From positions 1 through 29,606 of the forward strand of contig JAZRWA010000115.1 in NCBI GenBank assembly GCA_045599485.1: a stretch of 29,606 bases of DNA. The letters are read 5' to 3'. The notes beneath the pieces were generated by a model. It searched no databases. It was not told where the DNA came from and was given only the letters and a program-made list of their open reading frames with translations. Each line of letters starts with the position of its first letter. Positions within the stretch are counted from its first letter, which is position 1. The stretch comes from Clostridia bacterium (GTDB lineage Bacteria; Bacillota; Clostridia; Christensenellales; Aristaeellaceae). The translations under genes were made by a program, and so were the position numbers. Shown one piece after another: positions 1 through 29,606 of this stretch.

Positions 1-71
1 GTGCCGACCTCACCATTGAAAACACCCTGTCCCCCCGTGAGACGCTGCAGACGGTGCTGGAAAGGCTCTGA
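1..71 (+). CDS. 3' end of an unidentified protein gene (partial; ...ADLTIENTLSPRETLQTVLERL*)
   Basis: Frame 3 is open from the window edge to TGA at 69-71. A hairpin plus T-tract terminator follows. No family assignment is possible from 22 residues. Confidence 0.35.
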   Translation, partial: ADLTIENTLSPRETLQTVLERL

Positions 72-129
72 CGGCGGCGGTCTTTAAAAAGCCTTCAAAA
101 AAGCAGCTTTTTTCAATCAAACTTGCAAT

Positions 130-177
130 CCTGCAGGACCGACATTTTTTCGGTCCGAAGCAGGGTTGTTTTTTTAT
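130..177 (+). terminator. Rho-independent terminator after the upstream partial gene
   Basis: Nested stem cctgc/gcagg plus ggaccga/tcggtcc (130-165), followed by ttgttttttt. Confidence 0.6.
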
Positions 178-373
178 TGTATTTCAGAGCTGTTTTCCCC
201 TCCCAAAGGACAAAACAATCTCCCCATGCGCTGTCATTTTTCCTCGTTTTGCCCTTTTTGCCCTTACATTTTTCTCAATTTTGCCTGATATGGTAAAAAA
301 TTTATGTATACTTGCATCATACGCGCATTCAATTCAGAATATCGGTGTAAAATGAAATTTCCAAAATTATTTC

Positions 374-402
374 TTGCATTTTTGAAACATGTGTGCTATG
401 AT
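374..402 (+). promoter_or_regulatory. Sigma-70-type promoter for the ABC transporter operon
   Basis: TTGCAT (374-379), 17-nt spacer, TATGAT (397-402). Located about 125 nt upstream of the ATPase start. Confidence 0.45.
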
Positions 403-479
403 ACACACAATTCCGGACGACAAAGGCACCGCCTTTTCCAACGGAAGCGCTCATTATCTTCATCATGTCGGCAACGGCG

Positions 480-510
480 CCGGTGTGTTGTATACACCGG
501 TTCTTTCTAT
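480..510 (+). promoter_or_regulatory. Terminator-like hairpin in the ABC operon leader (possible attenuator)
   Basis: Stem ccggtgt/acaccgg (480-500) followed by ttctttctat, ending just upstream of the RBS AAGGAGG (516-522). No riboswitch or T-box core recognised. Confidence 0.3.
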
Positions 511-529
511 CATACAAGGAGGGGTCCCT

Positions 530-1252
530 TTGATCAGCGTAAACGGTTTGCACAAAAGCTTCGGTAATCTGGAAGTGCTCAAGGGCATTGACCTGGAGGT
601 CAAAAAAGGAGAGAAGCTCGTCATCATCGGGCCCAGCGGCTCGGGCAAAAGCACGCTCATCCGCTGCATGAACGGTCTGGAGGAAGCCACCGACGGCACC
701 GTCAGCGTGGATGGCCATGAGATGACCAAAAAGGACCGTGCCAGGTTGAACCGTGAGTACTCCTCCATGGTGTTCCAGCAGTTCAACCTGTACCCGCATC
801 TGTCGGTGCTGGGCAACCTGACGCTGGCCCCCACCAAGCTCAAAAAGATGCCCAAAAAAGAAGCTGAAGAGCTGGCCATGGAAAACCTGGAGCGTGTCGG
901 TCTGGCGCACAAGGCGCACGTGCTGCCCACCACCCTGTCGGGCGGACAGCAGCAGCGCATCGCCATCGCCCGTGCCCTGACCATGAAAAACCCCATCATC
1001 TACTTTGATGAACCCACCAGCGCGCTCGACCCCGAAATGGTCAAGGAAGTACTGGACATCATGGTGGAGCTCGGCAAGGAAGACATCACCATGGTCACCG
1101 TCACGCACGAGATGGGCTTTGCCCGCGAGGTCGCCGACCGCGTCGTCTTCTGCGATGGCGGCAAGATCATCGAGGAAGGCACCCCCGAACATTTCTTTAC
1201 CAGCCCCAAGGAAGAGCGCACGCAGGCCTTTTTGAGCAAGATCCTGCGCTGA
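530..1252 (+). CDS. Polar amino-acid ABC transporter ATP-binding protein (GlnQ/ArtP-like, 240 aa)
   Basis: Walker [10 protein letters not shown], signature [15 protein letters not shown], Walker [14 protein letters not shown]-loop [11 protein letters not shown] start at 530 lies 7 nt after AAGGAGG. The longer ATG-389 ORF has no RBS and a non-homologous N-terminus. Stop TGA. Confidence 0.93.
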
Positions 1253-1319
1253 TGACCGGTCGCACGCCGCAACAACGGCAGACGATATCCACCCAACAAA
1301 TACAAGGAGGAAATGATTT

Positions 1320-2099
1320 ATGAAAAAGCTGTTTTGTCTGGTTCTGTCCCTCGTGCTGGCGCTTTCCGCCGCTTCCGCTCTGGCCGACACCTTCCGCGTC
1401 GGCGTCAAACAGGATGTTTACGGCTTCGGCTATCTGGATGAAATGACCGGCACCTACACCGGCATGGAGATCGAGCTGGGTGCCCTGCTGGCCGATGCCC
1501 TGGGCTATGACGACATCGAATACACCACCGTCACCGCCGCCACCCGCGGTCAGATGCTGGACAATGACGAGCTGGATTGCGTCATTGCCACCTTCACCAT
1601 CAAGGAGGAGCGCAAGCTGAGCTGGGACTTCTCCACCCCCTACTACACCGACGCCGTCACCGTGCTGGTGGAGACCGACAGCGGCATCGTGGATCTGAGC
1701 GGTCTGGTCGGCAAAGTCGTCGGCGTGTCCTCCGGCTCCACCTCCGCCAAGGCGCTGGCGACCGCCATGGCCGAAGCGGGCCTGATCCCCACCTTTGACG
1801 CCTCCGCCTTCGACATCAGCACCTTCAGTGCCGGCGTCTCCTTCAAGCAGTTTGACGATTATCCCGCCATCTCCATCGCCCTATCCGCCCACGATATCGA
1901 TGCCTTCTGCGTGGACAAGTCCATCCTCGCCAACTACAAGACCGCGGACCGCAGCTTCATTGCCGACAGCTTCTCTCCCCAGGATTACGGCGTAGCCACC
2001 AAGAAGGGCTCCGACCTGTCCGCCAAGGTGGAAGAGCTCATCTGCACCTGGCTGGAGGACGGCACCATCGCCGGTCTGATCGAGGAATGGGGCCTGTAA
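1320..2099 (+). CDS. Amino-acid ABC transporter substrate-binding protein (family 3 SBP), secreted
   Basis: Signal peptide MKKLFCLVLSLVLALSAASALA, about 260 aa, SBP_bac_3-like sequence. RBS AAGGAGG lies 9 nt upstream. Operon position between ATPase and permeases. Confidence 0.88.
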   Translation: MKKLFCLVLSLVLALSAASALADTFRVGVKQDVYGFGYLDEMTGTYTGMEIELGALLADALGYDDIEYTTVTAATRGQMLDNDELDCVIATFTIKEERKLSWDFSTPYYTDAVTVLVETDSGIVDLSGLVGKVVGVSSGSTSAKALATAMAEAGLIPTFDASAFDISTFSAGVSFKQFDDYPAISIALSAHDIDAFCVDKSILANYKTADRSFIADSFSPQDYGVATKKGSDLSAKVEELICTWLEDGTIAGLIEEWGL

Positions 2100-2117
2100 T
2101 TCCCCTTGCACATCATC

Positions 2118-2150
2118 GGGGCGCGCGGCTCAACACCACGCGCCCCTTTC
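2118..2150 (+). terminator. Intra-operon hairpin after the binding-protein gene (partial terminator or stabiliser)
   Basis: Stem ggggcgcg/cgcgcccc (2118-2146) followed by tttc. Typical arrangement giving SBP excess over permeases. Confidence 0.4.
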
Positions 2151-2185
2151 CCCTGTAAATCACTTTTTCGGATGGTATTTTATTC

Positions 2186-2902
2186 ATGGGAACGATATTT
2201 GACGCGTCCTGCTGGGCCACGGTGTGGAAATACCGCGCCACCTTTGTCAACGGCTTTTTCAACACGCTGCTGACCGCCGCTGCCGGCCTGGTGCTGGCGC
2301 TGGTGCTGGGCGTGGTCATCGGCCTTTGCTCCACCGGCGAAAAAAAGTTTCTGCGCGTACTGGCCCGGATCTATGTGGAATTTTTCCAGAACACGCCGGT
2401 CATTTTGCAGGTGTGTTTTTTGTACTATGCTCTGGCGTATTCCGGCATCCGCGTTTCGGTGGTCACGGTCGGCATCATCTCGCTGGGCATCTATACGGGT
2501 GCTTACATGGCCGAGGTCATCCGCGCCGGCATCACCGCCATCCCCCCGGGGCAGTTTGACGCCGCGCTCTCACAGGGCTTTGACCGCCTGCAGACCATGC
2601 GCCTCATCATCCTGCCGCAGACCGTCAAGATCATCCTGCCCCCCATGGTCAACCAGATGGCCAACCTGATCAAAAACACCTCGTGCCTGTTCATCATCGG
2701 CGGTGCCGACCTGATCGCCACCACCTACAATTTTGTCACCGGCGAATCCACCGGCGGCGCCTACGGCCCGGCCTATCTGGTGGGCGGCCTGCTCTTCTTC
2801 TGCATGTGCTACCCGCTCTCCCTGATCGCCGGCAAATGGGAAGCTCATCTGAAGCAAAAGAGCATGCAGACCGCCGAACCCGCCAAGGAGGTGACTGCCT
2901 GA
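2186..2902 (+). CDS. Amino-acid ABC transporter permease (His/Glu/Gln/Arg/opine family)
   Basis: Multi-pass hydrophobic 238-aa protein. EAA-loop region GQFDAALSQGFDRLQTMRLIILPQ. Stop TGA overlaps the next start (TGATG). Confidence 0.88.
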   Translation: MGTIFDASCWATVWKYRATFVNGFFNTLLTAAAGLVLALVLGVVIGLCSTGEKKFLRVLARIYVEFFQNTPVILQVCFLYYALAYSGIRVSVVTVGIISLGIYTGAYMAEVIRAGITAIPPGQFDAALSQGFDRLQTMRLIILPQTVKIILPPMVNQMANLIKNTSCLFIIGGADLIATTYNFVTGESTGGAYGPAYLVGGLLFFCMCYPLSLIAGKWEAHLKQKSMQTAEPAKEVTA

Positions 2903-3696
2903 TGTCCGATCTGATGACGCAATTGCAGGGCAGCCTGATGATGCTCGGCAACAGCAACGTGCAGGTGTACCTGCTCAAGGGCACCGCCTTCACGCTGGGC
3001 ATTTCACTGATCACCATCCTCATCAGCGTCTTTATCGGCGCGCTGCTGGCCCTTGCCCGCAACTACTGCACCTCCGGCCCCTCGCGGCTGGTACGCCGTG
3101 TCTCCATCATTTACATCGAATTGTTCCGCAACACGCCCCTGATGCTGTGGGTCTTTGCCGGCTTTGTGCTGTGCCCCGCCCCCACCTTCAGCAAGGCCTT
3201 TGCCACGGCGCTGGGCTTCACCTCGGTCGCCTCTGTCAAAACATTGTTCAAGGCCATCGTGTCGCTCACGCTGTTCACCTCTGCTGTCATGGCGGAGATC
3301 ATCCGCGGCGGCCTCAACGCCGTTCCCGTCGGGCAGTTTGAAGCCGCGCGCTCGCAGGGCTTCGGCATGCCGCGCACCATGTCCTTCATCGTGCTGCCGC
3401 AGGCCTTCCGTCACATCGTCCCCACGCTGCTCAGCCAGATGATCACCACCATCAAGGATTCCAGCTACATGTCCGGTCTGGTCACCATCGAGCTGATGGG
3501 CTGCACCAAGCTGCTCATCTCCAAGGCCAACAGCTATAACGGCACGTGGGTCGACCGTTTTGACCGCGGCACCATTCATGTCACCGATGTGTTTGTGCTT
3601 TTCGGTGCTGCCTTCCTCATCTACTTTATCATCAACTTCAGCCTGTCCTGCGCGGTACGCGCCATCAAAAACCGCAAGACCCGCCCCGCAGCCTGA
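2902..3696 (+). CDS. Amino-acid ABC transporter permease, second subunit
   Basis: ATG at 2902 overlaps the upstream stop. EAA-loop GQFEAARSQGFGMPRTMSFIVLPQ. Hydrophobic 264-aa protein. The longer 2683 ORF start lies inside the previous gene. Confidence 0.88.
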   Translation: MSDLMTQLQGSLMMLGNSNVQVYLLKGTAFTLGISLITILISVFIGALLALARNYCTSGPSRLVRRVSIIYIELFRNTPLMLWVFAGFVLCPAPTFSKAFATALGFTSVASVKTLFKAIVSLTLFTSAVMAEIIRGGLNAVPVGQFEAARSQGFGMPRTMSFIVLPQAFRHIVPTLLSQMITTIKDSSYMSGLVTIELMGCTKLLISKANSYNGTWVDRFDRGTIHVTDVFVLFGAAFLIYFIINFSLSCAVRAIKNRKTRPAA

Positions 3697-3805
3697 GCAT
3701 CCTTTCCGCGTCCGATACCCCCGGCCGCGTTTTTAATTCTTTGTTCCATGAGGCCGCAAAAACCTCAAACAACCGTTTGGCCTTGCCGGCCTTTTCTCGC
3801 GTGTC

Positions 3806-3834
3806 TTGACAAATCCGCCGTCCTCCCTTACGAT
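3806..3834 (+). promoter_or_regulatory. Sigma-70-type promoter for the HD-domain gene
   Basis: TTGACA (3806-3811), 17 nt, TACGAT (3829-3834). RBS GGAGGA upstream of ATG 3867. Confidence 0.5.
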
Positions 3835-3866
3835 AGAAGCGGAAAACCCATTCCGGAGGAAAACGA

Positions 3867-4532
3867 ATGAATCCCATTACCTATGAACAACTGCAGGCCA
3901 ACACGGCCGTTCACACCTACATCGCCATGGAGGATGAGGGGCTGTCCGCCCTCGGCTATACCGAGCACAGCTTTGCCCACGTCACACAGGTGGCGGAACG
4001 CGCCGGCTACATTCTCGAAACCCTCGGCTATCCCGAGCGCACGGTGGAGCTGGTCAAGATCGCCAGCTACCTGCACGATATCGGCAACATCGTCAACCGC
4101 GTCAACCACAGCCAGAGCGGCGCCATCATGGCCTTTTCGCTTCTGTCCGGCATGAACATGCCGCCCGAGGAGATCACCCCCATCATCATGGCCATCGGCA
4201 ACCACGATGAAGGCACCGGTCAGCCGGTCAGCGCCCTTGCCGCCGCCCTCATTCTGGCGGACAAATCCGATATGCGCCGCAGCCGCGTCCGCAACACCGA
4301 TAAGACCACCTTTGACATTCACGACCGTGTCAATTATTCCGTTCTCAAATCCGAGCTCAAGATCAACGAGGCGCACACGCTCATCAAGCTGAAGCTGAAG
4401 GTCGATACACAGTACGGCTCAGTCATGGATTATTTCAGCATTTTTATGGAGCGCATGATGCTCTGCCGCAAAGCCGCCCAGACACTGGGACTGGACTTCA
4501 AATTGATGATGAACGAACAGCAGATGATCTGA
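3867..4532 (+). CDS. HD/HDIG-domain metal-dependent phosphohydrolase (221 aa)
   Basis: Motifs HSFAHV, YLHDIGN (HDIG) and GNHDE. Confidence 0.75.
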   Translation: MNPITYEQLQANTAVHTYIAMEDEGLSALGYTEHSFAHVTQVAERAGYILETLGYPERTVELVKIASYLHDIGNIVNRVNHSQSGAIMAFSLLSGMNMPPEEITPIIMAIGNHDEGTGQPVSALAAALILADKSDMRRSRVRNTDKTTFDIHDRVNYSVLKSELKINEAHTLIKLKLKVDTQYGSVMDYFSIFMERMMLCRKAAQTLGLDFKLMMNEQQMI

Positions 4533-4533
4533 C

Positions 4534-4571
4534 AAGAAGTCCCCGACCGCATCCGCGGCCGGGGACTTCTT
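4534..4571. terminator. Bidirectional hairpin between the convergent HD and GT2 genes
   Basis: 12-bp stem aagaagtccccg/cggggacttctt with inner ccgc/gcgg. Its 3' arm abuts the GT2 stop codon. Confidence 0.55.
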
Positions 4572-5530
4572 TATTTGTGTAAAACACGCAGCCTGCGCAG
4601 GCGGCTGAGCAGCCGCAGTACCTTGGGGCGTGCCACCCGGTAAATGCGATCATAACCACGGAAGGGAAGGATCAGTCCCGCCCGGCGGTTCTGCCGTTTC
4701 AGGCGCTCCCTGCAGGCGTCGATCAGCGTTTTCTCCGCCCCGATCGCTTCCATGGCACAGATACAGCCGATGCACACCACCGTATATTTTTGCCGAAATT
4801 TCCGCTGCACCCGCGCACCGGCATGCAGCCTGAGCCATTCGCCCTGCTCCTCCAGCGCATCCAGCGCGTCCAGCCGCCGCGCGCTCCAGGCGGAGTTGGT
4901 GATGCTGTCCGGCCGTACATAATACGCATAGATCGGCCGGTCGATCAGTGCCACCCTTTCATAGCCAAACAGCAGCTTCCAGAGGACAAACTCATCCTCA
5001 TACAACCGCCCCTCGGGAAAGCGCACCGTCGCAAAATCGCATGTGCGGAAGAGCTTGCCCCACGCGACCGTAAACACGGTCAAATGCCTGCAATACAGCT
5101 CCTCCGGCGTCACAGAACGGGCCTCAGACGGGGCAAAAGCTTCCATGTATATTTCCTCATCCGTCGTCACAAAACGCCCCACAGCGGCACCACAGCCTTC
5201 CTGTGCCATGGCCTGCACCAGCAGCTCCAGATAGCGGGAATGCACCCAGTCATCACTGTCTACAAAGGTGATGAATTCACAGCCCCGCCGCAGCGCTTCC
5301 TCAATGCCGGTGTTTCTGGCCGCCGACAGTCCCCTGTTGGGCTGATGCATCGCCTGCACCCTCGGGTCAGCCGCGGCAGCGGCATCGCACAGGAAGGGGC
5401 TGCTGTCCGTACTTCCATCATCCACCAGCAGCAGCACAAAATCCCGGAAGGATTGGCGCAAAATGCTGTCCACGCACCGCTTCAGATACTTTTCCGTGTT
5501 GTATACCGGCACGATCACCGCGACCGACAT
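4571..5530 (-). CDS. Family 2 glycosyltransferase (319 aa)
   Basis: N-terminal GT-A signature VIVPVYNTEKYLKRCVDSILRQSF...LLLVDDGSTDSS and a DSDD motif. RBS GGGAGG lies 9 nt upstream. Confidence 0.85.
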   Translation of the reverse strand: MSVAVIVPVYNTEKYLKRCVDSILRQSFRDFVLLLVDDGSTDSSPFLCDAAAAADPRVQAMHQPNRGLSAARNTGIEEALRRGCEFITFVDSDDWVHSRYLELLVQAMAQEGCGAAVGRFVTTDEEIYMEAFAPSEARSVTPEELYCRHLTVFTVAWGKLFRTCDFATVRFPEGRLYEDEFVLWKLLFGYERVALIDRPIYAYYVRPDSITNSAWSARRLDALDALEEQGEWLRLHAGARVQRKFRQKYTVVCIGCICAMEAIGAEKTLIDACRERLKRQNRRAGLILPFRGYDRIYRVARPKVLRLLSRLRRLRVLHK

Positions 5531-5623
5531 GCTTTGCGTCCTCCCTTCGTTTGTTTTCGGCTGCCGCCTTTATCATGATATCATTCTTCGCAACAACTGT
5601 ACAGTTTTTCCTGTTTTGCCAAT

Positions 5624-5662
5624 CGAAAAAAATCCCCGCGGCCGTTTATTGCCGTGGGGATT
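5624..5662 (-). terminator. Rho-independent terminator after yhbY
   Basis: On the minus strand, a 12-bp stem (aatccccacggc/gccgcggggatt) followed by a T-run (complement of the A-run 5626-5632). Confidence 0.7.
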
Positions 5663-5674
5663 GCTTTGTTGATG

Positions 5675-5965
5675 TCAGATCTCGATCTTCGGCTCTTTTT
5701 CGTTGCGGCGATAGATGCTGAAGCGGCGGCCGATGCACTGCACCGGGCTGGCGCCCAGCTTCTCGCACAGAATGCCGCAGGCTTCACGGGCATCCAGCGG
5801 GGCGTTTTCGCCCAGAGAGCACTTGATCAGTTCACGCGCCTGCAGCGCGTCATACGCCTCCTTGATGGTGGCGTCGGTCACGCCCTCCTTGCCGATGTAC
5901 AAAACCGGCTGCAGGGTGTTGACCATGGCACGCAGGGCAGCGCGCTGTTTGGAGGTCAGTTCCAT
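5675..5965 (-). CDS. yhbY: YhbY-family (CRM-domain) RNA-binding ribosome-assembly protein (96 aa)
   Basis: LTSKQRAALRAMVNTLQPVLYIGKEGVTD...LIK matches the CRS1/YhbY fold signature. GGAG RBS sits in the 9-nt gap after tpiA. Confidence 0.8.
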   Translation of the reverse strand: MELTSKQRAALRAMVNTLQPVLYIGKEGVTDATIKEAYDALQARELIKCSLGENAPLDAREACGILCEKLGASPVQCIGRRFSIYRRNEKEPKIEI

Positions 5966-5974
5966 TCTTTCTCC

Positions 5975-6730
5975 TTATTCGGCGTCAAAGTTCACGATGG
6001 CAGCAAAATCCGCCGCCTTCAGGGAAGCGCCGCCGATGAGGCCGCCGTCGATTTCGGGCTGCGCCATCAGGCCCTTGACGTTGGAGGGCTTCATGCTGCC
6101 GCCGTACTGGATGCGCACCTTGTCGGCCACGCGCTTGCCATACTGACGGGCAATGGCGGCACGGATGACACCGATGGTCTCGTTGGCCTGCTCATCGGTC
6201 GCGGTCTTGCCGGTGCCGATGGCCCACACGGGCTCGTAGGCGATAACGACCTTCTTGACCTCTTCGGCGTCCATGCCGACCAGGGCGGTCAGGGTCTGGT
6301 ATTCCACCAGCGTATTGGTGTAGCCGCCTTCACGCTGCGCCAGGTTTTCGCCCACGCAGATGATGGGGATGATGCCGTTGCGGATGGCCGCGACCGCGCG
6401 CTTGTTGACGCACTCATCGGTCTCGCCAAAGTACTGACGGCGCTCGCTGTGGCCCAGCACGACATAGTCGATCTTGCAGGCCTTGAGCATGGCGGCGGAA
6501 AGCTCGCCGGTGTAGGCGCCGCTCTCGGCCCAGTGCATGTTCTGCACGCCCACCTTGATCTTGCTGCCGCGCACAGCCTTGACCGCCTCAGCGGCATCCA
6601 GAGCGGGCACGCAGACGACCACGGTGTTCTTGCTGTCCTTCACAAGGGGCTTCAGCTCTTCGATCAGGGCCTTGGTCTCCTCGGGGGTCTTGTTCATTTT
6701 CCAGTTACCGGCAATGATGGGAGTACGCAT
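5975..6730 (-). CDS. tpiA: Triose-phosphate isomerase
   Basis: [45 protein letters not shown] at 6730 gives the canonical [12 protein letters not shown]-terminus. The track ORF starts at an upstream GTG (6742) that abuts the RBS. Confidence 0.95.
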
Positions 6731-6800
6731 ATCTGTTTTCACTCCTGTATTCAGTCCGACCGCCGAACGCCCGAAGGCGTCCGGCAGCCTGTTTGAAAAA

Positions 6801-8102
6801 TTATTCCTTGTCGTTCAGAGCGGCAACGCCGGGCAGGGTCTTGCCCTCCAGGAATTCCAGAGAAGCACCGCCGCCGGTGGAGATGTGGTTGATCTTGTCG
6901 GCGAAGCCCAGCTGAGTCACAGCCGCGGCGCTGTCGCCGCCGCCCACGATGGTCACGGCGTCGCTGTCCGCCATGGCCTGAGCCACGGCGATGGTGCCCT
7001 TGGCGAAGTTTTCAAACTCAAACACGCCCATGGGGCCGTTCCACACCACGGTCTTGGCGGTCTTGACGGTCTCGGCAAACAGCTCGCAGGTCTTGGGGCC
7101 AATGTCCATGCCCTGCCAGCCCTCGGGGATCTTGCCGGATTCCACCACCTGGGTGTTGGCGTTGTTGTCGAAGTTGTCGGCGATCACGGTATCGATGGGC
7201 AGCAGGAACTTGACACCCTTGGCCGCAGCCTTGTCCATGATCTCCTTGGCCAGTTCGACCTTGTCTTCCTCCAGCAGGCTGGCACCGATCTCGCCGCCCT
7301 GCGCCTTGGAGAAGGTGTAGGCCATGCCGCCGCCGATGATCAGGGCATCCACCTTGTCGATCAGGTTGGTGATCACGCCGATCTTGGTGGAAACCTTGGC
7401 GCCGCCCAGGATGGCGACGAAGGGACGGCCGGGGTTCTCCAGAGCGCCGCCCATGAACTTGAGCTCTTTTTCGATCAGATAGCCGGACACAGCGGGCAGA
7501 TAATCGGCCACACCGGCGGTAGAGGCATGGGCACGGTGCGCGGTACCGAAAGCGTCATTGACGTACAGCTCCGCCATATCGGCCAGCGCCTTGGCGAAAG
7601 CGGGATCGTTCTTTTCCTCTTCGGCATGGAAGCGCAGGTTTTCCAGCAGCAGGACCTGACCGGGCTTGAGAGCGGCGGCCTTGGCCTGGGCATCCTCACC
7701 GATGACATCCTTGGCCATGATGACTTCCTGACCCAGCAGCTCGCTCAGGCGGGCAGCCACGGGCGCCAGAGACAGCTTCTTGATGTCCTTGGCGGCCTTT
7801 TCGAGGGCCTTGGCGGTGGCTTCAGCCTGCTCCTCGGCGGGCAGGGCTTCGATCTTGGCCTTTTCCTTCTTGTTGAGCTTCAGCTTGTCGTTGAGCACAT
7901 TGTGGGGCTTGCCCATGTGGGAGCAAAGAATAAGCGCGGCGCCATTCTTCAGCAGGTACTGAATGGTGGGCAGAGCGCCGATAATACGGTTTTCATCGGT
8001 AATCTTGGTGCCGGTCTCCTTGTCCATGGGAACGTTGAAGTCCACGCGGACGATGACCTTTTTGCCCTGAACGTTTACATCTTCAATGGTCTTCTTGCTC
8101 AT
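6801..8102 (-). CDS. pgk: Phosphoglycerate kinase (433 aa, with an approximately 40-aa charged insertion)
   Basis: [47 protein letters not shown] at 8102 gives MSKKTIEDV. Confidence 0.95.
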
Positions 8103-8171
8103 TTGAATATACATCCTTTCACGGAATTTCCGCCTTGACGGATGCCGCGGAAACAAACCCGCAGCATTTTC

Positions 8172-8200
8172 ATTATATATCATATTTTCGCCTATTTCAA
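8172..8200 (-). promoter_or_regulatory. Sigma-70-type promoter for pgk-tpiA-yhbY
   Basis: Minus strand TTGAAA (8200-8195), 17 nt, TATAAT (8177-8172). Confidence 0.6.
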
Positions 8201-8252
8201 GCCGATTTTTACAAAAAAACGCCGAAAACAGCCCTTTTTGAAACGCAAGCGG

Positions 8253-8288
8253 TACAAAAAGAAACGGCCTTTGACAAAAAGCCGTTTC
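8253..8288 (-). terminator. Rho-independent terminator after serA
   Basis: Minus strand stem gaaacggc/gccgtttc followed by tttttgt. Confidence 0.65.
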
Positions 8289-8307
8289 TCAATATGTTTT
8301 ATTCCGC

Positions 8308-9477
8308 TCAGGCTTTGATCAGGCGCAGACGGATGACGCCGTCGATCGCGCCCAGCTCATCCGCCAGGCTCTGGGGCACGGGGGTGTTGAAGTCAAAAAT
8401 GGTATAGGCCACGTTGTCGCGGCTCTTGTTCACCAGGTTCTCAATGTTGAGGCCGGAGGCGGAGATCTTTTCCGTCATCAGGCCCAGCATGCCCACCTTG
8501 TTGGCATGGATGACGGCAATGCGGTCGCCCTCCGCGCGGGCAAAAGCCACGTTGGGCAGGTTGACCGAGTTGGTGATGTTGCCGTTTTCCAGATAATCAA
8601 TGGTCTGGCGCGCCGCCATGACGGAGCAGTTTTCATCCGCCTCGGGGGTGCCGGCACCCAGATGGGGCGTAAAGACCACGGCCTTATGCCGCATCTCGCG
8701 GGGGGTGGGAAAGTCCGTCGCCAGGGCGCGGATCTTGCCGCTGTCCAGTGCGTCGCACACGGCGTCATTATCCAGGATGGGGCCGCGGGCATAGTTGATC
8801 AGGTACACGCCGTCCTTCATCTTTTCGATCTCACGGACGGAGATGAAGTTCTTGGTATCGGCATTGAGGGGAATGTGCACCGTAATGATGTCGCTCTCCT
8901 CCAGCAGCGTATCCAGGTCGGGCACCAGACGCACATATTCCTTCAGCTCCTGCACACGGGCATGCGGCAGGTAGGGATCGTAGCCGATGACCTTCATGCC
9001 CAGATCCACCGAGGCACGCGCCATGCGCCCGCCGATGGCGCCCAGACCGATGATGCCAATGGTCTTGCCCATGATCTCGGGGCCGCGGTACACTTCCTTG
9101 CCCTTCTCCACCGTTTTGCCGGCGTCGCTTTCCTCCACGGGCAGGTTTTTGACCCACTCCATGGCCTGGAAGCCGTTGCGCATGGCCATGATCATGCCGG
9201 CAATGGTCAGCTCCTTGACGGCGTTGGCGTTGCCGCCGGGGCAGTTGAACACACAGATGCCGTTTTCGGTGCAGCGATCCACCGGAATGGTGTTCACGCC
9301 CGCGCCGATGCGCACGATGGACTGCAGCTTGCTGCCAAACTCGATGCCGTGCAGCGGCGTGGAATGCACCAGAATACCATCGGGATTATCGCATTCGTTG
9401 GTCAGTACGTATTTTTTATCGTCAAATTCATTGCGGCCCGCCTGTGCCACGGTGTCATAGGTCTTGATTTGATACAT
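8308..9477 (-). CDS. serA: D-3-phosphoglycerate dehydrogenase with C-terminal ACT-like domain (389 aa)
   Basis: D-2-hydroxyacid dehydrogenase fold. NAD loop GIIGLGAIGGRMA, catalytic region TPHLGAGT, C-terminal regulatory segment RIAVIHANKVGMLGLMTEKIS. Sits 3 nt downstream of serC. Confidence 0.88.
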   Translation of the reverse strand: MYQIKTYDTVAQAGRNEFDDKKYVLTNECDNPDGILVHSTPLHGIEFGSKLQSIVRIGAGVNTIPVDRCTENGICVFNCPGGNANAVKELTIAGMIMAMRNGFQAMEWVKNLPVEESDAGKTVEKGKEVYRGPEIMGKTIGIIGLGAIGGRMARASVDLGMKVIGYDPYLPHARVQELKEYVRLVPDLDTLLEESDIITVHIPLNADTKNFISVREIEKMKDGVYLINYARGPILDNDAVCDALDSGKIRALATDFPTPREMRHKAVVFTPHLGAGTPEADENCSVMAARQTIDYLENGNITNSVNLPNVAFARAEGDRIAVIHANKVGMLGLMTEKISASGLNIENLVNKSRDNVAYTIFDFNTPVPQSLADELGAIDGVIRLRLIKA

Positions 9478-9480
9478 GGG

Positions 9481-10608
9481 TCAGATCCCCCTCTTTTCTT
9501 TTTCAAACTGTTTCATGGTATCAATGAGCCGGTTCACGCCTTCCATCGGCATGCCGTTGTACAGGCTGGCGCGGCAGCCGCCCACAACGCGGTGACCCTT
9601 CAGGTTGATCATGCCCTTTGACTTTGCCAGTGCCAGAAAATCGGCGGTGTCCTGCGGCGTAGGCAGTGTAAAGGTCACGTTCATGATCGACCGGTCCTCT
9701 TTGGCCACCGGGTTGCGGAACAGAGCGGAATTGTCGATAAAGTCATACAGCGCGCCAGATTTTTCGCGGTTGAGGGCTTCCAGTGCTTTGACGCCGCCCA
9801 TTTTTTCGACCCACTCGTACATCAGCCCCGCCATATAAATGGAAAAGGTCGGAGGGGTGTTGTACATGGAATCGTGATCGGCCGCCACCTTGTAGCGCAG
9901 CATGATGGGCACCACAGGGTCGATCTCCCTTTCCAGCAGGTCCTTGCGGAGGATGACCACCGCCAGACCCGCAGGGCCCATGTTTTTCTGCGCGCCCGCA
10001 TAGATGAGCGCGTAATCCGGCACATCGATCCAACGGCCCAGAATGGCGCTGGACCAGTCCGCCACCAGCGGCACAAGGCTTTTTTCGCCGTTTGCCCCGG
10101 GCAGCACCTCGGAGGGCAGCTTGCTTCTCAGATCGTTATAGCAGGTACCGAAGATGGTGTTGTTGCCCGTGATGTGCAAAAACTTCGCGTTTTCAGGCAG
10201 CTTTTCCACCGCGGGAATGTAGCTGAAGGCCGCCTCCTTGGAGCTGGAGACCGCCACGGCATGGCCCCAGCGGGCGCCCTCCTCCATCGCTTTGCCGGCA
10301 AACTGACCCGTCACGGCATACGCCAGGGTCTCGCCCTGCTGCGCCAGATTCATGGCCGTCATGGAAAACTGCGTGGTGGCGCCGCCCTGCAAAAACAGGA
10401 TCTCATAGTCTTCCGGAATACTCATGATGCGCCGGAGCGTATCCTTGGTGCTGTGCAGGATCTGTTCAAAAGCAGGGGTGCGGTGGCTCATTTCCATCAC
10501 CGAGCAGCCCGCACCGGGATAACAGAGCAGCTGCTCCTGTGCTTTTTTCAGCACCTCCACGGGCATCTGACTGGGGCCGGCGGAAAAATTATAGACTCGC
10601 TCTTCCAA
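9481..10608 (-). CDS. serC: Phosphoserine aminotransferase
   Basis: YNFSAGPSQMP N-terminus, PLP-lysine motif GAQKNMGPAGL. Preferred start is TTG 10608, 8 nt after GGAGG, which gives M-EERVYNFSAGP as in known SerC. The alternative ATG at 10623 lacks an RBS. Confidence 0.9.
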   Translation of the reverse strand: MEERVYNFSAGPSQMPVEVLKKAQEQLLCYPGAGCSVMEMSHRTPAFEQILHSTKDTLRRIMSIPEDYEILFLQGGATTQFSMTAMNLAQQGETLAYAVTGQFAGKAMEEGARWGHAVAVSSSKEAAFSYIPAVEKLPENAKFLHITGNNTIFGTCYNDLRSKLPSEVLPGANGEKSLVPLVADWSSAILGRWIDVPDYALIYAGAQKNMGPAGLAVVILRKDLLEREIDPVVPIMLRYKVAADHDSMYNTPPTFSIYMAGLMYEWVEKMGGVKALEALNREKSGALYDFIDNSALFRNPVAKEDRSIMNVTFTLPTPQDTADFLALAKSKGMINLKGHRVVGGCRASLYNGMPMEGVNRLIDTMKQFEKEKRGI

Positions 10609-10630
10609 AGCATTCGCCTCCATCCTGCTG

Positions 10631-10659
10631 AAAAACGGACCGGAACGCCGCCCGATCCG
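10631..10659 (-). promoter_or_regulatory. Terminator-like hairpin in the serC leader (possible attenuator)
   Basis: Minus-strand RNA cggaucgg/ccgguccg (8 bp including one G-U) followed by UUUUU. Lies between the promoter and the start codon. Confidence 0.3.
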
Positions 10660-10692
10660 TTGCATAGAACCTGTACATTCAGATTATCGCCC

Positions 10693-10721
10693 ATTATAAC
10701 CTCTATATAAAATCGCGTCAA
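10693..10721 (-). promoter_or_regulatory. Sigma-70-type promoter for serC-serA
   Basis: Minus strand TTGACG (10721-10716), 17 nt, TATAAT (10698-10693). Confidence 0.6.
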
Positions 10722-10888
10722 GCCCGCTGCCGCCCCGCCCGGGCATAAAAGCAAAAAACATACAATTCATGGGCAGGCGGAGGAAAAAGCCCATCACAAA
10801 ACGCCCTTGCGTATCTGTCGGAAAAAATCTCCGGCAGCGCAAAGGCGTCCATTTTTCACAGAAGGCAGCCGTTTTTCAGGTAAGCTTC

Positions 10889-10930
10889 GGGGCGGGCACA
10901 CTTTTCGGATCTGAAAAGCGTACCCGCCCC
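10889..10930. repeat. Two-tier palindromic hairpin element downstream of the multi-FMN gene
   Basis: Outer stem ggggcggg/cccgcccc, inner stem cttttc/gaaaag, right internal loop cgta. Same architecture as the elements at 19289, 19551, 23101, 23278 and 29460. No clear U-tract on either strand. Confidence 0.6.
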
Positions 10931-10947
10931 AAGGATTGATTTTATTC

Positions 10948-13900
10948 TTACAGGATCACGGGATTCTTTTCCGCTTCGGGAGCGGGAGCTTCCTCGGCAG
11001 GAGCGTAAGCGTTGTTGATGGCTTCCGCCACGGCATTGCTGGTGCAGGTCGCACCGGCGATCATTTCCACTTCGGTCACAGGCAGGCTCTTGCCCACATA
11101 GCTCTGGGCAAAGGCTTCGTCCAGCGCCTTGGCGCCATAGCCTTCGGTCTCGCAGAAATCGGCATCGCCGATCTTGAGGGCGGCAATGGCGTCACCGGAA
11201 ACGGTCACTTCCACGACCACGGGACCCATGAAGCCGCGGGCGCAGCCGGTCAGCACAACGGGTTCCTCGGTGGTGGCAGGAACGACTTCTTCGGTCACAG
11301 CAGGAGCCGCTTCCTCGGTCGCTTCGGGAGCAGTCACAGCGGCTTCTTCCTTGGCTTCCACAGCGGGAATGATCACGGGATTCTTTTCAGCCTCGGGAGC
11401 GGCGGCTTCCTCGGCAGGAGCATAAGCGTTGTTGATGGCGGCGGCAACGGCCTTGCTGGTGCAGGTGGCACCGGCAATGATCTCCACATCGGCGTCCGTC
11501 AGGGGCAGCGCCTTGCCCACATAGCTCTGGGCATAGGCCTCATCCAGCGCTTTGGCGCCGTAGCCTTCGGTCTCGCAGAAGGCATCGCTGCCGATCTTCA
11601 GAGCGGTAATGGCATCGTTGGCAACGGTCACTTCAACGGCGACCTCACCCATGAAGCCACGGGCGCAGCCGTTCAGCACGACAGCTTCCTCGGTGGTGGC
11701 GGGAACGACTTCTTCGGTCACAGCAGGGGCCGCTTCCTCGGTCGCTTCGGGAGCAGTCACAGCGGTTTCTTCCTTGGCTTCCACAGCGGGGATGATGACG
11801 GGATTCTTTTCGGCCTCGGGAGCAGCGGCTTCCTCGGCGGGAGCATAAGCATTGTTGATGGCGGCGGCGACAGCCTTGCTGGTGCAGGTGGCACCGGCGA
11901 TGATCTCCACATCGGCATCCGTCAGAGGCAGGCTCTTACCCACATAGCTCTGGGCATAGGCTTCATCCAGCGCCTTGGCGCCGTAGCCTTCGGTCTCCTT
12001 GAATTCGGCGTTGCCGATCTTCAGAGCGGTAATGGCATCGTTGGCAACAGTCACTTCAACGGCGACCTCACCCATGAAGCCGCGGGCGCAGCCGTTCAGC
12101 ACAGCGGCTTCGGCGGCAGCAGGGGCATCAGCCACGGGAGCTTCGGGAGCGGTCACAGGGGCTTCTTCCTTGGCTTCCACAGCGGGGATGATCACGGGAT
12201 TCTTTTCAGCCTCGGGAGCGGCGGCTTCCTCGGCAGGAGCATAAGCATTGTTGATGGCAGCGGCGACGGCCTTGCTGGTGCAGGTGGCACCGGCAATGAT
12301 CTCCACATCGGCATCCGTCAGGGGCAGGCTCTTGCCCACATAGCTCTGGGCATAGGCTTCATCCAGCGCCTTGGCGCCATAGCCTTCGGTCTCGCAGAAG
12401 GCATCGTTGCCGATCTTGAGGGCGGCAATGGCATCGTTGGCGACGGTCACTTCAACGGCGACTTCACCCATGAAGCCGCGGGCGGAGCCGTTCAGCACGG
12501 CGGCGGCGGGAGCGGCTTCCTTCTCGCCCACGGCGGGAATGATGACGGGGTTCTTTTCAGCCTCGGGAGCGGCGGCTTCCTCGGCGGGAGCATAAGCGTT
12601 GTTGATGGCGGCGGCGACAGCCTTGCTGGTGCAGGTGGCACCGGCAATGATCTCCACATCCGCATCGGTCAGGGGCAGGGTCTTGCCGATATAGCGCTGG
12701 GCATAAGCTTCATCCAGCACCTTGGCACCGCAGCCTTCGATCTCCTTGAATTCGTCGTTGCCGATCTTCAGGGCGGTGATGGCATTATCTTCGATGGTCA
12801 CTTCGACGGCGACCTCGCCCATGAAGCCGCGGGCAGCGCCCTTGACCGTGCCGGAGGCAGCGGCAGGAGCGGTAGTGGCTTCGGGAGCTTCGGGAGCGGC
12901 AGCGCTCATGGAGGCAAACGCCTCGTTGATGGCTTCCACAACGGCCTTGCTGGTGAAGGTGGCGCCGGAGATCATATCGACATCGCCCTCATTCAGAGGC
13001 AGAGCCTTGCCGATGAACTGACGCTGATAACCATCCGCCAGAGCCTTCTGGCCGAAGCCTTCGGTCTCCCTGAAGTTTTCATCACCGATCTTGATGGCCT
13101 CGATGGTGTTGTCGGCGGTCACGGCGATTTCAACGGCCACGGGGCCGGCGAAGCCCTGGGCGGAAGCGGCCACACGGGTACCCGCGGCGCTTTCGATATC
13201 GGGCAGTTCTTCGTTCATCACGGCGAAGGCGGCATTGATGGCTTCCACAACCGCCTTGCTGGTGAAGGTGGCGCCGGTAATGGCTTCCACATCGCCATCG
13301 TTCAGGGGCAGAGCCTTGCCGATGAACTGACGCTGGTAATCATCCTCAAGGGCCTTCAGGCCGAAGCCGGCGGTCTCATTGAAGTTGGCGTCACCGATCT
13401 TGATGGCTTCGATGGTGTTGTCCTCGGTCACGGCGATCTCCACCTTGACGGGGCCGGCGAAGCCCTGAGCGGAGGCAGAGGTACGCTCGCCCTTGGCATT
13501 CTCGATATCGGGCAGCGCAGCGGCGGCGGCACTGGCCTGCGCGGCATACGCTTCGGGGTCGGTCACATACAGCAGGATCTGGTTGACGGCCTTGTTGATG
13601 GCGGTACTGGTGATGGTGGCGCCGGACAGGGCATCCACTTCCTCGCCCAGAGCCGGCTGACCGGTCAGGCCGATGTACTGCGCCAGGTAGTCCGCACCGA
13701 TGCGGCCGCCGTAGTTGGGCGTTTCGGAGGAAACGTCCGCAACGATCTGGCCGATGAAGAATTCATCATTCACCAGCAGCTCCACGCGCACATCGCCGCC
13801 GAAGCCCGCCAGGCTGATGGCGTACCAGCCGTCGCCCAGCTCTTCCACATCGACCTGCGCGGTCTCGATGATGAAGCCGGCAACCTCACTCAGCGTGCCC

Positions 13901-14400
13901 ATGGCGTCATTGACACCGCGGATAACGGCCTTGGAAGTGATGGTGGCGGCCGTCAGGGCGTCGATCTCACCGCCGTCCTTGGACAGGGAGACAGGCGCGG
14001 TCTTGCCGGCAAACTGATCCTGGAAGGAAGCTTCCTTGGCACGAGCGCCCAGGCCGGCAGTTTCGGAGAAGTTGGCACCGCCCACGCTGATACCGGTGAT
14101 GGTACCATCGGGCTCCACACCCACGGTGATCTCGATCTCGCCGCCGAAGCCGTTGGTGGGCACGGTAGCGGTATAGCCGATCACCTCGCCGGCAGCATTC
14201 TTGGCGACATAAACATTGTTTTCCTCATCGTACTCAAAGCTCGTGGCCTCAGGCAGCAGCGCCTTGCGGGCCTCTTCCGCCTTGGCGGCGGTGTTGGCAT
14301 CGATCTGGGGCTTGGTCATGTTGTAGGTAGCAGCCAGCAGACCGGCGGCGATCACACAGATCAGGGTCAGCAGCAGCCAGGCGGGAATACGCTTCTTCAT
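10948..14400 (-). CDS. Membrane-anchored extracytosolic protein with nine tandem FMN_bind (RnfG/NqrC-type) flavinylation domains (1150 aa)
   Basis: RnfG-like N-terminus with one TM helix (MKKRIPAWLLLTLICVIAAGLLAATYNMTKP). Nine [ST/A][GA]AT-x-TS motifs, with the predicted flavinyl-Thr at residues 153, 262, 378, 481, 589, 706, 839, 979 and 1118. Pro/Ala/Glu-rich linkers. GGAG RBS. Immediately downstream of apbE in the same orientation. Confidence 0.9.
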   Translation of the reverse strand: MKKRIPAWLLLTLICVIAAGLLAATYNMTKPQIDANTAAKAEEARKALLPEATSFEYDEENNVYVAKNAAGEVIGYTATVPTNGFGGEIEITVGVEPDGTITGISVGGANFSETAGLGARAKEASFQDQFAGKTAPVSLSKDGGEIDALTAATITSKAVIRGVNDAMGTLSEVAGFIIETAQVDVEELGDGWYAISLAGFGGDVRVELLVNDEFFIGQIVADVSSETPNYGGRIGADYLAQYIGLTGQPALGEEVDALSGATITSTAINKAVNQILLYVTDPEAYAAQASAAAAALPDIENAKGERTSASAQGFAGPVKVEIAVTEDNTIEAIKIGDANFNETAGFGLKALEDDYQRQFIGKALPLNDGDVEAITGATFTSKAVVEAINAAFAVMNEELPDIESAAGTRVAASAQGFAGPVAVEIAVTADNTIEAIKIGDENFRETEGFGQKALADGYQRQFIGKALPLNEGDVDMISGATFTSKAVVEAINEAFASMSAAAPEAPEATTAPAAASGTVKGAARGFMGEVAVEVTIEDNAITALKIGNDEFKEIEGCGAKVLDEAYAQRYIGKTLPLTDADVEIIAGATCTSKAVAAAINNAYAPAEEAAAPEAEKNPVIIPAVGEKEAAPAAAVLNGSARGFMGEVAVEVTVANDAIAALKIGNDAFCETEGYGAKALDEAYAQSYVGKSLPLTDADVEIIAGATCTSKAVAAAINNAYAPAEEAAAPEAEKNPVIIPAVEAKEEAPVTAPEAPVADAPAAAEAAVLNGCARGFMGEVAVEVTVANDAITALKIGNAEFKETEGYGAKALDEAYAQSYVGKSLPLTDADVEIIAGATCTSKAVAAAINNAYAPAEEAAAPEAEKNPVIIPAVEAKEETAVTAPEATEEAAPAVTEEVVPATTEEAVVLNGCARGFMGEVAVEVTVANDAITALKIGSDAFCETEGYGAKALDEAYAQSYVGKALPLTDADVEIIAGATCTSKAVAAAINNAYAPAEEAAAPEAEKNPVIIPAVEAKEEAAVTAPEATEEAAPAVTEEVVPATTEEPVVLTGCARGFMGPVVVEVTVSGDAIAALKIGDADFCETEGYGAKALDEAFAQSYVGKSLPVTEVEMIAGATCTSNAVAEAINNAYAPAEEAPAPEAEKNPVIL
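10954..12840 (-). repeat. In-frame tandem repeat array: five near-identical FMN-domain-plus-linker units (417, 423, 396, 351 nt, plus a partial fifth)
   Basis: The marker gat(c/g)acggg(a/g)ttcttttc... recurs at 10954, 11371, 11794, 12190 and 12541. All unit lengths are multiples of 3. Encoded domains 7 and 8 differ at about 5 of about 110 residues. Confidence 0.9.
12910..13512 (-). repeat. Older in-frame tandem duplication: two 309-nt units encoding FMN domains 3 and 4
   Basis: gatggcttccacaac(g/c)gccttgctggtgaaggtggcgccgg recurs at 12928 and 13237 (103-aa period). The proteins PDIENAKGERTSASAQGFAGPV... and PDIESAAGTRVAASAQGFAGPV... align throughout. Confidence 0.8.
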
Positions 14401-14449
14401 GTGCGTCCATCTCCATTGTTTTGTTTATTGAAAGGTTTCCCCATTGGAA

Positions 14450-15487
14450 TCATTGGGTAAAGGGCAGATACGTTTTGAAGCCGGTCGTCCAGAAGACGTT
14501 GCCGTCCTCCTCCACCCACATGGCTTCGGCGTCGTATTTTTCAAGCAGGGGCAGCGCGTCCTCCGCGCTCATCAGGTACAGCGCGGTGGAAAGGGCATCG
14601 CCGATGCCGCTGTCCGCGCAGATGATGGTCACGGCCTTGTACCGGCGGGCCGGCATCAGGGTATCGGGATCGATAATGTGGTGGTAGTTGACACCATCCA
14701 CGGTGTAAAAGCGCTGATAGTCACCGCTGGTCACGACGGAACCCTCCGTCATGCTCAGGGTCGCCAGGTAGCTGTTGCTGTAGGGATCAAAGGGATCGGT
14801 CACCCCCACGGTCCATTTGGCGCCGTCCGGCTTGGCCCCATGCACCAGCACGTTGCCGCCCACACTGATCAGATACCCCTCCGGAAAATCCCTGCAGGAT
14901 AGCTCTGCGGCATAGCCCTTGGCCAGGGCACCCACATCCAGCCTTGCTTCGGGATCGGTCAGCCGCACGGTGCACGCCTCGGGATCGATCTGAAGCAGAT
15001 CCATGCCCGTATGCCGTGCAGCCTCAGCCAGCACCTCCGCGTCCGGCAGATACGCCTTGTCCGGATGCGCGATGCCGTATTCACGTGCCTCATGCCACAC
15101 ATTCAGCACCGCGCCCAGCGTGACGTCGACGCGTCCCGCGGTCAGCACCGCCACCTCGCGGGCAAAGAGCAGAAAATCGATCATCTCTTTGCTGACGCTG
15201 ACCGGCTCACCGCCCGCGGCATCGTTGACGGTCTTGAGGTTGTTGACCCCCTCATAATCGTTGTAGATGTCAAACAGGGCGTTATAGGTCCGCATCGATT
15301 GCGTAAACCGCTCCACCTCTTCATCAAAGGCGGCACGTGATTCGGCATAGCCCATCACATAGGTCACGGTGTCAAACAGATCGAGCAGCGTGGTCTGAAA
15401 GCGCACGGGTGCTCCGCCGGCTCCGGCGGGGACAGCTCCCATCAGCAGAATCAGCGCCGTCATCAGGCACAATATCTTCCGCTTCAT
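14450..15487 (-). CDS. apbE: ApbE-family FAD:protein FMN transferase, secreted or membrane-anchored (345 aa)
   Basis: N-terminal signal/anchor MKRKILCLMTALILLMGAVPAGA. ApbE motifs ISVGGNVLVHG, TSGDYQRFY, HHIIDPDT. ATG 15487 follows AAGGAA. The track ORF extends to an upstream GTG with no support. Confidence 0.88.
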   Translation of the reverse strand: MKRKILCLMTALILLMGAVPAGAGGAPVRFQTTLLDLFDTVTYVMGYAESRAAFDEEVERFTQSMRTYNALFDIYNDYEGVNNLKTVNDAAGGEPVSVSKEMIDFLLFAREVAVLTAGRVDVTLGAVLNVWHEAREYGIAHPDKAYLPDAEVLAEAARHTGMDLLQIDPEACTVRLTDPEARLDVGALAKGYAAELSCRDFPEGYLISVGGNVLVHGAKPDGAKWTVGVTDPFDPYSNSYLATLSMTEGSVVTSGDYQRFYTVDGVNYHHIIDPDTLMPARRYKAVTIICADSGIGDALSTALYLMSAEDALPLLEKYDAEAMWVEEDGNVFWTTGFKTYLPFTQ

Positions 15488-15598
15488 TGGCTTTATTTCC
15501 TTTTCAAAATGGTTATTTCTTTGGGTTTTCGATCCGAAAGAAACCGGCTTCACCCGCGCATGGGTATAAAAAGCCCTTGTTTCCCGGTTCGGTATTTC

Positions 15599-15627
15599 AT
15601 TATAACAGAAATTGCCCCTCTGTACAA
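15599..15627 (-). promoter_or_regulatory. Sigma-70-type promoter for the apbE / multi-FMN operon
   Basis: Minus strand TTGTAC (15627-15622), 17 nt, TATAAT (15604-15599). Leader of about 105 nt. Confidence 0.5.
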
Positions 15628-15703
15628 CACCAAAAAACGCGTTTTACACAAATTAAGCATTTTGGGCTGCCGCACCTCTCCCGGGACGAAGAGGGGGCGT
15701 CAA

Positions 15704-15732
15704 TTGACTTTTTTTCTTTGCCTTGCTATACT
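15704..15732 (+). promoter_or_regulatory. Sigma-70-type promoter for mfd (divergent from apbE)
   Basis: TTGACT (15704-15709), 17 nt, TATACT (15727-15732). Confidence 0.6.
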
Positions 15733-15819
15733 GAACGTACCCGCGCGGGGGGGAGGTGTCTCCCCTGAGCGGGCTCTTTGAGTGTAACGGCGCCGCCGCG
15801 CCGAATTGGAGGGGAAAGC

Positions 15820-16728
15820 ATGAGCGTACTGGACAGACTGATCCGCAGCGACAAGCTCAGCGAGCTGCTGGAGGCGGCCAAAAACGGCGCTGCCTCGGCC
15901 TATGAGGTCAGCGAGGGCGCGCGCGCAGCGCTGGCCGCGGCCGTAACGCTGGCGTCCGGCCGGCAGGTGATCGCCGTCTGCCCTTCCGAAAGGGAAGGCG
16001 CCGCGCTGGCCGAGGACGCCCGTCAGCTGGGGGTCAATGCCGCCGCGCTGCCCGCCCGTGAAAGGCAGTTTGCCCGTTCGGTCGCCAGCCGGGATGCCAG
16101 CTGGCAGCGTGTCAGCATGCTGGGCGCCCTGCGTCGCGGCGAAACACGCCTTTTGTTTATCTCCGCCGACATGCTTTTGTGGAAGACCACGCCCCCGCAG
16201 AAGTGGGAAATGATGAGTGCCCCCCTCGAGACCGACGCCGAGATGGACCCCAAGGCCCTCCTCCGGCATCTGATCTCCGCCGGCTACGAGCGTGTGGAAA
16301 TGGTGGAAGGCCGCGGCCAGTGCGCCCTGCGCGGCGCCATTCTGGACGTCTTTCCGCCCGACAGCCTCAACGCCCTGCGCATTGAGTTTTTTGACAATAC
16401 CATCGATTCCATCCGTTCCTTTGACTGCATCACCCAGCGTTCGGTGGAGCATCTGCATTCCGTGTGCATCAGCCCCGCCGCCGAATACGTATTGACCCCG
16501 CCCGAAAAGGCCGAAGCGGGCGCACGCATGCACTCGCTGCTGGAAAGCGCGCAGGAGCGCTTCCGCGGCACGGCAGATGGCCTTTCCGCCCTTCTGGCCG
16601 ATGCCGAAACGCTTCAAAACGGCGGTGCCCTGGCCCAGATGGACCTGTGGGCCGGCGTGCTGATGCATCAGACCGCGCCCTTGACCGCCTGGCCGCAGCA
16701 GCCCATCGTGCTGATCTTTTCGCCGTAG
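15820..16728 (+). CDS. mfd: Transcription-repair coupling factor Mfd, N-terminal segment, ending at an in-frame TAG (16726-16728)
   Basis: ATG 15820 after GGAGGGG. UvrB-homology-type N-terminal region. Same reading frame as the 16798..19284 ORF. Confidence 0.85.
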   Translation: MSVLDRLIRSDKLSELLEAAKNGAASAYEVSEGARAALAAAVTLASGRQVIAVCPSEREGAALAEDARQLGVNAAALPARERQFARSVASRDASWQRVSMLGALRRGETRLLFISADMLLWKTTPPQKWEMMSAPLETDAEMDPKALLRHLISAGYERVEMVEGRGQCALRGAILDVFPPDSLNALRIEFFDNTIDSIRSFDCITQRSVEHLHSVCISPAAEYVLTPPEKAEAGARMHSLLESAQERFRGTADGLSALLADAETLQNGGALAQMDLWAGVLMHQTAPLTAWPQQPIVLIFSP

Positions 16729-16797
16729 CACTGTCTGGAGCGCCTGCGGGATGCCCGCAATGGCTTTGAAAACGAGCTGGCGCAGGCCATCGAACGC

Positions 16798-19284
16798 ATG
16801 GAGGCCGTACCCGAGCAGCAGGATGCCCTTTTGACGGAGGCGGAAGCCCTGCAAATGGTCAACTGTCACACCGTCATCACCGTGCAGGATCTGATGCGCC
16901 CCGCCGAGGGCTTCCGTCAGGGGCACTTTGTGCAATTGCCCACGCTGGACGCCCCTTCCTACCGCACCAATGTACGCGACCTGGCCGAGGACCTCAAGAC
17001 CTGGAGCCGTGAAAAGGCCGATGTCTTCCTCTACACAGGCGGCGAGGCGCGCACCGGGCGACTGAAGGAAGCGCTGCAGGGGGTGGAATGGCATGAGGAT
17101 CCCACCGTGCGCTTTGACCCCGTCACGCTGCACCGCGGCTTCCTCCTCGGCTTCTGCGGACTGTATGTCATCAGCGATGCCGACATCTACGGCACAGTGC
17201 ACAAAAAGAGTGCCGTCAAAAGCAGCCTTTCCCAGCGCATCGGGGCCTTTACCGACCTCAAAGAGGGCGATTTTGTCGTTCACGAGGCGCATGGCGTGGG
17301 CATCTATCAGGGTGTACAGCGTGTGCAGAGCGAGGGCGCATGGCGTGATTATCTGGTCATCCAGTACCGCGGCACCGACCGGCTGTATGTGCCCACCGAT
17401 CAGTTTGACCGTGTGCAGAAATACATCGGCTCGCAGGAAACGCCGCCGCCCCTCAACTCCCTGTCCGGCGGCGAGTGGGAAAAGCAAAAGAGCCGTGTCA
17501 AGGCAGGGCTCAAAAAGCTGGCCTTCAATCTGGTCAAGCTCTATGCCGAGCGTGAAAAAACGCCCGGTCATGCCTTCTCGCCCGACAACACCTGGACGGG
17601 ACAGTTTTCCGATGCCTTCCCTTACGAATTGACCGATGATCAGGCGCGTGCCGTTGAGGATATCCGCCGTGACATGGAGGCCCCTCGCAACATGGACCGC
17701 CTGCTGTGCGGTGATGTGGGCTACGGCAAGACCGAGGTGGCCATGCGTGCCGCCTTCAAGGCGGTCTGCGACAGCAAGCAGGTGGCGCTGCTGGCGCCCA
17801 CCACCATTCTGGCACAGCAGCATTATTACACCTGTGTCAAACGCTTCAAGGATTTTCCCGTCACCATTGAGGTGCTGAGCCGCTTCCGCAGCCCCAAGGC
17901 GCAAAAGGAAGCGCTCATGAAGGCGGCCTCCGGCAAAGCCGATATCGTCATCGGCACGCACCGCCTGCTCAGCAAGGACGTGACCTTCAAGGATCTCGGC
18001 CTGCTCATCGTTGATGAGGAGCAGCGCTTTGGTGTGCAGCACAAGGAGCAGATCAAAAACTACAAAAAAACGGTGGATGTGCTCACCATGTCCGCCACAC
18101 CCATCCCCCGCACCCTGCACATGAGCATGGTGGGCGTGCGCGACATGAGCGTGCTGGAAACGCCGCCCGAGGACCGCGTCCCCGTACAGACCTACGTCAT
18201 CGACTACAACGAAAGCATCATCCGCGATGCCATCCTGCGTGAGATGGGCCGCGGCGGTCAGGTCTACTTCCTATACAACAGGGTCAGCGATATCGATCGT
18301 TTTGCGGGGCGCCTGCGCCAGCTGGTGCCGCAGGCACGCATCGTCATCGGGCACGGTCAGATGGCGGAACGCGATCTTGAGGATGTGATGCTGGATTTCT
18401 ACAGCGGCAAATACGATGTGCTGCTGTGCTCCACCATCATTGAAAACGGTCTGGATGTGCCCAACGCCAACACCATGATCGTCTATGATGCCGACCGTTT
18501 CGGTCTGAGCCAGCTGTATCAGCTGCGCGGGCGTGTGGGACGCTCCAACCGTGTGGCGTATGCCTATTTCACCGTGCGCCCCGGTGCCTCCATCAGCGAG
18601 ACCGCCGAAAAACGCCTGTCCGCCATCCGGGAGTTCACGCAGTTCGGTGCCGGCTTCCGCATCGCCATGCGCGATCTTGAGATCCGCGGCGCGGGCGACA
18701 TCTTCGGAGCCGAGCAGAGCGGTCACATCGCGGTCGTCGGCTATGACATGTACTGCCGTCTGATCGAGGAAGCCGTGCGTGAGGAGCAGGGCATTTCCAC
18801 CGAGCGTGAGCAGCTGGAGCCCCGCATCGACCTGCGCATCAACGCCTTCCTGCCCGAAAAATACATCAAAAGCGGCAGCCAGCGTGTTGAGGTCTACAAG
18901 CGCATTGCCGCCCTGCGCACCGAGGAGGAGCAGAGCGACATCGTGGACGAGCTGATCGACCGTTACGGCGATGTGCCCGATTCCGTCATGCGGCTGCTGG
19001 ACACCGCCCTTTTGCGCGCGCTGTGCGTGTATTTCGGCGTGCAGCTGGTGCAGCGGCAAAACAATCAGCTGTTCTTCCGCTTTGATATGCGCTACATTCC
19101 CGATGTGGCACAGATGAACCTCGCCATGGGGCCCAAGTGCCGCCTGCGCTTTTCACCCTCGCGCATTCCGGGGCTGATCCTGCCCCTCACCGCCAAGGAC
19201 AGCGATGAGGACGGTCTCGCCCTCGCCTGCCGCGAGCTGGGGCTCATCCGCGCCGCGATGGAAAAAGCCGACGAGGGGAAGTAA
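16798..19284 (+). CDS. mfd: Transcription-repair coupling factor Mfd, C-terminal segment (frame is open from 16729; first ATG at 16798)
   Basis: RNAP-interaction (CarD-like) motif [19 protein letters not shown]. Helicase motifs [35 protein letters not shown]. With the N-terminal segment it totals 1154 codons, a normal Mfd length. Confidence 0.92.
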
Positions 19285-19288
19285 GCCG

Positions 19289-19330
19289 TTGGGAACCACC
19301 CTTTTTGAAGCCAAAAAGGGCGGTTCCCAA
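19289..19330. repeat. Two-tier palindromic hairpin immediately after the mfd stop (probable terminator; member of the hairpin family)
   Basis: Outer stem ttgggaacc/ggttcccaa, inner stem cccttttt/aaaaaggg. Starts 4 nt after TAA. Confidence 0.55.
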
Positions 19331-19526
19331 GCCCTCCGCAAAAAAGCAGTTTTATGTTTGTAACTTTGCACCCTCGCTTCGGTGAAGGGAAATGAGCATA
19401 CCACGATTTCGGTTTTTCTCCCATGGCCTTTCATGGTCCTGTATGACCCCATACAAAAAGCACCCTTGCGCTGATGAGATTCTACCTTCAGCATCACAAG
19501 GGTGCTGCTCCTTTTAATTAAAATTC

Positions 19527-19592
19527 GCCCTTTCTCGGAAGGGGTCAAAGGGGGAAACCATGCTTTCCGGCTTCGGAAAGCGTGGTTTCCCC
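19527..19592 (+). repeat. Conserved structured intergenic element, copy A (small hairpin + GTCAAAG linker + two-tier long hairpin)
   Basis: gccctttctcggaaggggtcaaag + ggggaaacca-tg-ctttccg-gctt-cggaaag-cg-tggtttcccc. Aligns with copies at 23253 and 29436. Confidence 0.7.
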
Positions 19593-19617
19593 TTTATTAT
19601 TCTCCCCTTTATTATTC

Positions 19618-19980
19618 TCACCGTCCCAGCGCGCGCACTTCCTTCAGCAGCTCGTCCCGCAGCTGCGCCGCCGACCATCGGCAGTTATAGGGCGTCAGCA
19701 CGGCCCGGAGCCGCGGCGGCTCCATGCCCTTTTCCCGCAGCAGCGCAAACAGCCTTGCCGTCATGGGCTGATCAAAATACGCCATCACCAGCAGCGGCTC
19801 GCTAAACGCCGGCCGCGCCTTGGGCGCGGGCAAGCCCTTCATGCCGCACAAAACGCCAAGTGCCGTCTGCTGTTCCTTTTCTGCGGCGGTCTTCATTTCA
19901 ACGCCCATTTCCTTAAGTGCCGCGGCGCAGATCCCCTGCTCCGTCAGCGAAAAACCAAAGCACACCGCCAGCGGCTTCAT
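19618..19980 (-). CDS. Small conserved hypothetical protein, DUF3783-like (120 aa)
   Basis: ATG after GGAGGAA. C-terminal LTPYNCRWSAAQLRDELLKE resembles the DUF3783 signature as I recall it. The family call is tentative. Confidence 0.55.
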   Translation of the reverse strand: MKPLAVCFGFSLTEQGICAAALKEMGVEMKTAAEKEQQTALGVLCGMKGLPAPKARPAFSEPLLVMAYFDQPMTARLFALLREKGMEPPRLRAVLTPYNCRWSAAQLRDELLKEVRALGR

Positions 19981-19996
19981 ACCACATTTCCTCCGT

Positions 19997-20036
19997 CCAA
20001 AAACGGGAAGGCGGCGCCTGCCGTATCTTCCCGTTT
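19997..20036 (-). terminator. Rho-independent terminator after the phosphodiester glycosidase gene
   Basis: Minus strand stem aaacgggaag/cttcccgttt followed by a T-run, just upstream of the DUF3783 RBS. Confidence 0.55.
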
Positions 20037-20041
20037 GTTTT

Positions 20042-20914
20042 TTAATTCAGTTCCTTGATGATGATCACATCGTACAGGCTGCGTCCGCCCTCATAGGGGT
20101 TGGAGACCACCTTGCCGTTGAACCACATCAGGGCCGACTGGCCGCCGTCGAGGTTATAGGCCGCGGTGCAGCCCAGCGTTTCAATGAAGGCGCCCAGCTC
20201 CTTCATTTTCATGCCCGTGTTCTTTTTGCCGCTTTCCAGCTGGCTGGCCGTGCTGCGGCCGTCCACCTGCACCAGGCAGTAATGGCCGGGCTCATAGTAG
20301 CCGATGACCGCACGCGGATTGGCGGGGCCCACATTGGTATTATAGGAAGAAAGGGCGTGACCGTTTGCATCCAGCAGAGAGGGACCAAACAGGAAGCTCT
20401 GCCAGATCACATCCGCCTCGGCTTCCAGCTGTTTGGTGGTGACCTTGCCGGCGGGATAGACCTTCATTTCACCGTTTCGGTACATCACCATCAGGTCACG
20501 CGTTTTGTTGGAGCTCTTGCGCAGCATCTTGCCGTTGGCAAACGCCCAGCCGGCATCCAGATGCGCGCCGTTATCGCCCGTCAGCGCCAGGATGGCGTTG
20601 TTGTTGGCGGCAATGGTGGCCACGCGCTGCTGCGAACCTCTCCATTTGTTGCTCGACAGGCCGCGCTGCAGGTTTTCGGTGGAGCGCACATAGATATCCG
20701 CAATATACACATCGCTGTTGTACGCGCGCATGGTGGAGATCTGAATGCACACTTCATCGCTCTGATAGGAGCGGTCCGTCACATAGGGCTCTTCGCCGGG
20801 CAGCAGAAAATAGCTTTCGAACTTTTCGGAAAAATCACCGAATTCCGCCATCGCCTCAGCACCGCAGCACAGCAGCAGCACAAGGCTCAGCAGCAGCGCC
20901 GTCAGCCGTTTCAT
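20042..20914 (-). CDS. Secreted phosphodiester glycosidase family protein (NAGPA/DUF2233 domain, 290 aa)
   Basis: Signal peptide MKRLTALLLSLVLLLCCGAEA. Motifs ALTGDNG and AYNLDGGQSALMWFNGKVV, typical of the family. ATGA overlap with the upstream gene. Confidence 0.7.
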   Translation of the reverse strand: MKRLTALLLSLVLLLCCGAEAMAEFGDFSEKFESYFLLPGEEPYVTDRSYQSDEVCIQISTMRAYNSDVYIADIYVRSTENLQRGLSSNKWRGSQQRVATIAANNNAILALTGDNGAHLDAGWAFANGKMLRKSSNKTRDLMVMYRNGEMKVYPAGKVTTKQLEAEADVIWQSFLFGPSLLDANGHALSSYNTNVGPANPRAVIGYYEPGHYCLVQVDGRSTASQLESGKKNTGMKMKELGAFIETLGCTAAYNLDGGQSALMWFNGKVVSNPYEGGRSLYDVIIIKELN

Positions 20915-21219
20915 ACTTCTTCCTCCCCGGCTTTTGCGGAAGAGGAAAAGTTGGTGCGCACAACCTCCAGCAGGGCGTCCATCAGCTCGGGCTCCACCGC
21001 CTCAAAGGTCTCGATCTCTTCGCCTTCCTCATCCACGCCCTCGGTCACCTTCATCACATAAAAGGTCACCTCGTCCAGGTTGGGGTTGACGCGGTCGGTA
21101 TCGTCGCTGAGCAGCACATACTCCTCGCCGTTGTAATAGAAATAACGGTTCACGCGCAGAAGCTGGCTGTTGCCTTCCTCATCCACGCCTTCCACCAGGT
21201 CAAATTCTTCATTTTCCAT
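20911..21219 (-). CDS. DUF1292-family acidic small protein (102 aa)
   Basis: Acidic sequence with the pattern EFDLV..DEEGN...YFYYNGEEYVLL...DEV.FYV...EEGEEIETFEAVE. ATG 21219 follows AAAGGATGG. Confidence 0.65.
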   Translation of the reverse strand: MENEEFDLVEGVDEEGNSQLLRVNRYFYYNGEEYVLLSDDTDRVNPNLDEVTFYVMKVTEGVDEEGEEIETFEAVEPELMDALLEVVRTNFSSSAKAGEEEV

Positions 21220-21257
21220 CGTTCTGTTCCATCCTTTCATTTGCTTTGCGCGCAGTT

Positions 21258-21286
21258 ATTATAGCAGAGAGCGCTTCAATTATCAA
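21258..21286 (-). promoter_or_regulatory. Sigma-70-type promoter for the DUF1292 / glycosidase operon
   Basis: Minus strand TTGATA (21286-21281), 17 nt, TATAAT (21263-21258). Confidence 0.6.
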
Positions 21287-21418
21287 TCAGCCGCCCCAAC
21301 TTTTACATCCTGCCCAGGGTTGTTCGCCGCTTCTGGTACAAATTCCGCCATTATTCGCAATGTATGTATATTTCCCAAATGTTTTGCATAATTATCGCAA
21401 TTATTTGCATTTTTATGC

Positions 21419-21447
21419 TTGACAAGTGTATATTTATGCATTATACT
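21419..21447 (+). promoter_or_regulatory. Sigma-70-type promoter for the C69 dipeptidase gene
   Basis: TTGACA (21419-21424), 17 nt, TATACT (21442-21447). Confidence 0.65.
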
Positions 21448-21492
21448 ATGCACCGTCACCAACAAGTGATCACCCGAAAGGAGTACATGAAA

Positions 21493-23085
21493 ATGAAAAA
21501 GAACCTGATCGCCTTTATCGCCTCCCTCATCGCCGTCATCATGACGCTCTCCTCCGCCAGTGCCTGCACCGCTTTCTATGCCGGTTCCGATATGACCGCC
21601 GATGGCAAAACCCTTTTCGCCCGCAGCGAGGACCTTTCCAACAGCTACAACAAGATGCAGTTTGTAGCCGAGCCCGGTGTCCACAAGGCCGGTGAGGAAT
21701 ACGCCGGCTGCTACGGCTTCACCTACACCTTCACCCATGATTCCTACGGCTACACCGCCTTCCAGGATGACAACATGGAAGCCAAGGATTATGAGTGTCC
21801 CGATTGCGGCAGCACCCATCTCCACACCCCCTATCAGGCGGCTGGCACCAATGAAATGGGTGTCAGCATGAGCGCCACCGAGACCCTGTACGGCTGCAGC
21901 GCCGTCATCGACGCCGATCCCTTTGAGGATGCAGGCATCGAAGAAGCCGAAATCCCCACCGTCATCCTGAGCGAAGCCGCCACCGCCAAGGAAGGCGTCG
22001 ATCTGCTGCTCAAGATCTACGATGAAGCGGGCTGCAACAACGGCTCCGGCATCTTCATCGCCGACAAGGACGAGGTGTGGTACATCGAAAACACCACCGG
22101 CCACCAGTATGTTGCCGTCAAGCTGCCCTCCACCCTCGTCTTCCCCGAGCCCAACATGTCCGTCATCGGCCTGATCGATCTGGATGACGACAACGTGATC
22201 GCCTCCCCCAAGCTGATCGAGATCGCCAAGGCCGCCGGCACCTACGTGGGTGACGAAGAAGCCAACACCATCGATTTCTGCGCCTCCTACTTCCAGGGTC
22301 AGGGCCAGGCCTCCCGTATGACGCAGGCCCTCAACTACCTCAACGGTGTCGATACCTTCACCAATGACGAAGGCAGCTATGACGCTTCCGCCTATGTGAT
22401 GTCCAACGTGGCCGCCGATGGCAGCATCGTGGCCCTGTACAACGCCATCACCCCCACGCACAAGCTGACCGTGGCCGATGTGATCGGTTACTACCATCTG
22501 GATACCATCGGCAAGCCCGGCAACCTCGAAACGCACATCTTCCAGCTGACCCCCGGCGGTGACAAGCTCTATGATGTGGTCGAATGGGTCGCCATCGATG
22601 ACGCCGCCATCAACGTGTTCGTGCCCTACCTGCCCATGCTGACCACCGGCTATGACGCCTCCCTGCAGCTTTCCACCCTGGCCGCCAACTTCGTGACCGA
22701 AGAGCCCACCGAGGGTCTGTACTTCCCCACCACCAAGAACATGCGCATCGATGGTCAGCGCGTTCCCGTTCAGGGCTTCATGGTTTTGCCTGAAAACTGG
22801 GCCGATTCCTTCTACTGGTCCGTGGATGCCGTTTCCAACCTGTGCACGTACGCCGATGTGGACGAAGTGCTGAAGGCCTCCATCCTAGGCGGTCTGGATG
22901 ACGTTCAGACCCAGATCTACAACGACTTCTACGCCGAGGACGGCGTGCTCGCCGGTCTCAAGGTCCTCGTGGACAGCGGCGACATCGATACCGCCAAAGC
23001 CACTGCCACCGCCTACAGCGCCGAAATCGCCGCCGCTGTGCATGACTTCATGGTCACCTGCGCGCTGACCATCGTCGCCGAATAA
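21493..23085 (+). CDS. Secreted peptidase family C69 dipeptidase (Ntn-hydrolase, about 530 aa)
   Basis: Signal peptide ...LSSASA, then the nucleophile Cys in CTAFYAGSDMTADGKTLFARSED. ATG 21493 lies 9 nt after AAAGGAG (ATG 21487 is also possible). The track ORF start at 21364 lies inside the promoter. Confidence 0.8.
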   Translation: MKKNLIAFIASLIAVIMTLSSASACTAFYAGSDMTADGKTLFARSEDLSNSYNKMQFVAEPGVHKAGEEYAGCYGFTYTFTHDSYGYTAFQDDNMEAKDYECPDCGSTHLHTPYQAAGTNEMGVSMSATETLYGCSAVIDADPFEDAGIEEAEIPTVILSEAATAKEGVDLLLKIYDEAGCNNGSGIFIADKDEVWYIENTTGHQYVAVKLPSTLVFPEPNMSVIGLIDLDDDNVIASPKLIEIAKAAGTYVGDEEANTIDFCASYFQGQGQASRMTQALNYLNGVDTFTNDEGSYDASAYVMSNVAADGSIVALYNAITPTHKLTVADVIGYYHLDTIGKPGNLETHIFQLTPGGDKLYDVVEWVAIDDAAINVFVPYLPMLTTGYDASLQLSTLAANFVTEEPTEGLYFPTTKNMRIDGQRVPVQGFMVLPENWADSFYWSVDAVSNLCTYADVDEVLKASILGGLDDVQTQIYNDFYAEDGVLAGLKVLVDSGDIDTAKATATAYSAEIAAAVHDFMVTCALTIVAE

Positions 23086-23100
23086 CAACCAGGAATTTCT

Positions 23101-23146
23101 GCAGGGGAAACCTCCTTTCCACAGCCGGAAAGCAGGTTTCCCCTGC
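23101..23146. repeat. Two-tier palindromic hairpin 15 nt after the C69 stop (probable terminator; hairpin family member)
   Basis: gcaggggaaacc-tc-ctttcc-acagcc-ggaaag-ca-ggtttcccctgc. Confidence 0.55.
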
Positions 23147-23252
23147 TCCCTTTCCCGGAAAGAGCCGTTTTCGACTCCTCGTACTACACCCCTGCACTGC
23201 CGCTCAGTCATTTTGTCCGACAGTGCAGGATGAAATAAAACAACACCCTTCC

Positions 23253-23323
23253 GCCTTTTCTCAGTAAAGGGGTAAAAGGGGGAGAGGCATGCTTTTCGGC
23301 ATCGAAAAGCGTACCTCTCCCCC
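23253..23323 (+). repeat. Conserved structured intergenic element, copy B
   Basis: gccttttctcagtaaaggggtaaaag + gggggagagg-catg-cttttcg-gcat-cgaaaag-cgta-cctctccccc. Outer-stem sequence differs from copy A with compensatory changes. Confidence 0.7.
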
Positions 23324-23335
23324 TTAAAAGCCCTA

Positions 23336-25519
23336 TCAGACCGGCAGCTCGGTCAGCCGCAGCGCCAGCGCGGTGTAGCGGCGGGCAATGTGGTTGTTAT
23401 TCACCATCGCGGCCACACAGTCCTCCCGCCCGGCCAGCACCACCAGCTCCCGCGCGCGGGTCAGGGCGGTATAGAACAGGTTGCGGGTCAAAAGCATCGG
23501 CGGACCGCCGGTGCAGGGCATTACCACGCAGGTAAACTCGCTGCCCTGGCTCTTGTGCACCGACAGGCAATAAGCCAATTCCAGCTCCTCGGTCAGCGTG
23601 GCGTCATAATCCGCCCGCCGTCCGTCGTCAAACAGCACGGTCAGCTCCTTTTCCTCCGGATCGACGCTCTCGATCACACCCATATCGCCGTTGAACACGC
23701 CCTTGCCCTCGCCGGCGCCGTACCATTCCAGCTGATAGTTGTTGTGGATATGCATCACCTTGTCGCCTTCGCGAAAGAGCCTTTCCCCCAGCTGCAGCTC
23801 CCTTTTTTGGCGGGAGGGCGGGTTCAGCGCCTGCTGCAGAAGGACATTGAGCTGATTGACGCCGCACGGTCCCTTTCGCTGGGGTGACAAGACCTGAATG
23901 ACCCTCGCGGGCTCCCCGGTCTTGAGGTAGGCAGGCAGGCGCTTCAGGCACAACTCGACCACACGCCGTGCCGTTTCCTCGGGATATGCCACGCGCTCCA
24001 TAAAAAAGTTGCCGTCCCGACGGTTGACCTGCGGCATCTCACCGCGGTTGATAGCATGGGCGTTGCGCACGATCAGGCTGCTTTCGGCCTGACGGAAGAT
24101 CTCTGTCAGGCGCACCGAGGGGATCACACCGCTTTTGAGCATATCTCCCAGCACATTGCCCGCGCCCACCGAGGGCAGCTGGTCGGCGTCTCCCACCATG
24201 ATCAGCTTGGCGCCCTGCGGCAGCGCGCGCAAAAAAGCGCGCATCAGATACACATCCACCATGGACATCTCGTCCACAATGAGGCAGCTGCACTCCAGCG
24301 GCTCCTCTTCATCGTGCCCGAACTGACCGTCCTCGCCGCCGTAGCCCAGCAGGCGGTGCAGCGTCTGCGCCTCCTTGCCGGTGGCCTCGCTCATACGCTT
24401 GGCGGCACGCCCCGTGGGCGCCGCCAGCAGCACGCCGTCACTGTCCAGCAGGGACAAAATGCAATTGATAATGGTCGTTTTGCCCGTGCCCGGGCCGCCC
24501 GTGATGACCAGCAGACCGCTTTCCACCGCGGTGACGATGGCCTTTTTCTGCGTATCGGAAAACTGCATGCGGTGCTGCCGCTCATAATCGGCAATACGGC
24601 GGTCGGCATCCTTTACCCGGGTGCGCACGCCCCCCGCCCGCAGCTCCAGCAGACGGCGGGCAATGTCCGTTTCGGCATGCCACAGCTGCGGCAAAAAGAC
24701 CGCCGCCGTGCCGTCGATCAGATAGCTGCGCAGCTTGCGGCTCAGCAGCAGCTGCGTCAGGTGCTGCTCCAGCCGGGTGCCCTCCACCCGCAGCAGCTCG
24801 CCGGCCGTTTTCAGCAGCTCCGCCTGCGGCAGATAGGTATGCCCCGCCGAGACCGAGGCATCCTGCAGCGCGTAGATCAGCCCCGCGCTGAGCCGCTCCG
24901 GGCTGTCGGGCTCCATGCCCATGGCCAGGGCGATGCGGTCCGCCGTCAGAAAGCCGATGCCCGCCACATCCTCCACCAGCCGGTAGGGATTGGCACGCAC
25001 AATGTCCGCCGCCTGCGCGCCATAGGTACGGGCAATGCGCATGGCCATGGAAGCCGATACGCCGTAGCCCTGCAAAAAGACCATCACCTGCCGTGTGGCA
25101 TACTGCTCCTGAAAGGAGGCGGCGATGCGGGCGGCGCGCTTGGCGCCGATGCCCGTCACCTCAATGAGCCGCTCGGGGTGCTCGCTCATCACATCCAGCG
25201 TTTTCAGCCCAAACTCCTGCACGATCAGGCGCGCGGTGGAAGGTCCCACGCCGCTGATGAGCCCCGAGCCCAGGTATTTTTCAATGCCCGTCAGCGTGGA
25301 GGGCGCTTCCACCTCGCACGACGCGGCCTTGAACTGCCTGCCGTACTGCGGATGCACCATCCACTCTCCCTGAAAGACTGCCTTTTCGCCGTCCGCCAGC
25401 TCAGGCAGCACACCGATGACCGTCACCTCGCTGCGGTCGGCACGCACCGTCAGCACGGTGTAGCCGTTATCGGGATTCCGGAAGGTGACAGCGCGCACCG
25501 TTCCCTTCAGTTCTTCCAT
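23336..25519 (-). CDS. recD2: RecD2-type SF1B ATP-dependent DNA helicase (727 aa)
   Basis: ITGGPGTGKTT, APTGRAAKRM, LIVDEMSMVD, VGDADQLPSVGAGN, SVHKSQGSEF. ATG 25519 follows AAGGGAGG and overlaps a TGA (TGATG) that closes the read-through frame of the upstream gene. Confidence 0.9.
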   Translation of the reverse strand: MEELKGTVRAVTFRNPDNGYTVLTVRADRSEVTVIGVLPELADGEKAVFQGEWMVHPQYGRQFKAASCEVEAPSTLTGIEKYLGSGLISGVGPSTARLIVQEFGLKTLDVMSEHPERLIEVTGIGAKRAARIAASFQEQYATRQVMVFLQGYGVSASMAMRIARTYGAQAADIVRANPYRLVEDVAGIGFLTADRIALAMGMEPDSPERLSAGLIYALQDASVSAGHTYLPQAELLKTAGELLRVEGTRLEQHLTQLLLSRKLRSYLIDGTAAVFLPQLWHAETDIARRLLELRAGGVRTRVKDADRRIADYERQHRMQFSDTQKKAIVTAVESGLLVITGGPGTGKTTIINCILSLLDSDGVLLAAPTGRAAKRMSEATGKEAQTLHRLLGYGGEDGQFGHDEEEPLECSCLIVDEMSMVDVYLMRAFLRALPQGAKLIMVGDADQLPSVGAGNVLGDMLKSGVIPSVRLTEIFRQAESSLIVRNAHAINRGEMPQVNRRDGNFFMERVAYPEETARRVVELCLKRLPAYLKTGEPARVIQVLSPQRKGPCGVNQLNVLLQQALNPPSRQKRELQLGERLFREGDKVMHIHNNYQLEWYGAGEGKGVFNGDMGVIESVDPEEKELTVLFDDGRRADYDATLTEELELAYCLSVHKSQGSEFTCVVMPCTGGPPMLLTRNLFYTALTRARELVVLAGREDCVAAMVNNNHIARRYTALALRLTELPV

Positions 25520-25635
25520 CAGCGCCCGCCTCCCTTCTCCCACAGTCCGTAGCGGCTGCTGTCCTTGAGCGCCGTCAGCAAATACTCTCTCAATTGCGGA
25601 TACCGCCCGGACAGCTCGTCCAGCAGCTCCTTCAT
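25519..25635 (-). other. Open in-frame continuation (38 codons) of the ttcA-like gene beyond its TAG: MKELLDELSGRYPQLREYLLTALKDSSRYGLWEKGGGR*
   Basis: Hand translation of the minus strand. The codon after TAG (25638-25636) is in the same frame. No stop occurs until TGA 25521-25519, which overlaps the recD2 ATG. Confidence 0.6.
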
Positions 25636-26241
25636 CTATTGCCGGGTGGTATGCCCGTCCGCCGGGCAGGGATTCTTGATGACCGGCAGGCCGAACTTGC
25701 GGGCAATGTGGATCACGTCCTTTTCGGGCGTATAGATCATGGGGCGGATGACGTCGATCCTGGGGTCATCCATGTGCGTCACCGGCGCAAAGGTGTACAG
25801 CCTGGCCTCGTGCAGCAGGCTCATGAGCAGCGTTTCCTCCGCGTCTTCCCGGTGATGCCCCAGCGCCAGCTTGGTGCAGTGAAGCTCCGCCGCCATGCGC
25901 AGCAGCGCCCCACGGCGAATGCGCGCGCACAGGGCGCAGGGGTGCGTTTCTCTGCGCACCTCAAACAGCTGATAAAACAGGTCGCTTTCCTGCACGTGAT
26001 ATTCCACGCCCAACTCCTTACACAACTGTTTGACAGGTGTTGTATCAAATGGCTCGCCGGGCTTCAGGGTAATGCCCACCACCTCAAAGGGCTTTGCGGC
26101 AAAACGCGAATAGACCGCCAGCGCGCGCAGCAGCACCAGGCTGTCCTTGCCGCCCGATACGCCCACCGCCACACGGTCCCCCCGATGGATCATGTCAAAA
26201 TCCGTATCCGCCCTGCGGATATCTCCAAGCAGCCGCTTCAT
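25636..26241 (-). CDS. TtcA-like PP-loop ATP pyrophosphatase (tRNA thiolation family), as delimited by TAG under the standard code (201 aa; 240 aa if TAG is decoded)
   Basis: PP-loop VGVSGGKDS, Cys ligands PCALCARIRRG and NPCPADG. ATG 26241 lies 5 nt after GGAGGGGG. It is the only ORF in the window ending in TAG. Confidence 0.82.
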   Translation of the reverse strand: MKRLLGDIRRADTDFDMIHRGDRVAVGVSGGKDSLVLLRALAVYSRFAAKPFEVVGITLKPGEPFDTTPVKQLCKELGVEYHVQESDLFYQLFEVRRETHPCALCARIRRGALLRMAAELHCTKLALGHHREDAEETLLMSLLHEARLYTFAPVTHMDDPRIDVIRPMIYTPEKDVIHIARKFGLPVIKNPCPADGHTTRQ

Positions 26242-26263
26242 AGCCCCCTCCTTTGGTCGTCCT

Positions 26264-26292
26264 ATTATATCATAAAACAGGAAGCCTTGGAA
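26264..26292 (-). promoter_or_regulatory. Candidate promoter for the ttcA-like / recD2 operon
   Basis: Minus strand TTCCAA (weak -35), 17 nt, TGATATAAT (extended -10). Confidence 0.4.
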
Positions 26293-26348
26293 ACCACGGT
26301 TTTTTTCCTGTTTCGGCGCCTTTTTTGCATTTTGGCAGCTTGTTGCGC

Positions 26349-26377
26349 TTGTGAAAAGCTCCCGGGATGTGTATAAT
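26349..26377 (+). promoter_or_regulatory. Candidate promoter for the phosphoglucomutase gene
   Basis: TTGTGA (26349-26354), 17 nt, TATAAT (26372-26377). Confidence 0.5.
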
Positions 26378-26414
26378 AAAATCACGCAAATTCTTTTTGA
26401 AAGGATCTGAGAAC

Positions 26415-28103
26415 ATGCAGCAGAATATCGCTGAACTTTATACCCGCTGGTGCAAGCAGGCTGCCGACGCCGAGATGCAGGCGCAGCTGAAGGCCATGGA
26501 CGGCAACGAAGCCGCCATTGAGGATGCCTTCTACCGTGAACTGGAATTCGGCACCGCCGGCCTTCGCGGCGTCATCGGCGCGGGCACCAACCGCATGAAT
26601 CTGTACACCGTGGCCAAGGCGAGCCAGGGTCTGGCCAACTATGTGGTCGCCCACTATGCCCCCGAAGCCCGCAGCATCGCCATCAGCTACGACAGCCGCA
26701 TCAAGTCCGATCTGTTCAGCCAGATCAGCGCGGGCGTGTTTGCCGCCAACGGCATCCGCGTGTACATTTATCCCGTGCTGATGCCCACCCCCTGCCTGAG
26801 CTACGCCGTCCGCGCGCTGGGCTGCGCCGCCGGCATCATGGTCACCGCCAGCCACAACCCCAGCAAGTACAACGGCTACAAGGTGTACGGCGCCGACGGC
26901 TGCCAGATCACCACCGAAGCCGCCGAGGAAATCCTGGGTGAGATCGAAAAGATCGACATTTTTGACGATGTCAAGCGCATCGCGTTTGAAGACGGCCTCC
27001 GGAACGGCTCCGTCAGCTACATCGACGATCAGGTGTACACCGACTTTGTCGAGGAAGTCAAAAAGCAGTCCCTGCTGGGCGGCGCCGCGGTGGATAAGAA
27101 TGTGGCCATCGTCTACTCTCCCCTGAACGGCACCGGCCTCAAGCCCGTGACCCGTACCCTGCAGGAGACCGGCTACACCAACATCACCGTCGTCAAGGAG
27201 CAGGAGCTGCCCGACGGCAACTTCCCCACCTGCCCCTATCCGAACCCCGAGATCCGCGAAGCCATGCAGCTGGGCATGGAATACGCCGCCAGGAACAACG
27301 CCGACCTGCTGCTGGCCACCGACCCCGACTGCGACCGTGTCGGCATTGCCGTCAAGAACGCCGCCGGCGAATATGTGCTCTTCACCGGCAACGAGACCGG
27401 CGTGCTGCTGCTGGATTACATCTGCTCCCGCCGTCAGGCGCTGGGCATCATGCCCAAGGACCCTGTGCTGGTCAAGACCATCGTGACCACCGACCTGGCC
27501 GCCGCCGTGGCCGCCAGCTACGGTGTGGAGACCCGTGACATCCTGACCGGCTTCAAGTACATTGGCGAGCAGATCGGTCTGCTCGAAAAGGAAGGCCACC
27601 CCGAGCGCTACATCTTCGGCTTCGAAGAGAGCTACGGCTACCTGTCCGGCACCTACTGCCGCGACAAAGATGCCGTCGACGCCGCCTTCCTCATCTGCGA
27701 AATGTTCGCCTGGTACAAGACCCAGGGCATCAGCCTGATCGATAAGCTGAACGAGATCTATGCCAAGTTCGGCTATTGCCTCAACGTGACCAAGTCCTAC
27801 GCCTTTGACGGCTCCGCCGGTTTTGAAAAGATGAAAGCCATCATGGCCGCCTTCCGCGCCGGTGTGGAAAGCTTTGCCGGCCGCAAGGTCGAAAAGTGCC
27901 TGGACTACGGCCCCGGCCTCAACGGTCTGCCCAAGGCCGAGGTGCTCAAGTTCCTGCTGGAAGGCAGCTGCAGCATCGTCATCCGCCCCTCCGGCACCGA
28001 GCCCAAGATGAAGGCCTACATCACCGTGCAGGCCAAGGACCGTGCCGCCGCCGAAGTCATCGAAAAGCAGCTGGAAGAGTCCCTCAAGGCCTTCTTCGCC
28101 TGA
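26415..28103 (+). CDS. Phosphoglucomutase / phosphomannomutase (alpha-D-phosphohexomutase superfamily, 562 aa)
   Basis: Active-site loop TASHNPSKYNGYK, metal loop TDPDCDRVG, sugar loop GFEESYG. ATG 26415 lies 9 nt after GAAAGGA. Confidence 0.9.
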   Translation: MQQNIAELYTRWCKQAADAEMQAQLKAMDGNEAAIEDAFYRELEFGTAGLRGVIGAGTNRMNLYTVAKASQGLANYVVAHYAPEARSIAISYDSRIKSDLFSQISAGVFAANGIRVYIYPVLMPTPCLSYAVRALGCAAGIMVTASHNPSKYNGYKVYGADGCQITTEAAEEILGEIEKIDIFDDVKRIAFEDGLRNGSVSYIDDQVYTDFVEEVKKQSLLGGAAVDKNVAIVYSPLNGTGLKPVTRTLQETGYTNITVVKEQELPDGNFPTCPYPNPEIREAMQLGMEYAARNNADLLLATDPDCDRVGIAVKNAAGEYVLFTGNETGVLLLDYICSRRQALGIMPKDPVLVKTIVTTDLAAAVAASYGVETRDILTGFKYIGEQIGLLEKEGHPERYIFGFEESYGYLSGTYCRDKDAVDAAFLICEMFAWYKTQGISLIDKLNEIYAKFGYCLNVTKSYAFDGSAGFEKMKAIMAAFRAGVESFAGRKVEKCLDYGPGLNGLPKAEVLKFLLEGSCSIVIRPSGTEPKMKAYITVQAKDRAAAEVIEKQLEESLKAFFA

Positions 28104-28119
28104 TCTTTACCGGTTCACA

Positions 28120-28168
28120 GGGGTTTCGCCGTCCAAACAGGAGGGCGAGACCCCTTTTTCTTTTTTTT
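28120..28168 (+). terminator. Rho-independent terminator after the phosphoglucomutase gene
   Basis: Stem ggggtttcgcc/ggcgagacccc followed by tttttctttttttt. Confidence 0.8.
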
Positions 28169-28174
28169 CCTATC

Positions 28175-28183
28175 TGTTATAAT
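28175..28183 (+). promoter_or_regulatory. Extended -10 promoter element for the CDF transporter gene
   Basis: TGTTATAAT (TGn + TATAAT). No convincing -35. Confidence 0.4.
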
Positions 28184-28238
28184 GAATCGATAATAAACCG
28201 ATCCCTTTCGTCGGCGTTCCCAAAGGAGTATTTTTCCC

Positions 28239-29375
28239 ATGCGTTTTCTCTGCAAGCTTTTCCGTCAGGATCCCGATTCCCGTGAGGGCGTCATCTCCGC
28301 CACTTCGGGTCTTGGCATCGCGGTCAATGTCGTGCTCGCCCTGGTCAAGGTCATCATCGGCATGATGACGTCCTCCATCGCCATCATTTCCGAAGGCGCC
28401 AATGTCGCCTCCGATTCGCTCTCCTCCCTGCTCACGCTCATCGGCACCAAGCTGGCGGCCCGTCACCCCGATGCCAAGCATCCCTTCGGCTACGGCCGCA
28501 TCGAGTACCTTGCCAGCCTGATCATTTCCGTCATGATCCTTGTCACCGGTCTTGAAATGTTCATCAGCTCCGTCAAGCTGATCTTCCATCCCGAAGAAAT
28601 GAACATCTCCGCCCTCATCATCATGCTGGTCGCGCTGACGGCGGTGGTCAAGTTCTGTCTGGGCGTATACACCATGAAGGTCGGCAAGTCGGTCTCCTCC
28701 GGCGCCCTTGTCGGCATGGGTCTGGACAGCCGCAACGACGCCTTTGCCTCTCTGATCACCATTGTTGCCTCTCTGGTCTATCTGATCTTCCACATCTCGC
28801 TGGATGCCTACGCCGGCATCATCATCTCCGCCATGATCCTCAAATCCGGCATCGGTCTGCTCAGGGATACCGTATCCGACCTGCTGGGCCGCCCCGGCGA
28901 GCACGAGCTGGCCGTCAAATTGTACCACGAGATCCGCAGCACCGAGGGCATCCTGTCCGCCGCGGATATGATGCTGCACAACTACGGCCCCGATGCCTGG
29001 TCCGGCTCTGTCAATGTGGAGATCGACAGCACCAAAACAGTGGGCGATATCTACAGCTTCCTGCACGCGCTGCAGCTGCGCATCATGCACGAATACCACG
29101 TCACCATGGTGTTCGGCGTGTACGCGGTGGACCGCACCTCGCCCGAAAGCAAGCTGCTCGGGCGGCAGATCGGCACCTTTGTCAAGGAACACGCCCCCAT
29201 CAAGAGCTTCCATGCCGTGTATCTGGACGAGGCCAACAAGAAGCTGTACTTTGATATCATTGTGGATTATTCCCTGCACGACTGGCAGCCCCTGCGTGAG
29301 GAGCTGACAGCGTATATGCACGGTCTCTACCCCGATTATGACCTGCAGCTGACCATCGAGACCGAATTTGTGTAA
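28239..29375 (+). CDS. Cation diffusion facilitator (CDF) family metal efflux transporter (378 aa)
   Basis: Six predicted TM segments. CDF signature region SDSLSSLLTLIGTKLAARHPDAKHPFGYGRIEY. C-terminal cytoplasmic domain. RBS AAGGAG. Confidence 0.85.
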   Translation: MRFLCKLFRQDPDSREGVISATSGLGIAVNVVLALVKVIIGMMTSSIAIISEGANVASDSLSSLLTLIGTKLAARHPDAKHPFGYGRIEYLASLIISVMILVTGLEMFISSVKLIFHPEEMNISALIIMLVALTAVVKFCLGVYTMKVGKSVSSGALVGMGLDSRNDAFASLITIVASLVYLIFHISLDAYAGIIISAMILKSGIGLLRDTVSDLLGRPGEHELAVKLYHEIRSTEGILSAADMMLHNYGPDAWSGSVNVEIDSTKTVGDIYSFLHALQLRIMHEYHVTMVFGVYAVDRTSPESKLLGRQIGTFVKEHAPIKSFHAVYLDEANKKLYFDIIVDYSLHDWQPLREELTAYMHGLYPDYDLQLTIETEFV

Positions 29376-29422
29376 ACCAAAAGCACTCTTGCACAGCAAA
29401 CATCGCAAGAGTGCTTTTGGTT
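29375..29422 (+). terminator. Long perfect hairpin (18-bp stem) at the CDF gene stop
   Basis: aaccaaaagcactcttgc / gcaagagtgcttttggtt with a 12-nt loop. Only a weak T-tract follows (ttattg). Confidence 0.55.
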
Positions 29423-29435
29423 ATTGATCCATCTT

Positions 29436-29501
29436 GCCCTTTCTCAGAGGGGGTCATAGGGGGGAATCCTGCTTTCCGGCATCGGAAAGCGGGATTCCCC
29501 C
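29436..29501 (+). repeat. Conserved structured intergenic element, copy C
   Basis: gccctttctcagagggggtcatag + gggggaatcc-tg-ctttccg-gcat-cggaaag-cg-ggattccccc. Confidence 0.7.
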
Positions 29502-29528
29502 TGTCGTTTCTGTCGTTTTCCCGTACGC

Positions 29529-29606
29529 TCACTCCACCGTCATCAATGTCACGGCGTCCACGCCCTCCACGGCGCGCAGGCGGCCGATGGCCTGCTCCAT
29601 GGTGCA
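29529..29606 (-). CDS. 3' end of an unidentified minus-strand gene (partial; ...CTMEQAIGRLRAVEGVDAVTLMTVE*)
   Basis: Minus frame is open from the window edge to TGA (29531-29529). Coding-like codon usage. No family call. Confidence 0.35.
   Translation of the reverse strand, partial: CTMEQAIGRLRAVEGVDAVTLMTVE

Follow-up and report, generated by a model that had tools for sequence, protein, structure and literature searches.

An uncultured herbivore-gut Clostridia genus that probably translates UAG as a sense codon, most probably as glutamate

An uncultured genus of herbivore-gut Clostridia probably translates UAG as a sense codon, and the amino acid most likely inserted, as read from substitution patterns, is glutamate. 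The starting point was a window of 29,606 nucleotides (contig JAZRWA010000115.1 of assembly GCA_045599485.1), by which we mean the whole stretch of DNA that was analysed. Comparison of the window with its close relatives shows, at the level of aligned sequence, that the in-frame TAGs sit within intact housekeeping and accessory genes and have been kept across species-level divergence under strong purifying selection.

Both in-frame TAGs of the window were re-read exactly where a preliminary description of this DNA had placed them (Table 1), and they are, as claimed there, the only ones within reading frames; the 22 confident genes contain no other internal stop. The frames were also said to stay open past the TAG, and they do, running on into conserved sequence. 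In mfd, which encodes the transcription-repair coupling factor, the TAG at codon 303 is flanked by the Pfam domain UvrB_inter upstream and by CarD_RID, DEAD, Helicase_C, and TRCF downstream. In the ttcA-like gene, the 38 codons 3' of the TAG at codon 202 align with the C-termini of homologs of 240-250 aa, which align up to residue 236, and the terminator is a TGA that overlaps the ATG of recD2 (TGATG). The product of this gene has a Pfam ATP_bind_3 match, with an NCBIfam TtcA score under the cut-off. The TAG-bearing genome has a GC content of ~60% and no sign of genome reduction.

Table 1. Window coordinates of the two TAG-bearing genes, their in-frame TAGs, and glutamate codons for which a relative has TAG
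Feature	Position	Strand	Remarks
mfd (transcription-repair coupling factor)	15820..19284	+	1154 codons through one TAG; terminator TAA
mfd codon 303, TAG	16726..16728	+	same codon TAG in sister species
ttcA-like PP-loop ATPase	25519..26241	-	240 codons through one TAG
ttcA codon 202, TAG	25636..25638	-	TAG/Glu polymorphism within genus
mfd codon 15, GAG (Glu)	15862..15864	+	TAG in sister species (L088, L106-L109)
mfd codon 734, GAG (Glu), second Glu of helicase motif II (DEEQRFGV)	18019..18021	+	TAG in L088
recD2 codon 514, GAG (Glu)	23978..23980	-	TAG in ENA genome L087
Glycosyltransferase codon 227, GAG (Glu)	4850..4852	-	TAG in sister species (L101, L104)
glnQ-like ABC ATPase codon 70 (glnQ-70), GAG (Glu), in IDLEVKKGE	596..598	+	TAG in sister species (L101, L104)

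None of the 23 gene ends that we could read in the window is a TAG (14 are TGA and 9 TAA); the absence stands as first described, with a trivial difference in the count, which had been given as 24 (15 TGA, 9 TAA). The use of this absence as a parsimony argument is weak, because relatives end only ~7% of their genes with TAG. In loci of related Clostridia MAGs, TAG terminates 28 of 393 coding-like ORFs (7.1%), and at this baseline the chance of meeting no TAG among 23 termini is ~0.18. When 34 gene families of the genus are taken together, all terminators are TAA or TGA (P ~0.08 at the same baseline), and the terminator has switched between TAA and TGA five times between genus genomes and never to TAG. 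Taken alone, the missing TAG terminators are no significant departure from the baseline. Codon usage in the window genes also has to be kept in mind, as 1364 codons lie one step from TAG, 729 from TAA, and 231 from TGA, such that ~59% of random one-step nonsense mutations would yield TAG. The window by itself is weak evidence for TAG recoding; it is the sister genomes that, in our judgement, make the signal decisive.

The close relatives compared (~91% nucleotide identity) were a MAG from horse faeces, GCA_024404275.1 (L088), and ENA and Logan assemblies, giving coverage of ~100 kb of genus sequence from two species. In-frame TAGs are present in both species and in at least eight assemblies, at about ten sites: mfd-15, mfd-303, mfd-734, ttcA-202, recD2-514, GT-227 (glycosyltransferase), glnQ-70, HK-69 (histidine kinase), and arsR-99. 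About eight of these sites are added by the sister genomes (two in mfd, and those in recD2, the glycosyltransferase, glnQ, the histidine kinase, and arsR), and the single 1154-codon mfd of L088 holds three TAGs. Separately, dnaE is a possible further TAG-bearing gene, its TAG not having been read directly. The mfd-303 TAG is common to six independent assemblies, namely the window, L088, and four further Logan/ENA assemblies (L106-L109), and all 12 distinct N-terminal fragments in the Mfd 90% cluster end at the same residue (...FSP). The window and L088 orthologs of mfd are 97% identical in protein and 91% in nucleotide sequence, and the 851 codons 3' of the mfd-303 TAG differ by 196 synonymous and 22 non-synonymous changes, for a dN/dS of 0.027. 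The genes checked across the genus are intact, with zero frameshifts and zero in-frame TAA or TGA. When the surroundings of the TAG sites were compared, neither a common sequence motif nor a PYLIS-like context emerged, which shows, on the evidence of context, that UAG decoding is general rather than site-programmed. Farther afield, 47 more distant PGM-containing loci (PGM 56-74% identical) yielded no convincing in-frame TAG, with one ambiguous case in L016, and these loci do terminate genes with TAG.

Wherever a TAG site is occupied by a sense codon in another member of the genus, that codon specifies Glu (6/6; five GAG and one GAA), an outcome with a chance of ~3e-4 given that GAG makes up 25% of the codons one step away from TAG. 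At ttcA-202, for instance, three proteins of the genus have TAG and six have Glu (GAA in L001), and a single 90% cluster mixes 201-aa forms with 240-aa forms that read ...TTRQEMK...; the outgroups have E in 5/5 cases and distant homologs mostly E. At mfd-303 the outgroup residues are E, E, and D, and distant homologs have Asp or Glu, Asp being the commoner, in what the alignment presents as a P[D/E] motif. Distant homologs likewise have E or D/E at mfd-734. The TAG at this last codon was read only in L088, and in five further cluster members of the sister species mfd is split into 407 + 398/416 aa, which fits a stop at codon 734; the split is found on four other contigs (ENA, 4204, 1456, and 14427 bp; Logan, 1819 bp). 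Because the TAG replaces the second Glu of motif II (DEEQ), such a split cannot, to judge from the motif, yield two working proteins. Asp, or a Gln that is tolerated, keeps a small probability as the residue inserted; RecG-type helicases have DEQH at the motif II position. For recD2, a Logan assembly holds a 513-aa fragment. The glnQ site has variable residues in outgroups, and at arsR-99 the solved ArsR-family structures run ~20 residues beyond the TAG, with Glu at that position in Lmo1102. The original proposal, at least partial sense decoding of TAG in this organism, is strongly supported by the recurrence of mfd-303, the low dN/dS downstream of it, and the Glu-only exchange.

We considered whether UAG could be read through without a dedicated tRNA, with RF1 lost or impaired and near-cognate tRNAs inserting a mixture of residues, in which case TAG would build up where any residue or a reduced protein yield is tolerated. 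TAG is indeed rare, at about 0.3-0.9% relative to Glu codons, and is so far limited to non-essential genes; moreover, the window and five larger genus loci (L001, L087-L090; ~100 kb, partial genomes) contain no tRNA genes, and thus no tRNA-CUA. The RF1 gene, prfA, does not lie within the ~100 kb of partial genomes covered. The residues usually incorporated by near-cognate UAG read-through are Gln, Tyr, Lys, or Trp. It does not account for TAG replacing Glu codons only, the motif II Glu included, and with three TAGs in the mfd of L088 the losses would multiply, so we hold this explanation to be unlikely.

That TAG stands for another residue, whether pyrrolysine (through pylTSBCD) or Gln or Asp (through some other suppressor tRNA), is in our view quite improbable. 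In bacteria no residue but Pyl is known to be encoded naturally by UAG, a tRNA-Gln change from CUG to CUA would be the easiest suppressor route, and Asp is favoured by the distant homologs at mfd-303. However, Gln, Lys, or Pyl would be expected to exchange mainly with CAG or AAG, both abundant in the window genes (241 and 324 occurrences), and this is seen at 0/6 sites. The Pyl-like system that had been suggested is unlikely because TAG swaps with Glu codons and not with Lys, and the lack of a PYLIS-like shared context also speaks against it; the TAGs lie in mfd, ttcA, recD2, GT, glnQ, HK, and arsR rather than at Pyl-specific positions such as those of methylamine methyltransferases, and they exchange with GAG/GAA only, not at Lys-like positions. 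Asp would require a conservative E>D change to be accepted at each site, DEEQ included.

Ordinary nonsense mutations, with mfd, ttcA, and the others decaying as pseudogenes in a lineage that sheds non-essential functions, are a very unlikely source of the TAGs. All TAG-bearing genes are plausibly dispensable, the codon usage biases one-step nonsense mutations towards TAG, and TAG terminators are scarce in relatives anyway. Against this, the mfd-303 TAG is older than the split of the two species, yet the codons downstream are under no relaxed selection; ten TAGs have arisen without any frameshift or TAA/TGA lesion, all lesions being TAG and none of mixed type; the sense counterparts are all Glu; and ttcA-202 is polymorphic for TAG and Glu between closely related variants. 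We consider decay largely refuted. A pair of unrelated nonsense mutations, or of base-call errors, had been named in the preliminary description as the less parsimonious alternative; the shared mfd-303 TAG, the strong selection downstream of it, and the further TAGs of the sister genomes with their Glu counterparts rule this out. There is next to no chance of a sequencing or assembly artefact, such as G>T oxidative-damage errors fixed in a low-coverage MAG consensus: every inferred change is a G>T of the first base of GAG and coverage is low on some contigs, but the same TAGs recur in independent assemblies that come from separate studies and were built with different assemblers (two MAGs at NCBI, MEGAHIT contigs of several ENA samples, and Logan assemblies from four runs), and GAA>TAA errors, expected about equally often, were not seen. 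Phage-type TAG recoding (code 15) was rejected, as the content is chromosomal housekeeping, the window has no phage genes, a search of viral contigs gave no match, and the aligned residue is Glu rather than Gln.

Under the preferred reading of UAG as glutamate, a Glu-charged tRNA with anticodon CUA, for example a tRNA-Glu derivative, would read UAG, and RF1 would be lost or so weakened that read-through dominates. A GAG-to-TAG change (G>T) would then be effectively synonymous, and TAGs would drift in and out. We lean towards regarding this as the first natural bacterial code in which UAG means a standard amino acid (Glu), by way of a tRNA-Glu-like CUA tRNA and the loss or disabling of RF1. The reassignment would be in an early phase, with sense TAGs still rare and varying between strains. 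The rarity of TAG and its absence so far from highly expressed genes suggest that the reassignment is recent or that UAG decoding is inefficient. The TAG-bearing genes found so far are all ones that we take to be dispensable, or expressed at a low level, in model bacteria, and TAG is absent from pgk, tpiA, serA, serC, and pgm of the genus; read-through may therefore be partial.

Peritrich ciliates use a UAR = Glu code. Another eukaryotic code of this kind is that of Blastocrithidia nonstop (PMC12153298), and these codes likewise assign UAG to glutamate, there via a tRNA-Glu with altered anticodon; unlike the present case they are nuclear, involve eRF1 changes, and also reassign UAA, which here ends 9/23 window genes. 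As the preliminary description had stated, all known bacterial stop-codon reassignments are of UGA (PMC8629427, PMC13462651), and the literature searched, up to August 2026, describes for bacteria no reassignment other than that of UGA. Code 4 (UGA=Trp; Mycoplasmatales, several endosymbionts) and code 25 (UGA=Gly; Gracilibacteria/Absconditabacteria) resemble our proposed case in being clade-wide changes from stop to sense with in-frame stops in conserved genes and the codon absent from gene ends, in our case from the termini sampled. They differ in involving UGA, RF2 loss, and tRNA-UCA, whereas UAG would involve RF1 and tRNA-CUA, and in that the genome here is GC-rich and shows no sign of reduction. 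According to Kivenson et al. (bioRxiv 10.1101/2024.09.30.615893), all TAGs in the archaeal 'Pyl code' mean pyrrolysine; our proposed case would share with that code the use of UAG as a sense codon throughout a prokaryotic genome, which easily escapes notice since it hardly alters coding density. The Pyl code, however, belongs to archaea, requires pylTSBCD, and places Pyl at UAG, while TAG here exchanges with Glu codons. Among crAss-like and Lak phages, suppressor tRNAs recode UAG to Gln in a code 15-like manner (PMC10879173, PMC10607447), which also makes UAG sense inside a bacterial cell; this recoding concerns phage genomes, and often late genes only, in contrast to the chromosomal DNA and Glu seen here. 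Engineered E. coli strains with an amber suppressor or without RF1 (e.g. PMC4434889; C321.deltaA) decode UAG by suppressor tRNA, as our lineage may do, and have few or no UAG terminators, as among the termini sampled here; in our case, though, the lineage is natural and sense TAGs accumulate in its native genes.

The finding would have practical consequences. Current translation-table predictors consider tables 4, 11, and 25 only, and gene callers split about 10-20% of the lineage's genes; Mfd in GCA_024404275.1, for instance, appears in the annotation as three proteins labelled 'hypothetical' or partial. Such split calls would be expected to skew the counting of pseudogenes, the estimation of completeness, and the content of protein databases. 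The lineage could be a source of a naturally orthogonal pair of tRNA and GluRS, or serve as a chassis free of RF1, and TAG as sense bears on phage-host code incompatibility. UAG as sense has so far been confined to Pyl, phages, archaea (Pyl code), and eukaryotes. If the reading is true, sense decoding of UAG by a free-living, GC-rich gut bacterium would mean that RF1-dependent termination is evolutionarily dispensable in bacteria too. If the reassignment is at an early stage, sense TAGs that are rare, polymorphic, and derived stepwise from GAG would allow a direct test of the codon-capture and ambiguous-intermediate models.

The window comprises 29.6 kb of bacterial chromosomal DNA with a G+C content of about 60%, in which 22 complete genes were recognised by codon-position G+C and Pfam matches. 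Two of these, mfd and the ttcA-like gene, carry an in-frame TAG at exactly the coordinates given in the preliminary description, and the frame is indeed open past both, with conserved domains or a conserved C-terminus downstream. The read-through frame of the ttcA-like gene closes at a TGA overlapping the recD2 start codon (TGATG), as a true gene end should. All other genes of the window were read and none contains an internal stop. The earlier count of gene ends (15 TGA, 9 TAA and no TAG among 24) holds for the absence of TAG but not for the total, which on recounting is 23 (14 TGA and 9 TAA).

Positions of annotated genes, in-frame TAG codons and related features in the window and in the sister species
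Feature	Location	Strand	Basis or detail
glnQ-type amino-acid ABC transporter operon	window		Pfam
HD phosphohydrolase	window, 3867-4532		Pfam
Glycosyltransferase	window		Pfam
yhbY, tpiA, pgk, serA, serC	window		codon-position G+C and Pfam
1150-aa protein with nine RnfG/FMN-binding repeats	window, 10948-14400	-	Pfam
apbE	window, 14450-15487	-	Pfam
mfd	window		Pfam
TAG, mfd codon 303	window, 16726-16728	+	UvrB-interaction domain before; RID, helicase and TRCF domains after, in the same frame
DUF3783, NAGPA and DUF1292 proteins	window		Pfam
C69 peptidase	window		Pfam
recD2	window		Pfam
ttcA-like PP-loop ATPase	window	-	Pfam
TAG, ttcA-like codon 202	window, 25636-25638	-	38 downstream codons match the C-termini of full-length homologs
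Phosphoglucomutase; cation-diffusion facilitator	window		Pfam
TAG, mfd codon 15	sister species		GAG in window
TAG, mfd codon 734	sister species		second Glu of helicase motif II (DEEQRFGV); GAG in window
TAG, recD2 codon 514	sister species		GAG in window
TAG, glycosyltransferase codon 227	sister species		GAG in window
TAG, glnQ codon 70	sister species		GAG in window
TAG, histidine-kinase gene	sister species		in frame
TAG, arsR-family gene	sister species		in frame
arsR-family regulator, ArsP-type permease and thioredoxin-like protein	L087 (contig of ENA sample ERZ27247129), 1215-3031		three-gene insertion

The window by itself proves little. The lack of TAG terminators had been used as an argument for sense decoding, but it is weak evidence, since under the same ORF filter only 28 of 393 coding-like ORFs (7.1%) end in TAG in related Clostridia MAG loci (ten contigs from a different organism, L091-L100, included), and at that baseline 0 of 23 has a probability of about 0.18. 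Moreover, 1364 codons of the window lie one step away from TAG, compared with 729 for TAA and 231 for TGA, so random nonsense mutations would mostly produce TAG. Model bacteria can do without either mfd or ttcA. On this evidence, two nonsense mutations are a live alternative.

Exact look-ups of the window's NAGPA, SerA, YhbY and TpiA proteins gave no match, and its source contig is absent from the GTDB, JGI and IMG/VR collections. Relatives were reached through the 90%-identity clusters of the window's proteins. The horse-faeces MAG GCA_024404275.1, ENA sample ERZ27247129 and the Logan and ENA contigs L090 and L102-L109 are about 91-92% identical to the window at the nucleotide level, and the first two share about 98% identity, which by sequence identity makes two species, the window's own and a repeatedly sampled sister species. 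When GTDB genomes were scanned with phosphoglucomutase (PGM), one close relative (a contig of the horse MAG) and 47 distant, non-syntenic ones emerged; a chimeric query against JGI metagenomes and viral contigs matched only the conserved ABC operon or remote relatives. In the distant-relative loci (PGM 56-74% identical) genes do terminate in TAG, and no convincing in-frame TAG was found, with one ambiguous case (locus L016); judged by this small set of loci, the trait appears restricted to the genus.

Codon 303 of mfd is TAG in the window, the horse MAG and four more independent assemblies, and the distinct N-terminal Mfd fragments of the cluster (12/12) end at the same residue, ...FSP. Over the 851 codons 3' of this TAG, the window and the horse MAG differ by 196 synonymous and 22 non-synonymous changes (dS 0.42, dN/dS 0.027) and by no indels, a pattern not expected of an mfd inactivated before the species split. 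The codon is an old one, in a gene that is still maintained. Nor was any frameshift or in-frame TAA or TGA found in the TAG-bearing genes, so that nonsense mutation (one of the two alternatives raised in the preliminary description) followed by pseudogene decay is very unlikely. Short Mfd homologs on long contigs were considered as signs of a clade-wide truncation and rejected: those in ENA MAGs (P0003, P0006, P0008 and P0015) are shortened by frameshifts and have garbled C-terminal tails, and by their alignment they represent assembly or sequencing indel errors in unrelated MAGs, of a kind that can mimic recoding in length-based screens.

The genes of the sister species were scanned with TAG treated as sense, which yielded the further sites in the table. 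At ttcA-202 the direction is reversed, with TAG in the window and GAA in the sister species, and close variants of the ttcA-like protein exist in both a 201-aa (TAG) and a 240-aa (Glu) form. All six TAG sites with a sense counterpart are paired with Glu. Of the codons that a single step turns into TAG, just 25% are GAG, with CAG and AAG comparably abundant, and the chance of six out of six is about 3e-4. Distant homologs carry E at mfd-734, for the most part E at ttcA-202, and either D or E at mfd-303. For the arsR-family gene, solved structures of the family run about 20 residues past the TAG position, where Lmo1102 has Glu. A single residue separates the GlnQ fragment from the GlnQ of the window. 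The mfd-303 TAG common to two species, the constraint after it and the exclusive exchange with Glu together strongly support the initial proposal that TAG is decoded at least partly as sense. Aspartate or glutamine at these sites is formally conceivable and would leave the exclusive exchange with Glu codons unexplained.

The insertion that carries the arsR gene lies between mfd and the DUF3783 gene and is absent from the window; it may have been acquired horizontally, given its lower GC3, and its arsR gene nevertheless carries an in-frame TAG. Upstream, beyond the left end of the window, dnaE is called as a 444-aa C-terminal piece in ERZ27247129 (L104, 1-1167) but exceeds 934 aa in the horse MAG (L101, 1-1169). 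This is a hint of one more in-frame TAG, some 55 codons ahead of the L104 locus and this time in a gene that is essential.

Terminators across 34 gene families are TAA or TGA only, with switches between these two in five families and none to TAG. No sequence context is common to the TAG sites, which disfavours a programmed SECIS- or PYLIS-like event. The samples of the genomes contain 2, 6 and 5 sense TAGs in about 9-10 thousand codons each, or 0.3-0.9% of Glu codons, and none so far in glycolytic or other highly expressed genes. Neither Rfam nor ARAGORN detected a tRNA gene or structured RNA in the window or in five of the genus's larger loci.

Annotation of the horse MAG is affected by its TAG codons being taken as stops. 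Its Mfd is mis-annotated as three proteins of 261, 407 and 398 aa (MCQ2454178-MCQ2454180), two labelled "hypothetical" and one "DEAD/DEAH box helicase"; its glycosyltransferase is in two pieces, and glnQ is uncalled. In the window, the first ATG of the glnQ-like ORF (386-700) adds an N-terminal extension of about 45 residues that is unconserved in the sister species and outgroups, and the true start is probably a non-ATG codon directly ahead of a 14-residue stretch.

An HD-domain protein sharing 90% or more identity with that of the window recurs in many ENA and Logan contigs (L091-L100), where its surroundings are a pho regulon (phoU, pstSCAB), entirely unlike those in the window. It is indexed in 74 blocks of the protein collection and is either an unusually conserved small protein or horizontally transferred. 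The 1150-aa repeat protein, secreted or membrane-anchored and adjoining the flavin transferase ApbE, looks from its sequence like a multi-flavinylated extracellular electron-transfer protein; its DNA includes almost identical units in tandem, 423, 351 and 309 bp long (82-87% identity), and in the protein collection it stands alone in its 90%-identity cluster. Near the window's right end a convergent gene has its TGA stop at 29529-29531. The window (29376-29606), horse MAG contig L001 and ENA contig L087 all stop within a few hundred bases past the cation-efflux gene, and this break in three independent assemblies suggests a repeat directly beyond, e.g., an rRNA/tRNA array or mobile element.

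Taken together, these comparisons of sequence indicate that the lineage very probably translates UAG, most probably as glutamate. GAG to TAG would then be a near-synonymous change that drifts in and out: one TAG was gained before the two species parted, several arose in the sister species, and the window's species acquired at least one. We infer that a Glu-accepting tRNA-CUA would act as decoder, alongside a lost or weakened RF1. The rarity of sense TAGs and their absence so far from highly expressed genes fit a reassignment that is recent, or decoding that is inefficient. According to PMC8629427 and PMC13462651 (August 2026), every stop reassignment known from bacteria concerns UGA, and in the literature searched the archaeal Pyl code is the one case of a prokaryote reassigning UAG across its genome. 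Phages recode UAG to glutamine, whereas here the exchange partner is glutamate; some eukaryotes read UAR as glutamate, as UAG most probably is here. No bacterial UAG-to-Glu code was found in the literature searched, and UAG read as glutamate in a bacterium would add a variant to the known stop-codon reassignments.

Follow-up and report, generated by a model that had tools for sequence, protein, structure and literature searches.

The apbE gene and the flavoprotein gene share one transcription unit

The window, by which we mean the whole 29.6-kb stretch of DNA analysed, contains two minus-strand open reading frames that form one transcription unit, an apbE gene followed by a gene for a 1150-aa protein (Table 1). 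The sigma-70-like site upstream of apbE has 10 of 12 consensus matches, which is a consensus match alone and not proof of function, and sites of such quality were observed four times in the region against 1.3 expected from shuffled sequences. Shine–Dalgarno-like sequences precede both ATG codons, the intergenic gap is 49 nt, and the 1150-aa frame ends in TAA and is free of in-frame TAG. The hairpin past its stop codon has a folding energy of −40.4 kcal/mol (z = −6.3), and none of 200 shuffled sequences folded equally well; it is probably a terminator or an RNA-stabilising element, without a T-run after it. The serC gene has a separate promoter-like site (10721–10693). The initial annotation had described a two-gene operon with its own promoter, and the positions of the reading frames, the promoter-like site upstream and the strong hairpin downstream bear this out. 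An open reading frame of 1174 aa on the opposite strand (10936–14460) had no family match and was taken as a by-product of the stop-free, GC-rich repeat.

Table 1. Positions of the genes, protein domains and control elements of the apbE–flavoprotein unit in the window
Feature	Position	Strand	Evidence or description
Multi-flavinylated RnfG-type protein, 1150 aa, nine FMN_bind domains	10948..14400	-	Pfam, NCBIfam, motifs, structure model
RnfG-like module, aa 1-175	13876..14400	-	Transmembrane helix (~aa 5-27), juxtamembrane helix, domain d1, acceptor Thr153 in DALTAAT
Domain d2, aa 195-280, DALSGAT	13561..13818	-	Divergent second FMN domain
Domains d3 + d4, aa 309-499	12904..13476	-	Pair, 83% identical
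Domains d5-d9, aa 521-1136	10993..12840	-	72-95% identical; AGATCTS in each
ApbE/Ftp-family FAD:protein FMN transferase, 345 aa	14450..15487	-	ATG at 15487; N-terminal signal or anchor segment
Sigma-70-like promoter site	15599..15626	-	TGTACA, 16-nt spacer, TATAAT, TG extension; upstream of apbE
18-bp perfect hairpin	10889..10930	-	Lies 18 nt past the stop codon of the 1150-aa gene

Domain architecture of the two proteins

The initial annotation had proposed an exported ApbE-family protein next to nine FMN_bind domains in 1150 residues, and had called for profile searches with PF02424 and PF04205 and for a structure prediction of the domain array. The ApbE-family protein matched PF02424 (E 1e-61). 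Its closest solved structure was the FAD:protein FMN transferase 7esa_A (E 1.9e-35), which we take to be the Listeria enzyme FmnB, and the YHHI-DP-T, GD-LSTA and AKG motifs of the catalytic region are conserved in this alignment. A single hydrophobic segment at about residues 4–23 agrees with export. Since the protein scored 95 bits against the NCBIfam equivalog of the E. coli type, which has a cut-off of 498, we regard it as a member of the ApbE family and not as an orthologue of the E. coli type. The orthologue in a related metagenome-assembled genome (MAG) is likewise 345 aa long and 94.5% identical.

The 1150-aa protein matched PF04205 in nine separate stretches (371 bits, cut-off 22), and the acceptor threonine is kept in all nine. 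Individual FMN_bind domains also matched the rnfG and NqrC models. Partial matches to DUF167, Zona_CL2 and Lip_prot_lig_C within the repeats were below threshold and were disregarded. The full-length structure model showed nine confident domains and disordered distal linkers, with a pTM of 0.29. The protein is strongly acidic (178 Asp + Glu against 69 Lys + Arg) and has one hydrophobic segment, at its N-terminus (about residues 5–27). In both proteins the N-terminal helix follows KKR or KRK, and the bulk of each is therefore predicted to lie outside the cytosol; this single-helix, positive-inside arrangement agrees with the extracytosolic placement proposed earlier and speaks against a cytoplasmic one. 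A lipoprotein anchor was considered for the 1150-aa protein and rejected, as there is no lipobox and the sole N-terminal cysteine sits in T-L-I-C within the helix. With more than one FMN-binding domain, a predicted extracytosolic location and a co-transcribed ApbE gene, the protein falls into the published class of multi-flavinylated proteins (MFPs).

The linkers comprise 15–54 residues and consist of 30% Ala, 19% Glu and 13% Pro, in keeping with their earlier description as Pro/Ala/Glu-rich. Their length grows away from the membrane, from 15–28 aa to 30, 45, 54 and 54 aa. The linker between d1 and d2 is short and not Pro/Ala-rich and, because its pLDDT is 63–68, is not predicted to be disordered; d2 itself is collinear with the d2 of homologues located in rnf operons. 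A relative (P0002) has three copies of the d3/d4-type domain. The linkers between d5 and d9 (30–54 aa) carry the motif EAAAPEAEKNPVIIPAV and have pLDDT values below 50.

The gene could be a product of misassembly or a decaying pseudogene, in which case the nine-domain array would not be a real protein. The contig is metagenome-assembled, that of the relative breaks within the same gene, and the two MAGs carry different numbers of repeats. However, the 1150-codon frame is intact and all nine of its domains match Pfam, the longest exact internal repeat is 59 nt, and more than 600 homologues carry 3–12 domains. Most differences between the copies fall at third codon positions (identity 0.74–0.87, against 0.92–0.98 at positions 1 and 2), which points to purifying selection on all of them. 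We therefore consider an artefact or pseudogene highly improbable.

Flavinylation motifs and distal cysteines

A flavinylation motif in every domain had been noted before, and each of the nine sites (TAATITS, SGATITS, TGATFTS, SGATFTS and five times AGATCTS) indeed contains the acceptor threonine, preceded in all nine by alanine. The strict published ApbE motif, D-x-x-[S/T]-G-A-[S/T], was found in two of the nine domains (d2 and d4). The others have E at −6 (d3 and d5–d9), A at −3 (d5–d9) or A at −2 (d1). E at −6 and A at −3 are common, being present in 22% and 25% of 889 motifs of the family, and A at −2 is the norm for first domains in 25 of 121 proteins (120 homologues and the window protein). 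A model protein was flavinylated less after a Gly-to-Ala exchange at −2, the change seen in d1.

In the five distal domains (d5–d9) a cysteine directly follows the flavin-bearing threonine. This +1 cysteine was present in none of the 889 motifs from the 120 homologues and is a feature unique to the window protein, which has 12 extracytosolic cysteines in total; 76 of the 120 homologues have none.

The N-terminal module has the full make-up of RnfG

The RnfG-like N-terminal membrane anchor of the initial annotation proved to be part of a full-length RnfG module. NCBIfam aligned residues 1–173 with full-length RnfG models, and residues 1–179 scored alone exceeded the TIGR01947 rnfG cut-off (110.5 bits, cut-off 102), covering model positions 2–185 of 187. 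In a phmmer search the module matched RnfG in a solved complex (7zc6_G, E 7e-21) over residues 9–167, including the transmembrane helix. When the AlphaFold2 model of the module was compared with solved structures by Foldseek, RnfG chains came first (best 7zc6_G and 9eri_G, target-normalised TM-scores 0.60–0.65) and NqrC next. The N-terminal 175 residues have the complete make-up of an RnfG subunit, with its transmembrane helix and FMN domain. Four residues of the transmembrane and juxtamembrane helices (L11, L22, T29 and I33) are invariant across the family, which suggests specific packing in a complex, beyond the needs of a simple anchor.

Nearest homologues of known context take the place of rnfG in rnf operons

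The Pfam scan agreed with the earlier observation that the window holds no rnf, nqr, ndh2, eetA/B or dmk genes: the 18 other open reading frames scanned are housekeeping genes. A tblastn search with RnfC, D, E, A and B likewise found nothing in the window, so that within these 29.6 kb the 1150-aa gene does not lie inside an rnf operon. Rfam, applied at gathering thresholds, detected no riboswitch (such as the FMN riboswitch) or other RNA family in the window, which also lacks tRNA genes. Housekeeping genes of the lineage carry in-frame TAG codons, and glutamate is aligned with them at all four comparable sites.

The same mfd/ApbE/MFP synteny was found in one relative, the MAG Horse_feces223, which was also the only match (a 7.1-kb contig) when species-representative genomes were scanned with the full protein. 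The sister genus, whose Pgk is 86% identical, has no multi-flavin gene near pgk on its 418-kb contig and no conserved synteny. Among homologues, seven loci gave a complete view of a multi-FMN gene beside rnf (L002, L003, L007, L008, L010, L012 and L022). In all seven this gene lies directly upstream of rnfC-D-E-A-B, rnfD abuts rnfE, and the usual rnfG and any other FMN_bind gene are absent. The multi-FMN proteins of these loci have 4 to 9 motifs. The same scan gave about 60 ordinary operons of the order rnfC-D-G-E-A-B, in which G is a protein of 200 aa with one motif. Over its first 290 residues (d1 and d2, collinear) the window protein is closest to the rnf-linked proteins (49–56% identity); identity to the other ApbE-paired subfamily is about 40%. 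The nearest gene arrangement is ApbE-FAD_syn-MFP-DUF1622-rnfCDEAB (L007, L009 and L010), and the ApbE–MFP pair of the window looks like a detached piece of this operon.

RnfG likeness alone is no proof of membership in an Rnf complex, because other RnfG-like genes sit outside rnf operons: single-domain genes in L015–L021, and the second multi-FMN subfamily beside ApbE in L001, L004 and L011. The unit might accordingly be a stand-alone conduit in which the helix serves only as an anchor and the electrons come from a donor other than Rnf (quinol-linked, NDH-2/EetB-like or a novel partner). Besides these orphan genes and the housekeeping surroundings of the other subfamily's MFP–ApbE pairs, such a conduit would fit the absence of rnf genes from the window and the promoter-like site and hairpin of the unit. 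Against it stand the full RnfG character of the module by curated threshold, solved-complex match and fold, the conservation of its transmembrane helix, the fact that in the nearest subfamilies the rnf operons encode no G subunit besides these proteins, and the lack of an adjacent gene for an alternative donor. We consider the stand-alone conduit unlikely. The initial annotation had called the module self-contained and its donor unknown, and this view has to be revised: with a bona fide RnfG at its N-terminus and nearest homologues of known context that stand in for rnfG in their operons, the module is unlikely to be self-contained. From these comparisons we interpret the 1150-aa protein as a multi-flavin form of the RnfG subunit, its gene having become separated from rnfCDEAB.

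A proposed path for Rnf-derived electrons

Because the protein has an N-terminal RnfG module and its nearest homologues of known context replace rnfG in operons, an Rnf complex encoded elsewhere in the genome is the likely donor. The reading that we favour, and hold to be somewhat better than even, is that this multi-flavin RnfG subunit receives electrons from such a putative Rnf and branches them outward through its flavin array. ApbE would attach FMN by phosphoester bonds to the threonines of the nine motifs at the outer face of the membrane, and the RnfG module would fill the G position in a predicted complex with RnfC, D, E, A and B. The d1 flavin would then sit in the normal path from ferredoxin to NAD+, and from it electrons could branch outward, first to the compactly linked d2–d4 and then to d5–d9. 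The distal domains, near-identical and presumably near-isopotential, would be tethered on disordered Pro/Ala/Glu linkers and pass electrons to one another as they collide, in the manner of a bucket brigade instead of a rigid wire. The final acceptors would lie within the cell wall or outside it and might be flavins or quinones in solution, Fe(III), disulfides or O2; the protein has no terminal reductase domain or wall anchor, and no acceptor is encoded.

An electron relay is the most plausible role of an extracytosolic multi-FMN protein, and this part of the earlier comparison with multihaem cytochromes, as a flavin wire, stands. The analogy is functional and not structural, since the distal linkers are predicted to be disordered and, unlike haems, the flavins have no fixed spacing for tunnelling.

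Tethered flavins could instead store electrons or reduce O2 or reactive species close to the membrane of a strict anaerobe. The protein would then serve the cell surface as a redox buffer or a scavenger, possibly also with Rnf as donor. Five near-identical distal domains are probably isopotential and would provide capacity without a thermodynamic gradient, the flexible linkers leave the model without a definite overall shape, a terminal reductase and a wall anchor are missing, and reduced SaFMN3 is re-oxidised by O2 (PMC10339131). The lengthening of the linkers and their Pro/Ala/Glu composition, of the extended-spacer type, nevertheless fit reach better than storage, and we regard the buffer as a rather improbable function.

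A more far-reaching form of the Rnf-linked reading would make the nine-flavin protein the sole Rnf G of the lineage, encoded apart from the other subunits, with a tail that works as a flavin–thiol reductase. Some of the electrons of ferredoxin and NADH would then necessarily leave across the wall; the lineage-specific +1 cysteines of d5–d9 would act as thiol partners of the distal flavins, and the tail would reduce extracellular disulfides or thiol shuttles instead of acting as a passive relay. Taken together, these propositions are speculative and we give them little weight.

The window example, and above all its relatives, provide a concrete and testable donor for this type of protein, namely Rnf. 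A whole clade of gut Clostridia has no RnfG other than a protein of about 4 to 9 flavin domains; one species of this clade occurs on more than 1000 contigs. If it is true that the tail drains Rnf electrons outward, these fermenters would possess in Rnf an extracellular reductase driven by ferredoxin or NADH, which would matter for how they conserve energy and tolerate oxygen and for the transfer of electrons between species in the gut.

Comparison with known systems

The initial annotation had referred to genomic surveys of proteins with multiple FMN_bind domains and had regarded their function as essentially untested. Neither the protein class nor the wire idea is new: a survey of multi-flavinylated proteins, which have as many as 13 sites, and their analogy to multihaem cytochromes were published in 2021 (Méheust et al., eLife, PMC8238504), where multi-flavinylated RnfGs were proposed as a second, outward path from Rnf. 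AlphaFold models of the 'beads-on-a-string' type have been described (Huang et al., mSystems 2024, PMC11334425), and three- and four-FMN members co-expressed with ApbE carry covalent FMN, three similar domains sharing one midpoint potential, −184 mV (Tong et al., BBA Adv 2023, PMC10339131). With these mostly Gram-positive proteins the window protein shares the extracytosolic location, more than one FMN_bind domain, the ApbE gene alongside, the beads-on-a-string prediction and the proposed long-range relay, and its nine domains lie within the published range. It differs from them in the distal cysteine beside the acceptor threonine, not seen in 120 homologues, and in a gene cluster that has no wall-binding domain or reductase partner; it differs from the multi-flavinylated RnfGs in lying outside any rnf cluster, paired only with ApbE. 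The protein adds little beyond the published survey except its split gene arrangement and its unusual cysteines.

RnfG (Clostridium tetanomorphum 7ZC6 chain G, Acetobacterium woodii 9ERI chain G) and its paralogue NqrC have the helix, the FMN_bind domain and the acceptor threonine in common with the N-terminal module. Canonical RnfG, however, is a protein of about 190–230 aa with one flavin, encoded between rnfD and rnfE, whereas the window protein has eight extra flavodomains, is encoded apart from rnf and has TAAT instead of [S/T]GAT in d1. SaFMN3 and CbFMN4 (PMC10339131) resemble it in their tandem, highly similar FMN_bind domains, flexible linkers and flanking flavin transferase gene; their domains number three and four, the work on them used soluble proteins, and no RnfG-type N-terminal module has been reported for them.

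PplA of the extracellular electron transfer (EET) system of Listeria monocytogenes, which acts with FmnB, Ndh2, EetA/B and DmkA/B, is a surface-exposed protein that has more than one ApbE-flavinylated FMN_bind domain and passes electrons to extracellular acceptors, as is predicted of the window protein. It is a two-domain lipoprotein fed from the quinone pool through Ndh2 and EetAB, whereas the window protein has an RnfG-helix anchor in place of a lipobox; the components of a Listeria-type EET locus (a lipoprotein flavoprotein, ndh2, eetA/B and dmk) are all absent from the window. A functional analogue is the multihaem cytochrome c MmcA, encoded with the Rnf cluster of Methanosarcina acetivorans (bioRxiv 10.1101/2022.07.20.500911), an extracytosolic protein with several cofactors that is attached to Rnf and provides an outward route for electrons, but uses haems instead of flavins, belongs to an unrelated family and is an extra subunit that does not replace RnfG.

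Gene arrangement and domain architecture

GC content at the third codon position and the family matches show that the coding strand is the minus strand, on which the two ORFs are adjacent. An ORF on the opposite strand (10936-14460, plus strand, 1174 aa) was rejected as a gene; it had no family matches and arises from the absence of stop codons in the GC-rich repeats. Ribosome-binding sequences were found ahead of both ATG codons, the intergenic gap is 49 nt, and a perfect 18-bp hairpin (-40.4 kcal/mol, z = -6.3) lies downstream of the TAA stop. The next gene, serC, has a separate promoter-like site. The transcription unit looks complete, and the promoter-like site was found exactly where the initial annotation, which had described a two-gene operon with its own promoter, placed it. 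That annotation had also seen no donor gene; the neighbours are all housekeeping genes, and respiratory genes were not found in the window.

Features of the apbE-MFP region, of the multi-FMN protein (MFP) and of the in-frame TAG codons
Feature	Position	Strand	Remarks
Upstream ORF (apbE)	14450-15553	minus	likely start ATG 15487, 345 aa
Large-protein ORF (MFP)	10948-14400	minus	1150 aa
Promoter-like site	15626-15599	minus	TGTACA-16-TATAAT with TG extension
Flank, one side			amino-acid ABC transporter, tpi, pgk, serA-like gene, serC; housekeeping
Flank, other side			mfd, recD2, phosphoglucomutase; housekeeping
Membrane and juxtamembrane helix	residues 1-79		transmembrane segment ~5-27
FMN_bind domain d1	residues 80-171		30-42% identity to other domains
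d2	residues 195-280		30-42% identity to other domains
d3, d4	residues 309-499		mutual identity 83%
d5-d9	residues 521-1136		mutual identity 72-95%
AGATCTS domains (d5-d9)	10993-12840		Cys directly after acceptor Thr: residues 590, 707, 839, 980, 1119
mfd TAG, codon 317	16726-16728		sole break in a single frame of 1169 codons
TtcA-like PP-loop gene TAG	25636-25638		gene 'ends' there, yet homology to PDB 6scy runs through
Further TAG sites	L005 2631-2633, 1338-1340; L091 10176-10178, 5932-5934		relative MAG; in-frame, otherwise intact housekeeping genes

Pfam searches identified the upstream protein as ApbE (E 1e-61) and resolved the large protein into nine separate FMN_bind stretches that together score 371 bits, as had been expected for both families. 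A single hydrophobic segment was found in each protein, at the extreme N-terminus and preceded by basic residues, so the bulk of both should lie outside the cytosol; this agrees with the proposed exported ApbE and membrane-anchored partner. The linkers between the domains, which consist mostly of Ala, Glu and Pro as first described, become longer with distance from the membrane (23, 28, 15, 21, 30, 45, 54 and 54 residues). An AlphaFold2 model of the full-length protein contained all nine domains with confidence (pLDDT about 80-93; pTM 0.29), with pLDDT below 50 in the five distal linkers and the tail and with shorter, more confident connections from d1 through d4. The model suggests an overall shape with a compact proximal part and a distal string of beads.

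At the DNA level, Tandem Repeats Finder reported periods of 423, 351 and 309 nt. The longest exact internal repeat is only 59 nt, and the copies diverge chiefly at the third codon position (identity 0.74-0.87 versus 0.92-0.98 at positions 1 and 2), which makes the count of nine domains credible and points to purifying selection on each copy. Copy number varies among close relatives: three domains of the d3/d4 type are present in P0002/L005, from the closest relative, versus two in the window (12904-13476). The contig of that relative stops inside the MFP gene and its serC contig begins just past the gene; the assembly was thus broken by the repeats. A linker motif, EKNP(V/I)II, was found only in the window protein and P0002.

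Each domain had been credited with a flavinylation motif. The acceptor Thr is indeed kept in nine of nine domains; the strict form D-x-x-[S/T]-G-A-[S/T] occurs in d2 and d4 only. A survey of 120 homologues (889 motifs) shows that Glu at position -6 and Ala at -3 are frequent variants, which the cognate enzymes therefore probably accept. In d5-d9 the acceptor Thr is immediately followed by a Cys, a residue absent from this position in all 889 motifs. The same five domains contain one or two further Cys each, giving 12 extracytosolic Cys (five plus seven more). Extracytosolic Cys are missing altogether from 76 of the 120 homologues. In the closest relative the +1 position is occupied by Arg, and a Cys follows two residues later.

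RnfG character of the N-terminal module and the probable electron donor

Residues 1-173 of the MFP match full-length RnfG models of NCBIfam. Residues 1-179 by themselves scored 110.5 bits against the threshold of 102 of the curated rnfG model, and aligned from the transmembrane helix on with RnfG of the solved Clostridium tetanomorphum Rnf complex (E 7e-21). The best matches of the predicted structure were RnfG chains, followed by NqrC. Both sequence and model comparisons thus identify the N-terminal module as an RnfG. The transmembrane and juxtamembrane helix contains residues that do not vary across the family, a degree of conservation beyond the need of a simple anchor.

More than 600 homologues with 3-12 domains were found, and their genomic context was taken from a sample, by contig look-ups and one metagenome scan. 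In all seven loci with a complete view of rnf (L002, L003, L007, L008, L010, L012 and L022), the multi-FMN gene was immediately upstream of rnfC-D-E-A-B, sometimes with a DUF1622 or NusG_II gene between it and rnfC. There, rnfD directly adjoins rnfE and further FMN_bind genes are absent, whereas the approximately 60 ordinary operons in the metagenome scan have a G of 200 aa with one motif between D and E. This contrast argues that the multi-flavin protein is the G subunit, and the only one, of the rnf-linked clade. The gene order in the rnf-linked loci is (ApbE)-FAD_syn-multi-FMN protein-(DUF1622/NusG_II)-rnfC-D-E-A-B; the shortened FAD synthetase-like gene (PF06574 only, ~200 aa) precedes the multi-flavin gene almost always. 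The species of locus L007 (ERZ28656188 scaffold_10), with an eight-flavin RnfG, is extremely common in gut metagenomes; its RnfC was found on more than 1000 contigs, one of them 3.33 Mb long. Such abundance means that multi-flavin Rnf complexes are not rare curiosities.

In a collinear alignment of d1 and d2 (the first 290 residues), the window protein is 49-56% identical to the rnf-linked proteins and ~40% identical to a second subfamily, in which MFP-ApbE pairs stand beside clpC. By this comparison it belongs with the rnf-linked clade. The arrangement nearest to that of the window is ApbE-FAD_syn-MFP-DUF1622-rnfCDEAB, and the ApbE-MFP pair with its terminal hairpin looks like a detached piece of such an operon.

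The initial annotation had considered the module self-contained, with an unknown donor. The RnfG-like N-terminus, the homologues in the place of rnfG and the membership of the window protein in their clade point instead to Rnf as the probable source of electrons. The RnfG character is strong but not decisive evidence for an Rnf partner, because RnfG-like genes apart from rnf exist. Single-domain genes of this kind (179-192 aa, 47-50% identical to d1 of the window) were found in loci L015-L021, with no rnf genes within 10 kb; their upstream neighbours are MgtE, (ApbE), a NusG_II-domain gene and a membrane protein of the Hpre_diP_synt_I family. The multi-flavin gene of L003 and L007 is flanked by the same two genes, NusG_II and Hpre_diP_synt_I, and their presence in both contexts suggests a conserved accessory module. 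Overall, the observation made in the initial annotation was confirmed, its interpretation was supported in part and the question of the donor was corrected.

Host organism and in-frame TAG codons

A genome scan with the full protein gave a single match, a 7.1-kb contig of the MAG Clostridia bacterium Horse_feces223. Its MFP is 78% identical to that of the window overall and 91.5% identical across the first 283 residues, and the mfd/ApbE/MFP synteny is common to both. The Pgk of the window is 99% identical to that of the horse MAG; identities fall to 85-88% for gut MAGs and 72% for Hominenteromicrobium and Acutalibacteraceae. By Pgk similarity the host is an uncultured gut member of the Clostridia and, from this placement, is presumed to be single-membraned. 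A sister genus with 86% identical Pgk (L089/L090) has a rearranged gene order around pgk, with no multi-flavin gene or apbE within 10 kb of pgk, so the order pgk-serA-serC-MFP-ApbE-mfd is restricted to the immediate lineage of the window.

In-frame TAG codons were observed in several genes of this lineage. The TAG at mfd codon 317 is common to two independent MAGs, the relative having a second TAG in mfd and others in ABC ATPase and GT2 genes. At three of the three sites that differ between the window and the relative, TAG in one genome is GAG (Glu) in the other, and in the PP-loop gene a Glu of 6scy stands opposite the TAG. The fifth site, mfd codon 317, is a variable column among 150 Mfd homologues, and homology carries on beyond it. 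No sequence motif common to the surroundings of the TAG codons was found, which makes a base-calling or methylation artefact unlikely, and no convincing TAG terminator was found among ~33 genes of the lineage. The TAG-bearing genes, otherwise intact, may alternatively be pseudogenes. From this small sample we take the codons as no more than a lead: in this uncultured member of the Clostridia from the horse gut, amber may have been reassigned to Glu or may be read as Glu by suppression. All bacterial stop-codon reassignments known to a 2021 Codetta screen (PMC8629427) concern UGA. Genome-wide UAG reassignment has been reported for archaea only, to pyrrolysine. The in-frame TAG codons may surprise more than the flavin finding itself. 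The MFP gene stops at TAA and apbE at TGA, and neither contains a TAG, so this question does not affect them.

Proposed electron path and comparison with known systems

Méheust et al. 2021 counted 2081 'multi-flavinylated proteins' across 1530 genomes, most of them Gram-positive, the largest number of sites being 13, and already proposed the multihaem analogy and long-distance transfer (PMC8238504). Tong et al. 2023 obtained covalent FMN in three-flavin and four-flavin members with ApbE, and measured a single midpoint potential of -184 mV; the reduced protein reacts with O2 (PMC10339131). The domain array may be a redox buffer or O2 scavenger. Huang et al. 2024 presented AlphaFold models of the beads-on-a-string type and described the function as still unclear (PMC11334425). 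The protein class is therefore already published, and the electron relay initially suggested is the standing hypothesis of the field, with nothing new in it.

In the electron-relay reading, FMN would be loaded by ApbE outside the membrane and d1 would lie within the Rnf electron path. Electrons would branch off via d2-d4, pass on by collisions among the tethered, near-identical d5-d9 and end on acceptors. The distal linkers total ~200 residues; by general polymer dimensions, these and nine domains of ~3 nm could in principle span tens of nm, more than the Gram-positive wall.

In a cytochrome wire the haems are held at fixed distances, unlike the flavins of the window protein, of which five are probably isopotential. 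The proposed flavin analogue of multihaem cytochromes therefore stands as a functional analogy at best.

Follow-up and report, generated by a model that had tools for sequence, protein, structure and literature searches.

Does translation of the ttcA-like gene end at its in-frame TAG, or is this codon read as an amino acid? In the window (the whole 29,606-nucleotide stretch that was analysed) the gene is located on the minus strand at 25519..26241 and encodes a PP-loop ATPase. As the first-pass annotation had described, a TAG (25636..25638, minus strand) is found directly after ...NPCPADGHTTRQ, and the frame stays open beyond it, with ATG as the next codon (25635-25633), followed by MKELLDELSGRYPQLREYLLTALKDSSRYGLWEKGGGR and a TGA at 25521-25519. 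When the TAG is taken as codon 202, for which we propose glutamate, translation, Pfam, NCBIfam and homologues all delimit a full-length gene of 240 codons plus the TGA stop. The 38 codons of the C-terminal tail and the TGA occupy 25519..25635 (minus strand).

The product harbours the PP-loop SGGKDS at residues 29-34 and matches the Pfam PP-loop profile (PF01171; E=3.8e-17) with 63 bits against a gathering threshold of 27, which places it in the PP-loop ATPase superfamily. The NCBIfam TtcA profile (NF007972) covers residues 2-228 of the read-through product with 190.5 bits, under the equivalog cut-off of 272, and with this score we file the protein as TtcA-like. The profile has 295 positions, compared to 240 amino acids in the window's shorter product. 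A sister protein, MCQ2454336.1, carries the NCBI name TtcA. The predicted cluster ligands C102 and C105 (CxxC) and C192 (NPCP) are invariant in the homologue alignment, so that by sequence the protein has the three cysteines of [4Fe-4S] tRNA thiolases. In common with the TtcA/TtuA-type enzymes it shows SGGKDS, CxxC, a third cysteine in NPCP and a helical C-terminal segment after the last cysteine. Chains of the TtuA/NcsA type in the PDB (6scy, 5mko) match the read-through product up to residue 218. The protein is thus predicted to bind an iron-sulphur cluster and to belong to the [4Fe-4S]-dependent tRNA thiolase type (TtuA/NcsA/TtcA).

The tail had been proposed to be real coding sequence that brings the product to the usual size of the family, and both parts of this proposal hold. 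The closest homologues are 237-242 amino acids long with full-length coverage, and among the matches listed nearly all have 236-260 amino acids. The tail shows homology to the family's C-terminus and is covered by all 19 close homologues that were aligned (19/19), and orthologues do not end at the TAG. Across 120 homologues the TAG column contains glutamate in 113 and aspartate in six, and the sister genomes L001 and L054-L057 have GAA at codon 202. The same TAG is present in L061 (Logan SRR28408226), an independent assembly which reads CGGCAATAGATGAAG and in which ttcA is 89.5% identical to that of the window, whereas the tails match in 37 of 38 residues. Other assemblies contain two more ttcA products of 201 aa that differ in sequence, among them a third distinct variant found in ENA. 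The dN/dS of the tail is 0.04-0.07 (0.06 versus L001 and 0.04 versus L061), and between the window and L061, both of which carry the TAG, the tail differs by six synonymous changes and one nonsynonymous change. Because L061 shares the TAG at about 10% divergence and the tail evolves under purifying selection, the TAG is, on these comparisons, neither an error nor a fresh mutation. Homology passes the TAG column and the tail is conserved like coding sequence, which supports the earlier view that the TAG does not truly terminate translation and that the real protein is the 240-aa product.

Downstream, the TGA of ttcA shares its A with the ATG of recD2 (25519-25517), giving the TGATG overlap at 25517..25521 (minus strand) that was noted before. 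This arrangement can be read directly from the sequence and is kept in the sister L001. The sequence AAGGGAGG (25529..25536, minus strand), which resembles a Shine-Dalgarno sequence, is found within the tail of ttcA, 9 nt ahead of the recD2 ATG, and is a putative ribosome-binding site of recD2. As the true stop of ttcA would be the TGA that overlaps the start of recD2, the latter is probably translationally coupled to ttcA. The recD2-like helicase gene itself (23336..25519, minus strand; 727 aa) also contains a site of interest: its codon 514 (23978..23980, minus strand) is GAG in the window and TAG in three sister assemblies (L055, L056 and L057). The family column at this position holds 89 glutamates and 20 aspartates in 119 homologues, the stretch across the site reads ...VAYPEETAR when the TAG is taken as Glu, and dN/dS downstream of the TAG is 0.025.

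The ttcA-like gene had been considered the only open reading frame of the window that appeared to use TAG as a stop. It is true that none of the 22 window genes ends at TAG (0/22), but ttcA is not the only gene affected, since mfd, encoding the transcription-repair coupling factor, is also interrupted by an in-frame TAG. Translation and homologues define mfd as 1154 codons (15820..19284, plus strand) with this TAG, at codon 303 (16726..16728, plus strand), as the sole interruption. Among 48 homologues, the corresponding family column has 21 Glu and 17 Asp. With Glu in place of TAG, a stretch of Mfd that spans a TAG site reads ...DLGLLIIDEEQR. The same TAG is found in L058, a horse-faeces MAG (GCA_024404275.1), whose mfd carries three TAGs. 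The other two are codon 15 (15862..15864, plus strand) and codon 734 (18019..18021, plus strand), both GAG in the window; codon 734, which encodes the second Glu of the DEEQ helicase motif II (Glu in 12/13 of the family column), is TAG in L056 as well. With all TAG sites included, the Mfd proteins of the window and L058 share 96.8% amino acid identity. Segments of mfd after the first TAG have dN/dS values of 0.02-0.11, and downstream of the mfd TAGs a range of 0.019-0.033 was obtained. The window's mfd is therefore very probably intact like ttcA, with its TAG read as sense. In a cluster of N-terminal Mfd fragments, 12/12 lengths fit an end at codon 303, and three of the fragments were read to end in ...FSP. 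An extra stop at codon 241, suggested by 240-aa fragments, was ruled out, because these fragments run from codon 63 to the codon-303 TAG. We did not find mfd within 10 kb of ttcA in relatives at 73-76% TtcA identity.

In total, about 35 distinct genes of the clade contain nine in-frame TAG sites and no frameshifts; the window contributes two of these sites. The sites are ttcA-202, mfd-15, mfd-303, mfd-734, recD2-514, codon 70 of an ABC-transporter ATPase, codon 227 of a glycosyltransferase, a site in a histidine kinase, and ArsR-80. Those seen in sister genomes of about 91% identity are the two further mfd sites and the ones in recD2, the ABC ATPase, the glycosyltransferase, the histidine kinase and ArsR. 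For instance, codon 70 of the ABC ATPase (ORF numbering; 596..598, plus strand) and codon 227 of the glycosyltransferase (4850..4852, minus strand) are both GAG in the window and TAG in L059 and L062. In ArsR, the TAG is opposite a Glu of Lmo1102 in the single pairwise alignment shown that places a residue there. A sequencing artefact as the source of the TAGs was rejected, as their contexts share no common sequence motif and they recur in independent runs.

Six of the sites have a sense codon in a partner of about 91% identity, and this partner codon is GAG at five and GAA at one. GAG makes up only 25% of the codons that are one substitution away from TAG in this genome, and the chance that all six partner codons would be GAG is about 0.254^6 = 3e-4 (with the GAA partner counted as GAG). 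Sequence downstream of the TAGs is under selection: dN/dS is 0.02-0.06 in ttcA, mfd, recD2 and the ABC ATPase (0.022 in the latter; individual mfd segments reach 0.11), and in the glycosyltransferase it is 0.20 after the TAG versus 0.25 upstream. The missing frameshifts, the Mfd identity and the low dN/dS together indicate that the TAG-bearing genes of the clade are not decaying. To our knowledge, Mfd, TtcA, RecD2 and the glycosyltransferase are not essential, and their loss might for that reason be tolerated gene by gene, but the selection data speak against this. The recurrence of the ttcA TAG, judged by its presence in independent assemblies and by the nine in-frame sites in the clade, goes beyond chance.

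With respect to termination, 13 of the window's 22 genes end at TGA and nine at TAA, and the ORFs of the sister loci, with TAG taken as sense, all end at TGA or TAA. Taken alone, the missing TAG stops say little, because only about 6% of stops in the relatives are TAG, and zero TAG stops in about 32 genes would have a probability near 0.14. We also inspected a TAA at 5975-5977 that might have been an in-frame stop; it simply terminates tpiA, and a separate yhbY-like gene follows. In relatives at 73-76% TtcA identity, TAG occurs at gene ends only and never within genes, indicating that they use it as an ordinary stop. Scans of genomes and metagenomes with TtcA returned no contig of the same species; they found the nearest species representative, L001, and many of these 73-76% relatives. 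Exact matches to the 201-aa TtcA, RecD2, the 38-aa tail and SerA were absent from the contig index, and a look-up of protein clusters found the window's proteins on an NCBI contig of 29,608 nt. A scan of the window and of eight clade loci detected no tRNA gene, and thus none with a CUA anticodon.

We consider it highly likely that UAG is a sense codon, most probably for glutamate, in the organism of the window and its closest relatives. The ttcA TAG is very probably read as Glu because many intact housekeeping genes of the clade have an in-frame TAG at Glu positions. With TAG as a sense codon, the ttcA-like gene would therefore be one intact gene of 240 codons in which codon 202 is a Glu written as TAG and the real stop is TGA. 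The distribution of sites argues that this is not read-through specific to one gene and that TAG replaces Glu codons across the clade's genome. The clade concerned is a narrow group of uncultured gut Clostridia that includes GCA_024404275.1.

Another meaning of the codon has precedents, since reassigned UAG elsewhere most often stands for glutamine (PMC8629427), with supE-type suppression and recoded phages as examples, and UAG encodes pyrrolysine in some bacteria and, genome-wide, in archaea (10.64898/2026.05.24.727570). We nevertheless regard it as unlikely that TAG is translated here as an amino acid other than Glu, or only partly, as both stop and sense. Between close relatives TAG swaps with GAG or GAA only, never with CAG, AAG or TAC/TAT, and the family columns are Glu or Asp, among them the DEEQ helicase motif and the 94% Glu column of TtcA. 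Moreover, there is no precedent for pyrrolysine where housekeeping proteins have an ordinary Glu. TAG is very rare (2 of 8712 window codons versus 650 GAA plus GAG), which would fit inefficient or ambiguous decoding instead of a complete reassignment; such partial decoding would be a variant of UAG as Glu.

If a recent nonsense mutation had turned GAG into TAG, or if the TAG were an error in base calling or assembly, ttcA would be truncated or a fresh pseudogene, with the tail as sequence that has not yet decayed. One substitution suffices for this change, GAA is present at codon 202 in the nearest sister genomes, TtcA is dispensable in model bacteria, and a truncated 201-aa product would retain the PP-loop and all three Cys ligands. 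This explanation has very little probability left and is largely refuted by L061, which has the same TAG in another sequencing run and in a gene that is 10% diverged, and a third distinct 201-aa variant exists besides. The six synonymous changes against one nonsynonymous change in the tail of two TAG-bearing lineages, together with eight more in-frame TAGs, all Glu-compatible, in neighbouring clade genes that are intact and free of frameshifts, also speak against it. A split gene, in which ribosomes stop at the TAG and restart at the adjoining ATG (TAGATG) to make the 201-aa enzyme and, separately, a C-terminal peptide of 38 aa that may associate with the enzyme, has the position of this ATG in its favour, as adjacent stop and start codons can support termination-reinitiation, but is highly improbable: the ATG corresponds to the conserved Met/Ile of the family at position 203, no Shine-Dalgarno sequence precedes it, and a restart specific to ttcA fails to explain the pattern because the sequence after the other TAGs is equally conserved although they precede non-start codons (CAC, CAG, GAA, GAG, GCC) or a GTG without other signs of a start.

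For UAG to be read as Glu, a tRNA with anticodon CUA that is charged with Glu would be needed, and its simplest origin would be a duplicated tRNA-Glu(CUC) in which C36 was changed to A. Most Firmicutes are without GlnRS, and their GluRS takes both tRNA-Glu and tRNA-Gln. A GluRS of that kind tolerates varied bases at position 36 and could permit charging of the CUA tRNA. RF1 would be lost or blind to UAG, and termination at UAA and UGA would then be carried out by RF2. With TAG stops as rare as they are in the lineage (about 6% in relatives), such a change would have cost little, and GAG codons would now turn into new TAG codons by single G-to-T changes.

Known bacterial reassignments of stop codons all involve UGA (PMC8629427, PMC13462651). 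Prokaryotic codes listed are only tables 4, 11 and 25, plus archaeal UAG-to-Pyl (10.64898/2026.05.24.727570), and in the literature we found no report of a bacterial UAG-to-Glu code. Tables 4 and 25 comprise UGA to Trp in Mycoplasmatales, several endosymbionts and Eggerthellaceae MAGs, and UGA to Gly in Gracilibacteria and Absconditabacteria (PMC13462651, PMC8629427). The clade would resemble these systems in that a stop became sense genome-wide, and in both the evidence is stops found in frame where housekeeping genes have conserved columns. Loss of the matching release factor and gain of a tRNA with a mutated anticodon are expected for them (PMC13462651, PMC8629427), and the same would be expected here. 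They differ in codon, amino acid and release factor, with UGA, Trp or Gly and loss of RF2 on the one hand and UAG, Glu and, as proposed, RF1 on the other. Furthermore, UGA-recoded lineages are mostly reduced and of low GC, whereas in the clade GC is about 59% and the set of housekeeping genes is ordinary.

The same codon and amino acid are found in the eukaryotic UAR-to-Glu codes of peritrich ciliates (table 30) and Blastocrithidia nonstop (table 31), in which a tRNA-Glu with anticodon CUA reads UAG (PMC12153298). However, these codes are nuclear, involve eRF1 and also reassign UAA, while the clade keeps TAA as a stop (9/22 window genes). Amber-recoded phages (crAss-like, Lak and other gut phages; TAG to Gln, sometimes Ser) share the gut-associated sense UAG and genes that are fragmented under table 11. 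They use their own suppressor tRNAs, usually for Gln, in contrast to the chromosomal housekeeping genes (tRNA thiolation, mfd, recD2, transporters) and Glu partners of the clade. In these phages, recoding is often restricted to late genes. In pyrrolysine decoding, known from methanogenic archaea and some bacteria and genome-wide in some archaea, a dedicated CUA tRNA reads UAG and TAG stops are depleted. That system needs pylTSBCD and supplies mainly methylamine methyltransferases with a 22nd amino acid, whereas the TAGs of the clade are at ordinary Glu columns. We think it likely that the clade is the first natural bacterial lineage with UAG reassigned to a standard amino acid, Glu, with RF1 lost and a tRNA-Glu(CUA) gained, and that it is at an early stage: the group is of roughly genus size, TAG accounts for well under 1% of Glu codons, and sisters of about 75% protein identity still use the standard code.

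If UAG is indeed Glu, table 11 annotations of the clade's genomes are wrong, with Mfd split and TtcA, RecD2, the ABC ATPase and the glycosyltransferase truncated. In the annotation of GCA_024404275.1, Mfd is distributed over three entries named "hypothetical protein" or "helicase". As TAG is rare, coding-density tools would probably miss this recoding. A natural, RF1-independent Glu amber suppressor pair could interest genetic-code engineers. A free-living, GC-rich clade of gut Clostridia in which UAG means Glu would represent a new bacterial genetic code, and a young one: because relatives with the standard code are close by, codon capture versus an ambiguous intermediate, the sequence in which RF1 was lost and the tRNA gained, and the acceptance of a CUA anticodon by GluRS would become directly testable.

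The ttcA-like gene, encoding a PP-loop ATPase, was read from the sequence as starting at an ATG at 26241 on the minus strand, and its in-frame TAG (25638-25636, minus strand) follows directly after ...NPCPADGHTTRQ. Past the TAG, the frame continues with an ATG and 37 further codons (MKELLDELSGRYPQLREYLLTALKDSSRYGLWEKGGGR) up to a TGA at 25521-25519 (minus strand), the A of which also opens the recD2 ATG (TGATG, same strand). AAGGGAGG was read on the minus strand 9 nt upstream of this ATG. The first-pass annotation had located the TAG, the tail, the TGA and the recD2 overlap correctly. The PP-loop and all three Cys ligands (C102, C105 and C192) precede the TAG. The read-through product matched the Pfam PP-loop family (E=3.8e-17), the NCBIfam TtcA profile spans its residues 2-228 and the alignment with solved TtuA/NcsA-type [4Fe-4S] tRNA thiolases reaches residue 218. 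Among the matches listed, nearly all TtcA homologues are 236-260 aa long (the closest 237-242 aa), and across 120 aligned homologues the residue at the TAG position is Glu in 113, Asp in six and Pro in one. These data indicate that ttcA orthologues continue past the TAG and that the tail is the normal C-terminus of the family. Homology passes across and beyond the TAG, which supports the earlier proposal that the 240-aa product is the real protein; neither orthologues ending at the TAG nor a tail devoid of homology, named there as counter-evidence, was found. If TAG is read as Glu, ttcA would encode a single 240-aa protein with Glu202, and the overlap of its true stop with the recD2 start would fit translational coupling.

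We compared the window codon by codon with collinear sister genomes (~91% DNA identity): L001, L058 and L059 from the horse-faeces MAG GCA_024404275.1, L056 and L062 from ENA ERZ27247129, and L054, L055, L057, L060 and L061 from Logan runs. Three distinct 201-aa versions fall in the 90% protein cluster of the window TtcA; their sources are NCBI (the 29,608-nt contig of the window itself), Logan and ENA. At the ttcA site, L061 (run SRR28408226) reads CGGCAATAGATGAAG, identical to the window, while the whole gene is only 89.5% identical and 37 of the 38 tail residues match. Between these two TAG-bearing tails we counted six synonymous changes and one nonsynonymous change (dN/dS 0.04), which indicates that the tail is selected as protein with the TAG in place; against L001, dN/dS was 0.09 for the N-terminal part and 0.06 for the tail. 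A sequencing error or a fresh mutation is largely ruled out by the TAG in the diverged L061 gene together with this selection. The tails of the window (25519-25635) and L061 (1607-1723) differ with a dS of 0.27, the remainder of the gene with a dS of 0.51, and the TAG-bearing tails differ from those of GAA-bearing sisters with a dS of about 1.0-1.2. The TAG allele and the tail seem to move together as a recombining haplotype.

The ttcA-like gene had been taken for the only ORF in the window with TAG as a stop. A second gene is in fact cut by TAG, namely mfd (15820-19284, plus strand; TAG at 16726-16728, context ...PIVLIFSP*HCLERL...), and no window gene ends in TAG: the 22 genes use TGA (13) and TAA (9). 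In the publicly annotated sister MAG, Mfd appears as three separate proteins (MCQ2454178-80; hypothetical protein, DEAD/DEAH box helicase).

Further in-frame TAGs were found across the clade. ttcA-202 is TAG in the window and L061, and GAA in five sister loci. In five other cases the window has GAG where sisters have TAG: mfd-15 (L058), mfd-734, the second Glu of the DEEQ helicase motif II (L056, L058), recD2-514 (L055, L056, L057), and ABC ATPase-70 and glycosyltransferase-227 (both L059 and L062). The sense codon was thus Glu at 6/6 sites having a close partner. Only 25% of the window codons one substitution from TAG are GAG, and random nonsense mutation would yield six Glu partners with a probability of about 3e-4, with all six treated as GAG (one, ttcA-202, is GAA). 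mfd-303 is TAG in the window and L058, with no sense partner among close relatives; lengths of cluster fragments from 12 assemblies fit an end at this TAG, and the three read all end in ...FSP. For mfd-734 there are two more 407-aa fragments, of which the one read terminates in ...IIDE. The family columns contain Glu 89 and Asp 20 (n=119) at recD2-514, Glu 21 and Asp 17 (n=48) at mfd-303, and Glu in 12/13 at mfd-734.

Two TAGs lie in genes without a window orthologue. One splits a histidine kinase gene of L062 (1164-2021) into 61 + 207 aa; the shorter part is a membrane segment and the longer the kinase domain. The other, in an ArsR gene of L056, falls on a Glu of Lmo1102, and the alignment with ArsR/SmtB structures runs 14 residues beyond it. 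In L056, a 2.2-kb insertion of lower GC (9835-11997), which includes this ArsR gene along with genes for an ArsP permease and a thioredoxin-like protein, separates the DUF3783 gene from mfd; the window lacks the insertion between 19461 and 19265. Because TAG occupies a Glu position within its ArsR frame, the island, itself probably acquired, probably also follows the variant code.

No frameshifts were found in the TAG-interrupted clade genes, and the L058 Mfd, despite its three TAGs, shows 96.8% identity to the window protein over 1150 residues. dN/dS was 0.11, 0.019 and 0.033 for the mfd segments after successive TAGs, 0.025 after and 0.035 before the TAG in recD2, 0.022 after that in the ABC ATPase, and 0.20 after and 0.25 before that in the glycosyltransferase. 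When TAG is taken as sense, all ORFs of the clade loci end in TGA or TAA. Judged by these substitution patterns, the interrupted genes are not decaying. Several Mfd homologues from other ENA assemblies (P0123, P0128, P0130 and P0135) are shortened by apparent frameshifts and have garbled C-termini; unlike the clean TAG breaks of the clade, these probably reflect assembly quality.

Other features were observed in the window. A 1150-aa secreted or membrane protein (10948-14400, minus strand) consists of many near-identical FMN_bind-type repeats with Ala/Glu/Pro-rich linkers (...PAEEAAAPEAEKNPVIIPAV...), is the sole member of its 90% cluster and adjoins a gene for an ApbE flavin transferase (14450-15490). 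For the ABC-transporter ATPase, the longest ORF (389-1252, plus strand) includes ~46 additional N-terminal codons; this extension lacks conservation, and the sister genome carries a TAA within it. The true start is probably near a 14-residue stretch of the translated ORF.

In the relatives L002-L008, whose TtcA is 73-76% identical, the ttcA site is GAA or GAG. TAG occurs there only a few codons from ORF ends, as an ordinary stop, and no internal TAG was found in their real genes. This standard use indicates that the code change is recent and narrow. Within the clade, the codon comparisons show that TAG behaves as synonymous with GAG and GAA, and we are fairly confident that it is translated, most probably as Glu. 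Since TAG is rare (2 of the window's 8712 codons, compared with 650 for GAA and GAG together), its decoding as Glu is possibly inefficient or ambiguous.

Translation as Glu would predict a tRNA with anticodon CUA charged with Glu, which may have arisen by a single base change in a copy of tRNA-Glu(CUC). In Firmicutes without GlnRS, GluRS is non-discriminating and accepts different bases at position 36, and with such an already tolerant enzyme Glu charging would be plausible. No tRNA genes were found in the window and the eight scanned clade loci. RF1 is predicted to be lost or altered; termination in the clade loci was observed at UAA and UGA only, both of which RF2 can read.

UAG is also a sense codon in gut phages, where it is known to encode Gln, whereas in the clade it probably encodes Glu. 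According to Shulgina and Eddy, known bacterial stop-codon reassignments are all of UGA, to Gly or Trp (PMC8629427). A 2026 Eggerthellaceae paper (PMC13462651) and the gTranslate preprint (10.64898/2026.05.24.727570) likewise give only UGA for bacteria and add solely the genome-wide UAG-to-Pyl code of archaea. Among eukaryotes, UAG-to-Glu occurs in the nuclear codes of peritrich ciliates and Blastocrithidia (PMC12153298). Searches of the full-text literature, in which subscription journals are partly covered, turned up no natural bacterial code that reads UAG as Glu. This small clade of uncultured gut Clostridia probably uses a new bacterial genetic-code variant, UAG = Glu, and such a clade-wide variant would be a phenomenon wider than the ttcA finding alone.
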